Assembly (NCBI GenBank): GCA_964606485.1 | Contig: CAZSGP010000002.1 | Coordinates: 10,766 to 74,765 of the forward strand | Direction of reading: 5' to 3' | DNA length: 64,000 nucleotides | Origin: an uncultured Planctomycetia bacterium | GTDB taxonomy: Bacteria; Omnitrophota; Gorgyraeia; 2-02-FULL-51-18 | Shown here: positions 1 through 64,000 of the stretch, piece by piece | Layout of the letters: each line of letters begins with the position of its first letter | Position numbering within the stretch: the first letter of the stretch is position 1 | Translations under genes and position numbers: made by a program | Notes under the pieces: generated by a model | The model's input: only the letters and a program-made list of their open reading frames with translations | Database searches by the model: none | Told to the model about the DNA's origin: nothing

Positions 1-570
1 TTCAGGAGTGCGCATATCCGGCGGCAACAAGTGCTCCTCGATGTCCTTCACCGTAAACTGTGCTAATTGCGGAAGTTCTTCTAGACTCTTCAAACCAAAA
101 TGTTCCAAGAATTCAGTGGTGGTGCCGTACATGAATGGCCGGCCTGGAATATCTTTTTTCCCCACAATTTTGACCATGCTTTTTTCAAGCAGGGTCTTCA
201 GCGGGCCATCCACGTTCACGCCGCGGATAAACTCAATATCCGCCTTCGTAACGGGCTGACGGTAAGCAATTACCGATAGAATCTCGAGGCCCGCTTGCGA
301 AAGACGACGCTCAGAACGGTCCTGGTAAAAGCGTTTTAAATATGTTGAAAAACGCTCGTCTGAAACAAGCTGCCACCCGCCTGCAATTTCAAAAAGTTTA
401 AAACCACGAGGTGAATTTTCGTACTCCGCGCGTAAATCGTTCAACGCCTGAGTAATATCCCCCGCCGACACCTTTTCCTCGAATGCATTTCTTAAAATTT
501 CGGGTGTGAGCGGCCGTTCACTCGCAAATAAAACCGCCTCAAGCGCGTATTTCAAATCATTCGATTCCAA
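1..570 (-). CDS. scpB: Segregation and condensation protein B (ScpB), partial (N-terminal part; 3' end runs off window start)
   Basis: Minus-strand translation of 1-570 gives ...ALEAVLFASERPLTPEIL... and ...GRPFMYGTTTEFLEHFGL..., the ScpB winged-helix signatures. A TTG start at about 570 overlaps the scpA stop. Lies directly downstream of scpA. Confidence 0.8.
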   Translation of the reverse strand, partial: MESNDLKYALEAVLFASERPLTPEILRNAFEEKVSAGDITQALNDLRAEYENSPRGFKLFEIAGGWQLVSDERFSTYLKRFYQDRSERRLSQAGLEILSVIAYRQPVTKADIEFIRGVNVDGPLKTLLEKSMVKIVGKKDIPGRPFMYGTTTEFLEHFGLKSLEELPQLAQFTVKDIEEHLLPPDMRTPE

Positions 571-1285
571 GACGAGCCTCCGTGTTTTTTGAAATTTCTA
601 TTTCCTCAAAATGTCCGCTTTGTTCAATTTTTACTTCTTTCATGCGAATGAGCTCTAAGATCGCAAGAAAGATCGTGATCGCTTCGAACTTATTTTTGGT
701 TTCTTTGAAAAGCTGACTAAAATAAATCTTTCCGTGTCTTAAAAGGCGCTCAGAGATATTTTGAATTTTTTCTGCAACCGTGAACTCGTCGTTGACAACC
801 TGATGATAAGTTTCCTGCGGCAGTGACTTGAGCACATTGCCAAATGCCGTGATCAAGTCAAACAAGGAAACGGACAAAAACGGGCTCTCCCCTTCCGAGA
901 GCTCCGGCTCCACTCCAAAACGAGGAAATAAATGCGCACGCTTTTCTTCAAAGTCCTGCAGCTTCTGCGCCGCATCCTTAAACGCTTTGTACTCGAGCAG
1001 TCGCCGCACAAGTTCCGCGCGAGGATCTTCTTCTTGCACATCAACGGTGCTAGGGTCTGGCGGCAAAAGCATCTTGGACTTAATCTGCATCAACGATGCG
1101 GCCATGACTAAAAATTCGCCCGCAATGTCGAGATCCAGCATTTCCATCATATTGAGGTACTCAAGATACTGCGCGGTAATTGTTGTGATGGGGATGTCGT
1201 AAATATTCAACTCGTCCTTCTTGATCAAATAGAGCAAGAGGTCGAGCGGACCTTCAAAAACTTCCAAACGAATTTTATAGCCCAT
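557..1285 (-). CDS. scpA: Segregation and condensation protein A (ScpA)
   Basis: 242 aa; N-terminal FEGPLDLLLYLI motif typical of ScpA; conserved scpA-scpB pairing. Confidence 0.88.
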   Translation of the reverse strand: MGYKIRLEVFEGPLDLLLYLIKKDELNIYDIPITTITAQYLEYLNMMEMLDLDIAGEFLVMAASLMQIKSKMLLPPDPSTVDVQEEDPRAELVRRLLEYKAFKDAAQKLQDFEEKRAHLFPRFGVEPELSEGESPFLSVSLFDLITAFGNVLKSLPQETYHQVVNDEFTVAEKIQNISERLLRHGKIYFSQLFKETKNKFEAITIFLAILELIRMKEVKIEQSGHFEEIEISKNTEARLGIE

Positions 1286-1289
1286 AAAT

Positions 1290-2279
1290 TTAAGTTAGCA
1301 AATGAACCAGTTTTTTAACATCCCGCATGGTTTCCTGGGCAACCGCACTTGCCTTTTTGTGTCCTTCTTTTAAAATTTGATCAACGTAATCCATGTTCTG
1401 CGAAAGCTTCTCACGCTCACGGCGAATAGGCTCGAGCTTCTCTTCCAAAATTCCAGCCAGATTCTTTTTGCAGTCGATGCAGCCCTTTTGGGCACTCGTG
1501 CACCAATTATAAACGCTTTTCACCACAGAGTCGTTTGAAAAGATTTGGTAGTAAGAATACACATTGCAGGCGTCTGGATGTCCCGGATCTGAGACCTTAA
1601 TCCGCTGAGGATCGGTCACCATCGACGTCACGCGCTTAGCTAGCGACTCTTTGGTCTCCGAAAGATTAATCGCGTTGCCGTAACTTTTGGACATTTTTCG
1701 GCGATCAAGCCCCAGAATTCTCGCCTCTTTGGTTAGAAGCGCTTCTGGCTCAGGAAATAAATCTTTTTTATAGAAATGTTTGAAGCGGCGCACGATTTCG
1801 CGCGTAAGCTCTAAGTGTGCGAGTTGGTCCTCTCCGACGGGAACTTTATTGGCGCGGTAGAGCAAAATATCTGCCGCTTGCAAAACCGGATAGCCTAAAA
1901 ACCCAAACGTTGTTAAATCGCGTCCTTCGATTTCACGGAGCTGTTCTTTGTAAGTGGGGTTTCGTTCAAGCCAACCGAGCGGCGTCATCATTCCTAGGAT
2001 CAGCGCGAGCTCGGCGTGCTCCGGAATTTGGGATTGAACAAAGATGGTGGATTTTTCAGGCTTGATTCCGCAGGAAAGCCAGTCGAGCGCCATTTCAATG
2101 GAATTTTTTTTGATGTTTTCTGGTTTTTCGTATTCGCCCATCAGCGCGTGTAAATCGGCGATCATAAAAAAACAGTCGGAAGACTCCTGGAGACTCACCC
2201 AGTTTTGAAGTGCGCCCAAGAGATGCCCCAGATGAAGCGGGCCGGTGGGACGCATTCCCGATAGGACCCGGGACCTCAT
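1290..2279 (-). CDS. trpS: Tryptophanyl-tRNA synthetase
   Basis: 329 aa; class I HIGH-like GPLHLGH and KMSKS motifs; TrpRS length. Confidence 0.92.
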   Translation of the reverse strand: MRSRVLSGMRPTGPLHLGHLLGALQNWVSLQESSDCFFMIADLHALMGEYEKPENIKKNSIEMALDWLSCGIKPEKSTIFVQSQIPEHAELALILGMMTPLGWLERNPTYKEQLREIEGRDLTTFGFLGYPVLQAADILLYRANKVPVGEDQLAHLELTREIVRRFKHFYKKDLFPEPEALLTKEARILGLDRRKMSKSYGNAINLSETKESLAKRVTSMVTDPQRIKVSDPGHPDACNVYSYYQIFSNDSVVKSVYNWCTSAQKGCIDCKKNLAGILEEKLEPIRREREKLSQNMDYVDQILKEGHKKASAVAQETMRDVKKLVHLLT

Positions 2280-2280
2280 G

Positions 2281-4596
2281 CTATTCTAGCTTTCTCTCTT
2301 TCTTCTGGATTTCGAAAACTTCGATTCTGTCTCCGGGAAGAATGTCATCAAAATTAGAAACGCCGATACCGCACTCGAAGCCTTCCAGCACTTCGCGCGC
2401 ATCATCTTTAAAGCGTTTTAAACTAATAACCTTCCCCTCGTGAACCTTGGCCCCTGCGCGCGTGACGCGGCATTGGAAATTACGAACAATTTTACCTTTG
2501 GAGACCGAGCATCCTGCAATGGCACCGGCTGCCTTTGAAACTTTGAATACCTGGCGAACTTCGGCAACTCCTACAAACATTTCTTTGAGTTCGGGCTCGA
2601 GCAAGCCTTCCATGGCTTTTTCAATGGCGGTTTTGACTTCATAAATAATTTCGTAGAAACGCACGTCCACTTGCTCCCGCTCTGCAAAATCTTTGGCGGC
2701 AGTTGCAATACCCACGTGGAACCCAATCACTACCGCGTCAGAAGCGGCGGCAAGCATGGCGTCGGACTCGCTGACGTCTCCGGTGCCGGAGTGAATGATG
2801 TTGATGCGAACGTTCTTGGCCTGAATTTTTCCGAGTGTTGCGCGAAGCGCTTCAACAGAACCTTGCACGTCGGACTTGATAATTAGTTTCAGCTCAGATA
2901 CTTTTCCGGATTTTACTTCTTCGGATAAATGCTCCAAGCTCATGTGCCCAGCAAAACGTCCGCCTTCGGCGCGACGCTTGTCTTCCATTTGATCTACAAT
3001 TTCCTTGGCTTTTTTCTCGTCTTTAACGACATAGAACCGGTCTCCCGCCTTCGGAACACGTTCCAAGCCTAAAATTTCAACAGGCATTGAAGGAGGCGCC
3101 TCTTTCACGCGCACGCCGCGATCGTTTATCATGGCTCTAACCTTGCAATAAGTGCCGCCAACGACTGCAAAGTCGCCGATGCGGAGCGTTCCGTCTTGCA
3201 CGAGAACCGTCGCAAGCACACCGGTTTCTTTCGAAAGCTGAGCCTCCACCACCACACCAGTGGCTGCGGCTTGCGGGTCGGCCTTAAGTTCTAAGAGCTC
3301 GGATTCCAAAATAAGCATTTCTAAAAGATCGTCGATTCCCTTACCCGTTTTAGCGGACACTCCCACCATCACAGTTTTTCCGCCCCAGTCTTCGGTCATC
3401 AGACCGTGTTCCATGAGGCCTTTTTTGACGCGGTCAGGATTGGCGGAAGGCAAATCCATTTTATTGATCGCCACGATAATTGGAACATTCGCTGCTTTAG
3501 CGTGATCAATGGCTTCCACAGTTTGAGGCATGACACCATCATCTGCTGCCACGACAAGCACCACCACGTCAGTAGCTTTGGCACCGCGTGCACGCATGGC
3601 CGTAAAGGCTTCGTGGCCCGGTGTATCTAGAAAAGTGACAGCGCCCTTTGGTAAAAACACTTCATACGCGCCGATGTGTTGAGTAATTCCCCCGGCTTCA
3701 CCAGCAGCTACCTTGGTTTGGCGGATCGCATCGAGTAGCGACGTTTTGCCGTGATCCACGTGACCCATAAACGTCACGATCGGAGCACGCATCACCATTT
3801 TCGATTGGTCTTTTACAATTACATTTTCTGCGGTCTGAGAAACTTCCTCGATCTCTTTTAATTTTTCAACTTCAAAACCAAGTTCGGTGGCAAGTTTAGC
3901 TGCAGCTTCAAATTTAATGGTCTGATTAATATTTGCAAAAATTCCGAGCTTAATGAGTCTGGCGATGATGTCGCTAGGGTTGAGCGATAACTGCTCTGAT
4001 AAACTTTTCACAACCACTGTTGCGGCGATCTGAATCTTTTTAGCGGGCTTTGGCTCCGGAGCGTGCGTGGGTGCGCTAGGTACAAACGAAGGCCGAATAT
4101 TTTTCTTTGGATCAATATAAGGCGTCTTGGGTTTAAAAGGTGTTTGTGCAACAACGGGCTTGCGAAACGCGGGGCTCTGCGTCACTGCTGGTGCATCCGG
4201 AATACGGGGCTTACGAATCTCAGGTGTCACATGGGCGGTCTTAACCGCATTGCGCTGAAGTAAAAGTTCTTGTTTAACGGACTCAATTGAAGAGGTTTGG
4301 CGGTTACCAGATACCGGCGCACTCGGCGCGGGAGTTGCAGGAGCCACTGGAGTTGCTGTAGCTGCTGGGGCTTTAACGGGTGTCACAGGCTTCGCTGGCT
4401 CAGCGGATTTTACTGGCTCAGCGGTTTTTTTTTCGGCAACCTTCTTTTCGCCAGTGGTTTTTATCTTTTTAACATCTTGCTCTGCAAGAACGCTCATGTG
4501 GCTTTTAGCGTCAATGCCAAGTGATTTAAGTTTTTCGATTAATTCCTTGGAGCTTAGTTTTAGCTCCTTAGCAAGCTCATGAACCCGGATTGACAT
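2281..4596 (-). CDS. infB: Translation initiation factor IF-2
   Basis: 771 aa; G-domain [28 protein letters not shown]; low-complexity Ala/Pro/Lys-rich N-terminus. Confidence 0.95.
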
Positions 4597-5785
4597 TTTT
4601 CAGAGCCTCGCAAATTTTTTCAGCTGTTTTTTTTCCAATGCCTTTAATTTCCAAAAGCTGTTCTTCGGAAAGCATCTTTAAATCCTCGATGGATTTATAA
4701 CCGGCTTCAACCAGCGCTTCAGCCGTCTTAGGACCAATCCCCTCAATCCCTGAAAATGCACCGGCGTCCGAAGTTTCAGCCGCCTCAGGAGTCTCCGTGG
4801 AAACGGCTTCTTCGTCATTCATTTGTGATTCTAATTTTTCTTTGACGATTTCTTTTTTCGAGCGGATATCAATCGACCAACCCGTAAGTTTTGAAGCTAG
4901 GCGCACGTTCTGTCCGTTTTTTCCGATGGCTAAAGACAGCTGATCATCGCTGACCACCACCTCAATTTTTCCATTCGCTTCATCTAAAATTTTAACAGCG
5001 TCTGCAACAGCGGGGGAAAGGGCTGCCTTCACGTATTCCACTACATCTTCGCTGTAGCGGATAATGTCAATTTTCTCACCCTGAAGCTCTTTAACGACGC
5101 CCTTCACACGCGAACCTCTCACACCTACACAGGCACCAACCGAATCAATTTTGTCGTTGGCTGACCACACTGCAATTTTTGTACGGTCCCCGGCTTCGCG
5201 TGAAACACCCTTAATTTCAACTGTTCCGTCCGAAATCTCAGGAACTTCCATAGCAAATAAACAGCGAACAAAAGACGGATGACTGCGGGACAAGACCACT
5301 TGCGGACCCTTCGCAGCTTTATTGACTTCTAAAACATAGGCGCGAATGGTGTCGCCCTGACGGTAATTGTCGCGCGGCGAAAGTTCGCGCTTGGGAAGAA
5401 CCGCTTCGGTTTTTCCGAGATCGATCAAAAGCGAGCCTTTTTCGAAGCGGTAAACGGTGCCACTCACAATGGAATCTGCTTTTCCATTAAACTCATTGAA
5501 GATCACATTGCGTTCGGCTTCACGTAGCTTCTGAAAAATAACCTGTTTAGCGGTTTGGGCGGCAATGCGGCCAAACTCATTGGAAATGGTTTCCTTGCCG
5601 TCAACCAAAACGCGAATGCGTCCAGTGGCGAGGTCCATTTTTACAACAACCTCTTTATCCTTGTCGTGAATCATCTTTCGAGCGGCTGAAACTAAAGCGG
5701 CTTCGATGGACTCCACCAGGACTTCCCGGCTGATGCCTTTTTCTTTTTCGATGTTTTCTAAAACTGAAATAAGCTCTGTGCTCAT
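4577..5785 (-). CDS. nusA: Transcription termination/antitermination factor NusA (start trimmed to MSTELISVLENIEKEKGI)
   Basis: N-terminal NusA domain, S1 and KH regions (GKNGQNVRLASKLTGW), C-terminal acidic repeat. The longer ORF reaching 5854 is taken to be a spurious 5' extension. Confidence 0.92.
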   Translation of the reverse strand: MSTELISVLENIEKEKGISREVLVESIEAALVSAARKMIHDKDKEVVVKMDLATGRIRVLVDGKETISNEFGRIAAQTAKQVIFQKLREAERNVIFNEFNGKADSIVSGTVYRFEKGSLLIDLGKTEAVLPKRELSPRDNYRQGDTIRAYVLEVNKAAKGPQVVLSRSHPSFVRCLFAMEVPEISDGTVEIKGVSREAGDRTKIAVWSANDKIDSVGACVGVRGSRVKGVVKELQGEKIDIIRYSEDVVEYVKAALSPAVADAVKILDEANGKIEVVVSDDQLSLAIGKNGQNVRLASKLTGWSIDIRSKKEIVKEKLESQMNDEEAVSTETPEAAETSDAGAFSGIEGIGPKTAEALVEAGYKSIEDLKMLSEEQLLEIKGIGKKTAEKICEALKNVNPGS

Positions 5786-5811
5786 AAATTTAAATACTCT
5801 CTTATTGTTGC

Positions 5812-5837
5812 AACCCGCCACAAAGCGTCGGCGGGTT
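5812..5837 (-). promoter_or_regulatory. Stable hairpin in nusA 5' leader (8-bp stem AACCCGCC/GGCGGGTT)
   Basis: Inverted repeat seen directly in the 165-bp nusA-proS gap, about 30 nt upstream of the nusA ATG. A second 5-bp GC hairpin (CGCCG..CGGCG) lies at about 5854-5867. Confidence 0.4.
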
Positions 5838-5873
5838 CGTCCTTCGCCCGGCAAACTACCGCCGGCCTCGGCG

Positions 5874-5903
5874 AAAAAAAATAGTGGGCCTGCTCAACCC
5901 ACT
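5874..5903 (-). terminator. Rho-independent terminator downstream of proS
   Basis: On the minus strand: hairpin AGUGGG-9 nt loop-CCCACU followed by an 8-U tract, about 45 nt after the proS stop. Confidence 0.7.
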
Positions 5904-5950
5904 TTCTCCGTTTAAAACCGTGATTGAATTATGTTGTTAATGTAGCAAAA

Positions 5951-7672
5951 TCAAGGGATTCTGTCAAGAATCTCGACGATTTTCGAGGGGATTTCTGCGA
6001 TGTCAATAACAAGGAGCTCCTGGGTCTTTCGGACCTTTAGCTCCACCTTGCCGTTTTTGAGATTTTTAGGGCCCAGCACGAGACGCAGGGGGATTCCCAC
6101 GAGATCAGCATCGTTAAATTTATACCCAGCCGTTTCGGCCCGGTCGTCTACGAGAATATCGATGCCCTTCGCTTGAAGCTCTTTGGAGGAAAGCACTGAT
6201 TCTACAATCTGCTTAGACTGAGTATCATTGGGCTCTAGCATCACCACCAGCAGTTGATACGGGGCGATGTTTTTAGGCCAGATAATCCCCTTGTCGTCCG
6301 AACTCTGCTCAATGGCTGCGGCTAGAATTCGGTTTACCCCGATCCCATAACAACCCATCACCATTGGCTTTTCTTTGCCATCCTTATCGAGATAAAGCGC
6401 CTTAAGAGGCTCGGAGTAGCGAAGATTAAGCTTAAAGATGTGGCCTAACTCGATTGCCGTCTTAAAATGCAACGCGATCTCATTTCCGTCCTTTTCCGCT
6501 TTGTCCCCTTCTACGGCATGACGAAAATCACCAACCACGTGGCCTTCGGCGTAAAAATCTCCTAAATTTACATCTGTCAAATGATAGCCTGACTCATTCG
6601 CGCCAACGATGAAGTTTTTCATTTTTAATAAATCAGCATCCAAATAAACCGGAAGTTTTAATCCAATTGGTCCGCTAAATCCAAACGCCGACCCGATCCG
6701 GTCAATGGTATCCCGCGAAGCCATCCGGCATCCTGGCTCTACTTTTCTCACCTTATACTCGCTCACCTCATGATCCCCTCGCACGAGCACGGCAAAAACT
6801 TTTTTACCGTCAGACGACTCGTAAATCATGGTCTTCACCAAATCTTTGGGTTCTTTTTTTAAGAGCGTGGCGACACCCTCAACACTGCTGTGACCCGGTG
6901 TGTGAACTTTCTTAAAATTTCCTTTTTCGGAGAGACTTGGGGCCGTTTTATCAAAGGCGCGTTGCGCCATTTCAGCGCTCATCACCTTATCGGTATCGCC
7001 GTACTGCACCATCCAATCCTCACCCGCGTCGGAGAACAAAATAAATTCTTGCGACCCCGAGCCCCCCATCGCGCCAGGATCAGCTAACACAATATGAAAA
7101 TCGAGGCCGCAACGCGTGAATATTTTCTTGTACGCCTCTTTCATCGCATCGTAGGTTTTGTCGAGCGACCCGTTCGAGGTGTGAAAACTGTAAGCGTCTT
7201 TCATAATGAACTCGCGGCTACGGATAATTCCGGAACGCGGGCGCATTTCATCGCGAAATTTGGTTTGAATTTGGTAGAGCGTCACTGGAAGCTGTTTGTA
7301 GGAGCGGATTTCGCGGCGCGCAAGGTCCGTGATCACCTCTTCGTGAGTTGGCCCAAGCACGTTGTCTTTGCCGTGGCGATCTTTAAAATGCACCATGTCA
7401 TCACCCATGATTTCATAGCGACCAGACTCCTTCCAGAGCTCCGCCGGATGAATCGCTGGAAGCAAGATCTCTAGCGCGCCCGCACGGTCCATTTCCTCGC
7501 GCACAATTTGAGCGGCTTTATGAAGCGATCTTAATCCTAGCGGCAAATAGCTATAGGTGCCGCTCGCGAGCTTTCGCACAAGCCCCGCGCGCAGCATCAG
7601 CCGGTGGCTTTTAATCTGCGCTTCTTGCGGCGTTTCCTTTAGCGTTGGAATTAGGGTTTGAGACCAGAGCAT
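5951..7672 (-). CDS. proS: Prolyl-tRNA synthetase (start trimmed to MLWSQTLIPTLKETPQEA)
   Basis: Class II aaRS motifs, anticodon-binding domain and C-terminal ProRS domain; about 574 aa. Confidence 0.92.
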   Translation of the reverse strand: MLWSQTLIPTLKETPQEAQIKSHRLMLRAGLVRKLASGTYSYLPLGLRSLHKAAQIVREEMDRAGALEILLPAIHPAELWKESGRYEIMGDDMVHFKDRHGKDNVLGPTHEEVITDLARREIRSYKQLPVTLYQIQTKFRDEMRPRSGIIRSREFIMKDAYSFHTSNGSLDKTYDAMKEAYKKIFTRCGLDFHIVLADPGAMGGSGSQEFILFSDAGEDWMVQYGDTDKVMSAEMAQRAFDKTAPSLSEKGNFKKVHTPGHSSVEGVATLLKKEPKDLVKTMIYESSDGKKVFAVLVRGDHEVSEYKVRKVEPGCRMASRDTIDRIGSAFGFSGPIGLKLPVYLDADLLKMKNFIVGANESGYHLTDVNLGDFYAEGHVVGDFRHAVEGDKAEKDGNEIALHFKTAIELGHIFKLNLRYSEPLKALYLDKDGKEKPMVMGCYGIGVNRILAAAIEQSSDDKGIIWPKNIAPYQLLVVMLEPNDTQSKQIVESVLSSKELQAKGIDILVDDRAETAGYKFNDADLVGIPLRLVLGPKNLKNGKVELKVRKTQELLVIDIAEIPSKIVEILDRIP

Positions 7673-7682
7673 AGAATGTGTA

Positions 7683-8294
7683 TTAAATAGCAATTTGCTT
7701 AAAACTGCAACACTTGGCAACGGCCGACAAAACGACCTGATTGAGCTTGGGCGCAAGCTTCGTACAGGCTTTCAAAAAATCATGGTCTGCATTTTTATCG
7801 GCGCTGTCGGAAATAAGCTTAATCACCTTAAATTTTATCTTCTCTGTTTTGCAAAAGTAGGCCACTGCATAAGACTCCATGTCACAGGCAATAGACTTCA
7901 CCTTCTTCGGTTTTTTGGATTTCGCGTAAGGGTTCTCAGTGAGAAATCGGTCCTGGGTTAAAATGATGCTTCGCTTGGAGCTGCGAACAAGAGACGGAGT
8001 TTTGATTGAAATTTTATTCGGAAATTTTTCAAACGGCTCGGCGCAGTAATCCTGTTCCACAAATTCGCTTGGCTCAATAAGATCCCCCACTTTTAAATCG
8101 GGCGTAAGTCCTCCGGCAAAACCAATCAGAAGAATCCATTGAAGAGACGAGTGTTTCTTATGAAGCTTCGACGCGGCATGCAGCGCCCTAACTTTACCCA
8201 TGCCGGAGAGCACGACATCAACTCGCTTATCCTTAAAAAGCGCTTTGGATAGCGCTTTGTATTCAAACGCGCTCGGACAAATAATTCCAATCAC
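7683..8294 (-). CDS. MTA/SAH nucleosidase-family (PNP_UDP_1) short nucleosidase; Pfs/MtnN or futalosine hydrolase MqnB-like
   Basis: 203 aa; SGMGKVRALHAA ... GFAGGL ... KVGDLIEP pattern matching the Pfs/MTAN fold. Its short length resembles MqnB. Confidence 0.65.
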   Translation of the reverse strand: MIGIICPSAFEYKALSKALFKDKRVDVVLSGMGKVRALHAASKLHKKHSSLQWILLIGFAGGLTPDLKVGDLIEPSEFVEQDYCAEPFEKFPNKISIKTPSLVRSSKRSIILTQDRFLTENPYAKSKKPKKVKSIACDMESYAVAYFCKTEKIKFKVIKLISDSADKNADHDFLKACTKLAPKLNQVVLSAVAKCCSFKQIAI

Positions 8295-8812
8295 GAGTAA
8301 CGCACCAAAGTATGAACCGGTAAATTTTTCAAGCGAGCGCGGCCTTTAAGTCCGGCGAGCTCAATTAAAAAATAAGCGCCATCCACCTGGACACCGCATT
8401 TCCGGGCAAGGCTCGCCGCCGCTTCGGCCGTGCCACCGGTTGCAAGCACGTCGTCGACAATCACCGCCCTTTTTCCTTTTTTCATCGAATCTTTGTGAAT
8501 CTCAAGAACGGCCTCGCCGTATTCCAATTCACAACTGGCCTTGAATGTTTTATGAGGCAGCTTCCCCGCTTTGCGCACCGGCACAAAACCGGCTTTCAGC
8601 GCATGTGCGAGCGCCGACCCAAAAATAAACCCCCTTGATTCAATGGAGATTACGTAATCGATCTTGCGCTTAGAAATTTTTGAAAAGGAATCAATGCAAT
8701 AAGAAAACGATTTAGGGTCAAGCAGAAGTGGCGTGATATCGCGAAACAGAATTCCCTTTTTTGGAAAATCGGGAATAGCTCTAATTTTCTTTTTAAGGAG
8801 AGCTTCCGACAA
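8291..8812 (-). CDS. apt: Adenine phosphoribosyltransferase
   Basis: 173 aa; IRAIPDFPKKGILFRDITPLL and VDDVLATGGT PRPP-binding motif. Confidence 0.92.
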   Translation of the reverse strand: MSEALLKKKIRAIPDFPKKGILFRDITPLLLDPKSFSYCIDSFSKISKRKIDYVISIESRGFIFGSALAHALKAGFVPVRKAGKLPHKTFKASCELEYGEAVLEIHKDSMKKGKRAVIVDDVLATGGTAEAAASLARKCGVQVDGAYFLIELAGLKGRARLKNLPVHTLVRYS

Positions 8813-8820
8813 CGCCGTTC

Positions 8821-9900
8821 TTACCTTTTAAAGAATTTAAGAATATTATCGAGAATAGCAAAGCGGTGCACGTCCTGCAAAATCACAAACGCCATCAGTC
8901 CTAAGAGAGCAACCATCCCGCCTTGTGTCATTTTCTCTTTAAAAGAATCCTTGAGTGGCGAGCCTTTTATTTTTTCGATGATAATAAAAAGCACATGCCC
9001 GCCGTCTAAAACAGGAATCGGTAAGAGATTGAGCACAAATAAACTCATACTAAGCGATGCCATGAAATAAAATAAATAAACGGCTCCCATCTGAGCGGCT
9101 GATTGCGTCATAAAATAAATACCGATCGGCCCCGTGAGCGATTCTTTAAAGGGCAAAGTGCCTGTCACTAAAAGCCATAGTGAATAAAAAATCATTCCGG
9201 TCATCATGACCACGCGATCAAAACCCATCTGAATGGACTTGAACACCGGCGACTTCACGTAAACCACGTCGGAGCCCGGCGAAATACCCACGAAGGAAGT
9301 TGATGTCGCCTTCCCAAAAATATCCTTGGCTTCACGTGTCGTGGGTGTCACCGCCAAATCCACGAGCTGACCCGAGCGATCCACGCGAAATGACAACGGA
9401 CCTTTCGTTTCATGAATCTTTTTTAAAAGATCTTCCCAGTACTGAACCGGCGCGCCATCCACCGCCACCACTTTATCCTGAGCAAGTAAACCGGCGCTTT
9501 GCGCGGGAGATCCCTCAAGCACCTTTCCGATCGTAGCCGTCATGACGGGTTGCCCCAACATGAACACGGCGGAAAAAATCACAAATGAAAGAAGAGCATT
9601 CATGAATGGCCCCGCAAAAACCACCGCAAATTTTTGCAGCAGGTTCTTGGAATTAAATTCCCAGGGTTTCCCGGTAGACTCATCAGCGCTTTCACCGGCA
9701 AGCTTCACGAACCCGCCGAGCGGTAAAAGCGAAACACAGTATTCGGTCTCCCCCATTTTCTTCCCAAATATCACAGGCCCAAAACCGACTGAAAACTTCT
9801 CGACTCGAATCCCCACCGCGCGCGCCACAATAAAATGACCAAATTCATGCACGATGACGAGTACCCCTAAAACAAAAATAAATGTCAGCGCGCCAAACAT
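8821..9900 (-). CDS. rseP: RIP zinc metalloprotease RseP (site-2 protease family M50)
   Basis: 359 aa; HEFGHFIVAR zinc motif, PDZ region, C-terminal LDGG; conserved position downstream of dxr. Confidence 0.9.
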   Translation of the reverse strand: MFGALTFIFVLGVLVIVHEFGHFIVARAVGIRVEKFSVGFGPVIFGKKMGETEYCVSLLPLGGFVKLAGESADESTGKPWEFNSKNLLQKFAVVFAGPFMNALLSFVIFSAVFMLGQPVMTATIGKVLEGSPAQSAGLLAQDKVVAVDGAPVQYWEDLLKKIHETKGPLSFRVDRSGQLVDLAVTPTTREAKDIFGKATSTSFVGISPGSDVVYVKSPVFKSIQMGFDRVVMMTGMIFYSLWLLVTGTLPFKESLTGPIGIYFMTQSAAQMGAVYLFYFMASLSMSLFVLNLLPIPVLDGGHVLFIIIEKIKGSPLKDSFKEKMTQGGMVALLGLMAFVILQDVHRFAILDNILKFFKR

Positions 9901-11042
9901 AATTTCTCCGTTTCTTCAATCGCCCAAGCCTGAGCGGATTCTATTTGCGACAATTTCGGGTTCTGAACCACTTTATGACGACTTAAAACTTTTTCAATCA
10001 CGGACGGAATTTTTATAAAATTTATCCGGTCTTCTAGAAAATGCTTCACCGCAACTTCGTCAGCGGCGCTAAGCACGCATGGAGCTGAACCCGCCTGCAA
10101 AGCCGCGGCACGCGCTAAACCTAGACACGGGAATTTTTTTTGGTCCGGCGCTTCAAATGTCAGCGAGGGTATTCTAGCAAAATCAAGATGCAATTGCTTT
10201 GAAACTGCTAGACGCCCAGGGTAAGTCATCGCGTACTGAATGGGCAAGCGCATATCTGTCACACCCGCCTGCGCAATCACCGAACCGTCACAAAATTCCA
10301 CCATCGAGTGAATGACGGCTTCCGGATGCACTAAAACTTGAATCGTATCGATGGAGACGTTAAACAACCAAGCTGCCTCGATCATTTCAAGGCCTTTGTT
10401 CATGAGCGTCGCCGAATCCACCGAGATCTTCTTCCCCATTTTCCATTTCGGGTGATTAATCACAGTTTCTTTAGATAATTTTGAAAAGCGGTTCTTCGGA
10501 ATCGTCCGCAAAGGCCCGCCGCTGCTTGTGAGAATAATTTTATGTAAGTCTTGGCGTCTCTGGCCTTCCAAGCATTGGAAAATAGCATTGTGCTCGCTGT
10601 CTACGGGGATCAGTGACGAAGAAGGGTTTTCCTTCAAAGCCTGCATAACCAGTGATCCTGCCATCACTAAAATTTCTTTATTCGCGAGTGCCACGCGCTT
10701 TCCGCTAGAAATGGCGGATAACACGGAAGACAAGGCGGAGGTGCCGCTCGTGGCCGCAACGAGAATGTCAGCCGATAGAAAATCTGAAAACGACTTAAGC
10801 CCATCAGCTTCGGAAAATATTTTAAGCTTCCGGCCGGACTGACGCAAAAGATCAGCAGCAAGCGTTCTGTCCTTTAAAAAGACGGCCTTTGGATTAAACT
10901 CCTGGATTTGCTTTTGAAGAATTTCAAGATTAGACCCAGCCGCCAAACCCACCACCCGAAACTCAGACGGATTGCGACGAACAACATCGAGTGTATTAAC
11001 CCCAATCGAGCCCGTAGAACCTAAAAGCGTGACGGTTTTCAT
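9885..11042 (-). CDS. dxr: 1-deoxy-D-xylulose 5-phosphate reductoisomerase
   Basis: 385 aa; N-terminal LGSTGSIGVNTLDVV NADPH-binding motif. Confidence 0.93.
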   Translation of the reverse strand: MKTVTLLGSTGSIGVNTLDVVRRNPSEFRVVGLAAGSNLEILQKQIQEFNPKAVFLKDRTLAADLLRQSGRKLKIFSEADGLKSFSDFLSADILVAATSGTSALSSVLSAISSGKRVALANKEILVMAGSLVMQALKENPSSSLIPVDSEHNAIFQCLEGQRRQDLHKIILTSSGGPLRTIPKNRFSKLSKETVINHPKWKMGKKISVDSATLMNKGLEMIEAAWLFNVSIDTIQVLVHPEAVIHSMVEFCDGSVIAQAGVTDMRLPIQYAMTYPGRLAVSKQLHLDFARIPSLTFEAPDQKKFPCLGLARAAALQAGSAPCVLSAADEVAVKHFLEDRINFIKIPSVIEKVLSRHKVVQNPKLSQIESAQAWAIEETEKLCLAR

Positions 11043-11848
11043 AGATAAATTTTTAAGTGAAAATAAAAGATAGGCGCTGTAAACAGAATGCTATCGACGG
11101 CGTCCAGAAATCCGCCCATGCCCGGTAAGATATTTCCGGAATCTTTGGCGTTACAAAAACGCTTCATTAAGGACTCCGACAAATCTCCGATCTGGCCGAC
11201 CACCGCGAAAAGGAAACCGGTGATCGCCAAATGAATCACGGTGAAATCGAGCGGCAAATACGGCTTAAATAAAATTGAGACCACTGTGCTTGCCAGAAGC
11301 CCGCCAATGGTTCCCTCTACGGTTTTTTTGGGACTCACGTGCTTAATAAGACTATGTTTTCCCATTGAGGAACCAATCAGGTACGCGCCGATATCCGCCG
11401 ACTTGGTCACGGCGATCACGTACGCCACCCAAAAAGCACCGTTTTCCAAAAAACGGATTTTGATCATAAAACTTAAAAACCAGCTTACGTACAAGATGAC
11501 AAACAGGGTTAACGCAATTCCGACGAGCGCCTGGGAATTGTCTTTACGGAAAAATTGAAGGACAAATAAAAATAAGCACGCCAGCACCAAAAACAACACT
11601 TCGCCCGAGGCCGTCGTGCCCCACTCCATCAAAACGATGGTTGGAATGATCATGCTCATCGCGACCCCAAAAAGACGATAGCATTGAATTTTGGCGTCCC
11701 TCAAAAGTGTCAAAAACTCAAACGCGCATAAGCCGCAAAAAATCACCACTTCAAGCCCAAACCAAAACGGTGATTTTGCGAATAAAAAGTATGCCGTAGC
11801 ACCAATCAACACTGTGCTCGTGAATATCCTCAAGGCTAGGTTCTTCAT
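11039..11848 (-). CDS. cdsA: Phosphatidate cytidylyltransferase
   Basis: 269 aa polytopic membrane protein with CTP-transferase C-terminal signature; canonical uppS-cdsA-dxr-rseP synteny. Confidence 0.85.
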   Translation of the reverse strand: MKNLALRIFTSTVLIGATAYFLFAKSPFWFGLEVVIFCGLCAFEFLTLLRDAKIQCYRLFGVAMSMIIPTIVLMEWGTTASGEVLFLVLACLFLFVLQFFRKDNSQALVGIALTLFVILYVSWFLSFMIKIRFLENGAFWVAYVIAVTKSADIGAYLIGSSMGKHSLIKHVSPKKTVEGTIGGLLASTVVSILFKPYLPLDFTVIHLAITGFLFAVVGQIGDLSESLMKRFCNAKDSGNILPGMGGFLDAVDSILFTAPIFYFHLKIYL

Positions 11849-12588
11849 ACGCCAATATCTCCAAATCGTCTTTCGCGTTTAGCGTACTCTCGGAGCGCTT
11901 TAAAATAATCTTCCTTTTTAAAATCAGGCCAATATTTCTTAGTGATGTAAATTTCGGCATAAGAGAGCTGCCAGAGCAAGAAATTACTAAGCCGCATCTC
12001 ACCGCTCGTACGGATCAACAGATCCGGGTCCGGAAGTCCAGCGGTGTACAAGTAATTCGCAAAAGTTTGCTCGGTCAGCGTTTTATGACCCTGGCTAAAG
12101 TCATGCGTGCGATCTTCCTCTTCAATAATTTTAGAGACCGCGTCCAAAATTTCAGTACGTGCGCCGTAGTTTAAAGCGATGTTGAGCGATAATTTTTTAT
12201 TAGATTCGGTCATTTTTGAAACCGACTGAAGTTTTGAAACGATTTTATCAGGCAGCCCCTGAGTGCGGCCGAGCGTGCGAAAGCGCACCCCTTCTTTCAT
12301 CATGAGCTTTGCTTCTTTATCGAGAAAAAAATTAAGGAGATTCATTAGAAGCGAGATCTCTTCAAGCGGCCTCTTCCAGTTCTCCTGACTAAAAGCATAC
12401 AGCGTGAGCACGGGAACGCCCGCCTCGATAGAGGCCTTCACCACTTCGCGAACCGTCTCAACGCCCGCTTTATGACCTGCGAAACGAGGAAAACCCCGCT
12501 CTTTGGCCCAGCGGCCATTGCCATCCATAATGATGGCCACGTGGCGCGGAAGCTTATCGGAAGAGAGTTTGTTTTTCATGGGAACCAA
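11845..12588 (-). CDS. uppS: Undecaprenyl diphosphate synthase
   Basis: 247 aa; HVAIIMDGNGRWAKERG and ALNYG...SNFLLWQ motifs. Confidence 0.93.
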   Translation of the reverse strand: MVPMKNKLSSDKLPRHVAIIMDGNGRWAKERGFPRFAGHKAGVETVREVVKASIEAGVPVLTLYAFSQENWKRPLEEISLLMNLLNFFLDKEAKLMMKEGVRFRTLGRTQGLPDKIVSKLQSVSKMTESNKKLSLNIALNYGARTEILDAVSKIIEEEDRTHDFSQGHKTLTEQTFANYLYTAGLPDPDLLIRTSGEMRLSNFLLWQLSYAEIYITKKYWPDFKKEDYFKALREYAKRERRFGDIGV

Positions 12589-13828
12589 TCGACACGATGG
12601 TGATCGGAACCGAGAGGAGCTTAGAGAGTGCGTTTAGATACTTTTTAGCGTTGGCGGGTAGCTCATTAAAAGATTTAGCATTAGATGTATCTTTGCGCCA
12701 ACCCGGAAAATCCCGGTAAATAGGAACACCCTGTTGCTGCATCGTGAGGGATGCCGGAAAATCCTGGTAGACCTTCCCTTTATAGCGGTAACCCACACAT
12801 ATTTTAATTTTTTCTAGATCATCCAGCACATCCAGTTTTGTAACCGCAATTTCTGAAATGCCGTTGACCATGCACGAATACTTCACAAGCACCGCGTCAA
12901 ACCATCCACAGCGACGCGGACGGCCGGTCGTAGCGCCAAATTCTTTTCCTTTTAAACGAATCGCTTCCATTAATTTTGTGTCAAACTCGGTTGGGAAAGG
13001 ACCCTCACCCACGCGTGTCGTGTAGGCTTTCACCACACCCAGAACTTTTCCGAGCGCTGTCGGAGAAACACCAGCACCCACCGCTGCGCCACCCGACGTG
13101 ACATAGCTCGACGTGACAAACGGGTATGTTCCGTGATCCACGTCCAGATGCGTTCCTTGGGCTCCCTCAAAAAGAATACGTTTTTTTTGATCGATCGCCT
13201 TTTTCAGGAAGAGCGCCGTATCACAAACATACGGTTTCATTTGCTTGGCGAAATCCATGTATTCTTTATAAATTTTATTGAAGTCAAATGTTTCGGAGTG
13301 ATAAATTTTTCTAAAAATTTCATTTTTCTCAAGCAGATTTTTTTCAAGTTTTTGCTTGAACACCGGAAGATCGTAAAGATCGCAGACGCGAATTCCAGAG
13401 CGCATAGCCTTGTCGCCGTAGCTTGGCCCAATGCCGCGACCCGTCGTTCCGATCTTAATGAATCCTTTTTTATCTTCACGCAGACGATCGTAGACGCGGT
13501 GATAAGGCATAATCAAGTGAGCGCGATCACTCACAAACAAGCGACCTTCGACAGAAATACCTTTCTTCTTTAAGGTATTCACTTCTTCCATTAACGCCTT
13601 CGGATCCACCACAACGCCGTTTCCGATCACGCATCGAACTTTTGGATGTAGAATTCCCGAGGGAACCAAATGTAAAATAAATTCGCCGCAGGCTTTGATC
13701 ACTGTGTGACCGGCATTGTTCCCACCCTGATAACGGACGACGATATCCGCATCTTTCGATAGAATATCGATAATCTTCCCTTTTCCTTCATCGCCCCATT
13801 GAGCGCCAACCACAACTCGATTCAACAT
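12554..13828 (-). CDS. purA: Adenylosuccinate synthetase (start trimmed to MLNRVVVGAQWGDEGKGK)
   Basis: GAQWGDEGKGK P-loop, GIGPSY and TTGRPRRCGW motifs. Confidence 0.93.
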   Translation of the reverse strand: MLNRVVVGAQWGDEGKGKIIDILSKDADIVVRYQGGNNAGHTVIKACGEFILHLVPSGILHPKVRCVIGNGVVVDPKALMEEVNTLKKKGISVEGRLFVSDRAHLIMPYHRVYDRLREDKKGFIKIGTTGRGIGPSYGDKAMRSGIRVCDLYDLPVFKQKLEKNLLEKNEIFRKIYHSETFDFNKIYKEYMDFAKQMKPYVCDTALFLKKAIDQKKRILFEGAQGTHLDVDHGTYPFVTSSYVTSGGAAVGAGVSPTALGKVLGVVKAYTTRVGEGPFPTEFDTKLMEAIRLKGKEFGATTGRPRRCGWFDAVLVKYSCMVNGISEIAVTKLDVLDDLEKIKICVGYRYKGKVYQDFPASLTMQQQGVPIYRDFPGWRKDTSNAKSFNELPANAKKYLNALSKLLSVPITIVSIGSHEKQTLFR

Positions 13829-13852
13829 TCTTAAAGTCCCTTTACACACACG

Positions 13853-13875
13853 TAGGGGCGCGGTGATCGCGCCCC
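13853..13875 (-). other. Perfect GC-rich hairpin (9-bp stem AGGGGCGCG/CGCGCCCCU, 5-nt loop) in the serA-purA intercistronic gap, with no U-tract
   Basis: Inverted repeat read directly from the sequence. Shares the CGCGCCCCT arm with the leuA terminator hairpin at 44546-44569. Confidence 0.55.
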
Positions 13876-13895
13876 TATCCGGTATGAGGTTAAAA

Positions 13896-15509
13896 TTATA
13901 ATTTAATCAGCTTCGCATCCAAAATATTCTTGGATTTTTTAATTTCTTGCATGATATTTTCGGGAACCGAGCTGTCAATTTTAAGCACGGTTCTCGCTTG
14001 CCCACCCTGAATGTCGCGGCCAAGATTCATGCCGGCGATATTAATGTTGTTCACACCCAAGAGCGTTCCAATTTGTCCAACAATCCCAGGAACGTCTCGG
14101 TTTGAAATTAACAGCATGTAACCATCTGGCTCAATCTCAACATCAAAACCGTCTATCATCACGATCCGCGGATCTTCGCGAGTAAAAAGCGTCCCTGCCA
14201 CCGAAATCTGGCGTTTGTCGGTTTTGATATCGACTTGAATCATATTTGCAAAACTCGTTGGCTCGGAAGATTTGGCATCGGTAATTTTAATGCCGCGTTC
14301 CTTAGCAAGCACGAGGGCATTCACATAATTCACGTTCTCGGCAAGCACCGGCGTTAAAATTCCCTTCACCACAGCCACCACAATGGGTTTGGTTTCAAAG
14401 TTCACCATATCTCCGTGAAAGGAAATATCCACCTGAAGCAAGTGGCCGTCGGTAATCTGCGCTTGAAGCGCGCCCAATTTTTCGCCGAGGGCAATGTAAG
14501 GCTGAAGCTGTTTCAGCACTTCCGGATCCAAGCACGGTACATTCACGGCGTTGCGGATACCGCGACCCAATAAAAAATCGCCCACGCTCTGAGCCACTTC
14601 AACCGAGACAGCAATCTGCGCTTCTTCGGTTGACGCACCCAAATGCGGCGTCATGATCACTTGGGGTATATTTAAAAAAGGATTTGTTTTGGGTGGCTCC
14701 GCTTCGAACACGTCAATGGCTGCTCCGGCAATTTTCTTTTCCAACACCGCCTTGGCAAGAGCTGCCTCATCAATGAGTCCGCCACGAGCGCAGTTAATGA
14801 TGCGGGCTGTTTTTTTCATCTTGGAAAGCTCTTTTTCACCGATCATGTAACGGTTTTCGTTTGTGAGCGGCATGTGAAGGGTTAGAAAATCCGCCTGTTC
14901 AATGATTTGGTCGAGTGGCAAAAGCGTGATCCCCATCTGCTGGGCACGTTCGGGCTTTAGAAACGGGTCAAATGCGATGATTTTCATTCCAAACACTTGC
15001 GCGCGCTTTGCAACTTCGGTGCCAATACGCCCCAAACCTAAAACGCCTAGGGTCTTACCGCGAAGCTCAATACCCGTAAATTTTTTTCGCTCCCACTCGC
15101 CCTTTCGCATGGACGCATCGGCTTGCGTAATGTTGCGCGCCATGGCCATGATCAGACAAAAAGTGTGCTCGGCGGCGGAAATGGTATTGCCGCCCGGTGT
15201 ATTGATGACAACAATTCCGCGCTTGGAGGCCGCTTCCACGTCAACGTTATCCAACCCTACACCCGCACGACCAATCACGCGCAGGTTCTTAGCGACATCA
15301 ATCACCTCTTTGGTGATCTGAGTACCAGAACGCACGACGCAAGCGTCTGCGTCTTCGATTTCTTTTTTGAGATCCGCGATCGGAAGCTTCAGTTTTACGC
15401 AAACATTTAAATTTTTGTCGCGGGAAAAAACTTCTAAACCTTCTGCGGCCAAATCGTCGCAGACTAAAATCTTATAAGTGCTTTTCTGGGTTAAGGTAGC
15501 TTGGCTCAT
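13896..15509 (-). CDS. serA: D-3-phosphoglycerate dehydrogenase
   Basis: 537 aa; 2-hydroxyacid dehydrogenase NAD-binding GLGRIG motif plus C-terminal ASB/ACT regulatory domains. Confidence 0.9.
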   Translation of the reverse strand: MSQATLTQKSTYKILVCDDLAAEGLEVFSRDKNLNVCVKLKLPIADLKKEIEDADACVVRSGTQITKEVIDVAKNLRVIGRAGVGLDNVDVEAASKRGIVVINTPGGNTISAAEHTFCLIMAMARNITQADASMRKGEWERKKFTGIELRGKTLGVLGLGRIGTEVAKRAQVFGMKIIAFDPFLKPERAQQMGITLLPLDQIIEQADFLTLHMPLTNENRYMIGEKELSKMKKTARIINCARGGLIDEAALAKAVLEKKIAGAAIDVFEAEPPKTNPFLNIPQVIMTPHLGASTEEAQIAVSVEVAQSVGDFLLGRGIRNAVNVPCLDPEVLKQLQPYIALGEKLGALQAQITDGHLLQVDISFHGDMVNFETKPIVVAVVKGILTPVLAENVNYVNALVLAKERGIKITDAKSSEPTSFANMIQVDIKTDKRQISVAGTLFTREDPRIVMIDGFDVEIEPDGYMLLISNRDVPGIVGQIGTLLGVNNINIAGMNLGRDIQGGQARTVLKIDSSVPENIMQEIKKSKNILDAKLIKL

Positions 15510-16594
15510 TTTTTAACCGTCGCTTTCTCCAACGCGTCTTTGAACGCCTCGGCGCCCTTTTTCACATTATCCAAATTGCAATAACCCATGTGAGCCATGC
15601 GGACAATCTTCCCCTGAAGCTCGCCCTGACCATCCGCCATGATAACTTGATGCACGTCACGCATATGCTTAATGAGGTCGCCGGACACAACCCCTGCAGG
15701 CACCGTCACCGCGGTTAAACCGCGTGCCGGTGATTTTGAAAATAATCCCAGTCCTAAACCACTCAGCGCCTTCTGCGTATATTGAGAAAGCTCGGAATGC
15801 CGCTTCCACACATTTTCCATGCCTTCTTTGAGCATGAGCTCTAGTGCGACCTCAAGCCCACGCACCAAGCTCACCGCCGGCGTGAAAGGTGTGTCGTTTT
15901 TCTTAAGCGCTTTTATCGTGTCAGCAAAATTAAAATAATATTTGGGCAACGTTGAGGTAGCGATCATTTTCTGCGCGCGTTCATTGAGCGCCACAAAACC
16001 AAGACCCGGAGGAAGCATGAGTCCTTTTTGGCTACCGCAAACCACCACGTCCACTCCCCATTCGTCCATCTTGAGCGGATCGCAACCGAGGCCGCTGATC
16101 GCATCGACCATAAGAATAGCTTGAGAATTTTGAGTCACTTTGGCAATTGCTTCGATCGGATGCGTTACCGCCGTAGATGTTTCGCAAAGCGTGATCAAAA
16201 CACCTTTGGTGTCTGGATTTTTGGCAAGCGCATCTTTGACTTCTTCAGCCGTAAAGGCGAGGCCCGATTCTTTTTCAATGCTAATCACATTCAACCCGTA
16301 AACTTTTGCGATATCGCGGTAGCGTTCGCCCCATTTACCCGCAGAAAATGAAATAACCTTGTCGCCCTTGGAATAAAGATTGATGATGGACGCTTCCATG
16401 GCTCCAGTTCCGGAGGACGCAAACGTGAGCACGGGCTGCTGCGTGTAAAAAACTTTCTGAAGGTCTGCATTCACCTTCTCAAGAATTTGCTGATACTGTT
16501 TCGTGCGATGGTGAATAATCGGTAGCGCCAAGGCCTCACGAACTTGTGGAGGAACCATCGTAGGTCCCGGAGTTAGAAGGATGAATTCTTTCAT
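15506..16594 (-). CDS. Class V aminotransferase (AGXT/SgaA-like); probable non-canonical phosphoserine aminotransferase paired with serA
   Basis: 362 aa; LLTPGPTMVPPQV N-terminus, PLP-lysine region SGSQKGLMLPPG; 4-nt overlap with serA. Confidence 0.75.
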   Translation of the reverse strand: MKEFILLTPGPTMVPPQVREALALPIIHHRTKQYQQILEKVNADLQKVFYTQQPVLTFASSGTGAMEASIINLYSKGDKVISFSAGKWGERYRDIAKVYGLNVISIEKESGLAFTAEEVKDALAKNPDTKGVLITLCETSTAVTHPIEAIAKVTQNSQAILMVDAISGLGCDPLKMDEWGVDVVVCGSQKGLMLPPGLGFVALNERAQKMIATSTLPKYYFNFADTIKALKKNDTPFTPAVSLVRGLEVALELMLKEGMENVWKRHSELSQYTQKALSGLGLGLFSKSPARGLTAVTVPAGVVSGDLIKHMRDVHQVIMADGQGELQGKIVRMAHMGYCNLDNVKKGAEAFKDALEKATVKK

Positions 16595-16610
16595 GGTTTG
16601 ATTCCTTTGT

Positions 16611-17252
16611 TTATTTTTTGAGAAGTCTAATATTTTCGACGACAGAATCTACAACGCCGTAATTTTTTGCTTCCACCGCGGACATGAAATAGTCGCGGTC
16701 CGTATCTTTTTCAATTTTTGCAACATCCTGGCCGGTGTGCCGCGCCAAGATAATGTTCAAATTTTCCTTCATCTTTAAAATTTCTTTCGCTTGAATGTGA
16801 ATATCTGACGCCACGCCCTGCGCGCCGCCCCACGGCTGGTGAATCATCACGCGGGAATTAGGAAGCGCATAGCGCTTACCCTTGGTCCCGGCGCACAATA
16901 GCACCGCACCCATGCTGGCCGCCTGGCCAATACAGTACGTATTCACATCACATTTCAAAAATTGAATGGTGTCATAAATAGCAAGCCCGCTCGTCACCGA
17001 ACCGCCAGGGGAGTTAATGTACAAATGAATGTCCTTCTCAGGCTCTTCCATTTGGAGAAATAAAAGCTGAGCCACCACCAAGTTCGCTACGTTGTCATCA
17101 ATAGGCGTTCCGATGAACAACACGCGATCTTTCAGTAGACGCGAATAAATATCGTACGCCCTCTCGCTACGGCCGGTTTGCTCAATAACCATTGGGACCA
17201 TTATGCTCACGTCGGGCTCCTCTTCGCTTTTAAGACTTGGTTGATGGTTCAT
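16611..17252 (-). CDS. clpP: ATP-dependent Clp protease proteolytic subunit (start trimmed; pro-peptide then [22 protein letters not shown])
   Basis: Ser-His-Asp triad context GQAASMGA and HQPWGG; directly downstream of tig. Confidence 0.93.
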
Positions 17253-18513
17253 CTTGAAGATTGGCATTCGCCAACAAAAATTCAATCGTCTGAGTTTCGC
17301 GCAGACTTTCGCGCAAATCCTCTTCAAACACGCGGCGCGCTTCATCGATCGGACGCTTGGACTCGAGCGCAATTGCTTCTAAGCGCTGAGCGAGCACAAT
17401 TTCATCCGCTTCAATGGACTCCGCTTCGGATATTTTCTGGAGAATAAAATAAAGCTTCACCTGTTCTTTGGCTTTTTTGGCCGCTTCCTCTTCAATTTTT
17501 GAAAGCTCCTCTTGAAATTTTTGAGGGGTAACTCCCATACGCTCAGCTTGTTTGCGCGACTGATCCACCAAACGCTCTTTTTGTTTGTCGACAAGCTCCG
17601 AAGGAAGATCGAACGAGTACGCTGCGATTAGCTTCTCAAAAAGCTCAACCTTCATTTTTTCCATCGACTCGGTCTTTTTGTATTGCGCGATATCTTTGCG
17701 GACAGCCTCATGAAGTTCTTCAACCGTTTCTTTTCCAAAAATTTTGGCAAACGATTCGTCGAGCGCCGGCAGTTTTCTTTCGCGAATCTCGCGAACGTGA
17801 ACCTTATAAAGCGGCTTCCGTCCAACCACGCCCTTTTCTTTTTCGGCGGCAGTGGGCTCTACCAAAATCTCGCGAACATCATTAATCTGTGCACCAACGA
17901 CTTTTTCGAAGAAATCGTCTTCTGCGTTGGGTTCGGCCTGAAGCAAAACCCCTTTGCGACCAGGCTTAAATTGTCCGTCTTGCCACATTTCGATGTCGCT
18001 CACAATCAAATCCCCTTGGCGAACTGCGCGGGACTCTATCACTGGAATCACTTCGGAGCGAGACTCCAAAAGAGACTTCACCCCTTTTTCAACTTCATGG
18101 ACTTCAACAGCGGCATCTACTTTTTTAAGTTTGATGCCTTTATAATTTTTGACATTCAAATCAGGTTCCCGCTCAAAATCGGCGCTAAAAGATAAATTTT
18201 TACCGCGAACAAAATTAATTTCACCGATTTTTGGAAGAGAAACAGGGACAACTTTCTCTTTTTCCTTCTGCTCAGAAACCGCCTGATGATAAAGCTCCGG
18301 AATCAGGCTTTTAATGGTCTCCTCTTCGGCTTCCTTCGTGTAGCGCTTTTCGACCATTTCGATCGGGGCTTTGCCCTCACGGAATCCTGGAAATTGCGCC
18401 TTTTTCTGAAACTCTTTCAAGATTTCGCCAAAGCGCTGCTCAACGAGCTTTGCCTCAACTTCGATCGTCATCTTAACCTTACAATCTTTTAATTTTTTAA
18501 TGCTTGTTTTCAT
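17230..18513 (-). CDS. tig: Trigger factor
   Basis: 427 aa; N-terminal ribosome-binding domain with GFRxGxxP-type motif ([18 protein letters not shown]), PPIase and C-terminal arms. Confidence 0.92.
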
Positions 18514-18521
18514 TTTCTCTC

Positions 18522-18851
18522 TTATTCTTCCGAGGCTTTTGACTTCGCCGTGTACCGACGCGCTTTGTGGTCGCGGACTTTATCATGTTTGCGTTGTATC
18601 TGAATTTGTGCTTTTCCGAAGCATTTGTCGAAAGCGGCATACATATCATCCGCCTGATCCTTAGCAGCGAGCCTCAGGTTCTTGCCGGACAACTCGATTT
18701 CGACCATTTGTCGGAACTTTTGAACATCCAAAATAACGTGTGCTTTCTCAATCTTTAAGGAATATTTATCCAGCCGCTCAAGTTTTTCACTGATGTACTC
18801 CTTGAGTGGTTCTGTAACTTGAAAGTGACGTGCGCTAATATCAATCTTCAT
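18522..18851 (-). CDS. hpf: Ribosome hibernation promoting factor (HPF/RaiA, short form); start at internal M with AGGAGG SD
   Basis: MKIDISARHFQVTEPLKEYI...; perfect Shine-Dalgarno (TAGGAGGTCTTATG) before the 18851 start. The longer ORF to 18884 is taken as an extension. Confidence 0.9.
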   Translation of the reverse strand: MKIDISARHFQVTEPLKEYISEKLERLDKYSLKIEKAHVILDVQKFRQMVEIELSGKNLRLAAKDQADDMYAAFDKCFGKAQIQIQRKHDKVRDHKARRYTAKSKASEE

Positions 18852-18872
18852 AAGACCTCCTAACAAACAACG

Positions 18873-18891
18873 GGCGACCTTCAAGGCCGCC
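18873..18891 (-). promoter_or_regulatory. Hairpin in hpf 5' UTR (GGCGGCC-UUGAA-GGUCGCC, one G-U pair)
   Basis: Inverted repeat in the 74-bp lptB-hpf gap, followed by a U-rich stretch CGUUGUUUGUU. Confidence 0.35.
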
Positions 18892-18908
18892 GCTACCGGA
18901 AAAGCGTT

Positions 18909-18937
18909 ATATTAACACAATCCCATTACATCGTAAA
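18909..18937 (-). promoter_or_regulatory. Putative sigma70-type promoter for hpf (TTTACG-17-TGtTAATAT extended -10) overlapping the lptB 3' end
   Basis: Hexamers and spacing read on the minus strand. Confidence 0.35.
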
Positions 18938-19648
18938 CTTCTCACCCAGATAGATTTTTCGCGCCTCGCGGCTTGCCAAAAGTTCGTCGCGCGTGCCCGA
19001 GATTAGAATCTTACCTTCGTACATGATATAGGCGCGGTCCGTAATTGCGAGTGTCTCGCGCACATTGTGGTCAGTGAGCAAAATGGCGAGCCCCTTGCGT
19101 TTTAACTCCAAGATAAGGTGCTGGCAATCCGAAACAGCGATTGGATCAATTCCTGAAAAGGGTTCATCTAGAAGTAGGCACAAAGGGTGCGTGACCAGTG
19201 CGCGGGTGATTTCAAGCCTGCGGCGCTCCCCGCCCGATAAGGTGTAAGCGCGTGCTTTTCGTAATTTTGCCATCCCAAGCTCATTGAGCAATTCCTCAAG
19301 TCGCTTCTGTCGCTCCGCCCTTGGTAGATCGAGCGTCTCTAAAATAGCCATAATATTTTCTTCGACGGTTAGCTTTCGAAATATGGAAGGCTCTTGGGAC
19401 AAATACCCTAAACCCAGCTGAGCGCGGCGGTGAATCGGATACTGACTGATGTCGCGGTGATCAAACAAAATTGAGCCGCTGTCCGGTTTCACAATTCCCG
19501 TCACCATATAAAAGGAAGTGGTTTTGCCGGCGCCATTAGGGCCTAAGAGCCCCACGACTTCGCCCGGGTTAATCGTAAGATCGACACCGCTGACGACGGA
19601 CCTGCCGCCATAGGATTTTTTAAGACCTTTAGCTTCCAAAAGGGACAT
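18926..19648 (-). CDS. lptB: LPS export ABC transporter ATP-binding protein LptB (start trimmed to MSLLEAKGLKKSYGG)
   Basis: Walker A GPNGAGKTT, signature LSGGERRRLEI, Walker B LLLDEPFSGID. About 241 aa once the spurious 5' extension to 19867 is removed. Confidence 0.92.
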   Translation of the reverse strand: MSLLEAKGLKKSYGGRSVVSGVDLTINPGEVVGLLGPNGAGKTTSFYMVTGIVKPDSGSILFDHRDISQYPIHRRAQLGLGYLSQEPSIFRKLTVEENIMAILETLDLPRAERQKRLEELLNELGMAKLRKARAYTLSGGERRRLEITRALVTHPLCLLLDEPFSGIDPIAVSDCQHLILELKRKGLAILLTDHNVRETLAITDRAYIMYEGKILISGTRDELLASREARKIYLGEKFTM

Positions 19649-20429
19649 CGAGAGCCTTTGTGCTATTTTTGTGAAAGGAGATTTCGGGATTTCCAACAAG
19701 CTTGATCGATCCGCTCGCAACATCATAAATAGCCTTCTGGGATTTGCTGGTGTCGCCGCCGCGATCAATTTGAACATTTCCCATCGCGATAATTTTAGTG
19801 ATCTTCTTTTCTGCCGAATCAAAAAAAACATCCATGCGGTTCGACTTGAGTATTCCCTTGTCGTCAACCACCGTTACATTTCGGTAAAATATCATTTTAT
19901 TGTCTTTGTAAAAAATCTTCATCGGACCCTTACAAGTCAGGTCTGTGGTGGCGTTGATCTGCATGTGAATATCGCGATTGAGCTGAACATAACTATCCGC
20001 AGGCCTGCCGCTTGCTCCGGTTCCCTCGATGATTGCCGCCCGGTGCACCACATGCACCCGCGCTTCGGTGGTCAAAAGACCTTCTTTTGGATCCCACTTC
20101 ACATGGTCGGTTTTAACCGCTGTGCCGTCCCGCATTTTAAGCGTCACATTTTCTTCCAAGAACACGGTTTGACCGGGGTCAATTTTGGCGGTCTCGCCCT
20201 CTAAATTCCAAAACTTCTTTCCCTGCTCATCAAAACCTGTGAGGTTAAATTTCTGAAGTTCCTGGTCTCGGCTTGACTGCACGAGCGCCTGGCGCTCGGG
20301 GCTTTTTCTTAATTTTTCATTCTCTCTTTTTTCGCGCATCAGCGAAAATAAAGCTAGCGCCATAATCAACACACAAAGAGCTAGAAGCGCTGTCAGCATA
20401 CTCTGCTGTTGGAAAAATTTCTTAATCAC
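19629..20429 (-). CDS. lptC: Membrane-anchored OstA-like LPS transport protein (LptC family; the only LptC/LptA-like gene in the operon)
   Basis: 266 aa; N-terminal TM helix then OstA-like beta-jellyroll. Sits between kdsC and lptB as in canonical kdsD-kdsC-lptC-lptA-lptB operons. Confidence 0.7.
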   Translation of the reverse strand: MIKKFFQQQSMLTALLALCVLIMALALFSLMREKRENEKLRKSPERQALVQSSRDQELQKFNLTGFDEQGKKFWNLEGETAKIDPGQTVFLEENVTLKMRDGTAVKTDHVKWDPKEGLLTTEARVHVVHRAAIIEGTGASGRPADSYVQLNRDIHMQINATTDLTCKGPMKIFYKDNKMIFYRNVTVVDDKGILKSNRMDVFFDSAEKKITKIIAMGNVQIDRGGDTSKSQKAIYDVASGSIKLVGNPEISFHKNSTKALDVPFGS

Positions 20430-20955
20430 GGTAATACCTCTCTGTGGCTTCGTGCCATTTTTTCTGTGTCTTTAAAATGAGCTCTGCCACTTCCCTCACC
20501 GCTCCGCGCCCGCCTTTTTTAGCGGTGATGTAATGCGCAGCGTTTTTAACTTCTTCAACTGCATTTTGAACCGCTGCTGAAAATCCCGAATGCCGCATGG
20601 CCGCCAAATCAATCAGGTCATCTCCCATGAAACAAATTTCTGACAAGTCCACCTTAAACTTACTAGCCGCTTTCTGCAAGGCCTTCAGCTTGTCATCAAC
20701 CTTCTGATAAAGCTTGGTGATTTTAATTTCTTTGGCGCGGCACTCGTTGATGCGAGATTTTTTAGAGGTAATGATAATGACTTTAATGCCCACGCGGGCT
20801 AGCAACGCACACCCAAGGCCATCCTGAGAATCAAAAAACTTTAACTCATCTCCGAAGTTGCCGTACACCATCCGGCCGTCGGTGAGAACTCCGTCGACAT
20901 CGAGCGCCACGAGCTTAATTTTTTGGATTCTATCTTTTAATTCGTCGGACAACAT
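20422..20955 (-). CDS. kdsC: 3-deoxy-D-manno-octulosonate 8-phosphate phosphatase
   Basis: 177 aa HAD-IIIA; LVALDVDGVLTDG and GDDLIDL motifs. Confidence 0.9.
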   Translation of the reverse strand: MLSDELKDRIQKIKLVALDVDGVLTDGRMVYGNFGDELKFFDSQDGLGCALLARVGIKVIIITSKKSRINECRAKEIKITKLYQKVDDKLKALQKAASKFKVDLSEICFMGDDLIDLAAMRHSGFSAAVQNAVEEVKNAAHYITAKKGGRGAVREVAELILKTQKKWHEATERYYRD

Positions 20956-21921
20956 TTAAACGATTCCGGCTTTGAGTAAATCCTGCACATCCAGCAAACC
21001 AACCGGCTTTCCATTTTTGTCCACCACTGGAATTTCGTCGATTTTCTTCGAACGCAAAACTTCCAAGGCTTCAGCGGCCAGACGCTCTTCACCGATGGTG
21101 GTGGGGTTTTTCGTCATAACACTCCCCACTTTTAATTTGAGTACCGCTTCGCCACCCTCCAGCCTTCTTCTCAAGTCTCCGTCGGTGAATATCCCTTTAA
21201 GCTTGCCGTTCGCACCAACCACTGCTGCAGAACCAGCCTTTGCGCGCGTAATACAGATCAAAACTTCTTTGAGTGACACAGACTCTTTCACCACGGGATT
21301 AGAATCCCCCTTACGCATAATATCTTTTACGCGCAAAAAGAGTTTCTTTCCAAGACTTCCGCCGGGGTGATAAAACGCAAAGTCTTTTGGCTTAAACCCC
21401 TTTCGCTCGAGTAGCGCCACGGCAAGCGCATCCCCCATCGCAATCATGGCTGTGGTAGAAGCGGTGGGCGCTAGATTCATGGGACACGCTTCTTTCTTAA
21501 CGCTCACGTCAATCACGCAGTCGCTGTAACGCGCTAAGGGTGATTTGGAATCCCCAGTAAATGCGATGAGCTTTGCGCCAATTTTTTTAATCACAGGTAA
21601 AAATTTTAAAATTTCTTCGGTCTGACCGCTATTGGAGAGAGCCACCACAACATCGTCTTTCATGACGCGGCCCAAATCCCCGTGCGCCGCTTCCGCGGGG
21701 TGTAAAAACAAAGACGGCGTTCCGGTCGACGAGAGAGTTGCTGAAATTTTTTGGGCAATGAATCCGGGCTTACCCATTCCCGTCACCACCACACGACCCT
21801 TGGCTTTTAAAATAATCTGGCAGGCTTGTTCAAAACTTTTACCGATGCGCGGGAGCAGGCTATTTAAAGCCGCCGCTTCAATTCCAATGACTTGCTTAGC
21901 GATCTTAATCGACACGTACAA
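20956..21921 (-). CDS. kdsD: Arabinose-5-phosphate isomerase (SIS + tandem CBS)
   Basis: 321 aa; SIS domain GRVVVTGMGK..., two C-terminal CBS domains. Confidence 0.9.
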   Translation of the reverse strand: MYVSIKIAKQVIGIEAAALNSLLPRIGKSFEQACQIILKAKGRVVVTGMGKPGFIAQKISATLSSTGTPSLFLHPAEAAHGDLGRVMKDDVVVALSNSGQTEEILKFLPVIKKIGAKLIAFTGDSKSPLARYSDCVIDVSVKKEACPMNLAPTASTTAMIAMGDALAVALLERKGFKPKDFAFYHPGGSLGKKLFLRVKDIMRKGDSNPVVKESVSLKEVLICITRAKAGSAAVVGANGKLKGIFTDGDLRRRLEGGEAVLKLKVGSVMTKNPTTIGEERLAAEALEVLRSKKIDEIPVVDKNGKPVGLLDVQDLLKAGIV

Positions 21922-22729
21922 CCTTGCTGAGTTTGAGCAGTCTCTCTAAAAGTTTTTCGAGATCGCTGAGTTTCACCATATTCGGACCATCACTCGGCGC
22001 TTTGTCGGGATTTTCGTGCACTTCCATGAATACTCCATCAGCTCCGGCAACCACACCACACTGGGCCAATGTCGGCACAAACTTTCTTTCACCACCCGAA
22101 CTAGCGCCTCGTCCACCTGGCTGCTGAACGGAGTGCGTGGCATCCATGACCACCGGGTAACCAAAACTTTTCATAATCGGAATAGCGCGAAAGTCGCTCA
22201 CCAGAGTGTTGTAGCCAAAACTGGTGCCGCGTTCAGTCAGAAGAATTTTGCGACTTCCGGCAGATTCAATTTTTTTAACCACATGCTCCATATCCCAAGG
22301 AGCTAAGAACTGTCCTTTTTTAACATTCACAATTTTTCCGGTTTTAGCTGCGGCAACGAGCAGATCGGTCTGGCGACAGAGAAATGCCGGGATCTGCAAC
22401 ACGTCCACCGTTTCTCCTGCGATGCGCGCTTCTTCAGCAGAATGCACGTCGGTTAATAGCGGCAAACCGGTTTCACTTCTCACCGCTTCCAAGATGCTCA
22501 ATCCTTTTTCAATCCCAAGCCCACGAAACGAGGACGAAGAACTGCGATTGGCCTTATCGTAACTTGACTTGTAAATGAGTGGGACATTTAATCGCTTGGT
22601 AATTTTTTGAATGGCCTTGGCGTGCTTGAGCGCACTCGCATGGTTTTCAACGACGCAAGGACCGGCGATTAAAAAAAGGCTCTCGCCTGATCCCATTTGA
22701 ATTTTTCCTAAAGCCACGCGATGGGCCAT
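21905..22729 (-). CDS. kdsA: 2-dehydro-3-deoxyphosphooctonate aldolase (Kdo-8-P synthase)
   Basis: 274 aa; LFLIAGPCVVEN and DAKS family motifs. Confidence 0.92.
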   Translation of the reverse strand: MAHRVALGKIQMGSGESLFLIAGPCVVENHASALKHAKAIQKITKRLNVPLIYKSSYDKANRSSSSSFRGLGIEKGLSILEAVRSETGLPLLTDVHSAEEARIAGETVDVLQIPAFLCRQTDLLVAAAKTGKIVNVKKGQFLAPWDMEHVVKKIESAGSRKILLTERGTSFGYNTLVSDFRAIPIMKSFGYPVVMDATHSVQQPGGRGASSGGERKFVPTLAQCGVVAGADGVFMEVHENPDKAPSDGPNMVKLSDLEKLLERLLKLSKVVRVD

Positions 22730-22732
22730 GGA

Positions 22733-24346
22733 TCAATTAACCTTATTGGCTAATGCGGCTTTGATGAACTCACGAAACAGCGGATGAGCCTGGTCAGGCT
22801 TCGATTTGAATTCCGGATGAAATTGGCAGCCCACAAACCAAGGATGGTCGACGAGTTCAATAATTTCAACTAAACGTCCATTGGGACTTGTCCCTGAAAC
22901 CACGAGACCGTTCGTTTCCATTTTCACTTTGTACTTATTATTAAATTCATACCGGTGGCGGTGACGCTCCTGGATAGAATCTTTTCCGTAAGCCTTTTGA
23001 GCTTTGGTTTGTTTTTTGAGTGAGCACGGATAAGAACCCAAGCGCATCGTGCCACCCAAATCCTGAACCCTCTTCTGCTCCTCTAGGAGGCTGATCACTG
23101 GGAACGGAGTCGTTTTATTAAACTCGGTGGAATTCGCACGGCTCATACCGCAGACATTGCGCGCAAATTCGATCACCGCACATTGCATGCCTAAGCAAAT
23201 TCCAAAATACGGGATTTTATTTTCCCGCACAAACTTGATGGCTTTAATTTTTCCCTCAATGCCGCGGTCTCCAAACCCGCCAGGAACGAGCACGCCGTGT
23301 ACGTCTTTTAAGAATTTTTCAGGCCCATGCGCCATCACTTCTTCGGCGTCAATTTTTTTTACAATCACTTTCGCGTCATTCGAAACGCCGCCGTGCTTGA
23401 GCGCTTCGTAAACGGACTTGTACGCATCCTGAAGCTCGATGTATTTGCCGACGAAACCGATCGTCACTTCCTTGGAGGGGTTTATAACCCGGTCCACCAC
23501 ATTAACTTTCCAATTTTTTAGTTTCGCTTCACCGTCATCACAGTTTAAGCGCAAAAGGCGAATGAGGATGGTGTCGAGCCCCTCCTCTTTGAGCGCTAAA
23601 GGCACTTCATAAATTTCCTGCACGTCGAGCGCCTGAATCACCTGATCGACCTCAACATTGCAAAACAAAGCGATCTTTTGACGCACTTCTTTCGATAACC
23701 GCTTTTCTGTGCGGCACATTAAAATATCGGGCTGAATACCAATCTCACGCATCTCGGCAACACTGTGCTGAGTAGGTTTTGTTTTGATTTCGTCCGCCAC
23801 GCGGATAAATGGAATCAAGGTTAAATGCACGTTGAGCGCATTTTCTTTACCGATGTCCTGACGGAACTGGCGAATGGCTTCCAAAAACGGGAGACTTTCG
23901 ATATCGCCAACGGTGCCACCGATTTCACAGATCACCACATCCACCGATTTATCTTTAGAGACATTTTTGATAGCGGCCTTGATTTCATCCGTGATATGCG
24001 GAACCACCTGCACGGTCGCGCCCAAATAATCTCCGTGGCGCTCCTTGGTGATCACCGAGTGATAAATTTTTCCGGTCGTGATGTTGCTGACTTTCGAAAT
24101 GTCGCTATTCGTGAAGCGTTCGTAGTGTCCCAAGTCGAGATCCGTCTCGGCGCCATCTTCAGTGACATACACTTCGCCGTGCTGGTAAGGACTCATCGTT
24201 CCCGGGTCCACGTTCAGGTAGGGATCGCATTTCATCATAATGACGCGAAGCCCCTTAGACTCTAAAATTTTTCCAATCGAGGCGGAAACAATTCCTTTTC
24301 CTAAGCTTGAAACCACGCCACCCGTAACAAAAATATATTTAGGCAT
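22733..24346 (-). CDS. pyrG: CTP synthase (start trimmed to [18 protein letters not shown])
   Basis: Synthetase domain plus C-terminal class I glutamine amidotransferase (GICLGMQ, HPEF). Confidence 0.95.
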
Positions 24347-25079
24347 TTTCTTCCTTTTGAAATAGTGCACGCGCCAATTCTAAATCCTGAGGAGTGTCCA
24401 CGCCGACGGTCTCAAAAACGGTTTCGATCGCTTTGATCTTGTACCCGTGTTCGATGGCCCTCAATTGTTCCAGACGCTCATTTTTTTCAAGATAAGACGG
24501 CGGTAATTTTTTGAAGGTGAATAAAAAATCCTTGTTGAACGCATAAATCCCGATGTGCTTGTAAAAAAAATGTTCATTGAGTGATGGATTGAGAAGTGTT
24601 GGAATTGGCGAGCGTGAAAAATAAATCGCAAAATTTTTCTCGTTTACGATCGCTTTCACCACATCCGGACTGCGAAATTCTTCGATGGAGTAGCTTTTCT
24701 TCACGACCGTCGCCATGGATACTTCAGGGTCGTCTTGCATGGCTCGCACCAAATCATCGATCACCATCGGGTTGATCAGCGGTTCGTCGCCTTGGATATT
24801 CACAACAATCTTCACATCAATCCCATTCACCACCTCGGTGAGCCGGTCAGTCCCCGTGGTGTGGGACTTAGAGGTAAAAATAGCCTTGCCGCCGAATTTT
24901 TCGACCGCCTTAATAATACGGTCATCATCAGCTGCCACAATTAAATCATCGAGCATCTTCGCTTTTTTAGCGCGCTCGTAAACGTGCTGAATCACCGGTT
25001 TCCCGCACAAATCTTTCAGCACTTTCCCTTCAAAGCGCGTCGATCCAAAACGCGCCGGGATTACTCCAATGGTTTCCAT
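24339..25079 (-). CDS. kdsB: 3-deoxy-manno-octulosonate cytidylyltransferase (CMP-Kdo synthetase)
   Basis: 246 aa; [16 protein letters not shown] and NIQGDEP motifs. Confidence 0.92.
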
Positions 25080-25083
25080 AAAT

Positions 25084-26079
25084 TTAACCGTAAACCTTTT
25101 TAATGTGATTCAACACTTCGTCGGGCGTAACCACAGCCACCCCGACTTTGCCCACCACCACTCCGGCCGCACAGTTGGAGATGTGTGCCGCTTCAGCAGC
25201 AGTCGCCTTGCAAGCGCGCGCCAGCGTGTAGGTGGCAATCACCGTATCGCCCGCACCGGACACGTCAAACACGTCTTGGGCCACGGTGTCGATTTTAATA
25301 GTTTTCTTACCCTTCTCAAAAAGGCTCATGCCATTTTCGCCGAGCGTCACAAGGGCTGTCTCGCAGTTTAATTTTTCTAAAAGTTTCCGTCCGGCTTTCT
25401 CGAGCGTAGCCGCATCTTTAATTTCAAAACCCACCGCCGCACCCGCTTCATGATGGTTAGGTGTAATCGTCGTAACCCCACGGTAGTAATTAAAATGCTC
25501 TTCTTTGGGATCAACCGTAATAATTTTTTTGCTTTTTTTAGCGGCTCGGACAATCGCCTGAACAAGGGTCGGCGCAATCACACCTTTTCCGTAATCTTCA
25601 ATGATCACGGCATCCACTTCCGCTAAATGGTCCATGATAAACGATTTAATTTTTCCGGACACCGCTTCGGGCAGAGGACGCACAATTTCACGGTCAATGC
25701 GCACCACTTGTTGGTGATGGGCAATCACGCGAGTTTTTTGAATAGTGGGGCGCTGGGCGTCGGTAAAAATCCCCTCACAGTGAACGCCTTTGTTCTTTAA
25801 GAGATTGGTGAGAATTTCGCCGCGGGAATCATCCCCCACCACTCCGGCTAAATACACTTCGCCCCCCAGAGAGCGAATGTTATTGGCTACGTTGGATGCG
25901 CCACCCGGCATAAAGTTTTCGTGGTCAACCCAAACGACCGGAACGGGTGCCTCAGGCGAAATGCGTGAGACTTTTCCCCAGATAAACTCGTCTAAGATGA
26001 GATCGCCGACAACCAGGACTTTCGCTTTGTGAAAGCTAGAAAGAATGTTACGAGTGCGTGGAAAATTAAGTGTATTCAT
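25084..26079 (-). CDS. hldA: D-glycero-beta-D-manno-heptose-7-phosphate kinase (stand-alone RfaE domain I / HldA; no adenylyltransferase domain)
   Basis: 331 aa ribokinase/PfkB fold; KVLVVGDLILDEFIWGKVSRISPEAPVPVV matches the HldE N-terminal kinase domain; ends after the kinase GAGDT motif. Confidence 0.85.
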   Translation of the reverse strand: MNTLNFPRTRNILSSFHKAKVLVVGDLILDEFIWGKVSRISPEAPVPVVWVDHENFMPGGASNVANNIRSLGGEVYLAGVVGDDSRGEILTNLLKNKGVHCEGIFTDAQRPTIQKTRVIAHHQQVVRIDREIVRPLPEAVSGKIKSFIMDHLAEVDAVIIEDYGKGVIAPTLVQAIVRAAKKSKKIITVDPKEEHFNYYRGVTTITPNHHEAGAAVGFEIKDAATLEKAGRKLLEKLNCETALVTLGENGMSLFEKGKKTIKIDTVAQDVFDVSGAGDTVIATYTLARACKATAAEAAHISNCAAGVVVGKVGVAVVTPDEVLNHIKKVYG

Positions 26080-26091
26080 TGAGAACGACGC

Positions 26092-26122
26092 ATTCTAACA
26101 CCGGGTGTTTCAGGGTGTCAAT
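26092..26122 (-). promoter_or_regulatory. Sigma70-type promoter (TTGACA-18-TAGAAT) for the hldA-kdsB-pyrG-kdsACD-lptCB operon, with the 13-bp palindrome AACACC-C-GGTGTT (26097-26109) in its spacer; near-leaderless hldA mRNA
   Basis: Hexamers, spacing and a perfect 6-1-6 inverted repeat read directly from the 51-bp gap. Only about 12 nt separate the -10 from the hldA ATG. Confidence 0.55.
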
Positions 26123-26130
26123 CGAAACCC

Positions 26131-26910
26131 CTAAAAATCACTCTTCATCACGCCTTGGACCGGTCCAAAAGGGGTCTTCAGCGTAATCCAAATTGGTTGT
26201 CGCTTGGCGTCGGCGCTAAAATAAACATCGGCCCGGCCGCGACTGGCTAAAATTCCTTTGAGCTTGGTCTTGGGTTCCACCCGAATCACGGCAAACTCGC
26301 CGTGTTTGCGGATTTCCCGAATCTGGGTTTCGTGCACATTGAGCTCCACGTCCCATAATTTTTCATCGGAGGCTACCAGCAAATGAAACTGGTCACCCGC
26401 TTGAACATTTTGCCGACGAAACCAAAAAAAAGCACTGATCAAGTCGTGTGCGTCGGCAGGGATAGAAATTTCTTTTTTAGACCCGTTCGTCACAGACTCA
26501 TAAAACGCTTTTCCAGCTGCTCGATCATAAATCATTTTTTCGTGCGCTTGGTACCGCCCCTCTTGAATATTTTTTTCAAACCGAATGGGTAAAAACGTTT
26601 TAGCATCCAGATAGCTATGAATTTCGTCTCTCACGAAACAAAACTTAGATAAAAATTCATTCGACCCCGCAACGGCAATCACATGAAACGCCTCTACCCC
26701 GTCCATCACTGTTTTTTCTTTAACTTCGAGGGTTCCAAATCCTATAGGAACGCCCATCCAGGAAACATCGAAGATTATTTTCTCGCCGACCGTAAGCGTT
26801 TGAAGAGCAGGCTCAATGACAACGGTCTGGCTTTTTTTCGCAGAAACGGCGTTAGCGGCACATGTTTGCACACAAAGGAAGATCAATATGAGCGCTATTT
26901 TATTTTTCAT
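26131..26910 (-). CDS. Secreted DUF3108-like protein (Sec signal peptide MKNKIALILIFLCVQTCAANA)
   Basis: 259 aa; signal peptide; my recollection of DUF3108 family length and composition; 11-nt overlap with the upstream GT9 gene implies co-transcription. Confidence 0.5.
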   Translation of the reverse strand: MKNKIALILIFLCVQTCAANAVSAKKSQTVVIEPALQTLTVGEKIIFDVSWMGVPIGFGTLEVKEKTVMDGVEAFHVIAVAGSNEFLSKFCFVRDEIHSYLDAKTFLPIRFEKNIQEGRYQAHEKMIYDRAAGKAFYESVTNGSKKEISIPADAHDLISAFFWFRRQNVQAGDQFHLLVASDEKLWDVELNVHETQIREIRKHGEFAVIRVEPKTKLKGILASRGRADVYFSADAKRQPIWITLKTPFGPVQGVMKSDF

Positions 26911-28897
26911 GCTTGTCTGAGCCCAGCATCTCTTTTAATTTTACAAATACTTGATCCACGCCAACCTGCTTCAAACACTCAAACTGAATCGTACAGGCAT
27001 GCGCTAAACACACGACGCATCCGGGATTTTTCTGAATCGTCTCATGTCCGCTTCCGAGTGCCTTCCAGCGAGCCTGACTTAAGCCCGCTTGATTGCGGCC
27101 AAAGATGGTCAGCGTAGGCGTACCGACAGCTGCCGCCACATGCACCGGCCCCGAATCGTTGGACACCAAGAGCCGACTTTCTTTTAAAATTGCTGAAAGT
27201 TCAGGGAGAGACAATTTTCCGGTCAAATCCTGAACAAAATCGCCCAAACTCTCTTTTAAGTGTAGGCCGATTTGAATCTCCTCTGAACCTCCCACCAAAA
27301 TAACAGGCCCCACATTTTCTCGTTTCATTTTTTGACACAGTTCTAAAAATTTTTCCTGCGGCCAGCGTTTAGAGGGACAGCTAGCGCCGGCGTGAATTGC
27401 AATTGGCGAATGCAGTAGCTTAAATTTCTGAATTATATTTTCTCGATCCGCCTGATAAACAATCAAGCGGGGATTCTCTTTAGACTCCTCGACTCCAAAT
27501 GCCCGGACAATTTCAAGTGTGTAGTCAGACTCGTGCTTCTGACCTTCGCTGCGCACATCCTTTACTTTCTGGGTCAAAAGCCATGGCAAATGAGAATCAA
27601 ATCCAATCCGGTATGGAATGCCCGCTAAAAATGGGACTAGATGCGCGCGCGTGCTTGGATGCAGCAGAAACGCCACATCAAAATTGCGGTTTGCTATTTC
27701 CTTTAGAATATTCCGCGCACCCTTCCACCCTGAGTGCCGGCCACCTTTCTCGTAAAAATATGGCAAAACATTATCCACATCGGGACAACGTTCAAAAATC
27801 TCACGAACCGCGGCACGACAGAGAACCGAAATCGAAGCATTCGGAAAACGCCGGCGGATCGCGGAGAGGGCCGGAAAAGACAACACCGCGTCCCCCATGC
27901 GGTCAAGCCGCACCACCAGCACTTTGAAATTCTTTTTTAGACTGGATTCATTTAAAATTTCATCGGCACGTCGGTAAACAAGATCGGGACTCAACTCCTT
28001 CAGACACTCTTGCTTAAACCGGCACTGCGCCTTCTCACAAGGCGAACAAAAAACCCCCGAACGAAGCGCTGCGCTCAAGACCCCCTTAGGTCCGTATCGG
28101 CGCGGATCGGTCGGACCAAAAATCCCGATCACCGGAATTTCAAGCGCGTCGGCAATATGGAGCGGCGCGCTATCATTCGTGATCACGAGATTCGACGCTT
28201 GGATTAGACCCGCTAATTCTTCAAACTGAGTTTGCCCACAAAAATTATGCACCGACGCGCGCATCAAATTCTTCACCTTTAACGCATCGTCAATATCCGT
28301 CTTATCCCCGATCAATCCGATCTTTACTCCCTTTTCAAACGCCAGGCGGTCGAGCAGAGCCGCAAAATGCTCGGCGGGCCATTTTTTTGTATCACTCTTA
28401 GATCCAACGGCTGCCAAAACCAAACCCGTGACACTCGACTGATTTAAAAATGCGTCGTAACTCGCATCTAATTTGGCCTTGCGCGAAAGCCAAGCTGCGG
28501 AACCCGCAATCGATGATTCTACAGAACAAATCCCTCTGAGGGCTGACAAGTGCCGCAAAGAACGAAGACTGCGTTTCGAGCAATATGAAAAATACGAATT
28601 CCGCTTCCGCGCTCCACCCAGCAAACCAAACAAGGAGTGGCGAAGGTCAATAATCAGATCGTAACGTCGTTTTCTGATTTCAAAAAGTATGTTTATTTTT
28701 TCAGAAAGCGGCGCACGCTTGTTAAAAATTTCAAGGCGATGAATCCGGGAATCATTTTCAAAAACGCATTTTGCGGAACTCCCAACAATCACATCAATTT
28801 GGGCATTAGGAAAAGATTCGTAAAGGGCGCGAAAAACCGGGAGCGTCAAGACCACGTCTCCCAGATTGGAAAGTGTGATAACTAAAATTTTTTTCAT
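26900..28897 (-). CDS. Tandem double glycosyltransferase family 9 protein (two heptosyltransferase-like domains fused, boundary near nt 27934)
   Basis: 665 aa; MKKILVITLSNLGDVVLTLPV... at the N-terminus and a second ...KNFKVLVVRLDRMGDAVLSFPAL... GT9 start at about aa 322; both halves end with GT9 C-terminal ...ND(S)(G/A)P(L/V)H(I/V)A(D/A)A motifs. Confidence 0.8.
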   Translation of the reverse strand: MKKILVITLSNLGDVVLTLPVFRALYESFPNAQIDVIVGSSAKCVFENDSRIHRLEIFNKRAPLSEKINILFEIRKRRYDLIIDLRHSLFGLLGGARKRNSYFSYCSKRSLRSLRHLSALRGICSVESSIAGSAAWLSRKAKLDASYDAFLNQSSVTGLVLAAVGSKSDTKKWPAEHFAALLDRLAFEKGVKIGLIGDKTDIDDALKVKNLMRASVHNFCGQTQFEELAGLIQASNLVITNDSAPLHIADALEIPVIGIFGPTDPRRYGPKGVLSAALRSGVFCSPCEKAQCRFKQECLKELSPDLVYRRADEILNESSLKKNFKVLVVRLDRMGDAVLSFPALSAIRRRFPNASISVLCRAAVREIFERCPDVDNVLPYFYEKGGRHSGWKGARNILKEIANRNFDVAFLLHPSTRAHLVPFLAGIPYRIGFDSHLPWLLTQKVKDVRSEGQKHESDYTLEIVRAFGVEESKENPRLIVYQADRENIIQKFKLLHSPIAIHAGASCPSKRWPQEKFLELCQKMKRENVGPVILVGGSEEIQIGLHLKESLGDFVQDLTGKLSLPELSAILKESRLLVSNDSGPVHVAAAVGTPTLTIFGRNQAGLSQARWKALGSGHETIQKNPGCVVCLAHACTIQFECLKQVGVDQVFVKLKEMLGSDKHEK

Positions 28898-29883
28898 GCG
28901 CGGAGCAGCTCGGAAGCAGCCTGCAACGCTTCGTCAGGCGTGATCCACTCCATACAGACTCTATAGTTACAGTCTCTAAAATAGCACGGCACCTGACATC
29001 CGGTTTCTTTTTTAAGAATCCGCACCGGCCCCAAAGAAAGAGGTCCTGTTAAATCCGGATGCGTTGGACCAAAAATTCCGAGAATCGGCGTTTTTTGGCT
29101 GGCGGCTAAATGAATAGGTCCTGAATCATTGGACAATAGCAGCCGCGCTTCTTTTAAAAGAAGAGCCAGCTCATCCAAAGAAGTTTTCCCCGTCATCACC
29201 ACAAGCCTGGGAGACGAGCAAAGAGATTTAATTTGATCGGACAGCGGCTTCTCAGCAAAAGTTCCGCAGAGAATGATTTTGGTGTCCGGAAACTTTTCAC
29301 TAAGGCCGTCTATCCACTGCGCAAAATTTTCCGCAGGCCAGCGCTTGAGAAGCCAATTCCCTCCCGGGTGAAGAGCTACGTAACGCTCTCCCGCCAAAGG
29401 ATTTCGCGCTGCTTTTTGCGGAAAAAAATCAGGCGTGCGTCCATCCGGAGCAATGCCCATCGCCGTGAGCAGATTTAAAAAATAATCCGTCTTATGAAGC
29501 GGGTGCTGAGGCAATGGAAAAACATGTGTCAAAAAACGCTTCTCAGGCTGTTTCGCGTAACCAAGCCGCACCGGGACACCGGCCATTTTTATAAAAAAAA
29601 TACGGGTGCGCGAGCGGTGAAAAAAAATGGCCGCGTCAAAATGCCTAGAGCGAATCTTAAAAAATATTTTTAAGGCTTTTGCATAAGAAAAAAGTGAGCG
29701 TCGATCGTCAATCAGAATAAGCTCATTCAAATAGGGATTGTTTTTAAGGAGTGCTTCGCAGCGCCGGGGCAGCAAACACGAAATAAAACTGTCGGGGTAT
29801 TTTTTTCGAATGGCCCGGATGGCTGGCGTCGAAAAAAGGACATCTCCCACCCAGTTCACATTCACAATTAAAATCTTTTTCAT
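28894..29883 (-). CDS. Glycosyltransferase family 9 (LPS heptosyltransferase-like); start trimmed to MKKILIVNVNWVGDVL
   Basis: GT9 N-terminal motif and C-terminal NDSGPIHLAA motif. Confidence 0.8.
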   Translation of the reverse strand: MKKILIVNVNWVGDVLFSTPAIRAIRKKYPDSFISCLLPRRCEALLKNNPYLNELILIDDRRSLFSYAKALKIFFKIRSRHFDAAIFFHRSRTRIFFIKMAGVPVRLGYAKQPEKRFLTHVFPLPQHPLHKTDYFLNLLTAMGIAPDGRTPDFFPQKAARNPLAGERYVALHPGGNWLLKRWPAENFAQWIDGLSEKFPDTKIILCGTFAEKPLSDQIKSLCSSPRLVVMTGKTSLDELALLLKEARLLLSNDSGPIHLAASQKTPILGIFGPTHPDLTGPLSLGPVRILKKETGCQVPCYFRDCNYRVCMEWITPDEALQAASELLRA

Positions 29884-29891
29884 GGAAACCT

Positions 29892-30716
29892 TTAAATGAT
29901 CGGAATCCGTTTTTTTCCTAAATGGTACAAGCCGCTGACCTTCAGCCAAAAGCTAAACAAACTTCCTCTGCTCTCACTGATTTTCACGCGGCGAAGCGCC
30001 ATAACATCATACCGAGTTCCTCCCCACATCTCTTTACGCTTAGAGGCGTAATTCGTCGTCACAGCGCACTGATACCCAGCTTGCTCCGACAGCTGCCTCA
30101 CCGCCTTGGTAACGCCCCCCGCGGGATAGCTCAGAAGAAAAATAGGATGCCCAAGAATCTTTTCAAGCCGGTTGCGCGACTCTTGGAGCTCCGCGATCGC
30201 GTTTTCAATGGACACTCTAGGTAAAAATGCGTGGTTATGCGTGTGGCTGCCGATCTGGATACCCGCGCCTTCTAAAATTTTCAAATCTTCTTCAGACAGC
30301 CACCCCTCTTTACCAACATTCCCGGTGATCATAAAAATAGTGGCCTTAAAACGCATTTTCTTTAAAACCGGAAAGGCATTTTCAAAATTATCAAGCGTGC
30401 CGTCGTCGAACGTGATGACCACGGTGTTGTAAGGAATCCTTTTTTGCGCTCTCAAAAGATCCGCTAAATCCAGCAGCGAAATCACATTGTAATGATGAAT
30501 GCGCAAAAACTCCATTTGCCGCTCGAAAGTTTGAAGGCTGACATCGGTGCTGGAGTTTAAATGCTGACCCGCTCCAACCCTGTGATACATCAAAATAGGA
30601 ACCTCATAATTTGCGCGGCAAAATACAAAACAAGCGACAAGCAGCGCTGGGATAATTACAAAGCGTTTTTTAAAACGAAAATTCATTAATGCGCTCCGCT
30701 GAAACTTCGCGCTCAT
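29892..30716 (-). CDS. Polysaccharide deacetylase (CE4/NodB family) with N-terminal membrane anchor
   Basis: 274 aa; TM helix then ILMYHRV, TFDDG, HTHNH motifs of CE4 enzymes. Confidence 0.8.
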   Translation of the reverse strand: MSAKFQRSALMNFRFKKRFVIIPALLVACFVFCRANYEVPILMYHRVGAGQHLNSSTDVSLQTFERQMEFLRIHHYNVISLLDLADLLRAQKRIPYNTVVITFDDGTLDNFENAFPVLKKMRFKATIFMITGNVGKEGWLSEEDLKILEGAGIQIGSHTHNHAFLPRVSIENAIAELQESRNRLEKILGHPIFLLSYPAGGVTKAVRQLSEQAGYQCAVTTNYASKRKEMWGGTRYDVMALRRVKISESRGSLFSFWLKVSGLYHLGKKRIPII

Positions 30717-32823
30717 CGAGTCGATTTTTTTGGCGGGCGTCCTTTAAAAAAGCCAACGTACAATCCAGGACGTCCTGTGGAAGTATTTTTTTCATACAGA
30801 TATGTCCAATCGGGCAGCTGCGCAAATAACAAGGGCTGCAGGAAATCTCTTTCCAAAACACCTGGCAAACGCTGGGAGCTACGAGATGGCGCTTGGGATC
30901 GGTTGGACCAAACAGAGCAATCAGCGGAACATTGGCCCCGGAGGCAATGTGCATCGGAGCTGAATCTGAACTAATGAACACCTGGCAACGACGGATGAGC
31001 GCCGCGAGCTCCGTGATAGATGTTTTTCCAACCGCATTGATCGGCTTGTTGCGTGTCAGCTGAAAAAGAGGCTCAATGGTTTTAGCGTCTTCCGGAGCCC
31101 CCGTGATCACAACCCGGATATTGCGCTTGGCAAGTTCATCGCAAAGCCTGGCAAAATATTCGAGTGGCCACTGCTTAGTGGGCCAACGAAGTGAGGATGC
31201 CGGATTAATTCCCACCAAAGTTTGACTAGAGGCCACCCACTGCGATTCTAAAAATTTGCTCACGCGAACATTCTCTTCTTGCGATGTCCAAAGCTCTAAT
31301 TTTTTTTCACTAGATTCCACGTCCACTAGTCTTAAAACTCGAAACTGGTGGTCTAGCGGGGCGGCGGAAGACGCCTCTTGAGAAGTGGTTTTGTTGAGTA
31401 AAAATGACCATTTTCGGTTGGCGTGTCCTGCGCGAACTCGAGCGCCGCTTAAAAAGGCTAGCAAATGACTCGTGCGGTTATTTTGCAAATCAACACAGAC
31501 ATCAAAATCTTCTTTTGCCAAAATTCGCGCCGTTTTCAAAATGCGGCTAATGCGCTCTTTGCCCTGTGCTTCCTCGTAAACAATCACATCGTTGACGTAA
31601 GGACAATTACGGATCACCTGGCGGGACTTGCGCCCCACCAAAACAGAAATCCAGGCATCGGGATATCGCTGCCGGAGTGCGCGCAGCGACGGAATGCTTA
31701 AAATAACATCCCCCAGCGCACTAAGCTTAATCACAAGAATTTTCTTTTGATTCATCGCCTCGTCATAAACTTTTAATGTTTTTTCAAACATGCCCTTGGC
31801 ATCAAACAACGTTTCAACTTTTTTTCTGAGCGCCAAAACAAGTGACGCGGCAAATTCAGGTTCTTTAACAAGGCGGATCACAGCCTCAGACAAAAGACGC
31901 GGATCATCCGGCGGAACCAGTAGCCCGTCTTTCTCATTTTCAATAATATCAACCAGGCCCCCGATTTTAGACGCTACCACTGGAACTCCGCAGGCCCCCG
32001 CCTCAATGGCCACGCGGCCAAACGCCTCTTCACCCACCGACGGCACCACCAGCACCGTCATAGACGCTAGTGCTTCGGAAATGTCATACCGGGTCCCTAA
32101 AAATTCAACGTTGTGCGTTAGGCCCAGACGCCGCGTCAGCATCAAAAGCTCTTCTTTATACTGCGGCTTTGGCGAGTCGCCGATAATCCGTATTTTTACG
32201 TTCGGGAACACCCGAACTACGCGAGCCATTGCTTTTAAAAAAACGGGATGGCCTTTAATGGGCGTTAGTCTTCCAATCACACCAATCACAATCGGTGAAC
32301 CGGCAAGAGGCGTGGGTTCGGGCCTTAATTTGAATTCATTCAAGTTCACGCCGCGATGAATGAGGCGAATGCGTTGGTGTGGCACCCCAAAGTCATCGCG
32401 CATGCGCCGGCCAATGATGTGACTTGCGACAATCACGCGCTTGCCCCAGCCCATGATGCGGCTCATCAAGTGCTTGCTATAAAAACCATGACAGGTCGTT
32501 ACAAACGGCACATGTGTTTTACGGCTTGCTAAAAAAGCAATCCAGGCAGGCACGCGACTGCGCGCGTGAATAATTTGAATTTCTTCCTTACGAATGATAT
32601 TTGCTAAAGATCGAGCGGAGCTAAAAATGCTAAATGGGGATTTTTTGTGCACCGGAAGCTTGTAATGCGTCACCCCTGCTGATTCGAGATCAGCCACAAG
32701 CGGACCACCTGCGGATACCACCACCGAATGATGGCCGGCATTTTTAAGGTATTTCGCGAAGTCAACCGTGCCGCGCTCCACTCCGCCCGATTGAAGTTCC
32801 GGCAACACCTGAAGAACTCTCAT
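30670..32823 (-). CDS. Bifunctional GT4 (RfaG-like) - GT9 (heptosyltransferase-like) fusion glycosyltransferase (boundary near nt 31749)
   Basis: 717 aa; N-terminal GT-B GT4 domain (VVASKIGGLVDIIENEKDGLLVPP, the E-X7-E region) followed at about aa 359 by KKILVIKLSALGDVILSIPSLRAL..., a GT9 domain with C-terminal SSDSAPMHIASG. Confidence 0.8.
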   Translation of the reverse strand: MRVLQVLPELQSGGVERGTVDFAKYLKNAGHHSVVVSAGGPLVADLESAGVTHYKLPVHKKSPFSIFSSARSLANIIRKEEIQIIHARSRVPAWIAFLASRKTHVPFVTTCHGFYSKHLMSRIMGWGKRVIVASHIIGRRMRDDFGVPHQRIRLIHRGVNLNEFKLRPEPTPLAGSPIVIGVIGRLTPIKGHPVFLKAMARVVRVFPNVKIRIIGDSPKPQYKEELLMLTRRLGLTHNVEFLGTRYDISEALASMTVLVVPSVGEEAFGRVAIEAGACGVPVVASKIGGLVDIIENEKDGLLVPPDDPRLLSEAVIRLVKEPEFAASLVLALRKKVETLFDAKGMFEKTLKVYDEAMNQKKILVIKLSALGDVILSIPSLRALRQRYPDAWISVLVGRKSRQVIRNCPYVNDVIVYEEAQGKERISRILKTARILAKEDFDVCVDLQNNRTSHLLAFLSGARVRAGHANRKWSFLLNKTTSQEASSAAPLDHQFRVLRLVDVESSEKKLELWTSQEENVRVSKFLESQWVASSQTLVGINPASSLRWPTKQWPLEYFARLCDELAKRNIRVVITGAPEDAKTIEPLFQLTRNKPINAVGKTSITELAALIRRCQVFISSDSAPMHIASGANVPLIALFGPTDPKRHLVAPSVCQVFWKEISCSPCYLRSCPIGHICMKKILPQDVLDCTLAFLKDARQKNRLDEREVSAERINEFSF

Positions 32824-34808
32824 CCCAAAATCCTTTGCATGGCTCTAGACAAAACCTGCTCATCTGAGCGCTCAGCTTCCGAACTTTTTTGAGGCTTAAA
32901 ATTTAAGAATGTTTGTGTCATATTTTCAGAGCCAATCATTTCAATTTGTTTTTTTTGCTTCATAAAATCTAAAAATCTTTTGTACTTCGGCTTAAGCTCA
33001 TCTGCCTTAAAGGGTGTGAATACCATCACCCGTTTACCCGAAGCGATGGCTTCTGACACCATCGACATTGACTCCGCGGTCACCACCACACTTTCACACA
33101 AACCTAAAATTGCATTCACAACACCGGGTCTGTTTTTTTCGTTTGCGATCACAAGCAGCGGACAAATTCCTCGATCTGAAAATTTCTCTTTTAAAATTTC
33201 GTCTGCCCAAGGTGGCGTCCGGCGCGACGTTGTAACAAAAATTTTTAAATTCTGCCCTTTGGCCAAACGCAGTAAATCATCGGTATTTTTTTCAAAAATT
33301 TCTTTTGAAAATTGGACGTCCTCGGTGTCGCCCCCGATTAAAACCCCAAGCGTTCTACAACCCTCTTCAAGCCCAAGCTCGTCTTTTAACTTACGCGCCT
33401 CATCAAGCGCTTTCTTAGGATTTGCTAAAGACAGTACACGCTCTGTTATAAACACATTGGCGGAAGGTGTTATTTTATCATGCAGCGGAGCAATCACAGC
33501 GTCAAAACGCCCTGCTCCAAAGGGCGGCTTCATCACGATAGCGGCCTTAGCCTTTAAATCCCTCTTAAGCGCAAGGCTTACTCCCGCAATCGAGCTTCCG
33601 CAGGAAATGAAAATATCCGCCGGAGCGGCCCACAAATCAGCGAGCGTCTTTTCGTCCAAACAAAGATTCATCCAAGACTGTTCAAACCAGGGATTTCCAG
33701 CGCCTAGAAAATAGACAGTCTGAAAAAGTTTACGCAAGATCGGATTCTTAAATTTCACCTCGACCACTTTGACTTGAGTTTCCTCGTCGGGCAACCCCTG
33801 CCCGCGCCGGTACTGCGCGAGCGCTTCCGACACGGCTAAGGATTGATTGAGATGTCCCGCCTTCCCATCGCTCAAAACAACAACGAACCGGGTTGTTGTG
33901 GATTTCCAGCGCCGATGACCCCACATCCACATGGTCGGGTCTTTGCGGATCTTCGCCTCCAAGAGAGTTGCAAACTGCTGAAGCACCGCTTTTTCAGTTT
34001 CCTCTTCACTAAGACCTTTTGGAAAATCGAGCGCGGCTTCCATTTCAATGCGGTGATTCATTTGATTTTCTCTGAAAATAAATCCTGGAAAAATCGGCGC
34101 CCCTGCTTTGAGTGCAAATGCGACAACGCCGCGCGGCGTGGACGAGGCTCTTCCGAACAAACGAACAAAAACACCGTTGCGGCCCCCGTCTTGATCACTT
34201 AAAATACCAACCGCCTTTCCTTCTCTGAGCACACGGATGAGCTGGCGAATCATCATTCCCTTGTAAATAATCTCACTACCCTGCGAAGCTCTTAAAGAGT
34301 TCAGGAATTCATCCGACCGAGGGTGTTTTTGCGCGCGCGCCAGAGCCGCCAGCGGATGCCCTACGAGACAAGCGGTGGCGTTTAATAATTCCCAATTTCC
34401 AAAGTGACCCGTTAAAAAAATAACCCCCTTGTGGGCGTCTAAAGAGGGCTGAACTTTTTCAAGGTTCACGATCCTCACGTGTTTTTCGATGTAATCACGG
34501 GTTAAATCCGGAAAACGCAAAAGCTCGACCATGGAGACAGCGAGATTCACCATGGATTGTCGGGAGATAGTGTTAATTTCGGAGCGGGATTTTTCGCCTT
34601 TAAAACAAAATCTTAAGTTTTTATAGGCAATGTGTCGACGGGTGGTTAAAACATAGAATAGATGGCCGATGCTTCGTCCAATCCTGCAAGAAACCGGAAG
34701 CGGTAAAACACGGACAAGGAACCGGAGGGCTTTGGAAGCCCTAAGAATTAAGGCATCTTCTAATAAAATCTTCTTCATCGCCCAATTCAAACTCAATTTG
34801 AAGTACAA
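32820..34808 (-). CDS. Lipid A secondary (lauroyl/myristoyl) acyltransferase LpxL-family domain fused to a C-terminal ELM1/DUF1022-like domain (boundary near nt 33896)
   Basis: 662 aa; N-terminal LABLAT fold with HFGNWE catalytic H-X4-E motif; C-terminal about 355 aa begins TRFVVVLSDGKAGHLNQSLAVSEAL, resembling the ELM1-family N-terminus as I recall it (tentative). Confidence 0.7.
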   Translation of the reverse strand: MYFKLSLNWAMKKILLEDALILRASKALRFLVRVLPLPVSCRIGRSIGHLFYVLTTRRHIAYKNLRFCFKGEKSRSEINTISRQSMVNLAVSMVELLRFPDLTRDYIEKHVRIVNLEKVQPSLDAHKGVIFLTGHFGNWELLNATACLVGHPLAALARAQKHPRSDEFLNSLRASQGSEIIYKGMMIRQLIRVLREGKAVGILSDQDGGRNGVFVRLFGRASSTPRGVVAFALKAGAPIFPGFIFRENQMNHRIEMEAALDFPKGLSEEETEKAVLQQFATLLEAKIRKDPTMWMWGHRRWKSTTTRFVVVLSDGKAGHLNQSLAVSEALAQYRRGQGLPDEETQVKVVEVKFKNPILRKLFQTVYFLGAGNPWFEQSWMNLCLDEKTLADLWAAPADIFISCGSSIAGVSLALKRDLKAKAAIVMKPPFGAGRFDAVIAPLHDKITPSANVFITERVLSLANPKKALDEARKLKDELGLEEGCRTLGVLIGGDTEDVQFSKEIFEKNTDDLLRLAKGQNLKIFVTTSRRTPPWADEILKEKFSDRGICPLLVIANEKNRPGVVNAILGLCESVVVTAESMSMVSEAIASGKRVMVFTPFKADELKPKYKRFLDFMKQKKQIEMIGSENMTQTFLNFKPQKSSEAERSDEQVLSRAMQRILG

Positions 34809-35721
34809 AAAAATTGACTCCCAAGAAATCCTCCGCAGAAGCTCCTTTTAATACCGGCTCAAGCCTGTAAAAATCTTTTTCGGTGGTGACGACGTCCCGC
34901 ACCCCAAGATCCTTGCAGCGCCGCGCAAATGCCATCACGTCCTGCCGCGTGTAAGGGTGATGATCGTCAAAGCGCCCCGCCAAAATAATTTCGGAACCCA
35001 AGAGTTCAAGCGTCTTCTCAAAACTATGAGGATCTCCGATTCCAGACAACGCCCCTACTTTTCGATTCTTTAAAATCTCAAGCTCCACAGATTTTTTCTT
35101 ACGAATATCAATCAGGTCAACCGGCTTATGAATCGCCTCAAAAATGGCGGCTCCCGGCTTAATGGTTAAGAGTTTCTGCCGGATCAAATGAAGATTTTTT
35201 GAACCAATATTACTTTTGGTCAAAACAAAAACTTGAGCGCGGTTTAAATTTTCAAGTGGCTCTCTTAAGTTTCCTTCCGGAATTAGTCCCCCGGGCCCAA
35301 ACGGACAGGTCGCGTTGATATTCACCACGTCCAAATCTCTATGGAGACGGATATGCTGGAATCCATCATCCAAAATAACAATTTCGGCCCCATGCTTTTC
35401 GACGGCCTCGGTTGCCGTTTTAATTCGGTCCCGGCCGACGAGCACAGGGATGCCGGGTAAGCGACTTTTAAGCTCAGCTACTTCGTCTTTTCCATAACCA
35501 CGAGTAAGAACGGCTGTTTTCTTTCCTTGAATGCTCATGTAACGCGCAAGCGCGATCACAAGCGGTGTCTTACCGGTTCCGCCCCAGGTAATGTTTCCAA
35601 CGCTGATTACTCGAGCGCCCACTTTACGAATTCGGTCGGGGTGAATTTTATAAGTCGCCTGTGTGAAGCGAACAACGGCTCCATAGATTCGAGACAAAAA
35701 CTGCAAAAACCATTTTTTCAT
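34741..35721 (-). CDS. lpxK: Tetraacyldisaccharide 4'-kinase
   Basis: 326 aa; GNITWGGTGKTP P-loop. Confidence 0.9.
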   Translation of the reverse strand: MKKWFLQFLSRIYGAVVRFTQATYKIHPDRIRKVGARVISVGNITWGGTGKTPLVIALARYMSIQGKKTAVLTRGYGKDEVAELKSRLPGIPVLVGRDRIKTATEAVEKHGAEIVILDDGFQHIRLHRDLDVVNINATCPFGPGGLIPEGNLREPLENLNRAQVFVLTKSNIGSKNLHLIRQKLLTIKPGAAIFEAIHKPVDLIDIRKKKSVELEILKNRKVGALSGIGDPHSFEKTLELLGSEIILAGRFDDHHPYTRQDVMAFARRCKDLGVRDVVTTEKDFYRLEPVLKGASAEDFLGVNFFVLQIEFELGDEEDFIRRCLNS

Positions 35722-35733
35722 TTTAATCTTTCC

Positions 35734-36990
35734 TTATGCGTTCAAAAAATCAATAGATCTTTGTGTAGCGCCTTGATGCAGCTTGATAATCTTTTTGGCC
35801 TTCTGACCTAACCCCACTCTAAAATTAACGTCCGCAATCTGCTTGTCGAGCGCCGCGCTCAACATCTCTAAATCTTTAACTTCGAACCCTGCTCCTTCTT
35901 TCAAAAACAATTCGGTCATTTGGCGAAAATTTTGCGTAAATGGGCCAAATAAAATCGGCTTCTCAAAATACGCAGGCTCCACCAGATTGTGTCCTCCGGT
36001 CGGAACCAAGCTTCCTCCAACAAAAACAGAGTCCGCCGCATTATAAAAATCTGCCAAAGCCCCCATTTTGTCGAGCACGACAATTCCCGCGCTCTGCCCG
36101 CTCTTCCATTGCGACAATCGAACCAGTTCTAAATTTCGGTCCGCTGCCAGCTTCTCAATCTTCGAAAGCCTGTCTAGGTGACGAGGGGCTAAAAGCAACG
36201 CAAAGAAAGAGTATTTTGCCTTGAGGTGGCAGTAAGCGTCAAAGAGAATCTCCTCTTCCCCCGCATGCGTACTGCCGGCCACCCAAAGAAATGTGTTGCT
36301 CCCGAGCGCTTTTCTAAAGAAATCTGCTTCCCCCGCGAACACTCCCTTCGGGAACCAGTCATATTTTAGATTTCCAGAGACATGAACAGTGTCTGGCGCA
36401 GCGCCCAAACTGATAAAACGTTCTTTCGCCTGTTCGTCCTGGGCAAGAATTCCCTTGAGACGTCGCAAGACCGGCGCTAAGAATAGTTGGACACGGCGAT
36501 ATTTTGGAAACGCGCGGTCTGAAATGCGTCCATTCACAATCCATGCAGGAATTTTTCGGTCGGACAACTCAAAAATGAGATTCGGCCAAATCTCGGTTTC
36601 GAATAGAATCACGCGCTCGGGCCGAACAGCATTCAAAAAACGCTTCACCGCAAAAAATCCGTCGATCGGACAGTATAAGACCGTATCATCGTCCGAGCGA
36701 TTTTTGAGAACCGTTTCCCTTCCGGTTGCCGTCGTGGTGGTGATTAAAAAATGTTTATCTGGCCAATTTTCTTTGAGTGCTTTTAAAAAAACCATGGCCT
36801 GGGCCGCCTCACCCACCGAAACCGCGTGAATCCACACCACTGATTTTTCGCGTAGTTTCTGCTGGATTTGAATCGGTACAAATCCAAACCGCTCGCGTAG
36901 CCCGCCTTTAAATTTCCCCTTCGCAATAAAAGTTGGGAGATAAATTAAAGAAAAAATAAAAAAGCCGACGTTATAAATAAATCTAAGCAT
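35734..36990 (-). CDS. waaA: 3-deoxy-D-manno-octulosonic acid transferase (Kdo transferase)
   Basis: 418 aa; N-terminal TM then WIHAVSVGE motif; GT30. Confidence 0.9.
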   Translation of the reverse strand: MLRFIYNVGFFIFSLIYLPTFIAKGKFKGGLRERFGFVPIQIQQKLREKSVVWIHAVSVGEAAQAMVFLKALKENWPDKHFLITTTTATGRETVLKNRSDDDTVLYCPIDGFFAVKRFLNAVRPERVILFETEIWPNLIFELSDRKIPAWIVNGRISDRAFPKYRRVQLFLAPVLRRLKGILAQDEQAKERFISLGAAPDTVHVSGNLKYDWFPKGVFAGEADFFRKALGSNTFLWVAGSTHAGEEEILFDAYCHLKAKYSFFALLLAPRHLDRLSKIEKLAADRNLELVRLSQWKSGQSAGIVVLDKMGALADFYNAADSVFVGGSLVPTGGHNLVEPAYFEKPILFGPFTQNFRQMTELFLKEGAGFEVKDLEMLSAALDKQIADVNFRVGLGQKAKKIIKLHQGATQRSIDFLNA

Positions 36991-37879
36991 GCGGATGCGC
37001 CTTGTCGTAAGCTTCCTTTAGCCGTTCACTCGAAACGTGCGTATAGATCTGAGTCGTTGATAAGTTGGCATGTCCCAACAACTCCTGGACCGAGCGCAAA
37101 TCGGCCCCCTTATTTAAAAGATGGGTCGCAAACGAGTGCCGAAGCGTGTGCGGCGACACGCCTTCCTTGCGACAGGTCTGTTCTACGTATTTGTTCACGA
37201 GGCGCGAAACACTGACCGGCGTTAAACGCGAGCCGCGGCTATTAGGCGAGTGATTTAAAAATAAGGCTTTCAGATCCGATTTGCGGTTTTTCTTAAAATC
37301 TTCTTTTTGGCGCAATTCCAAGTACCGTCGAACGCTCTGCAGCGCCTTGTCGCCAATAGGGCAAATCCGCTCCTTTTTTCCTTTTCCCATCACCTTGCAA
37401 GCGCCGCCGATAAAATCAATTCCGTCGATATTTAAACTCACAAGCTCGGAAACGCGCAGGCCTGTGGAGTAGAGCGTTTCAAGAATAGCTTTATCCCGCC
37501 GACCGGACAAATCATCCTCCGGAGATTCCAAAAGCGCCACCACTTCATTTTCATCGAGCACCATGGGCAATTTTTTATCGAGCTTCGGACTTCTCAAAAG
37601 CCCCATTGGATTTTTGGAAAGATACCCTTCCCGGTTTAAAAATTTAAAATAAGTTCTCAAAACCGCCATCCGTCGAGCCACGGTTCTTTTGGATAAATCC
37701 TCTTCTTTGAGGCGGGCTAAATATCGCCGCAGAGACAAGACATCCACATTTTCTAAAGACGCTTCCCCTAAAAATAAATAAAACTCTCTTAAATCGTGCG
37801 TGTAGCTGACGAGCGTATGGCGGGAATAATTTTTTTCGGCTTTTAAATAGTTGATGAATTTAAGCGTGTGTCGTTCCAC
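36983..37879 (-). CDS. xerC: Tyrosine site-specific recombinase XerC/XerD family (GTG start overlapping the topA stop by 1 nt)
   Basis: 298 aa; R..HxxR..Y catalytic set: HTLRHSFATHLL, LLGHANLSTTQIYTHV. Confidence 0.88.
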   Translation of the reverse strand: MERHTLKFINYLKAEKNYSRHTLVSYTHDLREFYLFLGEASLENVDVLSLRRYLARLKEEDLSKRTVARRMAVLRTYFKFLNREGYLSKNPMGLLRSPKLDKKLPMVLDENEVVALLESPEDDLSGRRDKAILETLYSTGLRVSELVSLNIDGIDFIGGACKVMGKGKKERICPIGDKALQSVRRYLELRQKEDFKKNRKSDLKALFLNHSPNSRGSRLTPVSVSRLVNKYVEQTCRKEGVSPHTLRHSFATHLLNKGADLRSVQELLGHANLSTTQIYTHVSSERLKEAYDKAHPHA

Positions 37880-40137
37880 TACGAATCTTCGATGGAATCG
37901 TTTTTTTCTTCTTTATCAGCGGGAGCAGCCCCTTCGGGCTTCGGAAGGCGATTGGCGATGAAATTGCAATCTGGGTAGCGCGTGCATCCAAAAAAAGATC
38001 TGCCCTTACCCATTTTGGATCGGCGCTGAACAAGCTTTCCTTGCAGACATTGTGGGCACGGCACGTTAGTCGAAATCGACTTTGCATTTTTGCAGTCCGG
38101 CCAGCCGGAGCACGCCATAAACTTGCCCTTGCGGCCCCATTTAATCACCATGGGCTTGGCGCACTTTTCGCAAATTTCGTCTGTAGGCTCCGCCTCGCGC
38201 TTCACGCTTTCCATTTGAGTCTTCGCCAAGTCCATCTGTGTGCCAAAAACGCCATAAAAATCCTTCACGGCGGTGATCCATTTCAATTGTCCCTCTTCAA
38301 CCTTATCCAACTCTTCTTCCATGTTGGCGGTAAATTCGTAGTCCATTAATTTTGAAAAATGCTTTACAAGCAGATCGGTAACGAGCATTCCCAAATCACT
38401 TGGGATCAGACTTCCGCCCTCACGACGCACATAATCGCGTCCGGTGATGGTGGAAATTGTCGGAGCGTACGTCGATGGCCGTCCAATTCCATTTTCTTCG
38501 AGCGCTTTCACGAGTGAAGCGTCGGTGAACCGGGCTGGGGGTTTTGTGAAATGTTGTTCCGGTAAGAGCTGGAGCAGTTTTAAAATTTCTTTAGGCTCGA
38601 GTGTGGGCAGAGGATTCTCTTCTTCCTCAGCTTGACCACGAACCGCAAGGTAGCCTGGGAATTCAATCCGGCTTCCGGCCGCGTGAAACGTGTATTCTCC
38701 AGCCGTAATATCCGCGCTATCTTGCCCGATTTGAGCGGGCGTCATTTGGCTCGCGAGTGCGGTTTCCCAGATCAGCGAATACAACTTAAATTGATCCGGA
38801 GCCAAATACTGCTCGATGTCTTTTGGTCGTCTTAAAATGGAGCTCGGACGGATCGCTTCGTGCGCGCCTTGCGCATCTTTTTTGGATTTATAAAAATTGG
38901 GTTTTTCCGGGAGATAGTCCTTTCCGAATTCTTTGGAAATAAATTCACGGATTTCGCTCACGGCGGTGTCTGCCATTCTCACCGAGTCTGTTCTCATGTA
39001 GGTAATCAAACCCACGCTTCCCTCAGACCCTAGCTCCACGCCTTCGTACAACCCTTGAGCCGTGCGCATGGTTTTAGCGGCAGGAAACCTTAAAACGTTG
39101 TAAGCAGCCTGCTGAAGCTTACTCGTGGTAAACGGCGGGTACGGATTCTTTTTTTTCTTCTGATGCTTTATTTCGCTGACAATAAAAGGGAGAGATTTGG
39201 TAGCAATTAGAACCTGATCGGCTTGCGACTTCGATTTGATTTCCGCTTTATCAGGGCCGATTTTATCGAGCTTAGCCTTAAAGACGTTCCTTTTGCCTTT
39301 TTCTTTTTCAAGCTCCGCTTCAATCGACCAGTATTCTTCCGCCTTAAAAGCTCTGATTTCACGCTCGCGATCAACAATCAGTCTAAGCGCCACTGACTGC
39401 ACTCTACCCGCCGATAACCCTCGGCCCACTTTTTGCCAGAGTAGTGGGCTTAAATTGTAACCAACCAAACGGTCGAGAACGCGCCGGGCTTGCTGAGCGT
39501 CCACACGGTTCATGTCAATTTCGCCGGGGTTTTTAAAAGCGGCTTGAATGGCTTCTTTCGTGATTTCGTTAAAAACAACTCGTGTGCATTTTTTTCCTTC
39601 GCCCAATACATTTTTTAAATGCCAGCTAATGGCCTCCCCTTCGCGGTCAGGGTCACAGGCGAGAACAAGATTCTCTTTTCCTTTGGCAAGAGCCTTGAGT
39701 GCCGTTAAAACTTTTTTCTTATCTTTCGAGACGATGTATCTAGGCGTAAAATCGTTATCGATGTCGATTCCCATTTTGCTTTTAGGCAAGTCGATCACAT
39801 GGCCCATGGACGCGGCCACATCAAATCCGGGTCCTAGATATTTTCCGATGGTTTTGCACTTTGCGGGAGACTCTACGATCACAAGCGTTCCCGCCCCCTT
39901 GGACTTGGAAGCGGTGGACTTCTTTTTAGGTGACGCTCCGCCGCCCACAAAATTCACAATTTCGAGCTCATCGCCATTTTCAACGCGGCAGGTTGCAAAT
40001 TCCTCTCGAGGAATAATTTCTAAATTTTTCTCAATGGCCACTCTCTGCTTTTCGATGCCAAGCTTTTTTAAAAGCCCTTCAAGCGTGAGCGCTTCATCTA
40101 GCGATTGCTTCTTTCCGTTTAATTTAATTTCAATCAC
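37879..40137 (-). CDS. topA: DNA topoisomerase I with an in-frame N-terminal ThiS-like (beta-grasp, -GGG) domain and Lys-rich linker
   Basis: 752-aa ORF; residues about 84 onward are canonical TopA (TLVIVESPAKCKTIGKYLG TOPRIM, catalytic Tyr region, C-terminal C4 zinc ribbons). No stop codon or ATG lies between the ThiS-like part and the TopA start. Confidence 0.9.
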   Translation of the reverse strand: MIEIKLNGKKQSLDEALTLEGLLKKLGIEKQRVAIEKNLEIIPREEFATCRVENGDELEIVNFVGGGASPKKKSTASKSKGAGTLVIVESPAKCKTIGKYLGPGFDVAASMGHVIDLPKSKMGIDIDNDFTPRYIVSKDKKKVLTALKALAKGKENLVLACDPDREGEAISWHLKNVLGEGKKCTRVVFNEITKEAIQAAFKNPGEIDMNRVDAQQARRVLDRLVGYNLSPLLWQKVGRGLSAGRVQSVALRLIVDREREIRAFKAEEYWSIEAELEKEKGKRNVFKAKLDKIGPDKAEIKSKSQADQVLIATKSLPFIVSEIKHQKKKKNPYPPFTTSKLQQAAYNVLRFPAAKTMRTAQGLYEGVELGSEGSVGLITYMRTDSVRMADTAVSEIREFISKEFGKDYLPEKPNFYKSKKDAQGAHEAIRPSSILRRPKDIEQYLAPDQFKLYSLIWETALASQMTPAQIGQDSADITAGEYTFHAAGSRIEFPGYLAVRGQAEEEENPLPTLEPKEILKLLQLLPEQHFTKPPARFTDASLVKALEENGIGRPSTYAPTISTITGRDYVRREGGSLIPSDLGMLVTDLLVKHFSKLMDYEFTANMEEELDKVEEGQLKWITAVKDFYGVFGTQMDLAKTQMESVKREAEPTDEICEKCAKPMVIKWGRKGKFMACSGWPDCKNAKSISTNVPCPQCLQGKLVQRRSKMGKGRSFFGCTRYPDCNFIANRLPKPEGAAPADKEEKNDSIEDS
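39937..40137 (-). other. thiS: ThiS-like sulfur-carrier/ubiquitin-fold domain (67 aa, ends ...ELEIVNFVGGG) fused in frame to topA
   Basis: MIEIKLNGKKQSL...EKNLEIIPREEFATCRVENGDELEIVNFVGGG has ThiS length and closely parallels Bacillus-type ThiS as I recall it (...ERNKEIIGKERYHEVELCDRDVIEIVHFVGGG). Confidence 0.7.
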
Positions 40138-41247
40138 TTAAATCGCCCTTTCAAAAAAGTTCCCGGGTTTTCTACGGATAAACCCTTTCATCTCAAGCTG
40201 TGTCAGCTCTACAATCGCCTCAGAGGCAGGCACTCCCAGCGCTTCAATTAAATCATCAGTCAGCGCAGGCTGGCGTTCTAAGCGAGCGAGAATGATTTTT
40301 TCTTTTTCATTCAAAAGATTTGGGTCGACAATTTTAGCCTGACGGGAAAATTGTGGCTCAGCTAACACACCCGAAATTTCATTGAGCACGTCCTGCGCAG
40401 AAAGCGCTAGCTTTGCGCCTTGCTTTAAAAGTGCGTGCGTGCCTTCTGAACGCAATGAATCAACCGGGCCCGGCACCGCAAACACTTCCCGGTTTTGGTC
40501 CAGTGCCGAGTCCACCGTGATCAGCGCGCCGCTTCTTTGCATAGCCTCAACCACCACCACTGCACGCGACAAGCCGCTGATGATCCGGTTTCGGACTGGA
40601 AAGTACTCGGGTCTTGGCATTACGTCCATAGGGTACTCCGAAATGATCGCGCCACTTTGAATCATTTTTTTAGCTAGTTTTTCGTGTGTTTTCAAAACGC
40701 CATGCGTAAGACCGCCGCCCAACACACCCACCGTCAAACCTCCTCCGGCGAGCGCTCCCTCGTGTGCAGAGGCGTCAATTCCCATGGCCAACCCGCTAAC
40801 CACGACGGCACCAAGCTTTGCAAAGTCCTGCCCAAAAAGATGCGCCATCCGGATCCCATAATCCGACGCACTTCTAGACCCTACCAGTCCTATGGCCGTG
40901 AGTGAATCACCCGGAAGATTGCCCATCACATACAACGCCATCGGCGGGTCGTAAATTTCCTTCAGCAAAGCGGGGTACGCCTCATCAAAAAAACCAATTA
41001 CAGCCGCGCCGCGATCATGCGCTTTCTGAATTTCAAGCTCTGCTTTTTTTAAAATATCTTGTGAAAAAATTTGTTCGAACGAAACATGGGTAGAGCGAGG
41101 TATCTCTTTGAACTCTGAGAGCTCTGCGGACCAAATCCGGTCGAGTGACCCAAATTTATCTAAAAGCTTTCGAAATGTCGCGGGCCCCAAGCCCTGCACC
41201 AGTGACAGCGCCACGCATTTTTTTAAATCGTCAGAAACAAGCTTCAA
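40138..41247 (-). CDS. dprA: DNA processing protein A (DprA/Smf)
   Basis: 369 aa; Rossmann-like DprA core (GLAMGIDASAHEGAL) and C-terminal winged-helix; conserved dprA-topA linkage. Confidence 0.9.
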   Translation of the reverse strand: MKLVSDDLKKCVALSLVQGLGPATFRKLLDKFGSLDRIWSAELSEFKEIPRSTHVSFEQIFSQDILKKAELEIQKAHDRGAAVIGFFDEAYPALLKEIYDPPMALYVMGNLPGDSLTAIGLVGSRSASDYGIRMAHLFGQDFAKLGAVVVSGLAMGIDASAHEGALAGGGLTVGVLGGGLTHGVLKTHEKLAKKMIQSGAIISEYPMDVMPRPEYFPVRNRIISGLSRAVVVVEAMQRSGALITVDSALDQNREVFAVPGPVDSLRSEGTHALLKQGAKLALSAQDVLNEISGVLAEPQFSRQAKIVDPNLLNEKEKIILARLERQPALTDDLIEALGVPASEAIVELTQLEMKGFIRRKPGNFFERAI

Positions 41248-41753
41248 AGTTTCACCGTTTTTAAAATGAGTTCCGCTACTTCCCCGGGGCGCAAACCATC
41301 TGTTTTAAATTGATACTCTGCCTTTTCATAAGTCGGCAAGCGAAGGGCCATGAGACGTTCGATTTCACCGAGCACATCTGGAGTTTGCAAGAGCGGCCGG
41401 TGACGCGAATCTTTTACCCGACTGAAAACCGTTTCGGGACTCGCAAACAAAGCGATCATCACCGCATTTTTTTGGAGCATTTCAAAATTCTCAACATCCA
41501 CCACCGCGCCACCTCCGGTCGTGATCACAAGCTCATCTTTTTCGGAAAGCTCTCTCACCGCTTCTTTTTCTAGCTTTCGAAAGGCCGCTTCACCTTGCGC
41601 TTCGAAAATTTCGGATATTTTTTTTCCGCTTTCTTTCTCAACCATCTGATCAATGTCTACCCACGTCCGGCCAAGCAGCTTCGCTAGCGCTTTTCCGACG
41701 CTCGATTTCCCGGTGCCCATAAAACCGATGAGCACGACGTTTTTTGAATTCAT
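41244..41753 (-). CDS. aroK: Shikimate kinase
   Basis: 169 aa; P-loop GFMGTGKSSVGK. Confidence 0.9.
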   Translation of the reverse strand: MNSKNVVLIGFMGTGKSSVGKALAKLLGRTWVDIDQMVEKESGKKISEIFEAQGEAAFRKLEKEAVRELSEKDELVITTGGGAVVDVENFEMLQKNAVMIALFASPETVFSRVKDSRHRPLLQTPDVLGEIERLMALRLPTYEKAEYQFKTDGLRPGEVAELILKTVKL

Positions 41754-41759
41754 GCAGAT

Positions 41760-42884
41760 TTAAAAATTTTTGATCTGTTTTAAATAGCCATCGTAATTGC
41801 GGCGAGTTTCTTTGAGGCTGTCTCCGCCGAACTTTTCCAAGTAAGCATTCGCGAGCTCAAAAGCAACCATCGCTTCACCCACCACACCACAGGCCGGAAC
41901 AGCCGTCACATCAGAGCGCTCTACCGTCGCTACTTCTTTTTTCTTTGTTTGGATATTCACAGAGCCTAGCGGGCTCATCAGTGTCGCATAGGGTTTTGTC
42001 GCGGCACGAATCACTAATATTTCGCCGTTCGTCATCCCGCCCTCAAAACCTCCGGCATTGTTTGTTTTCCGGTAAAAACCTTTTTTCTTGTCGTAATAAA
42101 TTTCATCGTGCAAATCTCTTCCCAGCGTTTCAGAGGATCTAAATCCCTTTCCAATTTCCACGCCTTTAATTGCTTGAATGGACATCACCGCCGCGCAAAG
42201 TTTTGCCGTTAGCCGCCGGTCATAATGAACAAAGCTCCCCAAGCCCGCAGGAACATTTTTAGCGAGCACTTCAAAAACACCGCCAATCGTATCTTTGGAA
42301 GTTTTAGCTTGGTCCACGCGCGCCATCATTTTCTTGGTAATGGCCGGGTCTGCGCAATGCATCGGCGAAACGGCTGCATTTTTTTTAATTTGCTCAAAGC
42401 TCAATTTAGAAGTGTCGCAGGTTACTCCGCCGATATTCACCACATGACTGAGTATTTCAACGCCAAATGTTTTAAGAAAAATCTTACAGACAGCGCCGAT
42501 AGCCACTCGAGCCGTCGTTTCACGGGCACTCGCACGCTCTAAAATGTCCCGAATATCTCCGCTATCGTATTTCATAACGCCAACAAGATCCGCGTGTCCG
42601 GGCCGTGGCCGCTTCACAACCGGCAGTTCATTGATTTTAAAGTCCCGGTTTGGCATGTGCAGCGCGATTGGCCCGCCGATTGTTTTCTGGAAACGCACTC
42701 CCGATAAAATCTCGGCTTTGTCCGTCTCGATCGTCATGCGACCCCCACGACCATACCCTTCCTGACGGCGCGCGAGTTCAAAATTAATTTCTTTTTCTTG
42801 AACTTCAAGACCGGCAACCATGCCTTCCAAAATAGCGACTAAACTTTTTCCGTGCGACTCTCCACTCGTTAAAAATCGAAGCAT
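41760..42884 (-). CDS. aroC: Chorismate synthase
   Basis: 374 aa; N-terminal GESHG signature. Confidence 0.93.
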   Translation of the reverse strand: MLRFLTSGESHGKSLVAILEGMVAGLEVQEKEINFELARRQEGYGRGGRMTIETDKAEILSGVRFQKTIGGPIALHMPNRDFKINELPVVKRPRPGHADLVGVMKYDSGDIRDILERASARETTARVAIGAVCKIFLKTFGVEILSHVVNIGGVTCDTSKLSFEQIKKNAAVSPMHCADPAITKKMMARVDQAKTSKDTIGGVFEVLAKNVPAGLGSFVHYDRRLTAKLCAAVMSIQAIKGVEIGKGFRSSETLGRDLHDEIYYDKKKGFYRKTNNAGGFEGGMTNGEILVIRAATKPYATLMSPLGSVNIQTKKKEVATVERSDVTAVPACGVVGEAMVAFELANAYLEKFGGDSLKETRRNYDGYLKQIKNF

Positions 42885-42893
42885 TTTTTCTCC

Positions 42894-43673
42894 TTATGAA
42901 AGATGAAGATAATTAAAATAGAGATGAATAATTTGAGGGCCTACAAACATATAACTCACAGCGGCGATCGCAATAAAGGGTCCAAACGGGATTTTCTCTT
43001 CACCGGTTATGACTTTAAAAACAATTCCTGCTAACGCACCGATAAAAGAAGAAACAAATAGAGTCCACAAAACTCCCTGCCAGCCCAAAAATGCGCCAAT
43101 CATCGCCAAAAGCTTCACATCCCCGCCACCCATGGCTTCCTTTTTTAAGACCCATTCAGCAACGGTGCCCAAAACATACAAAAACCCACCACCTAAAAGG
43201 ATTCCAAAAATAGCCTCGCGCGCTCCGGCCCACCAGACCGCTTGTCCATGCATTTGCGGGAATACCAGTGAAAGCCCAAAACCCGCACCAATTCCGGTCA
43301 GCGTAATCCCGTCCGGAATGATTTGATAACGAAAATCAATCACACTCTCAACTAAAAATGCCAGCGTGAGCGCTAAAAAAACAATCCCTTTTAGCGTTAA
43401 TCCAAACTTCACATAAAAAATGACAAAAAGTGCTGCTGTTAAAAGCTCGATGGCCGGATACTGCCAGGAAATGGGCTTTCGGCAATGACGGCATTTGCCG
43501 TTTAGGAGTAGAAAACTAAAGACCGGAATATTATCGAACCACGCTAAGGGTTTTTTGCATTTCATGCAGTGGGATGCGGGGAAAACAATCGATTCTTCTT
43601 TGGGGACTCTTAAGATACAGACATTTAAAAAACTGCCGATCAGCGCTCCAAAAACGAATGCAATTATCTGCAT
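42894..43673 (-). CDS. pilD: Type IV prepilin peptidase (A24 family, PilD/PppA)
   Basis: 259 aa; polytopic membrane protein with cytoplasmic CxxC...CxxC zinc-finger loop (CMKCKKPL...CRHCRKPI) and conserved Asp residues. Confidence 0.85.
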   Translation of the reverse strand: MQIIAFVFGALIGSFLNVCILRVPKEESIVFPASHCMKCKKPLAWFDNIPVFSFLLLNGKCRHCRKPISWQYPAIELLTAALFVIFYVKFGLTLKGIVFLALTLAFLVESVIDFRYQIIPDGITLTGIGAGFGLSLVFPQMHGQAVWWAGAREAIFGILLGGGFLYVLGTVAEWVLKKEAMGGGDVKLLAMIGAFLGWQGVLWTLFVSSFIGALAGIVFKVITGEEKIPFGPFIAIAAVSYMFVGPQIIHLYFNYLHLS

Positions 43674-44509
43674 TTTTTAAGTGTTTCTAGCATTTGTTCT
43701 AACACACCCACCTTCACCCCGGTCCAAAGCCCAAAGGATAGCGCGCCTTGTGCGGCCAGCATACCTAAACCATTTGCGCAAGAAAACCCCAACGCCGCGG
43801 CACTCTTCAAAAATGGTGTCTCGGCCGGTGAATAAATTAAATCGTAAACCACGGGCTTGCCTTTAAATTGTTTTAGATCGACGGGGAGCGCATCTTCCGA
43901 CTTCATCCCGCTCGCTGTGGCATTCACGACGCAGTCCATTTTTTCGGATTTCAAAAACCCAAGATCGCTCACGGCTTCAAACTCAGTTTCAGGAAAGCGT
44001 GCAGCGGCAACATCCGCTAGTCCCAGAGCCCGCTCCAGAGTTCGGTTATAAATCCAAACCTTCTCAGCCTCCCCGGAACCCAGCGCGAACGTCACTGCAC
44101 GCGCCGAACCCCCGGCACCACAAAGAAATATTTTTTTACCGGCTGGCAAAAAATTAAGGTCGTTTTTTAAGGCCCACAAAAATCCGAGCATGTCGGTGTT
44201 GTACCCATACAGTCTTCCATCGCGATTCACGACCGTGTTAATGGCGTCCATCGCCCGGTCAATGTCTTCCGGAATCTCGTCAACGTAGCCAATCGCCTCT
44301 TCCTTAAAAGGCACGGTGATGTTGACGCCGCCCATCTTGAGCGAACGGATGGCTTCAAAAGCAAGGCCCAGGCCTTCTTTCTGAATTTCAAACGCGAGAT
44401 ACTGCGCATTCAACCCAAAATGCTTAAAAGCGGCATTGTGCATCTGTGGCGACAGCGAATGCGTCACCGGATGCCCAAAAATTCCGTACAGCTTGGTTTC
44501 TGAATTCAT
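43664..44509 (-). CDS. aroE: Shikimate dehydrogenase
   Basis: 281 aa; LYGIFGHPVTHSLSPQMHNAAF substrate-binding N-terminus, GAGGSARAV NADP fold. Confidence 0.92.
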   Translation of the reverse strand: MNSETKLYGIFGHPVTHSLSPQMHNAAFKHFGLNAQYLAFEIQKEGLGLAFEAIRSLKMGGVNITVPFKEEAIGYVDEIPEDIDRAMDAINTVVNRDGRLYGYNTDMLGFLWALKNDLNFLPAGKKIFLCGAGGSARAVTFALGSGEAEKVWIYNRTLERALGLADVAAARFPETEFEAVSDLGFLKSEKMDCVVNATASGMKSEDALPVDLKQFKGKPVVYDLIYSPAETPFLKSAAALGFSCANGLGMLAAQGALSFGLWTGVKVGVLEQMLETLKKCR

Positions 44510-44537
44510 TTTTAAGACTTCATCCCTAATATTTAAA

Positions 44538-44569
44538 TAAAAAAAGGGGCCGCAATCCCACCGCGCCCC
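44538..44569 (-). terminator. Rho-independent terminator after leuA (GC hairpin GGGGCGCGG..CCGCCCC followed by a 7-U tract)
   Basis: Read directly from the 83-bp leuA-aroE gap on the minus strand. Confidence 0.75.
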
Positions 44570-44592
44570 TTTAAAGTTTTACTCTAAAACTT

Positions 44593-46149
44593 TTAAACCC
44601 CGTGGCGGACGCTTCCTTTTTTCTTTTTTGCGGCGTGAGCGTGGATTTTGTTCATCGCGTCCACATACGCTTTGACGCTGGCTTCAATCACGTCTATGCT
44701 CACACCCTGCCCGATCACCATTTGGCCGTCCGGGCCTTCCACTTTCACATTCACTTGGCCTTGCGCATCTTTCCCCACTGTCACCGAATGAATTTGGTAA
44801 TCCAGCAAGCGGGTCTTCGTCTTCACAATTTTATCGATGATTTTGTAAGCCGCGTCTACCGGACCACTGCCAGTCCCACTCATGGAAACCGTCTTCCCCT
44901 TTGTCTTGACCTTGATCGAAACCTTAGGGGCTTTTCCGCTCTGCGTCTGAATGCTTAAAAATGCCAGTTCATACGTTTTCTCAACTACTGCTGTGTCGCT
45001 TTCAGCGAGCACCAGCAAGTCATCATCAAAAATTTCTTTTTTCTTGTCAGCCAATACTTTGAAATCCGTAAAAACTTTGTCGAGTTCTTTGGTGTTTAAT
45101 TTGAATCCTAATTTTTGCAGGCGGCTTTCGAGCGCATGGCGACCCGAATGCTTACCCAGCACGAGCTGCGTTTCGCCAAAACCCACGTCTTCCGGGCGCA
45201 TAATCTCATAGGTCTTTCTCATCTTGAGAAGACCGTCTTGGTGAATGCCTGATTCGTGAGTAAACGCGTTGCGCCCCACAACAGCTTTATTGGGCTGAAC
45301 AAGCATTCCGGTTAAAGAGCTCACAAGACGGCTCGCCTTACAAATTTGATCCTTGCGCACGTTCGTATACAAATTTGGGAAACTATCTTTGCGGGTATCG
45401 AGCGCCATCACAATCTCTTCAACAGCGGCGTTTCCCGCACGCTCTCCAATGCCATTGACGGTGCATTCGATTTGGCGAGCGCCATATTTTAATGCGCTGA
45501 GCGAATTCGAAACCGCTAATCCTAAATCATTATGGCAATGAACGCTCACAATCGCGCGGTTAATATTCGGTACGTTTTCAAAAATGCCTTTGATCAATTC
45601 TCCAAATTCAAACGGCATGGCGTAGCCGACCGTGTCAGGAATGTTTAAAACGGTGGCACCCGCATCAATCACGTTTTCGAGCACTTCGTACAAAAACTCA
45701 GGCTCGGTGCGCGAGGCGTCCTCGGGAGAAAATTCGACTTCGCCAATTTTATTTTTGGCGTGCTTGATTGCCTCACAAGCGATGCGAATAATTTCGTCTT
45801 TGGCTTTGTTGAGTTTGTATTTGCGGTGAATTTCGCTAGTCGCCAAAAAAATATGCAAGCGGCTATTTTCAGCGGGCTTCAGACTGTCGATGGCGACATC
45901 AATGTCTTTTTGTACCGCACGCGCGAGCGCGCAGATTTTTGGACCTTTGATTTCTTTGGCGATACGCCTTACAGCTGCGGCGTCACCCGGAGAGGTGATC
46001 GGAAAACCGGCTTCAATGATATCCACACGCAATTCCGCGAGCTGGCGGGCAATTTCGAGCTTGGCATGCTCGTCAAGGCTTGCGCCCGGAGACTGCTCCC
46101 CATCTCGGAGTGTGGTATCAAAGATATAAACCCGGTTTTTATCGTCCAT
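44593..46149 (-). CDS. leuA: 2-isopropylmalate synthase (LeuA-type; CimA cannot be excluded)
   Basis: 518 aa; N-terminal LRDGEQ, HxH metal site, C-terminal LeuA dimerisation/regulatory domain; in the ilvBNC-leuA operon. Confidence 0.85.
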   Translation of the reverse strand: MDDKNRVYIFDTTLRDGEQSPGASLDEHAKLEIARQLAELRVDIIEAGFPITSPGDAAAVRRIAKEIKGPKICALARAVQKDIDVAIDSLKPAENSRLHIFLATSEIHRKYKLNKAKDEIIRIACEAIKHAKNKIGEVEFSPEDASRTEPEFLYEVLENVIDAGATVLNIPDTVGYAMPFEFGELIKGIFENVPNINRAIVSVHCHNDLGLAVSNSLSALKYGARQIECTVNGIGERAGNAAVEEIVMALDTRKDSFPNLYTNVRKDQICKASRLVSSLTGMLVQPNKAVVGRNAFTHESGIHQDGLLKMRKTYEIMRPEDVGFGETQLVLGKHSGRHALESRLQKLGFKLNTKELDKVFTDFKVLADKKKEIFDDDLLVLAESDTAVVEKTYELAFLSIQTQSGKAPKVSIKVKTKGKTVSMSGTGSGPVDAAYKIIDKIVKTKTRLLDYQIHSVTVGKDAQGQVNVKVEGPDGQMVIGQGVSIDVIEASVKAYVDAMNKIHAHAAKKKKGSVRHGV

Positions 46150-47136
46150 TTACATCCATTTCATCATGCCGCGCAATTTGGTGCCGACTTGCTCGATGGA
46201 GTGCTTGTCGTCCGCATGGCGCAATTTTTCAAAGTTTTTCTTGCCCTTCTTGTAATCATCCAAAAATTCTTTGGCGAATTTGCCCTTTTGGATTTCTTTC
46301 AATACTTTTTGCATCTCGTCCTTGGCGCGCTTGCCGACAATTCGGGGTCCGCGTGTCAAATCGCCGTATTCGGCCGTATCAGAAACGCGCTTTCTCATTC
46401 CCTGGATTCCGGTCGCATAAATCATGTCGGTGATGAGTTTGAGCTCATGCAAGCATTCGAAATACGCGATCTCGGGCTGATAGCCAGCTTTGACCAGTGT
46501 TTCAAATCCCGCTTTGACCAGTGCACTCACGCCGCCGCACAGCACAGTCTGCTCACCAAAAAGATCGGTCTCAGTTTCTTCTTTAAATGTTGTTTCGATC
46601 ACACCCGCACGCGTTCCGCCCAAACCTTTGGCGTAAGCGAGCGCGATTTTTTTCGCATTGCCTGAACCGTTTTGAAACACGGCGATCAAACACGGAACGC
46701 CCTTCCCCTCTTCGTACAGACGACGAACGAGGCTACCCGGACCTTTGGGCGCAATCATGAACACGTCCACAAATTTCGGGGGAACAATTTGCTTGAAATG
46801 AATGTTAAAGCCATGTGAAAACGCGAGCGCTTTGCCTTTGGTCAAGTAAGGCGCCACATCGTTTCTATAAATTTCAGATTGCAAAGGGTCTTGTGCCAAA
46901 ATAATAATAACGTCCGACTGCTTGGCGCATTCGGCGGCGCTGACGGGCGCAAAACCATCTTTTTTGGCGATCTCATAATTGGGTCCGCCGGGTCTTTGCG
47001 AAACCACCACGTTGATTCCGCTGTCGCGGAGATTTAGCGCTTGGCCGCGGCCTTGAATGCCGTAACCGATCACGCCGACGGTCTTACCTTTTAGATATTT
47101 CAAATCCGCATCATTGTCATAATAAATTTTTGCCAT
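46150..47136 (-). CDS. ilvC: Ketol-acid reductoisomerase
   Basis: 328 aa; [24 protein letters not shown] Rossmann motif. Confidence 0.95.
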
Positions 47137-47154
47137 GGTGTTCTCCTCGTTAGC

Positions 47155-47667
47155 TTAATCTTTGGGTGATTTTTTGGACAACGCCACAGTGCCGGTTCTG
47201 GCGATTTCAACGATGCCCATTTGTTTAAAAATTTCAAAAAGAGCGAGCGAATTTTCGCGCGACTCGGTGCACTCCACCTCAATGGTTTTGGGTGTTTCTT
47301 CTAAAACGTTGATGCGGTATTTTGTAGCCAGCGTCTTGATCTTCGCCTTGATCTCAGGCGTTGTCTTAAATTTGACGAGGGTCAACTCGCGGTCGACATA
47401 CCCTTCTTCGCTCAAGTCCTGCACTTTGATCACGTCGATGAGTTTGTTGAGCTGTTTTTTTAACTGCTCATGCGTTTTCTCGTCGGTTTTGGCGACCAAT
47501 GTAATCCGTGAAACAGTGGCGTCGTCGGTCTCGCCCACTGCAAGCGAATCGATGTTGAATCCACGCGCAGAAAAAAGACCGGTCACGTGCGACAAAACGC
47601 CGGAGCGGTTTTCAACAAGCACGGACAAAATTCTAGGTTTTTGAGGTGTTGCTTCGTGTATTGCCAT
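47155..47667 (-). CDS. ilvN: Acetolactate synthase small (regulatory) subunit
   Basis: 170 aa; ACT domain LSVLVENRSGVLSHVTGLFSARGFNIDSL. Confidence 0.92.
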   Translation of the reverse strand: MAIHEATPQKPRILSVLVENRSGVLSHVTGLFSARGFNIDSLAVGETDDATVSRITLVAKTDEKTHEQLKKQLNKLIDVIKVQDLSEEGYVDRELTLVKFKTTPEIKAKIKTLATKYRINVLEETPKTIEVECTESRENSLALFEIFKQMGIVEIARTGTVALSKKSPKD

Positions 47668-47669
47668 AA

Positions 47670-49346
47670 TTAAGCCATGTCCATCATTTGTTCCAACGAT
47701 TTCCCTGACGGAATCATCGGAAACACGTTTTCTTCTTCGACCACGATAAAATCCAGCACACAGGGCCGGTCGGTGATCGTCTGAGACCAGCGGATCGCGT
47801 CTTCCACTTCATTCTTTTTCACAACTCTGCGGCCCGCCGCGCCAAACGCTTCGGCAAGCTTCACAAAATCCGGGTTTCCGTTCATGGTGGAGCTGGAGTA
47901 GCGGTGATTGTAAAACATCTCCTGCCACTGACGCACCATTCCAAGATACCCGTTGTTGATAATGGCGAGCTTCACCGGCAGCTTGCTATAAACCGCGGTT
48001 GCCATTTCCTGAATATTCATTTGAATCGACCCGTCTCCGGAAATGCAAAGCACGGTGCGTTTTGGATGCGCAAACTGCGCGCCAATCGCCGCCGGGAATC
48101 CGTAACCCATCGTCCCCAGTCCACCGCTGGTTAAAAATTGGTTCGGACCGTTTAATTTAAAATACTGCGCGGCCCACATCTGGTGCTGACCTACGTCGGT
48201 CGAAACAATGGTGTCGCTACCCAAAATGTCGCAAAGCTTTTGAATCGCGTATTGCGGACGCACAAGCTCCGAGTCATCGCGGTAACGAAGTGGGCTTTCT
48301 TTTTTCCAAGATTCAATGGTTTTCCACCAATCCTTGGTGTCCAGTTTTCCAACTAGCTGATTCAATTCTTTTAAAACTTGTTTCACGTCGCCGACAATTG
48401 GGCAATCCACCTTCACATTTTTAGCAATGGCGGAAGGATCCACGTCGATATGAATGACCTTAGCATGAGGCGCAAACTTCGCAAGATCCCCAGTGACGCG
48501 GTCATCGAATCGCGCACCGATTGCAATTAAAAGATCGCACTCATTCACGGCTTTGTTGGCGTAAACCGTTCCGTGCATGCCAAGCATTCCTAAAAATAAA
48601 GGGTGCGTTCCGGAAACGGCGCCCAAACCCATTAATGTGTTTGTGCAAGGAGCTGTGGTTTTTTCAACGAGCTCGCCTAATTCCTTTGCGGCTCCCGAAA
48701 TAATCACTCCACCCCCCGTATAAATTACAGGGCGCTTCGACTCCATAATCATCTGCGCGGCTTTTTTAATTTGCCCGCCATGGCCTAAGCCAGCTGGCTT
48801 GAATCCACGAATGTCCACGGTCTTGGGATATTCAAAATCAAGCGTCGCCAAACTCACGTCGGATGGAAAATCAATCAGCACGGGACCCGGTCTTCCGCTC
48901 ATCGCCAAGAAAAAAGCCTCCTTGAGAATACGAGGCAGATCCTTCACGTCTTTGACCAAATAATTATGTTTCGTAATCGGACGCGTAATGCCCGTCACGT
49001 CCGCCTCTTGGAAAGCATCGCTTCCAATAAAATGAGTTTTGACTTGGCCGGTGATGACAACGAGTGGGATCGAATCCATGTACGCATCGGCAATACCGGT
49101 TACGGTATTGGTGGCGCCAGGACCTGAGGTCACGACGACAACGCCGGGCTTGCCAGTTGAACGGGCATACCCTTCAGCCATATGGACCGCGCCTTGTTCA
49201 TGGCGGACCAAGATGACTTTAAATTTCGCGTCATACAATGCATCAAAAAGCGGCAGGCACGCGCCTCCCGGAAGGCCGAACACATACTCCACGCCTTCTT
49301 TAGTAAAAGCTTCCACTACGGCTTGAGCGCCAGTCATTTTAGACAT
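47670..49346 (-). CDS. ilvB: Acetolactate synthase large (catalytic) subunit
   Basis: 558 aa; ThDP-dependent fold, GGxxxxG...NN ThDP motif (ISGDGSIQMNIQE). Confidence 0.93.
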   Translation of the reverse strand: MSKMTGAQAVVEAFTKEGVEYVFGLPGGACLPLFDALYDAKFKVILVRHEQGAVHMAEGYARSTGKPGVVVVTSGPGATNTVTGIADAYMDSIPLVVITGQVKTHFIGSDAFQEADVTGITRPITKHNYLVKDVKDLPRILKEAFFLAMSGRPGPVLIDFPSDVSLATLDFEYPKTVDIRGFKPAGLGHGGQIKKAAQMIMESKRPVIYTGGGVIISGAAKELGELVEKTTAPCTNTLMGLGAVSGTHPLFLGMLGMHGTVYANKAVNECDLLIAIGARFDDRVTGDLAKFAPHAKVIHIDVDPSAIAKNVKVDCPIVGDVKQVLKELNQLVGKLDTKDWWKTIESWKKESPLRYRDDSELVRPQYAIQKLCDILGSDTIVSTDVGQHQMWAAQYFKLNGPNQFLTSGGLGTMGYGFPAAIGAQFAHPKRTVLCISGDGSIQMNIQEMATAVYSKLPVKLAIINNGYLGMVRQWQEMFYNHRYSSSTMNGNPDFVKLAEAFGAAGRRVVKKNEVEDAIRWSQTITDRPCVLDFIVVEEENVFPMIPSGKSLEQMMDMA

Positions 49347-49372
49347 ATTTGTTTCCTTCGTTTGAGTGGGAA

Positions 49373-49402
49373 ATTATAGCACGAAGACTAGCTGGGTGTT
49401 AA
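49373..49402 (-). promoter_or_regulatory. Sigma70-type promoter of the ilvBNC-leuA operon (TTAACA-18-TGcTATAAT extended -10); the -35 overlaps the alr stop codon
   Basis: Hexamers read on the minus strand in the 52-bp gap; RBS AAGGA 8 nt before the ilvB ATG. Confidence 0.6.
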
Positions 49403-50508
49403 GATTTATAACTTCGGTGTAATCTTTGGCTTATGGCGCAAACAATTTCATAAGGGATGGTTTCCACGTACTGTGAAAGCTCTTTGGCGGTAATCTGGGC
49501 GTTATTTTCTCGACCGATGAGTGTCGCAATATCCCACCTTTTAACGTTTGAGGAAGATCCCAAATCAACCAACGTTTGATCCATGGTGACACGACCCGCC
49601 ACAGGGTAACGTCTTCCTCGAATAATCACGTCTGCTTTGTTTGAAAATCCCACCCAGTAGCCGTGGCTGTACCCAATTGAAAGTGTGGCGATCTTTGTGG
49701 GCTTCGAGGCTCGATACGTAGACCCATAACTCACCGCTCGCCCCTTCGGCGTTTCTTTGATAAACGAAACTCTCGCTTTTAGCGACAGAACAGGCTTAAG
49801 CTCTCGGTCAAGCGACGAGTCGTTTCCGGGATTAATGCCGTATAGCAAAATCCCGGGTCGCACCAAATTAAAATGTGCATTTTTGAAACGCGCAAGGCCC
49901 ATACTGTTAGACGCGTGCAGGTATTTGGGCGAAATCCCTATTTTTTGAATGGCCTTCACCGCTTGGTTGAACAAATCAATTTGCCGCTGGGTGTGAATTT
50001 TATCGGAATGATCCGCATTGGCAAAGTGAGTGTAAATTCCCTCCACGCTCAAGGTCTTCATTTTTTTGATTTCACTAAAAAGCTTAGCCGCGTCCTCATG
50101 CCAAACACCTAGCCGGCCCATTCCGGTGTCGATCTTCACATGGATGGGATAAGCTTGTTTTAAATTGCGGCAAGCTTTGCTAAAAAAATGGGCGTCTTCG
50201 ATGGATGAAATCGTCGGCGTGATTCGACCGGCCACAAAAAGTGCCGCGTGGCTTGGATGAAAACTACCCAGCACCAAAATTCTGACAGAGGGCAGCACTC
50301 GCCTCAGAGCCGCCGCCTCCTGGATCGTTGCGACGCCAAAGAAACGCAGCCCTTCTTTAAACAGGGCTTTTGATATTTCCTCCATCCCATGCCCGTAAGC
50401 GTCGGCTTTCACCACCGAAAGAATTTCAGGTTTATGATCAGAGATTCTCTGGCGAATTACGGCTAAATTATTTTTGAGGGCCTTAAGATCAATCTCCGTC
50501 CAGGCCAT
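49399..50508 (-). CDS. alr: Alanine racemase (start trimmed to MAWTEIDLKAL; the ORF extends to 50622 in frame)
   Basis: PLP-binding VVKADAYGHG motif; alanine-racemase length. Confidence 0.88.
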   Translation of the reverse strand: MAWTEIDLKALKNNLAVIRQRISDHKPEILSVVKADAYGHGMEEISKALFKEGLRFFGVATIQEAAALRRVLPSVRILVLGSFHPSHAALFVAGRITPTISSIEDAHFFSKACRNLKQAYPIHVKIDTGMGRLGVWHEDAAKLFSEIKKMKTLSVEGIYTHFANADHSDKIHTQRQIDLFNQAVKAIQKIGISPKYLHASNSMGLARFKNAHFNLVRPGILLYGINPGNDSSLDRELKPVLSLKARVSFIKETPKGRAVSYGSTYRASKPTKIATLSIGYSHGYWVGFSNKADVIIRGRRYPVAGRVTMDQTLVDLGSSSNVKRWDIATLIGRENNAQITAKELSQYVETIPYEIVCAISQRLHRSYKS

Positions 50509-50515
50509 TGGGAAA

Positions 50516-51127
50516 TTATTTTTTGGGGCGCGTGGCATTGCAGTCTCTTTTGTACAAGTAAAGCGGTTCAAGTTTAAAAGGATTATCCCATTTCTTTTTT
50601 TGAATCTTAGGCCAGGCGGCATCCAAAATGTTTTGCGCCAGCGGCGTCGCCGTCGTCCACACTTCGCGCCCTATTTTCTTAAAAAATGTTTCCTTCAAAA
50701 AAAGAGTGGGCTTGATTAATGTTTTTAAACTGCCGTTTGATTTTTTTTGGTAGAGCGCTCCGTAAACATTTGCCCGCCGTGCATCCAGGCAAACCGGAAT
50801 AGACGCATTATGCGTGTCACTGCGAAGTGCCATCGCTTCCAGACTCGACACCCCAACGAGCTTCGTTTTCAAAATGTAAGCCATGGTCTTGGCGGTGGTC
50901 ACCCCAACGCGTAACCCTGTAAATGAGCCCGGCCCAAGTCCCACGACAATGCAACCCAGATCACTCGGAATGAGTTTTGATTCTTTAAAAAGCCGCTCGA
51001 GCATTGGGACGAGTTCCGACGAGTGGCGCGTAAAACCATCGGAGCACATTTCACGAATCAGTGCGCGGTCCTCGAAGAGACCAATGCTTAGAATGTCTGA
51101 CGAACTGTCAAAAGCGAGAATTTTCAT
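50516..51127 (-). CDS. tsaB: tRNA threonylcarbamoyladenosine biosynthesis protein TsaB (YeaZ)
   Basis: 203 aa; MKILAFDSSSDILSIGL ASKHA-fold N-terminus. Confidence 0.85.
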   Translation of the reverse strand: MKILAFDSSSDILSIGLFEDRALIREMCSDGFTRHSSELVPMLERLFKESKLIPSDLGCIVVGLGPGSFTGLRVGVTTAKTMAYILKTKLVGVSSLEAMALRSDTHNASIPVCLDARRANVYGALYQKKSNGSLKTLIKPTLFLKETFFKKIGREVWTTATPLAQNILDAAWPKIQKKKWDNPFKLEPLYLYKRDCNATRPKK

Positions 51128-51129
51128 TT

Positions 51130-51609
51130 TTATCTTCTTCTAAAATCAATCTGCCGGTTCTTTGGTCCTAAAATTTTAATGTGAATTTCCGCTCTTTTAG
51201 AGGGCAAAAGTTTTTTCTCTCTTCCCGCCCACTCGACTAGCGTCACGCCACCCGCATTGAAACATTCTTCGGCGAACTCCGCATCTACATTCTTCACTTC
51301 AGCTAAACGGTACCAGTCCAAATGATAGATTTTTACGCGTCCTGAGTATTCGTGAATGAGCGCAAACGTGGGACTTGCCACCTCAGCCTCATTTTTAACT
51401 CCGAGACCCTTGGCAATTCCTTTGACCAGCGTGGTTTTCCCTGCGCCCAAGTCACCAAACAACGCTACCACATCCCCTGGCGTCAATTGCTTGGCAATAG
51501 CTAATCCCACTTTTTTAGTTTGTTCGGCTGAGCCGCTTTTAAAAGTGACGGAAGCCGGATTCTTGGAGATTTTTTTGCTGGCCATTTTTAGCTTGAAGCT
51601 TAATCCCAT
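51130..51609 (-). CDS. tsaE: tRNA threonylcarbamoyladenosine biosynthesis ATPase TsaE (YjeE)
   Basis: 159 aa; GDLGAGKTTLVKG P-loop and YHLDWYRL motif. Confidence 0.88.
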   Translation of the reverse strand: MGLSFKLKMASKKISKNPASVTFKSGSAEQTKKVGLAIAKQLTPGDVVALFGDLGAGKTTLVKGIAKGLGVKNEAEVASPTFALIHEYSGRVKIYHLDWYRLAEVKNVDAEFAEECFNAGGVTLVEWAGREKKLLPSKRAEIHIKILGPKNRQIDFRRR

Positions 51610-52420
51610 TTTTTGAACTTACGACTGCGCCAACCGCACAAACCTTGAACGGTAAATTTTTTAATCGTGCGGCCTGACTGGGTGGAGCGGCAAACAAAAG
51701 CTCAAAATCCTCTCCATCAGACAGGGCCTCTTTAAGCGAAACGCCTTTATTTTTGGGAACGCTCTCGCTCCACAACACCGCGCCCACGTGACTCGCCGCA
51801 CAAAGCCTGAATAGATCCGACGCCAGACCGTCCGACACATCCATCATCGCATGAATTTTTATTTTGTTAACGAGAATTTGCGCTTCTTTGAGTCGGGGTG
51901 TAAAGTTTAAATGTTTTTTAGAGGCGTAAGAACCACCCAAAGGCCCCGTCACAAAAAGCTGGTCACCCGGTCTTGCCCCAGAGCGCAAAGCAAGCTTTGA
52001 GCGCTCCACTCGACCGGTCAGCGTCACTGAAACGATAAGCTTACTGGAAGCATTGGTGTCGCCGCCCACCACGGCAGCTCCAAAACTCCGCGCCACACTC
52101 TCCAAACCCCGGTAGAGCTCTAAAGCGAACGAGCCCGCGCATTTTTTGGGAAGCCCCACAGCCACCACGGCGTGCTCTGGAATTCCACCCATTGCCGCAA
52201 TGTCACTTAAGTTCACTGCCATCGCTTTGTGGCCTATTTCGTATGCTGACGCTTCCTTTAAACGGAAATGCTTATTCTCAATCAGCATGTCTGCGGTGAT
52301 CAGCGTGTAAAACTTTTGATCGCGGTTGATCACCGCAGTGTCGTCCCCGATTCCCACGACGACGCCGGCATTTAGCCGCGTGCGGCGCTTTATTGAATCA
52401 ATCAGCTCAAATTCATTCAT
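51539..52420 (-). CDS. thiL: Thiamine-monophosphate kinase
   Basis: 293 aa; AIR-synthase-related fold, GIGDDTAVI N-terminal motif. Confidence 0.88.
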   Translation of the reverse strand: MNEFELIDSIKRRTRLNAGVVVGIGDDTAVINRDQKFYTLITADMLIENKHFRLKEASAYEIGHKAMAVNLSDIAAMGGIPEHAVVAVGLPKKCAGSFALELYRGLESVARSFGAAVVGGDTNASSKLIVSVTLTGRVERSKLALRSGARPGDQLFVTGPLGGSYASKKHLNFTPRLKEAQILVNKIKIHAMMDVSDGLASDLFRLCAASHVGAVLWSESVPKNKGVSLKEALSDGEDFELLFAAPPSQAARLKNLPFKVCAVGAVVSSKNGIKLQAKNGQQKNLQESGFRHF

Positions 52421-52426
52421 CGCGTT

Positions 52427-53476
52427 TTAAACCGACAAGGCCCGAAACCAAAGCGTCAGACAAACCATAATCAAATTGTGCGTCACATGAACTGTCATCG
52501 ACGGCACAAGCGAACCTGTTTTTTCGGCAAGCACCGCCAAAAAAACTCCTAAAATTAAAATTGGGAAAAAAGCCGCCAAGTTAAAATGAAGTGCGGCAAA
52601 AATGAGTGATGACGCCGCGATCGCTCCCCATGAACCCAGCTTCTGTCGCAGCCCTCCCAGCAAAAATCCTCTAAAGAAAATTTCCTCAAAAATGGGCCCA
52701 AGGCCTGCGACAAAAATACTAAAGAATAATAGATAATCCGTCGAAGATTCTTTCAGATAGATCTCCACCACCGCTTGAGGCGCTGGTTCATAGGAAAAAT
52801 GCTGAGCCACGACCACAACCGCTAACAATGAAATGCATAGAAGCGGCAACATAAAAAGATAACCACCCAGTCCCAGTCGAACATGGTTTAAAAATTTATT
52901 CCACGAGAGCCCAAAGTCGCTTGCGGAGTATTTTAATTTCGCACACACAAGCCACAAAATGAGAACTGACACCGTTAAATTGCGGATCAAGCTATTGGCC
53001 ATCACAAGCACCTCGGTGTTCGCCCATTCCAATCCAAAAAAATAATGGCCCATGAATTGACTAGCAACCATCACCGCTTCCATAAAAAAAAGAAACGCGG
53101 TCACGAGCAATACTTCCCGAAATCCCCAGACAGCCGGTGTACGGCTTTGGGCCGATGGCCAAATAGGCTGTTTGCGGAGTTTGCGACGCAGGACAACCGC
53201 ATTCATAAAAAATCCAGCCGACAAAACGAGAACGATCGTCGCCGAAAAACTTTGGGCGAGCGCTGGCTTCTCTAGAATATTTTTTTTAAACTTTTCTTCC
53301 CGTTCATGGAGAGATTCTTTACTCATCCGTTCTACTTTTTTGGATGCGCTGGGCGCTTCGGAAGTGTCTTCGGAACTGCGGCTTACGAGGAATATTCCAG
53401 CATATAAAATTAGGGTGGCCGCAATCAGCAGTATCGTGGCCCGGTTTCTGCGAAGCTCTTCTCTAAAGAAGTTCAC
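52427..53476 (-). CDS. CPBP family intramembrane glutamic endopeptidase (CAAX protease/Abi-like)
   Basis: 349 aa polytopic; EEIFFRG, FAALH and HxxxN motifs. Confidence 0.8.
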   Translation of the reverse strand: MNFFREELRRNRATILLIAATLILYAGIFLVSRSSEDTSEAPSASKKVERMSKESLHEREEKFKKNILEKPALAQSFSATIVLVLSAGFFMNAVVLRRKLRKQPIWPSAQSRTPAVWGFREVLLVTAFLFFMEAVMVASQFMGHYFFGLEWANTEVLVMANSLIRNLTVSVLILWLVCAKLKYSASDFGLSWNKFLNHVRLGLGGYLFMLPLLCISLLAVVVVAQHFSYEPAPQAVVEIYLKESSTDYLLFFSIFVAGLGPIFEEIFFRGFLLGGLRQKLGSWGAIAASSLIFAALHFNLAAFFPILILGVFLAVLAEKTGSLVPSMTVHVTHNLIMVCLTLWFRALSV

Positions 53477-54258
53477 GGCAGGGTTTTAAATTTAAAAAAA
53501 GAAAGCGCAGTTTTGGTGGTGGTTTCGCAGAGCGATTCAAGTGAGACGCCGCGCTTTTTAGCCAGGAATTCAGCATGATGCACCATAAACGCGGGCTCAT
53601 TGCGCTGCCCTCTTAAATTTTGAGGCGCAAGATACGGCGAGTCGGTCTCAAGCATGATGTGGTCAAGCGGCGCAAAACAAGCCGCCTCGAGTATTGTGCC
53701 AGCAGTCTTGTAAGTAATATTTGCTGTAAAGGACGCAAAAAATCCCAAATCCAAAATAGTTTTAAGCTCCTCTTTGCCATACGAAAAGCAGTGGATCACG
53801 CCCTTTAATTTACCGCCGGATTCCTGCCGAATAATGTCAGCGGTGTCTTTAAATGCATTCCGGGAATGTACGATCACCGGAGTGTTGGTGTCGACGGCGA
53901 TTTGAAGCATTCGCGCAAAAACTTTTTTTTGAATTTCAGGCTGAGCTTCGCTTTTAAAATAATCCAACCCGACTTCCCCGATGGCCGCCGGTCTTTTCTC
54001 ACGAATAAATGTTTCGAGCTCCTTTAAAACCTCTTCGGTTGCTTCGTGCGCCGAGTGCGGATGTAGCCCCGCCGAAAATCGCATGAATGGATGCCTTTTA
54101 GCTAAATCACAAGCCTTCTGATTTGTCCCGGCGTCTGTTCCAACATTGACCAGATATCGCACGCCCGCCTCTTGTGCGTTCTTGATGACGGCATCGCGAT
54201 CGGCATCAAATGCATCAAAGTGGATGTGGCAGTGCGTATCAACTAGCGTGGGTGGCAT
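53473..54258 (-). CDS. tatD: TatD-family metal-dependent hydrolase/DNase
   Basis: 261 aa; LVDTHCHIHFDAFD N-terminus and TIM-barrel His/Asp/Glu ligands. Confidence 0.88.
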   Translation of the reverse strand: MPPTLVDTHCHIHFDAFDADRDAVIKNAQEAGVRYLVNVGTDAGTNQKACDLAKRHPFMRFSAGLHPHSAHEATEEVLKELETFIREKRPAAIGEVGLDYFKSEAQPEIQKKVFARMLQIAVDTNTPVIVHSRNAFKDTADIIRQESGGKLKGVIHCFSYGKEELKTILDLGFFASFTANITYKTAGTILEAACFAPLDHIMLETDSPYLAPQNLRGQRNEPAFMVHHAEFLAKKRGVSLESLCETTTKTALSFFKFKTLP

Positions 54259-55345
54259 TTTTCCTCAATCTTTCGACAATCGGCGGCAATTCGTTTAAAC
54301 ACGCGTCAATTTCCGCATCGGTCGTGTAGCGGCCTAGCGAAAAACGAATCGTGGAGCGCACCATTTTTTCAGATAGACCCATGGCCAAAAGCACATGAGA
54401 CGACTCAACCGACCCCGCCGTGCAAGCTGAGCCCGTGGACACATAAATATTCTTAAGATCCAAATTCATTAAAAGCGTTTCACCGTCTAGGCCATCAAAG
54501 GAAATATTGGCCGTGTTATAAACCATGCCTTCCAAATTTCCATTCAGCTGAATCTTGGAAATATTTTTCCGGATCCCCTCGATGAGTTTATCGCGTAAAA
54601 GTTTCACACGCTTAACCTCCACCACTGATTTCTCTCGGACAAGCTCGACTGCCTTTCCAAAACCGGCAATCGAAGCGACATTTTCTGTTCCGGGTCGAAT
54701 ATTTTTTTCCTGATGACCGCCGTGCGTTACGGCCTTAATCTTGATTCCTTTTTTTAAGTACAGCGCGCCCACCCCTTTGGGTCCGCAAATTTTATGGGAC
54801 GAAATCGTAATCATATCCGGACGAACCAAATCTAAATCAATTTTAATTTTTCCGAACGACTGCACACAATCCGTGTGAAATAAAGCGCCCTTTTGGTGGG
54901 CTAGACGGGAAGCTTCTTCAATCGGCTGAATCATCCCCGTTTCGTTGTTGACGTGCATGACGCTCACCAAAGCTGTTTGGTCTGTGATGGCTTTTTCGAG
55001 CTCAGAGAGAATAATCACGCCGTTTGAATCCACCGGAACAATGCTCACCGGAATTCCTTTTTTTTGAAGGGCCTGCGCCGGATGGAGCACGGATTGATGC
55101 TCGATGGACGAAACGACGAGGTGGTTCTTTTTTCCGGACAGCGCTTCCAAGGCGCCCTTAACAGCGAGGTTATTGCCTTCAGTTCCGCCGGAAGTAAAAA
55201 GAATGTCTCCCGGCTCGGTTTCTAAAAAATCGGCGATGATTTCGCGGGCTGACTCTACGGCATTGCGGGACGCCTGTCCCTTTTTATGGAAACTTGAGGC
55301 ATTGCCAAACTCGTGTGACAAATACGGCTTCATCGCCTCAAACAC
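54239..55345 (-). CDS. iscS: Cysteine desulfurase (group I IscS/NifS type); true N-terminus probably about 40 nt further upstream with a non-canonical start
   Basis: SSHKICGPKG PLP-lysine site, STGSACTAGS active-site Cys loop. The same frame upstream of the listed start encodes AYLDYNATTPVDPQVFEAM, the conserved desulfurase N-terminal motif. Confidence 0.88.
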   Translation of the reverse strand: MFEAMKPYLSHEFGNASSFHKKGQASRNAVESAREIIADFLETEPGDILFTSGGTEGNNLAVKGALEALSGKKNHLVVSSIEHQSVLHPAQALQKKGIPVSIVPVDSNGVIILSELEKAITDQTALVSVMHVNNETGMIQPIEEASRLAHQKGALFHTDCVQSFGKIKIDLDLVRPDMITISSHKICGPKGVGALYLKKGIKIKAVTHGGHQEKNIRPGTENVASIAGFGKAVELVREKSVVEVKRVKLLRDKLIEGIRKNISKIQLNGNLEGMVYNTANISFDGLDGETLLMNLDLKNIYVSTGSACTAGSVESSHVLLAMGLSEKMVRSTIRFSLGRYTTDAEIDACLNELPPIVERLRKNATHAS

Positions 55346-55389
55346 TTGAGGGTCTACAGGGGTAGTCGCGTTGTAATCCAGGTAAGCTT

Positions 55390-56946
55390 CTATTTTGGGA
55401 CCTCGATGCGGGGAAACAAGGGTTCGGGTTTTGTAATTTTTCCGCCCTTTTCAAAGTAGCCCCATCGGATCTCAGTTTTACCGCTCGTTTTAGGAATTCC
55501 TAAATAATGATTTATTTTATCGGCGGTTTCGGGAATAAACGGTGTCACCGCTTTTGCGGAAATTTGAATGACTTCGAGAAGCTGAACAATCACTTCACGA
55601 AGCTCATCGGTTTTTTGTTCTTTGGCGAGTTTCCAAGGAGCTTTGGCTTCAATGTATTTATTGGCCTGACTAATCAAATCCCAAATCGCTGCAATCGCCT
55701 CGGAGTACGCGAGGACGGCCATTTTTTCAGAAAGCTTTTGCGGGAGAGCATTGGCAAGCTCTCTCAAAACACCGCCACATTTGAGAGAAATTCCTTCCGG
55801 CACATTGGACTCAAAGTATTTCTCACACATTGTCAGCGACCGGCTCACCAAATTTCCAAGATCATTCGCTAAATCCGTGTTGTAGCGTTTGGTGAGCGCT
55901 TCCTCACTAAATGTCCCATCTGACCCAAACGGTGTTTCGGCGAGTAGAAAATACCGGTACGCATCGACCCCAAACTTTTGAACAATCGCGGTAGGGTCCG
56001 TGACATTGCCGAGCGACTTGGACATTTTCTCACCACCCTGCACCCACCAGCCGTGCGCAAAAATCATTTTTGGCGGCTCAAGTCCAAGCGCGTGCAATAA
56101 AATCGGCCAGTACACCGCGTGATGCCTCAAAATATCTTTTCCGATCAAGTGCACGTCCGCTGGCCACCACTTTTTAAACTCAGCTTGCTTTGCCGGTTCG
56201 GCAAAATGCACCGCGGAGATGTAATTCACGAGCGCATCAAACCAAACGTAGGTGACGTGCTCGGCGCTCAGCGGCGACTCAATCCCCCATGCCAGACGGC
56301 TCTTAGGGCGCGACACGCAAAGATCAGTCAGCGTATTATTCTTAAGAAAACCCAGCACTTCGTTGCGACGCGTTTGCGGCAAGATAAAATTCTCATGCGA
56401 CTCGATGTATTCGATGAGCCAGTTTTGGTACTTTGAAATTTTAAAGAAATAATTACTCTCTTCTAGTTTTTCGGCAGGACGCTTACAGTCGGGGCAATGA
56501 ATATCACGCCCCGCCACCTGTTCGGCTCGCACATATTCTTCAGTGAGAAAGGTCTCGCAGGGCGTGCAGTAGTAACCGCTATACACAGCCGTGTAAAGCT
56601 CGCCCTTTTTCTCAAGATCGATCCACACTTTTTTCACTGCTTCTTTGTGACGCGGCTCGGTGGTGCGGATAAAATCATCATAGGAAACATTCAGTGTTTT
56701 CCAGAGCTCGCGAAACGTTTCAGAAATTTCATCCACAAAAATTTTAGGCTCTTTGCCGGCCGCCGTCGCCGCTTTTAAAATTTTCTGCCCGTGCTCGTCG
56801 GTTCCTGTTAAGAGAAGCACTTCTTGTCCGTTCAGACGGTGATAGCGCGCCAGCACGTCCGCGGCAACATTGGTATACGAATGCCCAATATGTGGCTTAG
56901 CATTCACGTAATAGAGGGGCGTCGTTAAATAAAATTTTTTAGGCAT
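55390..56946 (-). CDS. metG: Methionyl-tRNA synthetase (short form)
   Basis: 518 aa; HIGH (PHIGHSYT) and KMSKS motifs, zinc knuckle CPDCK. Confidence 0.93.
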   Translation of the reverse strand: MPKKFYLTTPLYYVNAKPHIGHSYTNVAADVLARYHRLNGQEVLLLTGTDEHGQKILKAATAAGKEPKIFVDEISETFRELWKTLNVSYDDFIRTTEPRHKEAVKKVWIDLEKKGELYTAVYSGYYCTPCETFLTEEYVRAEQVAGRDIHCPDCKRPAEKLEESNYFFKISKYQNWLIEYIESHENFILPQTRRNEVLGFLKNNTLTDLCVSRPKSRLAWGIESPLSAEHVTYVWFDALVNYISAVHFAEPAKQAEFKKWWPADVHLIGKDILRHHAVYWPILLHALGLEPPKMIFAHGWWVQGGEKMSKSLGNVTDPTAIVQKFGVDAYRYFLLAETPFGSDGTFSEEALTKRYNTDLANDLGNLVSRSLTMCEKYFESNVPEGISLKCGGVLRELANALPQKLSEKMAVLAYSEAIAAIWDLISQANKYIEAKAPWKLAKEQKTDELREVIVQLLEVIQISAKAVTPFIPETADKINHYLGIPKTSGKTEIRWGYFEKGGKITKPEPLFPRIEVPK

Positions 56947-57817
56947 TCTGCTCCTGCCTGCCGGCAGGCAGGTTCCTTAGGTTATCCCACAAACAAACGA
57001 GTGCCGCTTTGGCATTGGCCATACTGTCGGTAATCTGGTCTTTGGTTAGACTTAAGTTTTCTAAAATATAAATCAACTCCTCTTCCGAATGCTCATCGGC
57101 GAAGCGTTGTTTCTGATTGCGGCGGTCCGTGTGCCCCAAAATTTCTCCGGCGTCTGCCTTTAGAACCAGCACCTCTCTAAAAAAAGAAATAACGTGGTCA
57201 AATGCCGCGCCAATTTCTTTACGCTCAAGACCTGTTGCCTCCGGTGCGCGCAGAATGTCGAACGAACTCTCCGAAATAGTACGAATCATGGCTTCGCCAA
57301 ATTGCAGAGCGTCCCCTTCCAGCTCTGCGCGCTCGCCGACCGCTGAAAAATAAATGCTTTGCGCGCGCGAACGGATGGTTTCTAAGAGTTGTGAGCCGTC
57401 TTTAACCGTCAGCACAAAATAGGTATTGGGTGCGGGCTCTTCAAGCGTTTTTAGGAGTGCGTTTTGCCCCGTGTCATTTAAACGCTCGGCTCCTTCAATC
57501 AAAAAAAGCTTGGCCTTGGCTTGAAAGGGCCTTAGGTTCGCCTTGCCGATAGCCTGGCGCACCACTTCGACACTGATTCCCACTGCATCCGCTTCGGGCT
57601 CCACGCGGTTAAAATCGGGGTGCGCATTTTGAGAGAGCTGTCGACATTGAATGCATTCAACGCAAGGCGTTCGGCTTGCACTGGGTTTGTCGCAGAAAAG
57701 TGCCATGGCCAGCTTCATTACCGCTTCTTTTTGTCCCGAATTTTCAGGACCAATGAATAAAAAGGCATGTGGCACTTTTTGACTCGCCAACATTTTCTGA
57801 ATACGCTCAAAGGACAT
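56939..57817 (-). CDS. holB: DNA polymerase III delta' subunit
   Basis: 292 aa; AAA+ lid, LFIGPENSGQ, zinc module CVECIQCRQ. Confidence 0.85.
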   Translation of the reverse strand: MSFERIQKMLASQKVPHAFLFIGPENSGQKEAVMKLAMALFCDKPSASRTPCVECIQCRQLSQNAHPDFNRVEPEADAVGISVEVVRQAIGKANLRPFQAKAKLFLIEGAERLNDTGQNALLKTLEEPAPNTYFVLTVKDGSQLLETIRSRAQSIYFSAVGERAELEGDALQFGEAMIRTISESSFDILRAPEATGLERKEIGAAFDHVISFFREVLVLKADAGEILGHTDRRNQKQRFADEHSEEELIYILENLSLTKDQITDSMANAKAALVCLWDNLRNLPAGRQEQNA

Positions 57818-58433
57818 TGTTTAGGGCCTTTATAATTTTTTCGTGCACCACTTGAATCGAATCGCTCTCTAAAATCGAAAGACGCTTAAAGCGCCGCGGT
57901 TCTTTTTTAGCAATGGCCAAATACCCCTTGCGAACCTTTTGGTGAAACAAAAACGCTTTCTTCTCCATCCGGTCCGCCGGCTTGTGACTCTTGGCTCGTT
58001 TCAATCCAATTTCGAGCGGCAGATCAAGAAATAAACTTAAAATTGGCTGAATGCCCTGCGTCGCTTTTTGCCCCAAGGACTCAATCCATTTTACATCTAC
58101 GCCCGCTCCATAACCTTGGTATGCGACTGTCGCATCAAGCCACCGGTCGCAGAGCACCATTTTCCCCGCTTTGAGCTGTGGCAAAATCACTTCTTCAACC
58201 AGCTGCGCGCGCGAGGCCATGTAGAGCAGCGTCTCAACGGTCGGCGTCATGGATTTATTTTTATTATCCAACAAAATCTGGCGAATCCCATCCCCAATGG
58301 CCGTGCCACCCGGTTCGCGCGTCAAAAAAACGGGAACGCCCTTCTTCTTCAGATAATCTTGAAGAAGCTTTATCTGAGTGCTTTTTCCGGCGCCTTCGTT
58401 GCCTTCGAGAGTAATTAAGAGGCCTTTACCCAA
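57807..58433 (-). CDS. tmk: Thymidylate kinase
   Basis: 208 aa; ITLEGNEGAGKST P-loop, DRW lid region. Confidence 0.92.
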   Translation of the reverse strand: MGKGLLITLEGNEGAGKSTQIKLLQDYLKKKGVPVFLTREPGGTAIGDGIRQILLDNKNKSMTPTVETLLYMASRAQLVEEVILPQLKAGKMVLCDRWLDATVAYQGYGAGVDVKWIESLGQKATQGIQPILSLFLDLPLEIGLKRAKSHKPADRMEKKAFLFHQKVRKGYLAIAKKEPRRFKRLSILESDSIQVVHEKIIKALNNVL

Positions 58434-59812
58434 TTGGTGCTCCCGTCCTTGTTGTCCTGCGCCTTCAATTGATACTGCCCCAGCATTTTACTCCGCACGG
58501 CGTCCTTTAGAGGGAAATCTTTCGTTTGCTTCGCTCGATCATAGTCGGCCATGAGCGCTTTAACTTCCGCGCCACCATCAATCTTCGCGTCTTGAAATGA
58601 CAATCCAAGTATCCCGGACAGGACTGATAGTTTTGTTCGCAGCGCCTCTTTTTTAGTTTTAGAATCCGCTTTCCATCCAGCATCCACAAGCTCATGCAGA
58701 ACGCTGATGGCTTGAGGGGTATTAAAATCATCGTCCATCGCAGCTTTAAATTTCAATTCAAAAGCTTCGGCCGTCTCGTCAGCGCCGGCACCACTAGCCG
58801 ATCCTTCGGCTTGCGTCATCCAGTAATTTACAAATCGCTCGCGAACCGATTTTTCCATTTCCATTTTTTTGGGACTGTAATCCAGCGGCGCGCTGTAGTG
58901 CGTTCCTAAAAATAAAAACTTAAGCTCTTCGATGCCAGATTCGCTGTATTTTTCTTTGATCGTATTTAAGCTGATAAAATTCTTAAGCGACTTTGACATT
59001 TTCTGCTCATTGATCGTAATGAGCCCATGATGAATCCACGTATTTGCAAACCGACTCCCTGTCACACACTCGCTCTGCGCAATTTCATTCTCATGATGCG
59101 GGAAAATGAGGTCGCGACCGCCGCCGTGAATATCAAACGTCTCGCCCAAATATTTCATGCTCATCGCCGAGCATTCGATATGCCACCCCGGCCGACCCTT
59201 ACCCCAAGGACTATCCCAGTAAGGCTCTCCCTCTTTCACGCTTTTCCACAGCGCAAAATCAAGCGGGCTTTTCTTTTTTTCATTTTTTTCGATGCGCACA
59301 TTTTGCATCATCGCTTCTTTTTGTTGATGCGAAAGCTTGCCGTAGCCTTGGAAGGCATTCACGTCAAAGTAAACATCACCGCCGGCAGCGTAGGCCGAAC
59401 CTTTTTCGAGGAGCTTCGTGATCAACCACTGCATGTCCGGAATGTGTCCCGTCGCTCTTGGCTCAACCGTCGGCGCCTGGATTCCGAGGGCTTCTAAATC
59501 TTTTTTATAGAGAACGTGGTATTTCTCGGAAACAGCACTCACCTCGGCAAGCAAATCAGAGGGCTTTGACTCTTTCGCCTTTTCGATGATCTTATCGTCC
59601 ACATCGGTGACGTTTCGGATAAACGTAACTTTATAGCCACTGTATTCCAAGTAGCGGCGCATCACCTCAAAACAATACGCCGAACGCAAGTGCCCGATAT
59701 GTGGCTCGTCGTAAACCGTCGGCCCGCAAACGTACATCTTCACTTCGCCCGACTTAATTGGCTTTAATTCTTCTTTTTGCTTCGTTAGCGAGTTATAGAT
59801 TTTTAATGGCAA
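58415..59812 (-). CDS. cysS: Cysteinyl-tRNA synthetase
   Basis: 465 aa; HIGH (PHIGHLRS) and KMSKS motifs. Confidence 0.93.
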   Translation of the reverse strand: MPLKIYNSLTKQKEELKPIKSGEVKMYVCGPTVYDEPHIGHLRSAYCFEVMRRYLEYSGYKVTFIRNVTDVDDKIIEKAKESKPSDLLAEVSAVSEKYHVLYKKDLEALGIQAPTVEPRATGHIPDMQWLITKLLEKGSAYAAGGDVYFDVNAFQGYGKLSHQQKEAMMQNVRIEKNEKKKSPLDFALWKSVKEGEPYWDSPWGKGRPGWHIECSAMSMKYLGETFDIHGGGRDLIFPHHENEIAQSECVTGSRFANTWIHHGLITINEQKMSKSLKNFISLNTIKEKYSESGIEELKFLFLGTHYSAPLDYSPKKMEMEKSVRERFVNYWMTQAEGSASGAGADETAEAFELKFKAAMDDDFNTPQAISVLHELVDAGWKADSKTKKEALRTKLSVLSGILGLSFQDAKIDGGAEVKALMADYDRAKQTKDFPLKDAVRSKMLGQYQLKAQDNKDGSTNWVKAS

Positions 59813-59820
59813 GATTCGGA

Positions 59821-60552
59821 CTAACTCTTATGCTTTTTGACTTTTTCGGAGATCCCAAAATCTTTCAGCTCTCCTTCAATTTTATCAATTTCATGCTGAA
59901 ACTTCTCAAGCGCCTGGGTGAGCGGGTCGGGTAGGTTTGTGTGATCCAAGTTAATTCCAAAAACTTTTTTACCTTCGCGACTCGTAATCCTCCCAGGGAC
60001 CCCCACAACCGTCGAGTGAGCCGGAACGTCCCGCACGACGACTGCGTTGGCTCCTACACTCACGTTGTCACCAATATGAATATCCCCCAAAACTTTTGCG
60101 CCTGCCCCCACCACAACGTTATTTCCGAGTGTCGGATGACGCTTTCCTTTTTGCTTTCCCGTTCCACCAAGCGTCACCCCTTGAAACAGCGTCACGTTAT
60201 TGCCAATCACCGCCGTTTCGCCGATCACAACCCCCATGCCGTGATCAATAAAAAGTCCTCTGCCGATTTTGGCGCCCGCATGAATTTCAATCCCCGTCAA
60301 AAACCGGGCCATCTGCGATATAACTCGGGAAATAAAAAGAAATTTTACTTTGTAAAAAAAACGTGAGACGCGGTAAAAAAATATCGCGTGAAGCCCGGGG
60401 TAAGTCAGAATAACCGCAAGCTTCCCCGTTGCCGCCGGATCACGCTCAAGAGCAGCATGGATCTCGTCTTTAAAGAAAATGCTGTAGAGAAAAACTTTCG
60501 TGACAACAATCACGAGAATAAGAGCTGTGATATTTAAAATTAGGTTTGTCAC
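59821..60552 (-). CDS. cysE: Serine O-acetyltransferase (short, Bacillus-type) with hydrophobic N-terminal leader
   Basis: 243 aa; left-handed beta-helix hexapeptide repeats FIDHGMGVVIGETAVIGNNVTLFQGVTLGG. Confidence 0.88.
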   Translation of the reverse strand: MTNLILNITALILVIVVTKVFLYSIFFKDEIHAALERDPAATGKLAVILTYPGLHAIFFYRVSRFFYKVKFLFISRVISQMARFLTGIEIHAGAKIGRGLFIDHGMGVVIGETAVIGNNVTLFQGVTLGGTGKQKGKRHPTLGNNVVVGAGAKVLGDIHIGDNVSVGANAVVVRDVPAHSTVVGVPGRITSREGKKVFGINLDHTNLPDPLTQALEKFQHEIDKIEGELKDFGISEKVKKHKS

Positions 60553-61019
60553 TTTTTGACACTCGCTACTGCGAAGCAGGCGATCGCTTGTTTTTTGCCG
60601 ATAGCACCGAAACCTTCATTGGTTTTGGCCTTAAGCCCCACATTTTCTATTTCAATCCCTAGCAGTTTAGCAACATGCGCGCGGATAGAGTCCTTAAATG
60701 GACCGAGCTTTGGCTCTTCAGCGACAAGGGTTGCATCCACATTTTGAAGTTTCATTTTTTTCCGTTTCAATTCTTTGATCGCGGCTTCCACAAAAATCCG
60801 GCTGTCTGCATTTTTATAGCGCGGGTCGGTATTAGGAAAGAATTCGCCAATGTCCCCAAGACCCGCAGCGCCCAAAATAGCATCCGTCAGCGAATGCAAG
60901 AGCACGTCTGCGTCAGAGTGGCCTACTAGCCCTTTTGAGTGCGGAATTTGAACCCCGCCCAAAATCAATTTTCGCCCTTTTTTAAGCGCGTGAATGTCGT
61001 AACCGATGCCAACGTTCAA
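60549..61019 (-). CDS. ispF: 2-C-methyl-D-erythritol 2,4-cyclodiphosphate synthase
   Basis: 156 aa; GIGYDIHAL ... HSDADV motifs. Confidence 0.93.
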   Translation of the reverse strand: MNVGIGYDIHALKKGRKLILGGVQIPHSKGLVGHSDADVLLHSLTDAILGAAGLGDIGEFFPNTDPRYKNADSRIFVEAAIKELKRKKMKLQNVDATLVAEEPKLGPFKDSIRAHVAKLLGIEIENVGLKAKTNEGFGAIGKKQAIACFAVASVKK

Positions 61020-61695
61020 AGAATTCTAAATCCTCCGGAGTGGTTATTTTAATGTTTTTTGGGTCTCCCGTCACGACATTCACTACCTGAGAGCTGCCGT
61101 CAAAAAGAGCGGCTTCATCCGTCGCCTGGAAAGCCTTCTGTCCAAGGGTCTTGTAGCGTTTAACTAGAATCTCTTTCTTGAAGACCTGTGGCGTTTGCGC
61201 CAAATATAACGAATCCCGGTTTTCGGTTTTAATCACACGTCTCGTCTTTAAATTCACCCGCTTCACCGTTGCTGTGGCGGGTAGCGCGCAAAGAGCACCT
61301 CCCGACCGAAGCGCTTCTTCAATCGTCCGCTGGACAACCGGTCCCGAAATGAGCGGACGCGCCGCATCGTGAACCGCTACCCAAGCGCAGGACGGCGACA
61401 CTGCCTGTAGCGCATTCCAGACCGATTCCGCACGAGTCGCTCCTCCCACCGCAAGATCAGCAGAAATTTTAAATTTTTTTAAAAGCTTTTTTGCCTTCTC
61501 CATCATGGATGGGTCGAGCGCGACAATCATTTGAAAAAAAGGATACGCTTTTTTGAGGGCGAAGAGCGTGTGAATAAAAAGAGGCTTCCCCGCAACCTCG
61601 ACAAAGGCCTTGGGTGTTTTCTGTTTAAGACGAGTTCCGCGGCCGGCGGCAGGAATAATGGCCGCGACGGTATACTTAGCCATCGAGCTTCGCAA
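60982..61695 (-). CDS. ispD: 2-C-methyl-D-erythritol 4-phosphate cytidylyltransferase
   Basis: 237 aa; AAIIPAAGRGTRL motif. Confidence 0.9.
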   Translation of the reverse strand: MRSSMAKYTVAAIIPAAGRGTRLKQKTPKAFVEVAGKPLFIHTLFALKKAYPFFQMIVALDPSMMEKAKKLLKKFKISADLAVGGATRAESVWNALQAVSPSCAWVAVHDAARPLISGPVVQRTIEEALRSGGALCALPATATVKRVNLKTRRVIKTENRDSLYLAQTPQVFKKEILVKRYKTLGQKAFQATDEAALFDGSSQVVNVVTGDPKNIKITTPEDLEFFERWHRLRHSRA

Positions 61696-62674
61696 AAATC
61701 ATTCGACCCGCGGCGGTTTGCAATACCGAGGTCACGGTTACTTTTTGCAGCATCCCCAGAGATTTGCGCGCATTGTCCACCACCACCATGGTGCCGTCGT
61801 CCAGGTAGCCAATGGCTTGATTGGGCTCTTTGCCTTCTTTCACAAGCTTCACGTCCATGGTTTCATTGGGAAGAATCACAGGTTTTAAGGAGTTAGCCAG
61901 CTCATTAATATTTAAAATTGTGACGCCCTGAAACTCGGCAACTTTGTTCAAGTTATAATCGTTGGTCAGCACGCGCCCGCCCAGCAGCTTCGCGAGCTTC
62001 ACCAATTTTTCGTCAACCGATGAAATTTCCGGAAAATCCTCTTCGTGAATGCGCACGCTTAAGTTTTGCGCTTTTCTAAGCTTATTCAAAACATCCAAGC
62101 CTCTCCGGCCCCTGACGCGCTTGAGTGAGTCTTGCGAGTCCGCCACCTGCTGCAGCTCTTTGAGCACGAACCGAGGGATCACAATCCGCCCTTCTAAAAA
62201 CTTCGTCTGACAAATATCATAGATGCGGCCATCGATAATAACGCTGGTATCAACAAGCAGCACAGCATCTTTCTGATCCTGACGATCGAATTTGATGTAC
62301 GGGATGATTAAATTAAATTCGTCACGACCGCGCATCGAAAAAACCATTCCAAGATAGGACAGCACTAAAACTAACACTAGTTTGATGGCGCCCTTCAAAG
62401 CATGATCAAGCTCAGGAATCAAATCAATAGCGCCCACTAAAAAATTGCAAACAATCAGCGACAGAATAAGCCCAAACACCGCCGCAGACAGGCCTCTGAG
62501 AGAGACTTTACCAAGCGCGTGCTCCAAAAGAACAATGGAGCTGGACCCTCCGGCGCCAATCAAACCGCCGATCAAACCCTGGTAGGTTCCAAAACCGTAA
62601 AAGGCGCAACCCAACTGAAATCCAACAATCGTGCTGATCAGGATAAAAAGTGATCGAATAAATCCAAATGTCAT
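61676..62674 (-). CDS. yacL: Membrane-anchored PIN + TRAM domain protein (YacL-like)
   Basis: 332 aa; N-terminal TM helices, PIN domain (LLVDTSVIIDGRI), C-terminal TRAM; Bacillus-like yacL-ispD-ispF synteny. Confidence 0.75.
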   Translation of the reverse strand: MTFGFIRSLFILISTIVGFQLGCAFYGFGTYQGLIGGLIGAGGSSSIVLLEHALGKVSLRGLSAAVFGLILSLIVCNFLVGAIDLIPELDHALKGAIKLVLVLVLSYLGMVFSMRGRDEFNLIIPYIKFDRQDQKDAVLLVDTSVIIDGRIYDICQTKFLEGRIVIPRFVLKELQQVADSQDSLKRVRGRRGLDVLNKLRKAQNLSVRIHEEDFPEISSVDEKLVKLAKLLGGRVLTNDYNLNKVAEFQGVTILNINELANSLKPVILPNETMDVKLVKEGKEPNQAIGYLDDGTMVVVDNARKSLGMLQKVTVTSVLQTAAGRMIFAKLDG

Positions 62675-62678
62675 CGAA

Positions 62679-63434
62679 TTAATACCTCTTCAACAACTTC
62701 CACGGATGCGCCTTAATGTCCTCTGAAAATGCTTCCAAATTCTTGGCAATTTTGTCTTCCGTGAGAAGTTTTCCGACAGTCCCCTCACCGTTCTTCAATC
62801 GAGCCAACACAATTTTGGCGGAAGCCGCGGCGTCTTTTAAATCTTCGCTCACCTGCACAAAATTCTTCGCGACAACGCTTGCGTTTCCAAAGGTGCTGTC
62901 CGCATTCACAAAAGTGCCTTTTGCGGCCTTCTTAAAATCGGGATCTGACACAACCTGATTCACATGATCTATCGCGTCTTCCATTTTGGCGATCAATCGA
63001 CTACCGGATTCGGCCAAATCGGAAACCACGGAGGACCGACTCCCTACAAGCAGCCCGTTTTTATCAATTGCGGGCTTTCCGCTTTGACCGGGATTAATTT
63101 CAACGTACTTTTCACCCAAGAGACCCAGCGAGCTAATGCGCACCTGAGAATCTTCATCGATCACGACCTCGCGGTTGATGCGGGCCATGAGCTCAATCTG
63201 AGTTCTACCATCCTGACTGCGAACGATGTTGGTGGCAGTAATTTTACCGACATTCACACCCGCCAAACGCACGGGCGCGCCGGTTTCGATCCCGGAAACA
63301 AAATCAAATAAAAACCGGACGTCATAGCCCGGCTTCCAATAAAAATCTCCGGCCTTCGCCACCAAAACGGTGAGCGCCACCAGCGCCACCACCACAAAGA
63401 TACCAACTTTTAATTCAAAATTTTCTGTCTTCAT
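62679..63434 (-). CDS. mlaD: MCE-domain protein MlaD (phospholipid ABC transporter periplasmic component)
   Basis: 251 aa; N-terminal TM anchor then MCE domain (PVRLAGVNVGKI). Confidence 0.85.
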   Translation of the reverse strand: MKTENFELKVGIFVVVALVALTVLVAKAGDFYWKPGYDVRFLFDFVSGIETGAPVRLAGVNVGKITATNIVRSQDGRTQIELMARINREVVIDEDSQVRISSLGLLGEKYVEINPGQSGKPAIDKNGLLVGSRSSVVSDLAESGSRLIAKMEDAIDHVNQVVSDPDFKKAAKGTFVNADSTFGNASVVAKNFVQVSEDLKDAAASAKIVLARLKNGEGTVGKLLTEDKIAKNLEAFSEDIKAHPWKLLKRY

Positions 63435-64000
63435 GCGAACTCTTTTCTCCCTTTATTATAGCATCCGTGATCGGCCCAGAAGCCGACCCGTTGATAAATT
63501 GCTGAACCACTGGATCTTTTGAATTTCGAATATCATCGGGCGTCCCAATGTGAATGATTTTCCCCTGGTACATCATGGCAATTCGGGTCGCAATTTTATA
63601 AGCGCTGACCATGTCGTGCGTCACAACGAGCGACGTCACTTTTAATGTTTCGTTGTCATGAAGCCGGACAATGAGATCATTGATCGCGTCGGCCATAATC
63701 GGATCAAGTCCGGTGGTTGGTTCGTCGTACAACAAAATTTCGGGGCGCATACAGATCGCACGCGCTAGCGCGACACGCTTTTTCATGCCGCCGGAGAGTT
63801 CGGAGGGCTTCATTTCCTGAATACCCTTAAGCCCTACAAGCTCCAAAGATTCCTCCACGCGTTCGTAAATTTCTTTTGGTTTCATGCTGGTGTGTTCAAT
63901 CAAATTAAAACCCACATTTTCACCCACCGTCATCGAATCAAACAATGCCGCGCCCTGAAATAGCATCCCAAAACGCATGCGCAGTTGATTGAGTTCTTTG
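63415..64000 (-). CDS. mlaF: Phospholipid ABC transporter ATP-binding protein MlaF, partial (N-terminus beyond window end)
   Basis: ABC signature LSGGMKKRVALARA, Walker B LLYDEPTTGLDP, H-loop; the frame stays open to the window edge. Confidence 0.85.
   Translation of the reverse strand, partial: KELNQLRMRFGMLFQGAALFDSMTVGENVGFNLIEHTSMKPKEIYERVEESLELVGLKGIQEMKPSELSGGMKKRVALARAICMRPEILLYDEPTTGLDPIMADAINDLIVRLHDNETLKVTSLVVTHDMVSAYKIATRIAMMYQGKIIHIGTPDDIRNSKDPVVQQFINGSASGPITDAIIKGEKSSHEDRKF

Follow-up and report, generated by a model that had tools for sequence, protein, structure and literature searches.

The region at 18926-36990 of the window (the whole 64-kb stretch of DNA analysed) raises the question why 16 adjoining genes with LPS functions, all on the minus strand, stand together: gathered for co-regulation, acquired as an island, joined by faulty assembly, or inherited as a block. 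The functions were assigned by profile searches, and are to be read as family membership. All the genes named in the preliminary description were found at the coordinates and on the strand given there, most of their products passing the curated cut-offs of the profile models, and the family matches upheld its reading of a contiguous LPS cluster covering late lipid A steps, the full CMP-Kdo pathway, heptose kinase, core glycosyltransferases and LptB/LptC. From waaA to lptB the order is as follows.

35734..36990, minus strand: waaA, Kdo transferase (GT30), 418 aa (PF04413, 202 bits; NF004388, E=2e-104)
34741..35721, minus strand: lpxK, tetraacyldisaccharide 4'-kinase, 326 aa (PF02606, 246.5 bits; TIGR00682, 166.6 bits, cut-off 92)
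32820..34808, minus strand: fusion of LpxL-like and ELM1/GtrOC1-like domains (PF03279, 175.5 bits; PF06258, 163 bits)
30670..32823, minus strand: GT4-GT9 fusion glycosyltransferase, 717 aa (PF13692/PF00534/PF13439 on aa 13-328; PF01075 on aa 429-674)
29892..30716, minus strand: CE4 polysaccharide deacetylase, 274 aa (PF01522, 98 bits)
28894..29949, minus strand: single-domain GT9 of the heptosyltransferase family, 351 aa (PF01075, 93.7 bits; TIGR02195, 139.1 bits, cut-off 134.6)
26900..28897, minus strand: tandem GT9-GT9 fusion, 665 aa (PF01075 on two stretches)
26131..26910, minus strand: DUF3108 protein, 259 aa (PF11306, 120 bits)
25084..26079, minus strand: hldA, D-glycero-beta-D-manno-heptose-7-phosphate kinase, RfaE domain I only, 331 aa (TIGR02198, 395.9 bits, cut-off 345; PF00294)
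24339..25079, minus strand: kdsB, CMP-Kdo synthetase (NF003952, 301 bits, cut-off 193)
22733..24370, minus strand: pyrG, CTP synthase (PF06418, 431 bits; PF00117)
21905..22729, minus strand: kdsA, Kdo-8-phosphate synthase (NF003543, 416 bits, cut-off 242)
20956..21921, minus strand: kdsD, arabinose-5-phosphate isomerase with an SIS domain and 2 CBS domains (TIGR00393, 339 bits, cut-off 204)
20422..20955, minus strand: kdsC, Kdo-8-phosphate phosphatase (TIGR01670, 159.9 bits, cut-off 107)
19629..20429, minus strand: membrane-anchored LptC with LptA-like C-terminal extension, 266 aa (PF06835 on aa 54-154, PF03968 on aa 174-258; TIGR04409, 57.3 bits, cut-off 38)
18926..19648, minus strand: lptB, LPS export ABC ATPase, 240 aa (TIGR04406, 345.7 bits, cut-off 240)

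The product of waaA aligns over its full length with E. coli WaaA (34% identity, residues 1-416). In the LpxL–ELM1 fusion, a lipid A secondary acyltransferase domain (aa ~20-305) is followed by a GT-B domain (aa ~310-662); its start likely lies 10 codons inside the ORF, since an identical database protein has 652 aa. At least 120 clusters of full-length fused homologues bear Omnitrophota names, and the halves were fused in 18 of the 18 loci in which both were visible. An AlphaFold model of the fusion (pLDDT 90.6) was compared by Foldseek, and the N-terminal domain matched PatA/LpxM, the C-terminal domain generic GT-B enzymes. The GT4-GT9 protein is fused in 31 related loci, and its C-terminal half reaches 159 bits against TIGR02195, above the cut-off of 134.6. 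The 665-aa protein consists of two complete heptosyltransferase-family domains, 25% identical to each other, and each half aligns full-length to E. coli WaaF/WaaQ/WaaC; against the same model the C-terminal half lies above the cut-off (151.6 bits) and the N-terminal half below it (123.4 bits). The pair forms one gene in 20 loci and two neighbouring genes in 19. The 351-aa GT9 protein is 26% identical to E. coli WaaF. Altogether four GT9 domains were detected by profile searches, two in the 665-aa, one in the 351-aa and one in the 717-aa protein, instead of the five described before, and none of the four reached the HepI (WaaC) equivalog cut-off.

By inspection of the sequence, the CE4 protein carries an N-terminal hydrophobic anchor or signal sequence, and its catalytic domain is probably periplasmic; of 38 evaluable loci, 22 have the gene upstream of hldA. 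The DUF3108 protein carries a signal peptide for export on the same kind of inspection. In the array it is lineage-specific, occurring in no more than 9 of the 38 evaluable loci, and a sequence search for a relative with a solved structure found none.

The complete CMP-Kdo pathway and its CTP source were claimed for this cluster, and KdsD, KdsA, KdsC, KdsB and PyrG were indeed all matched by profiles; identity to the E. coli counterpart is 49% for KdsD, 42% for KdsC, 38% for KdsB and 53% for LptB (residues 1-240). The LptC-like protein also bears the LptA/LptD_N signature (PF03968), and its model (pLDDT 87) consists of an N-terminal helix and one continuous beta-jellyroll (aa 61-251), with the LptD N-terminal domain, LptC and LptA as best fold matches. 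No separate lptA gene follows lptC at the locus, and the LptC/LptA-like protein was a single one in 30 of the 30 loci where it was seen. The ATG of lptB at 19648 overlaps the lptC stop by 20 nt; a start at 19867 was rejected in its favour, the TIGR04406 alignment beginning at ORF residue 77.

Coverage of heptose activation and of export, as described earlier, extends to HldA and to LptB and LptC, with nothing further of either in the cluster. The statement that the cluster gives the whole inner-core pathway had to be abandoned, as gmhA, gmhB, hldC, hldD, lptF/G, lptD/E, msbA and lpxA-D/H/B were all absent from the 64-kb window. Because gmhA, gmhB and hldC do not lie in the window, it is HldA and the GT9 domains that suggest heptose use by the host.

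With the reaction order taken from the established Raetz, Kdo and ADP-heptose pathways, LpxK would phosphorylate the tetraacyl-disaccharide to lipid IVA, KdsD, KdsA, KdsC and KdsB would yield CMP-Kdo with CTP from PyrG, WaaA would transfer Kdo onto lipid IVA, and the LpxL domain would add a secondary acyl chain. HldA would feed the ADP-heptose pathway, and a short core would be built by the four GT9 domains, one GT4 domain and the ELM1/GtrOC1-like GT-B domain. The CE4 enzyme, probably periplasmic, may de-N-acetylate an amino sugar. Export would be started by LptB, with LptF/G encoded elsewhere, together with the membrane-anchored, extended LptC/LptA-like jellyroll. The exported CE4 and DUF3108 proteins might instead serve another envelope polymer. 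As judged from the family matches, the cluster is built from known families and its chemistry is not new; the modest novelty lies in the consolidation and the gene fusions, a packaging that differs from E. coli.

The comparison with related genomes took in the following neighbours.

36983..41247, minus strand: dprA, thiS-topA fusion and xerC, non-LPS upstream neighbours (Pfam and NCBIfam matches)
18522..18850, minus strand: hpf, ribosome hibernation factor (PF02482, 79 bits)
16611..18513, minus strand: tig and clpP, non-LPS downstream neighbours (TIGR00115, TIGR00493)

The order hldA-kdsB-kdsA-kdsD-kdsC is kept in 40 of 43 loci, and in 29 of the 43 it runs on to lptC-lptB. Of 38 loci, 24 have the upstream glycosyltransferase array with LpxL-ELM1; the full array occurs in 16 of 33, among them relatives with as little as 52% HldA identity. 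Chance is excluded as the source of the gene order, because it is kept in dozens of independent assemblies; full consolidation is common in the phylum, and not universal, since half of the evaluable relatives are without one flank. Some genes are present in one relative and missing in another, namely pyrG (between kdsB and kdsA in 19 of 43 loci), DUF3108, hpf and CE4. Beyond the LPS genes, the order dprA-topA-xerC-waaA was present in all 13 metagenomic loci reaching far enough, and the gene after lptB or hpf is tig in 28 of 43 loci. As the conserved order runs into unrelated housekeeping genes on both sides, the clustering is partly a matter of general gene-order conservation in the phylum.

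The cluster had been described as single-stranded with almost no intergenic DNA, which is true of it and equally true of the whole window: all 61 non-nested long ORFs of the 64 kb lie on the minus strand, and the median gap is −8 nt inside the cluster vs −4 nt in the rest of the window. The sole two plus-strand ORFs were taken as spurious because they overlap longer minus-strand ORFs. Strand and tight packing, being the same across the window, therefore give no evidence for a super-operon. GC content (0.46-0.49 inside, 0.46-0.50 outside) and the monotonic GC skew gave no anomaly, and no tRNA or other Rfam-family RNA genes were found flanking the cluster.

Two candidate transcription signals bear on the operon limits, which are predicted from one conserved promoter motif and gene overlaps.

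26092..26121, minus strand: sigma-70-type promoter, TTGACA-N18-(TG)TTAGAAT, in the 51-nt gap upstream of hldA
18873..18891, minus strand: GC-rich hairpin with a weak T-tract in the 75-nt lptB-hpf spacer, the top terminator-like site

The single recognisable promoter mentioned previously was present (TTGACA-N18-TAGAAT at 26121-26092). With 11 of 12 matches and the extended −10 TG it is the best site in 18-38 kb, and only one other intergenic site in the 64-kb window shares its score of 12; promoter-like sites overall were not enriched over shuffled sequence. Its −10 element ends 12 nt before the hldA ATG, and the leader would therefore be very short. TTGACA-N17-19-TAnAAT occurs at the equivalent position in about 24 related loci, and this conserved promoter supports hldA to lptB as a predicted transcription unit. 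The hairpin is a possible partial terminator; terminator-like sites were not enriched in comparison with shuffled sequence (24 found vs 29.5 expected). The gene beyond it, hpf, has its own AGGAGG Shine-Dalgarno sequence. Of the two polycistronic units proposed before, that of 26.1-18.9 kb is supported by the promoter at hldA, and that of 37.0-26.1 kb is without a recognisable 5' boundary. In the junction sequence the start codon (ATG) of waaA and the stop codon of xerC overlap by 8 nt, so waaA has no boundary of its own; upstream of it the next gap of more than 20 nt lies at 44.5 kb. We propose at least two transcription units. The genes hldA-kdsB-pyrG-kdsA-kdsD-kdsC-lptC-lptB would be read from the 26.1-kb promoter, and this message may end at the weak hairpin before hpf. 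No promoter of their own was recognised for the genes from waaA to DUF3108, which, overlap-coupled to xerC, probably depend on transcription that starts further upstream or on internal promoters that escaped recognition.

Selection for co-regulation could have gathered the LPS genes, to be expressed as one or two polycistronic messages of their own with limits at 37.0 and 18.9 kb. Such a function-driven super-operon would account for 16 contiguous and functionally related genes, for the conserved promoter and the hairpin at the two ends of the hldA–lptB run, and for PyrG, the CTP source for KdsB, inside the Kdo block. The boundary at 37.0 kb is absent, however, the conserved order extends through dprA-topA-xerC and tig-clpP, packing and strand are alike over the whole window, pyrG, DUF3108, hpf and CE4 vary among relatives, and the block lacks key pathway genes; we regard this explanation as rather improbable. 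That the region is instead a horizontally acquired LPS or polysaccharide island is suggested by the frequent mobility of glycosyltransferase arrays and by the tyrosine recombinase gene abutting waaA. This recombinase, however, scores as chromosomal XerC/XerD (TIGR02224, 336 bits) and stands in the conserved dprA-topA-xerC context, neither flanking RNA genes nor a composition shift was seen, and conservation of the array across the phylum tracks HldA divergence, making acquisition very unlikely.

Since the sequence comes from a metagenome-assembled genome and the taxon labels of some related records are inconsistent (e.g. Planctomycetia, Eisenbacteria, Parabacteroides), a chimera or mis-binned join of separate loci was also considered. 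It has next to no probability: the comparison of gene order with related genomes, a check named in the preliminary description, refuted it, the order recurring in assemblies from different studies including the closed chromosomes CP070780.1 and CP070837.1, with uniform composition and GC skew and with genes overlapping across the junctions. The 18-kb region is thus quite likely the LPS gene array (inner core, Kdo and Lpt) that a Candidatus Omnitrophota bacterium carries on its chromosome and has inherited as a block with its gene order kept, being neither a mobile island nor an assembly artefact. This inherited array joins small order blocks already known from elsewhere (kdsD-kdsC-lptCAB-hpf, lpxK near kdsB, waaA adjoining GT9 genes), and the genome around it is one in which long runs of co-directional, overlap-coupled genes are the rule.

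The claim that these functions are scattered in model organisms was borne out by three separate E. coli loci (kdsD–hpf, msbA–kdsB and waa); E. coli kdsA, pyrG, hldE and lpxL lie at separate loci as well. The consolidation is unusual against E. coli and normal within the uncultured phylum Omnitrophota, and the stretch kdsD-kdsC-lptC-(lptA)-lptB-hpf is the E. coli arrangement minus rpoN. In E. coli, yrbG-kdsD-kdsC-lptC-lptA-lptB-rpoN-hpf shares with our locus this order, on one strand with overlapping genes, and orthologues 42-53% identical. The two differ in that hpf directly follows lptB here without rpoN between, that an anchored protein, with one extended jellyroll, takes the place of both lptC and lptA, and that hldA-kdsB-pyrG-kdsA directly precedes the block. 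In the E. coli waa (rfa) locus, waaA lies beside the waaQ operon and hldD-waaF-waaC, and GT9 heptosyltransferase paralogues, a GT4 (WaaG-like) enzyme and waaA are together as in our array. That locus, however, forms three divergent operons on both strands with hldD, waaL and the kinases WaaP/WaaY, whereas ours is on one strand without ligase or kinase, with fused GT9-GT9 and GT4-GT9 proteins and with lpxK and lpxL inside the block. The order msbA-lpxK-ycaQ-ycaR-kdsB in E. coli likewise links a late lipid A gene with a CMP-Kdo gene; here msbA is absent, and lpxK and kdsB stand ~9 kb apart, with glycosyltransferase genes between them.

Linkage of CTP synthase to Kdo genes, as in kdsB-pyrG-kdsA here, presumably exists also in Chlamydia (kdsB-pyrG) and Pseudomonas (pyrG-kdsA-eno), although these would be two- or three-gene links compared with an 18-kb array; for neither was a source found in the literature searched.

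The outer-core (OC) locus of A. baumannii encodes GtrOC1 (Mito_fiss_Elm1), proposed to make the first inner-to-outer-core link, and the CE4 enzyme Pda1 (PMC4172580), and gtrOC1 knock-down groups with lpt genes in chemical genomics (PMC11975115). At the family level both LPS/LOS core clusters combine an ELM1-family putative glycosyltransferase, a CE4 deacetylase and GT4-type enzymes, and GtrOC1 with Pda1 gives an earlier example of a core locus with both ELM1-like and CE4 proteins. Acinetobacter LOS is without heptose, in contrast to the presence of GT9 domains and HldA here, and the ELM1 domain of Omnitrophota forms a fusion with LpxL.

The array spans window positions 18926 to 36990, from waaA at its upstream end to lptB at its downstream end. 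By Pfam and NCBIfam profile searches, every family named in the preliminary description was confirmed within it, and most of the encoded proteins exceeded curated equivalog or subfamily cut-offs.

Features of the LPS array (window coordinates; strand; protein and evidence, with scores and cut-offs in bits)
within 18926-36990; minus; WaaA (PF04413, 202 bits; 34% full-length identity to E. coli WaaA)
within 18926-36990; minus; LpxK (TIGR00682, 166.6 bits, cut-off 92)
within 18926-36990; minus; LpxL-like acyltransferase fused to an ELM1-like domain, 662 aa (PF03279, 175.5 bits; PF06258, 163 bits, cut-off 27)
within 18926-36990; minus; GT4-GT9 fusion, 717 aa (Pfam/NCBIfam)
within 18926-36990; minus; CE4 deacetylase (Pfam/NCBIfam)
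within 18926-36990; minus; single GT9 protein, 351 aa (Pfam/NCBIfam)
within 18926-36990; minus; protein with two GT9 domains, 665 aa (Pfam/NCBIfam)
within 18926-36990; minus; DUF3108 protein (Pfam/NCBIfam)
within 18926-36990; minus; HldA, RfaE domain I only (TIGR02198, 395.9 bits, cut-off 345)
within 18926-36990; minus; KdsB (NF003952, 301 bits, cut-off 193)
within 18926-36990; minus; PyrG (Pfam/NCBIfam)
within 18926-36990; minus; KdsA (NF003543, 416 bits, cut-off 242)
within 18926-36990; minus; KdsD (TIGR00393, 339 bits, cut-off 204)
within 18926-36990; minus; KdsC (TIGR01670, 160 bits, cut-off 107)
19629-20429; minus; LptC and LptA/LptD_N signatures in one protein, 266 aa (TIGR04409, 57.3 bits, cut-off 38)
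lower end of 18926-36990; minus; LptB (TIGR04406, 345.7 bits, cut-off 240)

The CMP-Kdo pathway was complete as proposed, KdsD, KdsA, KdsC and KdsB each scoring above its own curated cut-off, and the late Raetz pathway was represented by orthologues of both LpxK and WaaA. The acyltransferase, with its PF03279 match and PatA/LpxM fold, belongs firmly to the LpxL/LpxM family, but it scored below every NCBIfam equivalog cut-off (best NF006270, 163 versus 248), and the firm assignment extends to the family and not to substrate or acyl-chain specificity. From the ADP-heptose pathway the array encodes the heptose-7-phosphate kinase HldA; GmhA, GmhB, HldC and HldD were not found among the window ORFs, of which the list and translations were read and selected members searched with Pfam. 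Neither LptF/G nor LptD/E is encoded in the 64-kb window. Signal or anchor sequences are present at the N-termini of the CE4 and DUF3108 proteins, which are tied to LPS only by position.

Five GT9 domains had been counted initially, but BLASTP gave four full-length paralogues, mutually 25-31% identical, each of which could be aligned along its entire length with E. coli WaaF, WaaQ and WaaC. Three of the four passed the HepII model TIGR02195 (151.6, 139.1 and 159.2 bits, cut-off 134.6) and the remaining one fell below it with 123.4 bits, while the cut-off of the HepI (WaaC) model TIGR02193, 185.3 bits, was reached by none. All four were nearer to WaaF/WaaQ than to WaaC. A Thioredoxin_9 match in the linker of the GT9-GT9 protein was dismissed, its 23 bits being below the cut-off.

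Homologues of the LpxL-ELM1 protein, together with the record titles of related loci, assign the window to Candidatus Omnitrophota, a member of the PVC group. For comparison of gene order with related genomes, a genome collection was scanned with HldA, giving 80 loci onto which all window proteins were mapped by tblastn. Counts were made on the first 64 loci plus L070, treated as Omnitrophota-type; this set includes three loci with other labels and without the kdsB link (L056, L057 and L059). The order hldA-kdsB-(pyrG)-kdsA-kdsD-kdsC was observed in 40 of 43 evaluable loci and continued to lptC/A-lptB in 29 of 43. The upstream genes for GT9-GT9, GT9, GT4-GT9 and LpxL-ELM1 were present in 24/38, and the complete array in 16/33. 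Some members are lineage-specific (pyrG in 19/43, hpf in 10/43, DUF3108 in 9/38 and CE4 in 22/38 loci). In the non-Omnitrophota loci (roughly L056-L080, excluding L058, L060-L064 and L070 among others), hldA does not adjoin kdsB. A homologue search with KdsA returned matches all at 70% identity or more, and the named ones were Omnitrophota except for one Eisenbacteria-labelled MAG. The consolidated array is the common state within Omnitrophota. Other Omnitrophota lineages carry a stand-alone second LpxL paralogue between kdsC and lptC (L017, L018, L020, L026, L031, L037, L044 and L064) and an extra GT4 gene beside GT4-GT9, both absent from the lineage of the window.

An assembly chimera joining separate loci was rejected, because the complete array recurs in distant relatives, down to 52% HldA identity, and closed chromosomes are among its carriers. 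A genomic island was likewise rejected: base composition and GC skew are uniform and no tRNA or Rfam RNA gene flanks the block, which together argue against such an origin; an Rfam scan detected no family anywhere in the window. Among the titles of array-bearing MAG records (L001, L003, L008, L010, L014 and L030) are the labels 'uncultured Planctomycetia', 'Candidatus Eisenbacteria' and 'Parabacteroides sp.', which on an Omnitrophota-type array are probably taxonomic mislabels or mis-binned contigs.

The single strand and the near absence of intergenic DNA had been noted for the cluster, but both are shared by the whole window. All 61 long non-nested ORFs lie on the minus strand, and the only two plus-strand ORFs both overlap longer minus-strand ORFs and were taken as spurious. 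The median gap was -8 nt in the cluster versus -4 nt elsewhere, and gaps above 20 nt number only seven in the entire window. GC skew is monotonic over positions 1-64000; for at least 64 kb, genes are co-oriented and coupled by overlap to an extreme degree. Conservation of gene order extends past the LPS genes on both sides, with dprA-topA-xerC-waaA in all 13 metagenomic loci reaching far enough and tig-clpP downstream of lptB or hpf in most relatives.

Several small blocks of the array are also recognised in E. coli, where lpxK lies near kdsB, waaA lies next to GT9 and GT4 genes, and the order kdsD-kdsC-lptC-lptA-lptB-rpoN-hpf is shared by the cluster, hpf included, except that the cluster is without rpoN and has no separate lptA. 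E. coli spreads these functions over at least three loci as compared here, and its kdsA, pyrG, hldE and lpxL are at further separate loci. The consolidation, proposed before as unusual, is real relative to E. coli; within Omnitrophota the consolidated form is common. Given these E. coli blocks, the window-wide packing and the conserved order beyond the LPS genes, the best interpretation of the array is that small gene-order blocks of known kinds have been joined, in a genome of long co-directional, overlap-coupled runs. Such clustering is to be expected where genomes are streamlined. The phospholipid transport genes mlaD and mlaF (62679-63978, minus strand) share the strand of the array and lie some 26 kb upstream of it, whereas in E. 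coli the mla operon directly adjoins the kdsD-lptB locus. Our literature search found no paper on an Omnitrophota LPS cluster and nothing usable on kdsB/pyrG/kdsA operons.

The recognisable promoter noted before hldA was also found here, as TTGACA-N18-TAGAAT with an extended -10 TG in a 51-nt gap. Within 18-38 kb it has the highest score, and the window as a whole holds one other intergenic top scorer. Promoter-like and terminator-like sites overall were not enriched versus shuffled sequence. In about 24 related loci of several lineages, TTGACA-N17-19-TAnAAT occupies the corresponding position, and this conservation supports the predicted promoter as a real one; in lineages without the motif, the preceding GT9 gene extends up to hldA. 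Since the -10 element ends 12 nt ahead of the hldA ATG (26080-26121) without a Shine-Dalgarno sequence, the hldA mRNA is probably almost leaderless. In some lineages only (among loci L001-L054), the promoter spacer carries a dyad, ACAC…GTGT or ACAATATA…TATATGT; it could be an operator, but we make no such claim as the pattern is not universal. The other top intergenic site, TTAACA-N18-TGcTATAAT at 49373-49402 (minus strand) upstream of ilvB-ilvN-ilvC, may mark another long transcription unit.

Two polycistronic units, 37.0-26.1 kb and 26.1-18.9 kb, had been suggested. The former is not delimited at its waaA end, because the waaA ATG and the xerC stop lie in an 8-nt overlap and, going upstream, no sizeable gap is reached before 44.5 kb. 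With respect to a single transcription unit, we observed a conserved hldA promoter, overlapping genes and no boundary upstream of waaA. At the other end, lptB starts with the ATG at 19648, 20 nt ahead of the lptC stop, and hpf starts at 18850, preceded by an AGGAGG Shine-Dalgarno sequence. The 75-nt spacer between lptB and hpf (18851-18925), from which rpoN is absent, contains a GC-rich hairpin with a poor T-tract that may act as a partial terminator. No gene-sized gap follows lptB in the related loci either, because tig or hpf directly adjoins it.

The LpxL and ELM1 halves are joined in 18 of 18 relatives showing both, and the fusion occurs in at least 120 database clusters. In its AlphaFold model (pLDDT 90.6, pTM 0.86), an acyltransferase domain of the PatA/LpxM type is combined with a GT-B domain, the latter being the ELM1 domain with two Rossmann-like halves, for which only generic GT-B enzymes were found as PDB neighbours; sequence search detected no solved structure of an ELM1-family relative. 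The PF06258 member GtrOC1 of A. baumannii is predicted to be the first outer-core glycosyltransferase, and its gene adjoins that of the CE4 deacetylase Pda1 (PMC4172580); gtrOC1 knock-down clusters with lpt genes (PMC11975115). That the two halves are fused points to Kdo-lipid A as a substrate which the putative glycosyltransferase domain ELM1 may share with LpxL. GT4 and GT9 are fused in 31 loci. The GT9-GT9 pair forms one fused gene in 20 loci and two adjacent genes in 19, so that both halves are probably active enzymes.

The LptC/A protein was modelled (pLDDT 87) as one transmembrane helix followed by one continuous beta-jellyroll of about 190 residues, which makes it approximately 1.4 times as long as LptC or LptA, with the LptD N-terminal domain, LptC and LptA as best fold matches. 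The LptA model TIGR03002 gave 32.9 versus a cut-off of 71.7, at the C-terminus only. The gene is kept as a single one in 30 loci, and likewise across about 100 database clusters; a separate lptA following it was found neither in the window nor in any of the related loci examined.

Taken together, these observations allow a tentative reading, which we hold to be possible but rather doubtful, of the array as an inherited Omnitrophota module of about 18 kb that encodes much of lipid A-core assembly with several steps fused. With a bifunctional LpxL-ELM1, Kdo-lipid IVA would receive its secondary acyl chain in a step coupled to a first glycosylation, as yet uncharacterised. Core extension would proceed through GT9-GT9 and GT4-GT9 as two-step enzymes, and one anchored LptC/LptA-like long jellyroll would stand in for LptC plus LptA. 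If true, this would amount to LPS assembly and export in a streamlined variant form among ultra-small PVC bacteria.

The LPS array is real and phylum-conserved, and its annotation was essentially right. Every component comes from a known family with known chemistry, leaving the knowledge of LPS chemistry unchanged; what is new is how far the genes are consolidated and that fusions among them are conserved. The Omnitrophota, which are uncultured and often ultra-small, have a cell envelope that to our knowledge is known from genomes only. The compact LPS block is a marker of their diderm, LPS-bearing envelope and a single fragment clonable for heterologous study, and the natural fusions hint at which enzymes cooperate, notably tying the uncharacterised ELM1/GtrOC1 family to Kdo-lipid A.

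The most interesting by-product, though outside the LPS array, is located at 37879-40137 (minus strand), where topoisomerase I is preceded by an in-frame fused beta-grasp domain resembling ThiS (PF02597, aa 5-67). The domain is complete, with ...VNFVGGG at its end, and a K/S-rich linker follows with no intervening stop codon. Among the 150 best TopA representatives, none aligned to the ThiS-like domain over the stretch that scored best, and in the 10 that were inspected the N-terminal extension was not ThiS-like. ThiS/MoaD chemistry normally requires a free GG end, which implies that the fusion is either cleaved or carries a structural ubiquitin-like domain on TopA. The fusion was detected in 17 of 19 related metagenomic loci (L084-L101) at 41-63% identity, the linker ranging from 6 to about 70 aa, and in two related loci thiS ends with GGG-stop directly before topA.

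Follow-up and report, generated by a model that had tools for sequence, protein, structure and literature searches.

KdoT (GtrOC1) of Acinetobacter baumannii is a CMP-Kdo:Kdo2-lipid IVA KdoIII transferase (PMC10936431, PMC12856342). It was in 2025 the first bacterial ELM1 member with a shown activity, namely the addition of a third Kdo to lipid A. Purified KdoT (A1S_2903) transfers KdoIII from CMP-Kdo onto Kdo2-lipid IVA, favours tetra-acylated Kdo2-lipid IVA, and alone suffices for catalysis in vitro (PMC12856342). R180 of its SRRT motif is required, while the single mutants D8A, H13A, H109A, and D110A keep their activity (PMC12856342). KdoT is inactive on lipid IVA without Kdo and cannot begin Kdo addition (PMC12856342). 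A Rickettsia homologue partially complements A. baumannii ΔkdoT, and the authors of the KdoT work reported structural similarity between KdoT and WaaA. Arabidopsis ELM1, the mitochondrial fission factor that gave PF06258 its name, is described as an adaptor for DRP3A, a dynamin-related protein, with no enzymatic role mentioned in the sources consulted. The substrate of E. coli LpxL is Kdo2-lipid IVA, the lipid on which KdoT acts.

The window, a 64-kb stretch of DNA from a probable Candidatus Omnitrophota bacterium, contains in a lipopolysaccharide operon a minus-strand open reading frame (32820..34808) that encodes 662 aa from a TTG codon without interruption or hidden stop. The original prediction started the gene at this TTG. 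Translation most probably starts at the ATG at 34778, where a 100% identical database protein (P0001, 652 aa) and the orthologue consensus (60 sequences) also begin; the TTG lies 10 codons 5' of it, and the resulting protein begins MKKILLE. The 5' end of the gene runs over the lpxK stop by 38 nt, and at its 3' end there is a 4-nt overlap (ATGA) between its stop and the ATG of the next gene. Homology and domain searches lent no support to two plus-strand open reading frames (32980..33714 and 33843..34202), which are probably antisense shadows.

Table 1. Features of the fusion gene and its operon. Residue numbers are those of the 652-aa protein.
Feature	Coordinates	Strand	Evidence or remark
Fusion gene, 652 aa + stop	32820..34778	-	from ATG at 34778
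N-half, residues 1-293, LpxL-type (LABLAT, PF03279) secondary acyltransferase domain, PatA/LpxM fold	33900..34778	-	profile, Foldseek, sequence
HFGNWE, catalytic dyad H125-x4-E130	34389..34406	-	H, G, W, E invariant in 60 orthologues
DQDGG motif, acyltransferase half	34182..34196	-	D195, Q196, D197, G199 invariant
Domain junction HRRWKSTTTRFVVV	33876..33917	-	fixed length, zero indels across 60 orthologues
C-half, residues 296-652, ELM1/GtrOC1/KdoT-family (PF06258) GT-B glycosyltransferase domain	32823..33893	-	profile, KdoT alignment, model
SDGKAGH loop	33852..33872	-	alignment; identical to KdoT residues 7-13 (D8, H13)
PLHDK, pair H433-D434	33474..33488	-	KdoT H109-D110; invariant among fusions
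TTSRRTP (SRRT motif), residues 516-522	33213..33233	-	R520 = KdoT R180
ESMSMVSEA, C-terminal Rossmann lobe motif	33048..33074	-	S, S, M, E invariant, KdoT included
waaA (Kdo transferase, GT30)	35734..36990	-	two genes upstream of fusion; NF004388, 349 bits
lpxK (lipid A 4'-kinase)	34741..35721	-	directly upstream; 3' end overlaps fusion start
GT4::GT9 fusion, 717 aa	30670..32823	-	directly downstream
Polysaccharide deacetylase	29892..30716	-	32% identity, E 4e-36, to deacetylase adjoining Acinetobacter kdoT
GT9 (351 aa) and double GT9 (665 aa), both heptosyltransferase-family	26900..29949	-	profiles
kdsB, pyrG, kdsA, kdsD, kdsC	20422..25079	-	CTP synthase and the full CMP-Kdo supply pathway, all in this gene string
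LptC/LptA-like fusion and lptB	18926..20429	-	

The domain calls of the original prediction, an N-terminal LpxL-type acyltransferase and a C-terminal ELM1 domain, hold. Specifically, PF03279 (Lip_A_acyltrans) matches residues 27-302 of the 662-aa frame (E 1.8e-51, 175.5 bits, cut-off 22.3) and PF06258 (Mito_fiss_Elm1) matches residues 317-626 (E 1e-47, 163.2 bits, cut-off 27), and both quoted segments, HFGNWE and TRFVVVLSDGKAGHLNQSLAVSEAL, are present as quoted. The C-half has no match to PF02684/LpxB, GT19, or GT9 (PF01075) at E up to 0.01, the families that had been named as rival assignments. The reading as one fused gene also stands, with both domains on one polypeptide in 119 of the 120 homologues among the matches listed (36-52% identity). 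Two other parts of the interpretation fail. The fusion had been placed immediately upstream of lpxK and waaA; all three genes are on the minus strand, and by transcription the fusion is downstream of both. The premise that bacterial ELM1 proteins lack an established activity has been outdated since 2024-2025 by the assays of KdoT (PMC12856342). The fusion extends known biology and opens no orphan family.

The N-half shares PF03279, the H-x4-E dyad, and the fold with LpxL and LpxM (E. coli LpxL; A. baumannii LpxM, PDB 5KN7) and with mycobacterial PatA (5F2Z). In Foldseek it matches 5f2z_A (PatA) with E 1.3e-12 and TMt 0.86, and 5kn7 (LpxM) with E 7.2e-12; the corresponding sequence matches have E 1e-10 and 1.9e-9. 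Unlike these proteins, the window protein ends in a complete C-terminal glycosyltransferase and has no detected N-terminal transmembrane helix; none is evident elsewhere in the fusion protein either. All 17 acyltransferase hits to NCBIfam equivalogs are below cut-off (best NF006270, 163 vs 248 bits), and this half is therefore named LpxL-type only.

The KdoT sequence used for comparison was recovered from an Acinetobacter contig, agrees with the published primers, and matches PF06258 with E 9.7e-60. The C-half aligns with residues 3-243 of its 295 at only 29% identity (BLASTP, E 8e-17). The two proteins have in common PF06258, the GT-B fold, identical SDGKAGH and TTSRRTP segments, the H-D pair, and S-x-S-M-x-x-E. 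Of the C-half positions, about 20 are invariant over 60 orthologues, SRRT with the R180 equivalent included, and most are kept in KdoT; S, R, R, and T are the same there. The N-lobe of the window domain is 20-30 residues longer than that of KdoT, as in most non-proteobacterial relatives. The AlphaFold model of the C-half (pLDDT 95.6, pTM 0.91) has a predicted GT-B fold. Foldseek matches it to many GT-B enzymes with probability 1.0 and a TM of only ~0.5, indicating that it has no close solved relative; a sequence search of the PDB found no matching entry. WaaA (KdtA, GT30), a GT-B enzyme that uses CMP-Kdo as donor on lipid A precursors, is a probable functional analogue of the C-half. Its family, PF04413, is distinct from PF06258, and the window has a separate waaA. 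Arabidopsis ELM1 belongs to the same Pfam family as the C-half, but the bacterial members, unlike it, occur in LPS loci, and glycosyltransferase activity is proven for one of them.

The genomic settings also compare. KdoT and the window gene each belong to an LPS/LOS core locus that has a homologous polysaccharide deacetylase and a GT4 gene nearby. As a candidate for the GnaT/LpsB-type GT4 partner expected of KdoT function, the window GT4 domain resembles the Acinetobacter OC-locus GT4 only generically (21% identity). KdoT is free-standing (295 aa) in the ilvE-aspS outer-core locus, whereas in the window the domain makes up the C-terminal half of a 652-aa fusion protein encoded directly after waaA-lpxK. 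The order of the operon is topA-xerC-waaA-lpxK-FUSION-GT4::GT9-deacetylase-GT9s-kdsB-pyrG-kdsA/D/C-lptCAB, and the same order is seen in relatives at 38-44% identity. No lpxB was found within the 64-kb window.

The fusion is genuine and is conserved throughout the phylum Candidatus Omnitrophota. Over 100 protein clusters, at 36-52% identity, share its architecture, junction, and operon, and those with a named source are almost all from this phylum. The fusion is present in 113 of the best 150 representatives of 50%-identity clusters. Of 45 Omnitrophota-type genome loci, 40 have it and 36 encode a GT4 domain directly downstream. NCBI names these proteins 'ELM1/GtrOC1 family putative glycosyltransferase'. 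The junction is near-invariant in 60 orthologues, down to 36% identity, as W-L-W-x-H-R-R-W-K-S-T-P-D-R, without a flexible linker. The AlphaFold model of the full-length protein has pLDDT of 91 and pTM of 0.86, with pLDDT of 85-86 at the junction.

Two further arrangements of ELM1 are new. In four to six sequences (among them L018 from CP070837.1, L039, P0125, P0238, and P0240), ELM1 is fused to LpxK in place of LpxL. These fusions share the ELM1 clade and operon position of the window fusion, but their N-terminal partner is the 4'-kinase, without the LpxL half. They are found at two separate places in a neighbour-joining tree, which suggests that the LpxL half was lost independently. LpxK::ELM1 fusions thus tie the ELM1 domain a second time to lipid A enzymes. 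The original prediction suggested surveying other genomes for ELM1 beside lpxL, lpxK, or waaA. Among 35 non-Omnitrophota loci (Synergistota, Nitrospirae, Natroniella, Phycisphaerales, and Rickettsiales), 18 have an unfused ELM1 at most 6 kb from waaA, kdsA, kdsB, or lpxK, and none has a fused one. In many Synergistota and other loci the standalone relative directly follows kdsA-kdsB or waaA; in some Synergistota loci kdsA-kdsB-ELM1 occurs with waaA absent from the flank. Depending on the criterion, 8 to ~15 of the 35 have GT4 as the next detected gene. Outside Omnitrophota, the closest unfused relative found is that of the cultured Natroniella sulfidigena, where it is part of a waaA-Kdo-kinase-ELM1-GT4 cluster.

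Architecture, conservation, folds, retained motifs, and genomic setting are shown; both activities, the sugar donated, the reaction order, and any substrate hand-over between sites are inferred from them. The protein is fairly likely to have two enzymatic functions, acylation and glycosylation of Kdo-lipid IVA, on a single rigid polypeptide conserved throughout Candidatus Omnitrophota. The N-half, with its H125/E130 dyad, would add a secondary acyl chain. The GT-B domain of the C-half would attach an inner-core sugar to that lipid as well, most likely one more Kdo with CMP-Kdo as donor, in the manner of KdoT; R520 of SRRT would position the donor.

The sugar could instead be another one, such as a hexose, hexosamine, uronic acid, or heptose, transferred to the inner core or lipid A. 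Acinetobacter outer-core loci carry PF06258 paralogues (GtrOC14, 19, and 22) with sugars that are not known, and one outer-core paralogue scores on par with KdoT against the window domain (BLASTP, E 9e-17). Moreover, the neighbour-joining tree has a star-like shape in which the window domain does not group with KdoT, giving no sign of orthology, and SRRT occurs throughout PF06258, these paralogues included, and is therefore not a mark of Kdo specificity. The H-D pair, however, is present in the window domain and KdoT and missing in the two Acinetobacter paralogues examined (and in Poribacteria), and as a motif it favours the KdoT type over the outer-core paralogues. Together with the position of standalone relatives directly after kdsA-kdsB or waaA, and with the whole CMP-Kdo pathway and pyrG in the window operon, this makes a non-Kdo sugar unlikely. 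That the C-half replaces LpxB or WaaA is least probable of all. It is a GT-B enzyme inside a lipid A operon, lpxB is absent from the window, and some Synergistota loci have ELM1 without waaA; but the C-half has no PF02684/LpxB match, a good waaA is two genes upstream, and KdoT does not act on Kdo-free lipid IVA. Only marginally less improbable is a non-catalytic scaffold, as proposed for plant ELM1, with the LpxL half as sole enzyme. The adaptor role of plant ELM1 and the four active KdoT single mutants are consistent with it, whereas the catalytic activity of KdoT by itself and the invariant C-half positions, SRRT among them, argue against it.

A different question is whether the two halves are coupled. 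GT4::GT9, GT9::GT9, and LptC::LptA are fused in the same operon, genes overlap throughout it, some Omnitrophota join ELM1 to LpxK instead, and ELM1 is unfused in all 35 non-Omnitrophota loci. Because adjoining genes of the operon are so often fused, the Rosetta-stone argument is somewhat weakened, and the fusion may reflect compaction of the operon, not channelling. The halves would then be two independent enzymes without kinetic coupling or hand-over. The fixed-length, near-invariant junction and the confident single-body model speak against this, and we regard it as doubtful, if somewhat less so than a non-Kdo sugar. It concerns coupling only and fits the activities proposed for both halves.

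More speculatively, and in our view improbable as a whole, KdoT-type ELM1 could be an ancient WaaA-independent Kdo-adding inner-core module across deep-branching diderms (Omnitrophota, Synergistota, Nitrospirota, Halanaerobiales, and Phycisphaerae), beyond Acinetobacter and Rickettsia. In Omnitrophota it would be welded by the rigid junction to LpxL, sometimes LpxK, giving a two-headed enzyme that acylates and glycosylates one Kdo-lipid IVA without release. On this view the fusion might even provide the second Kdo, should the local WaaA be monofunctional.

For annotation, the names 'mitochondrial fission ELM1 family protein' and plain 'lauroyltransferase' are unfit for the fusion proteins. Fusion to LpxL and, independently, to LpxK is genetic evidence that a late intermediate of lipid A is the natural substrate of the ELM1 family. 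With its rigid junction, the fusion is a natural system for asking whether lipid A acylation and core glycosylation are coupled, and N. sulfidigena is a possible experimental entry point. To date, A. baumannii is the only species with demonstrated WaaA-independent Kdo addition, and there the Rickettsia gene complements in part. If the C-half is of the KdoT type, WaaA-independent addition of Kdo or another inner-core sugar would be widespread in poorly studied diderm phyla.

The fusion gene lies on the minus strand of the window (32820..34808) as a single unbroken open reading frame (ORF) of 662 aa, counted from a TTG. Both strings quoted in the original prediction, HFGNWE and TRFVVVLSDGKAGH, are found in this ORF. 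Pfam assigns residues 27-302 to the lipid A acyltransferase family PF03279 (E 1.8e-51) and residues 317-626 to PF06258 (Mito_fiss_Elm1; E 1e-47), both far over the curated cut-off. The predicted union of an LpxL-type and an ELM1-like domain in one protein is thus borne out, as is the proposed match of the C-terminal half to PF06258. Two other readings had been named with that prediction. The C-terminal half might have been LpxB, a GT19 or a GT9 enzyme, which is ruled out because none of these Pfam profiles matches it. Alternatively, the two halves might have been separate genes joined through a missed stop, which is ruled out by the unbroken ORF and by the homologues: a search of 5.8 billion proteins gave at least 500 matches, and 119 of the 120 listed carry both domains in a protein of ~650 aa, with 36-52% identity. 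Named homologues among the matches listed are almost all Candidatus Omnitrophica/Omnitrophota, and one is labelled Candidatus Eisenbacteria. These homologues are the basis for placing the window, probably, in Omnitrophota.

The ATG at 34778 is probably the true start of the fusion, because P0001, the identical database protein of 652 aa, begins with MKKILLE, as does the 60-orthologue consensus. Residue numbers of the fusion below count from this ATG. The ATG start and the lpxK stop overlap by 38 nt, and the fusion stop and the ATG of the next gene overlap by 4 nt. These overlapping reading frames are consistent with translational coupling. In the fusion, N-terminus included, no 19-residue window exceeds a hydrophobicity of 1.65, and no transmembrane helix was detected; a transmembrane anchor as fusion partner is therefore unsupported.

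The AlphaFold2 model of the full-length fusion is a confident single body, with pLDDT of 91.1 and pTM of 0.86. In Foldseek searches, the N-terminal half matches PatA (5F2Z, TMt 0.86) and LpxM (5KN7), while the C-terminal half, with pLDDT of 95.6 when modelled by itself, matches many GT-B enzymes. No close solved relative of the C-terminal half was found by structure (best TM ~0.5) or by sequence. The acyltransferase half also matches PatA (E 1e-10) and LpxM (E 1.9e-9) in sequence searches, but is assignable to no specific step because it scores under every NCBIfam equivalog cut-off. The 60 aligned orthologues keep the signature residues of both halves. Specifically, H125-x4-E130 and D195-Q-D197 are kept in the acyltransferase half, and D304, G308-H309, Q312, S392, G394, H433-D434, S518-R-R-T521, N549 and S570/M573/E576 in the ELM1 half. 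The domain junction is rigid and nearly invariant, without indels (...W-L-W-x-H-R-R-W-K-S-T-P-D-R), and leads into the first strand of the glycosyltransferase. NCBI names some Omnitrophota fusions 'ELM1/GtrOC1 family putative glycosyltransferase'; no published description of the fusion was found in the searchable literature on the ELM1 family, KdoT/GtrOC1 and Omnitrophota LPS.

The original prediction took ELM1/DUF1022 to be a bacterial orphan family, which is out of date given work on Acinetobacter baumannii A1S_2903. Deletion of this 'ELM1-like' gene truncates LOS to Kdo2-lipid A (VanOtterloo et al., mBio 2024, PMC10936431). The protein has since been purified and named KdoT; it transfers KdoIII from CMP-Kdo, its preferred acceptor is Kdo2-lipid IVA while lipid IVA is not a substrate, its activity requires R180 in the conserved SRRT motif, and the A. 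baumannii mutant is partly complemented by a Rickettsia homologue (J Biol Chem, Dec 2025, PMC12856342). GtrOC1 is listed under PF06258, as are four further outer-core proteins of Acinetobacter.

Peptides of KdoT (MHIVYVSDGKAGHRSQALG, AVIPEHDGIPA and ILTTSRRTPAE) were translated from the published primers, and the full 295-aa protein, a PF06258 member (E 9.7e-60), was taken from an Acinetobacter metagenome contig fetched with primer-derived 5' sequence. The window C-terminal half shares 29% identity with KdoT (E 8e-17) over KdoT residues 3-243, most of its length. SDGKAGH and TTSRRTP are exact in both proteins, and the H-D pair and S-x-S-M-x-x-E are common to them. That Acinetobacter contig also encodes a second ELM1 protein, a paralogue that lacks H-D and scores equally against the window half (E 9e-17), and the neighbour-joining tree is star-like and does not place the window domain as a KdoT orthologue. 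The GT-B N-lobe of the window half is longer than that of KdoT, but this is not peculiar to the fusion: the same spacing occurs in unfused proteins of Natroniella, Synergistota and Phycisphaerales, which rules out a fusion-specific insertion as interface, and KdoT and the alphaproteobacterial proteins are the shorter ones.

The Acinetobacter contig (L005:8256-11995) carries kdoT, a polysaccharide deacetylase, GT4 and the second ELM1 paralogue, in that order. The window operon has the ELM1/GT4/deacetylase trio too, arranged differently. The two deacetylases are clear homologues (32% identity, E 4e-36); the Acinetobacter enzyme helps to place GlcN on KdoIII (PMC10936431). The ELM1-GT4 pair of the window as counterpart of KdoT-GnaT is a lead, drawn from short N-terminal, EX7E and C-terminal resemblances and a generic GT4 match. 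A search for the full GnaT/LpsB sequence with a chimera of primer-derived peptides gave no candidates.

The fusion sits in an operon that reads topA, xerC, waaA, lpxK, fusion, GT4::GT9, polysaccharide deacetylase, GT9, GT9::GT9, DUF3108, PfkB kinase, kdsB, pyrG, kdsA, kdsD, kdsC, lptC/A and lptB. The gene had been described as upstream of lpxK and waaA; the order of transcription is waaA, lpxK, fusion, so it lies downstream. The gene order recurs around orthologues at 38-44% identity and in ~40 Omnitrophota genome loci. Because operon neighbours are often fused too, the Rosetta-stone logic for LpxL::ELM1 is weakened. Outside the operon the window holds housekeeping genes, all on the minus strand, and no lpxA, lpxB, lpxC, lpxD or second lpxL is found elsewhere in the 64-kb window. 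Across 1-64000 there are ~60 credible genes, all on the minus strand and many with overlapping ends, and every 2-kb bin has a negative GC skew.

Several operon genes recur in two other surveyed loci, L001 and L003. The DUF3108 gene is kept in the LPS core operon of both. In L001, pyrG follows kdsB as well; its position within the kds genes possibly provides a local supply of CTP for CMP-Kdo synthesis. The PF02597 domain of topoisomerase I (residues 5-67, E 1.7e-11) ends in ...FVGGG right before the Toprim domain; the L001 orthologue has this domain, and the L003 orthologue (664 aa) lacks it.

Coordinates of fused and neighbouring genes in the window and of LpxK::ELM1 genes in surveyed genome loci
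Feature	Location	Strand	Remarks
GT4::GT9 fusion, 717 aa	window 30670-32823	-	LPS gene string; conserved across Omnitrophota loci
Double GT9, 665 aa	window 26900-28897	-	LPS gene string
DUF3108 protein	window 26131-26910	-	LPS core operon, between GT9 genes and PfkB kinase
pyrG (CTP synthase)	window 22733-24370	-	between kdsB and kdsA
LptC plus LptA/LptD_N protein, 266 aa	window 19629-20429	-	LPS gene string
Topoisomerase I, 752 aa	window 37879-40137	-	N-terminal ThiS/MoaD-type ubiquitin-fold domain, PF02597
LpxK::ELM1	L018:4915-7068 (CP070837.1, complete Omnitrophota chromosome)		one unbroken ORF
LpxK::ELM1	L039:5005-7071		one unbroken ORF

A pattern scan seeded with a three-sequence alignment covered 185,579 species, each represented by a single genome; it yielded 546 relatives, and the best 80 of these were annotated. 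Among the 45 Omnitrophota-type loci, 40 encode LpxL::ELM1, two LpxK::ELM1 and three an unfused ELM1, two of the last being cut by contig ends and one a degenerate paralogue. This paralogue, in an Omnitrophota MAG (L034:5911-7080), has HRHSN for P-x-H-D and SLRT for SRRT, is flanked by no LPS genes, and may no longer be active. Eight MAGs labelled 'uncultured Planctomycetia' or 'Planctomycetales' (L010, L012, L017, L026, L032, L038, L074, L084) carry the full Omnitrophota-type operon with the fusion; these labels are probably loose.

No ELM1 fusion occurs in the 35 loci from other phyla among the best 80 of 546. In 18 of the 35, waaA, kdsA, kdsB or lpxK is within 6 kb of ELM1. The arrangements include kdsA-kdsB-ELM1-GT4 and kdsB-kdsA-waaA-ELM1-GT4 in Synergistaceae, waaA-lpxK-ELM1-GT4 in a Nitrospirae MAG, kdsA-waaA-kdsB-ELM1 in Phycisphaerales and ELM1-waaA in Rickettsiales. 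In the cultured diderm Firmicute Natroniella sulfidigena (L048, NZ_JALKBY010000003.1, 3766-9999), waaA is followed by a Kdo/WaaP-family kinase, ELM1, GT4 and two further kinases of this kind, with a HEPN/nucleotidyltransferase pair directly upstream of this cluster. Nearly all surveyed relatives retain H-D, SRRT and S-x-S-M; H-D is missing in Poribacteria and Acinetobacter paralogues. At E <= 1e-3 the PF06258 family comprises ~2,489 clusters at 50% identity, and the best 150 of their representatives include 113 LpxL::ELM1, four LpxK::ELM1 and 33 ELM1-only proteins.

The LpxK::ELM1 form, also found in database proteins P0125, P0238 and P0240, contains LpxK (its residues 35-350) and ELM1 (its residues 371-695) by Pfam, and the LpxL half is absent from its loci. 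Its position at two separate places in the star-like ELM1 tree suggests that the LpxL half was lost independently in these lineages.

From family knowledge, LpxK produces lipid IVA, WaaA adds Kdo, and Kdo2-lipid IVA is the substrate of E. coli LpxL. Joining LpxL to a KdoT-like domain makes biochemical sense, because KdoT and E. coli LpxL would meet on this one lipid. On the same basis, the N-terminal half would add a secondary acyl chain to the lipid, and the C-terminal half, as an inverting GT-B enzyme, would transfer a further sugar onto the Kdo region. The likeliest sugar is Kdo, donated by CMP-Kdo, which R520 (corresponding to KdoT R180) would position. More speculatively, the rigid junction could let both sites serve one lipid molecule without release. 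The original interpretation was right in substance, but the KdoT papers have taken away the novelty that it claimed. Judged by the searchable literature, what is new is a covalent LpxL::KdoT-like enzyme conserved across Omnitrophota, an alternative fusion of LpxK to ELM1, and a cross-phylum linkage of ELM1 with waaA, kds genes and lpxK.

Follow-up and report, generated by a model that had tools for sequence, protein, structure and literature searches.

In M. tuberculosis, the MoaD-MoaE fusion MoaX requires cleavage between Gly82 and Ser83 for its activity, and the protease that cleaves it was not identified (PMC4326299). In D. radiodurans, the JAMM/MPN+ peptidase DrJAMM is reported to cleave a MoaD-MoaE fusion (PMC8832034). 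For any fusion of ThiS or MoaD with a further protein, Iyer et al. suggested that a JAB enzyme does the cutting (PMC1779556). In ThiS-ThiG, ThiS-ThiF and the other fusions of that catalogue (Iyer, Burroughs and Aravind, 2006), ThiS is covalently joined to another protein, as it is at the locus described here. However, the catalogued partners belong to sulfur metabolism or to the same pathway (ThiG, ThiF, MoaE, sulfite reductase, aldehyde ferredoxin oxidoreductase), and no topoisomerase or TOPRIM partner is named there (PMC1779556) or in the beta-grasp survey of 2007. The present locus joins ThiS to DNA topoisomerase I (TopA); the original prediction had called this an undescribed arrangement, and a limited literature check found no description of it. 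We know of no connection between TopA and sulfur transfer. In eukaryotes, ubiquitin-ribosomal protein genes of the UBA52 and RPS27A type encode an N-terminal Gly-Gly beta-grasp protein that is cut off an abundant, essential and unrelated partner. ThiS-TopA likewise places a beta-grasp domain and Gly-Gly before an essential, unrelated housekeeping protein, although homology to the eukaryotic genes holds only at the level of the fold superfamily, the protease family and chemistry may differ (conjugation versus sulfur transfer), and processing is hypothetical here.

The window, meaning the whole 64-kb stretch of DNA that was analyzed, contains the fusion as one complete open reading frame (37879..40137, minus strand, stop codon included) that encodes 752 aa from a GTG start, with all domains in a single frame. 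Along the protein, residues 1-67 (39937..40137, minus strand), a beta-grasp sulfur carrier domain of the ThiS type ending in ...ELEIVNFVGGG, are followed by the linker ASPKKKSTASKSKGAG and then by TLVIVESPAKCKTIGKYLG. The linker (residues 68-83; 39889..39936, minus strand) comprises 16 residues, is Lys/Ser-rich, and lies in frame between ThiS and DNA topoisomerase I proper (residues 84-752; 37879..39888, minus strand). At the junction the DNA reads ...GTG GGC GGC GGA GCG TCA CCT AAA AAG AAG... ACG CTT GTG ATC GTA GAG. The ORF list and the sequence agree with the earlier statement that ThiS and TopA are in frame, with no stop, ATG or frame change at the junction, and the same 752-aa protein is recorded in both NCBI and Logan.

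Profile searches bore out the reading of residues 1-67 as a true ThiS with its diagnostic Gly-Gly. Pfam ThiS (PF02597) matched residues 5-67 with 44.9 bits (scores 44.9-50.3; cut-off 22.5), and the NCBIfam thiS equivalog TIGR01683 (curated cut-off 37.45 bits) matched residues 4-67 over profile positions 1-64 of 64, scoring 69.7 bits when the whole protein was searched and 75.8 bits with the isolated domain. The domain aligns end to end with the solved ThiS chains of B. subtilis (1tyg_B), E. coli (1f0z) and T. thermophilus (2cu3). Gly66-Gly67 (39937..39942, minus strand) pairs with the last two residues of all three chains, as the counterpart of the free C-terminal Gly-Gly of ThiS. In a tblastn search, residues 1-66 of E. 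coli ThiS mapped onto 40134..39937. The AF2 model of residues 1-63 has a pLDDT of about 87-91, and its predicted strands (2-6, 9-13, 33-37, 40-42, 57-62) and helix (19-26) follow an order consistent with a beta-grasp. Compared with canonical stand-alone ThiS (1tyg_B, 1f0z), the domain is alike in length, signature residues and C-terminal ...VGGG, and scores above the equivalog cut-off, but its C-terminus is blocked in the primary product and its gene sits in a dprA-topA-xerC operon, not beside thiF, thiG or thiH. Across fusions the mean pairwise identity of the ThiS domain is only 50%, while all of the 107 aligned sequences share the signature residues N7, E36, N38, D56 and E59.

The remainder of the protein is an intact bacterial TopA with its catalytic residues in place. 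TIGR01051 (topA_bact) matched residues 85-688 with 781.5 bits (cut-off 456.4), and Pfam identified Toprim, Topoisom_bac and two copies of Zn_ribbon_Top1, giving a TOPRIM domain (84-192) and a core (207-624) followed by a pair of C4 zinc ribbons (about 654-725) and then by an acidic tail. Invariant in 107 orthologues are E89 of LVIVESPAK, the D162-P-D164-R-E-G-E stretch including E166, the active-site tyrosine motif T379-Y380-M381-R382-T383-D384, and the zinc-ribbon cysteines. The roles of the TOPRIM glutamate, the DxD cluster and the TYMRTD tyrosine are those established for TopA.

Among the 120 best TopA homologues, 109 carry the same in-frame ThiS fusion, and wherever a source is named it belongs to the Omnitrophota. 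Each of these 109 stands for a separate cluster at 90% identity, taken from assemblies at NCBI, JGI, ENA and Logan; they are phylogenetically related and do not count as 109 independent observations. In a neighbor-joining tree the fusions fall into three deep clades, with identity as low as 53%, and unfused forms are interspersed as nested branches. The fusion is thus of old standing and conserved throughout the candidate phylum Omnitrophota rather than private to the genome of the window, which raises its interest beyond that of a single-genome sighting.

The GTG start of the fusion stands right against the upstream stop codon, a setting in which ORF finders can over-extend, and one could accordingly imagine an over-extended gene call, an assembly error, or a recent stop loss that left a dead ThiS. 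Such an artefact or decaying gene has next to no probability. A local sequencing or assembly error is excluded by the occurrence of the fusion in 109 of the 120 best homologues, drawn from four assembly sources, together with the identical protein on record from two sources. Moreover, ThiS is present over its full length and fits the equivalog model, and its signature residues do not vary. The spread among homologues and the equivalog-level ThiS match in 23/23 diverse fusions refute both artefact and decay.

Directly upstream of the fusion is dprA (40138..41247, minus strand; Pfam DNA_processg_A and DprA_WH), whose TAA stop abuts the fusion's GTG, and directly downstream is a xerC-type tyrosine recombinase gene (36983..37879, minus strand; Pfam Phage_integrase and SAM-like domains), whose GTG start, by the listed ORF coordinates, overlaps the fusion stop codon by base 37879. 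A dprA neighbor is also present in L001-L005, L090 and L091, xerC lies downstream in all loci examined, and the order dprA-(thiS-topA)-xerC-waaA is kept in the window, L001, L087 and L088. In four split relatives (L003, L005, L090, L091) a stand-alone thiS, whose product is also an equivalog-level ThiS, abuts topA. In L005, ...VGGG and a stop codon are followed at once by ATG in the same frame, and in L090 by 12 nt and then topA in the same frame. L091 has ...VGGGA, a stop, and GCC ATG in frame, while in L003 ...VGGGA and a stop are followed by 2 nt and a frameshift before topA. Other relatives lack ThiS altogether (L004/P0117 and P0087), and unfused TopA proteins begin with MAK..., MAE... or MSK.... 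The earlier suggestion of a gene fusion by stop-codon loss is supported by L005, L090 and L091, where the two genes are in frame and parted by a stop alone or by a stop plus 3-12 nt. An origin in which thiS lay directly before topA in a conserved dprA-thiS-topA-xerC operon, with abutting stop and start codons, is well supported, as is the interconversion of the two-gene and fused forms by loss, or later regain, of the stop.

In the encoded polypeptide the Gly67 carboxylate is not free, being bonded to Ala68 and followed by 685 more residues, so that the free carboxylate required for adenylation by ThiF could be provided only after proteolysis. Across the 107 aligned fusions G66 and G67 are invariant, and G65 is conserved in at least 90%. 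The residue after Gly-Gly (+1) was tallied, like the linkers, on all 109 fusions: it is Ala in 82, Ser in 22, Gly in 3, Thr in 1 and Met in 1, i.e., Ala or Ser in 104/109, small in 109/109, and never Lys or Arg. Beyond +1 the linker has 24% Lys/Arg and only 46% small residues. It is rich in A/K/S/G/P/E, ranges from 4 to 40 aa (median 7), and occurs as 97 distinct strings among the 109, with constraint at its first residue only. Residues 64-81, i.e., the ThiS tail and linker, have an AF2 pLDDT below 50 and are predicted to be disordered. The small +1 residue may be a remnant of the Met-Ala/Ser start of unfused TopA, or the constraint on it may be structural and not proteolytic.

The pattern of residues around the junction suggests that ThiS and TopA are cut apart after Gly-Gly, with a predicted cleavage point at Gly67/Ala68 (between 39937 and 39936, minus strand). 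The option of a ubiquitin-like precursor, raised in the original prediction, is favored by the invariant Gly-Gly, the small +1 residue and the hypervariable linker; cleavage itself we infer. Stand-alone ThiS ending in GGGA, one residue beyond Gly-Gly, is under purifying selection (dN/dS 0.13 at dS 0.71); if it works as a sulfur carrier, this implies that its C-terminus is trimmed in that lineage. MoaX and ThiS-TopA both begin with a carrier of the ThiS/MoaD beta-grasp type whose Gly-Gly leads into the downstream protein, and in both the second glycine is followed by a small residue (Gly82/Ser83 in MoaX, Gly67/Ala68 in the fusion, where the cut is predicted). Unlike ThiS-TopA, whose partner is an unrelated housekeeping DNA enzyme and which dominates a whole phylum, MoaX unites two subunits of one enzyme and belongs to a set of several paralogues found in a few mycobacteria; furthermore, MoaX cleavage has been demonstrated, whereas that of ThiS-TopA is deduced from the junction. 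The D. radiodurans MoaD-MoaE fusion is likewise a fused sulfur carrier, reportedly released there by a JAMM metallopeptidase as is proposed for ThiS-TopA, and at least one Omnitrophota MAG with thiS also has a mec KO (JAMM type). It differs from ThiS-TopA in that the partner of ThiS lies outside the carrier's pathway and that a JAMM link to the fusion locus is our proposal.

The same linker bears on whether ThiS might never be released and might serve TopA as a permanent N-terminal beta-grasp module for interaction or regulation, for instance as a recruiter of some partner or as a gate to the nearby TOPRIM active site, with Gly-Gly-Gly as a mere hinge. We consider this option, which the original prediction also raised, doubtful, though far from negligible. 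Hypervariability of the linker in length and sequence, and its predicted disorder, argue against a fixed geometry, even though the 7-residue median would put ThiS about 20 residues from the catalytic Glu89. A hinge would need neither two invariant glycines nor a small +1 residue while later positions vary. The link to topA has been retained over deep time, even with genes inserted between dprA and the fusion, which would suit a functional module; however, split lineages make a separate canonical ThiS, others without ThiS have a TopA with an ordinary N-terminus, and the 23 domains surveyed show no divergence towards a new role. Also on the side of a module are the reported rarity of ThiG in Omnitrophota and the absence nearby of thiamine, E1 and peptidase genes. 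In tblastn searches, E. coli ThiF, ThiG, ThiH, ThiE and ThiC had no match in the 64-kb window, in line with the original prediction for thiF, thiG and thiH, or in seven related loci. Neither the window nor the DNA within 10 kb of the locus in seven other Omnitrophota contigs contains thiF/moeB, thiG, thiH, thi4 or a JAMM gene. For JAB proteases, also predicted to be missing from the window, the only hit of a motif scan was a chance match in antisense orientation, and none was found among ten selected ORFs scanned with Pfam.

Independent production of TopA could also come about by internal initiation, with most TopA made from a start inside or beyond the linker, the complete fusion being a minor by-product and ThiS functionless. 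The window has a purine-rich AAGGGGG some 12 nt ahead of the GTG codon of Val86, and GTG is also found at this codon in L087 and L088. In L001, however, the codon is GTC with no alternative start nearby, i.e., the feature is not conserved, and a start at Val86 would drop the invariant Leu85 of the first TOPRIM strand. Internal initiation also leaves the strong conservation of the ThiS domain and Gly-Gly unexplained, and is in our view very improbable.

Taken as a whole, the best explanation, which we hold with roughly even confidence, is an ancient, inherited thiS-topA fusion whose product is a precursor cut at Gly67/Ala68 and whose pairing of ThiS with TopA is accidental. The peptidase that cuts the 752-aa precursor would be specific for Gly-Gly, and a JAMM/MPN+ enzyme of the Mec/DrJAMM type is the most plausible candidate. 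Cleavage would free a 67-residue ThiS bearing the Gly-Gly carboxylate that an E1-like adenylyltransferase (ThiF/MoeB type) needs for formation of the ThiS-thiocarboxylate, and would leave a normal TopA with a small residue at its new N-terminus. Rather than a functional partnership, the pairing probably represents an accident of history that has been tolerated; split-gene and ThiS-less lineages retain an ordinary TopA. The likely sulfur sink would be a Thi4-type thiazole synthase or another sulfur-using enzyme, since ThiG is reported to be rare in the phylum. K21140 (mec) we take to be a JAMM peptidase, and K22699 is presumably thi4 in KEGG. Genome 231, a 92.7% complete Velamenicoccia MAG, has KOs for thiS (fused or split form), topA, thiC, thiE, thiL, K22699, moeB (K21029), mec (K21140) and moaD (the KO names mec and moeB were checked), and lacks those for thiF, thiG, thiH, moaE and moaA (Seymour et al., 2023). 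Against the precursor model, apart from the lack of E1, thiG and JAMM genes near the locus, thiG is reported in only 38/176 complete Omnitrophota genomes (bioRxiv 10.64898/2026.06.07.730766), which means that the classical client of a short ThiS is usually missing in the phylum. Also counting against it, on the putative Omnitrophica contig L086, whose Thi4 is 95% identical to a published Omnitrophica Thi4, the carrier beside Thi4 is a 90-aa MoaD/SAMP-like protein and not a fusion-type ThiS.

The evidence for cleavage at the junction would serve equally for a ubiquitin-like modifier precursor, from which the released ThiS would act mainly as a protein modifier or as a general sulfur carrier where ThiG is missing. 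As with Thermus TtuB or archaeal SAMPs, a MoeB/UbaA-like E1 would activate it and a JAMM peptidase would remove it, and in the topA fusion prokaryotes would have their counterpart to the ubiquitin-ribosomal protein fusion genes of eukaryotes. Genome 231 combines moeB-like and mec KOs with thiS and has no thiF, thiG, thiH or Moco synthesis genes, but its E1 and JAMM peptidase may serve the MoaD-like carrier instead. The E1 of L086 scores 280 bits against the SAMP-activating UbaA (below the cut-off) and the L086 carrier resembles SAMP1, while the fused domain fits the thiamine-type ThiS equivalog and not the TtuB, SAMP or MoaD models. We regard a modifier precursor as improbable. A similarly small probability attaches to the broader proposal that the thiamine-type ThiS of Omnitrophota is a true ubiquitin-like element, made only in fusion with an essential housekeeping enzyme, released by a JAMM peptidase specific for Gly-Gly, activated by an E1 of the MoeB/UbaA kind, and put to use in modifying proteins or in supplying sulfur to clients other than ThiG, such as Thi4. 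If true, it would be a bacterial counterpart of eukaryotic ubiquitin-fusion genes, and either carrier supply would be coupled one-to-one with TopA synthesis or TopA activity would depend on processing. The genome of the window itself has thiL and a desulfurase of the NifS/IscS family.

The thiS-topA fusion is encoded on the minus strand of the window by a single uninterrupted ORF (37879..40137), whose GTG start follows directly on the TAA of dprA (40137-40138) and whose product has 752 aa. The original prediction described a ThiS-like domain reading straight through a linker into TopA, and its junction sequence is exact: residues 1-67 end in ...ELEIVNFVGGG, followed by the linker ASPKKKSTASKSKGAG and then by TLVIVESPAKCKTIGKYLG, with no stop codon, ATG or frame change between the three parts. 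The proposed identity of the N-terminal domain likewise stood up to profile searches. Pfam ThiS matched residues 5-67 (44.9 bits, cut-off 22.5), and NCBIfam TIGR01683 ("sulfur carrier protein ThiS"), an equivalog model, matched residues 4-67 over the full model length (69.7 bits, cut-off 37.45), while the bacterial TopA model TIGR01051 covered residues 85-688 (781.5 bits, cut-off 456.4). In free ThiS, the C-terminal Gly-Gly is adenylated and thiocarboxylated. End-to-end alignment of the window domain with the solved ThiS proteins of B. subtilis, E. coli, and T. thermophilus places Gly66-Gly67 at this Gly-Gly. By sequence the domain belongs to the ThiS family; as encoded, it has neither a free C-terminus nor partner genes in the window. 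AlphaFold2 modelling with 107 homologues (mean pLDDT 86) predicted a confident small domain for residues 1-63, disorder for residues 64-81 (pLDDT <50), and a confident TopA.

The same in-frame ThiS domain was present in 109 of the best 120 TopA homologues taken from a collection of 5.8 billion proteins. These fusions came from NCBI, JGI, ENA, and Logan assemblies, and in every case with a name the source was Candidatus Omnitrophica/Omnitrophota. The breadth of these sources, together with an identical record of the window protein in NCBI and in Logan, excludes a sequencing or assembly artefact, and we regard the existence and antiquity of the fusion as close to certain. In an unrooted neighbour-joining tree of the TopA core, fusions occupied three deep clades with identities down to 53%, and unfused forms were nested among them. 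The gene order ...aroC-aroK-dprA-[thiS-topA]-xerC-waaA-lpxK-... is kept in the window, in L001 (1.59-Mb contig JAJVIE010000003.1 of GCA_022072175.1), whose orthologue has 66% identity, and in representatives of two distant clades (L087 and L088), in which other genes are inserted between dprA and the fusion. The canonical ThiS has probably been kept as the N-terminus of TopA, an unrelated and essential DNA enzyme, since early in the history of the phylum. A search of 1.84 billion representative proteins with the N-terminal alignment returned seven short fragments spanning ThiS and TOPRIM, a number that is not a measure of diversity; in that collection, other representatives evidently stand for the full-length fusions. 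Two further loci (L014 and L039) were rejected as fusions, as their apparent ThiS-region matches were tblastn read-through into the dprA C-terminus. Public records call the fusion proteins just "type I DNA topoisomerase," though precomputed data show the Pfam architecture, and thiS may therefore be miscounted in pathway surveys of the phylum.

Four relatives carry thiS and topA as separate genes in the same syntenic block as the fusions, and their stand-alone ThiS proteins also score above the TIGR01683 cut-off. In L005, thiS ends ...VGGG and its TAA is followed immediately by the topA ATG in the same frame; in L090, 12 in-frame nucleotides lie between the thiS stop and the topA ATG; in L091, the order is ...VGGGA, TAA, GCC, and the topA ATG, again in frame; and in L003, ...VGGGA, TAA, and 2 nt precede a topA GTG in a different frame. 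In L005, L090, and L091, the two-gene and fused states thus differ by one stop codon. Other relatives have no ThiS at this position. In L004/P0117, dprA is followed by a topA beginning MAKNLVIVESPAK, while P0087, on a 7685-bp contig, encodes a TopA that shares 67% identity with the window protein and is nested among fusions in the tree, with a low-complexity N-terminal extension of 93 residues in place of the ThiS domain. Parsimony on this tree, which is unrooted and does not prove polarity, favors a fusion already present in the ancestor of the sampled lineages, with the splits and losses as later events.

Among 107 aligned fusions, mean pairwise identity was 50% for the ThiS domain vs. 67-75% for the TopA domains, and the ThiS signature residues N7, E36, N38, D56, E59, G66, and G67 were invariant; all 23 diverse fusions sampled matched the thiS equivalog model. 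The residue following Gly-Gly (+1) was small in 109/109 fusions (A 82, S 22, G 3, T 1, M 1) and never K or R (0%), while the remainder of the linker comprised 24% K/R and 46% small residues. Linkers were 4-40 aa long (median 7), with 97 distinct strings among the 109; the linker of P0091, SKRS, is one of the short natural variants. Taken together, the signature invariance and the linker composition indicate that selection spans the complete ThiS and one residue beyond its C-terminus, and then stops. Judged from the alignments, this is the pattern that a processing site predicts, unlike a mere flexible tether. Protease specificity and a stabilising residue at a newly exposed N-terminus are compatible reasons, both of which fit a small +1 residue. 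Unfused TopA proteins start Met-Ala or Met-Ser, and the small residue could derive from the second codon of TopA, which would account for its origin and not for its retention. The stand-alone ThiS proteins of one Omnitrophota lineage (P0104/P0106; L003 9792-9998 and L091 1246-1497) end ...VGGGA, one residue past the canonical Gly-Gly, and are under purifying selection (dN/dS 0.13 at dS 0.71). If these proteins are sulfur carriers, C-terminal trimming would be required.

ThiS needs a free Gly-Gly carboxylate for its E1. In the best-supported model, which we hold with middling confidence and on comparative grounds, the 752-aa product would be a precursor cut between Gly67 and Ala68, yielding released ThiS and a normal TopA. 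It is favored because a canonical ThiS is maintained, constraint ends one residue past Gly-Gly, split and fused forms interconvert freely, and the E1 needs a free carboxylate. The main rival, which we consider unlikely, is a beta-grasp module permanently attached to TopA. The long-term linkage of the ThiS domain to topA, the absence of partner genes nearby, and a short tether close to the TOPRIM active site would all suit such a module; however, the linker is hypervariable, some lineages manage without the ThiS domain, and the ThiS signature has not diverged. Under the precursor model, a modifier-type role for ThiS after its release is a minor alternative, and an improbable one. Internal initiation of TopA, also minor, seems very improbable: a purine-rich AAGGGGG about 12 nt upstream of the Val86 GTG (window 39889-39905) makes a start conceivable in this genome, but the Val86 codon is GTC in L001, and the feature is thus not conserved. 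Programmed frameshifting as a source of free ThiS was rejected, as the alternative frames, read by eye, have no stop directly after Gly-Gly.

Partner genes were sought in the window and in seven related loci. With E. coli ThiF, ThiG, ThiH, ThiE, and ThiC as tblastn queries, the sole match in any of these sequences was the ThiS domain, in agreement with the earlier statement that thiF, thiG, and thiH are missing from the window. The E1, MoaD-like carrier, and Thi4 of L086, a contig with a Thi4 cluster (GCA_964590995.1, CAZPYY010000023.1), also had no tblastn match in the window or the seven loci. A motif scan of the window and Pfam scans of ten selected ORFs found no JAMM protease, and Rfam at gathering thresholds returned zero RNA families across the 64-kb window, with no tRNA, rRNA, TPP riboswitch, or other riboswitch. 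The window does encode thiL (51539-52420, minus; TIGR01379, 264.8 bits) and a NifS/IscS-family cysteine desulfurase (54239-55345, minus), from which we infer that the organism handles thiamine phosphate. Between them lie an Rce1-like CAAX/CPBP intramembrane protease (52427-53476, minus) and an ORF that was called TatD-like by eye only (53473-54258, minus). The segment 51539-55345, approximately 12 kb from the fusion, thus combines enzymes of thiamine metabolism and sulfur mobilisation with a protease.

Across 176 complete Omnitrophota genomes, thiE, thiC, thiL, and iscS are each present in 167 or more, compared with only 38 for thiG (bioRxiv 10.64898/2026.06.07.730766). "Thiamine pathway complete" in an earlier survey refers to a module of thiC and thiD only, which is silent on the thiazole branch (Seymour et al., 2023). 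Thi4 thiazole synthases are present in Omnitrophica; some are encoded in clusters that include ThiS/ThiF-type genes, in genomes lacking ThiG, and a Thi4 of this group was more effective in E. coli with ThiF-ThiS present (bioRxiv 10.1101/2025.09.23.678117). The sulfur-relay cluster of L086 (5175-11609) encodes a ThiI-like protein, a PALP enzyme, HcyBio, a NIL/ferredoxin protein, a carrier, an E1, Thi4 (split over two ORFs), and DUF6775. The Thi4 shares 95% identity with the Omnitrophica Thi4 published in that study. The carrier, a MoaD/SAMP1-like protein of 90 aa ending IAGG, is encoded next to the MoeB/UbaA-like E1 and, judged by its sequence, is different from the short TopA-linked ThiS. For the KEGG orthologues (KOs) considered here, we take K22699 to be thi4 and K21140 (mec) to be a JAMM peptidase. 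In a per-genome KO table, genome 231, a Velamenicoccia MAG that is 92.7% complete, has thiS, topA, thiC, thiE, thiL, K22699, moeB (K21029), mec (K21140), and moaD, and has no KO for thiF, thiG, thiH, moaE, or moaA (Seymour et al., 2023). In at least one Omnitrophota genome other than that of the window, thiS, whether fused or split, is thus accompanied by an E1 and a Gly-Gly peptidase.

Fusions of ThiS or MoaD to other proteins are known, nearly all with a partner from the same pathway, and few have been shown to require cleavage. MoaX of M. tuberculosis must be cleaved between Gly82 and Ser83 (PMC4326299), and a D. radiodurans JAMM protease was reported to cut a MoaD-MoaE fusion (PMC8832034). 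JAB-mediated release has been predicted by Iyer et al. for any fused ThiS or MoaD (PMC1779556). ThiS-TopA most resembles this MoaX/MoaD-MoaE class of Gly-Gly-processed carrier fusions, with the difference that cleavage there is shown and here is predicted; moreover, ThiS is joined here to a housekeeping enzyme to which it is unrelated, in an arrangement that predominates across a phylum. In concept, ThiS-TopA comes closest to the ubiquitin-ribosomal protein fusion genes of eukaryotes. In two comprehensive surveys of beta-grasp proteins, the ThiS/MoaD fusion partners listed are ThiG, ThiF, MoaE, sulfite reductase, and aldehyde ferredoxin oxidoreductase, with no mention of a topoisomerase, and a full-text literature search found no description of ThiS-TopA. 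If cleavage occurs, no bacterial system would parallel the ubiquitin-fusion precursors of eukaryotes more clearly than ThiS-TopA, and a Gly-Gly-specific peptidase that works on a housekeeping protein would be implied for Omnitrophota. The question would also arise of what use an organism without ThiG makes of ThiS, which ties to recent evidence for Thi4 thiazole synthases possibly drawing sulfur from ThiS/ThiF-type relays. If the product is not cleaved, ThiS would instead be a previously unrecognised N-terminal module of bacterial topoisomerase I.

Several features of the surrounding region were also noted. In a greedy ORF set, 55 of 57 window ORFs, including all with an assigned function, are on the minus strand; the two on the plus strand are short and unassigned. 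According to the listed coordinates, the stop codon of the fusion and the GTG start of xerC have one base (37879) in common, and the L001 fusion overlaps dprA by 4 nt. The tight dprA-thiS/topA-xerC boundaries suggest translational coupling. Downstream of xerC is an LPS/lipid A cluster (26900-36990, minus) whose multi-domain proteins are unusually large. With Pfam content taken from orthologous loci, these include a lipid A acyltransferase + Elm1-like fusion of 662 aa (32820-34808, minus), a GT4 + GT9 fusion of 717 aa (30670-32823, minus), and a double heptosyltransferase of 665 aa (26900-28897, minus). The gene order of this cluster is kept in L001, L003, L087, and L088.
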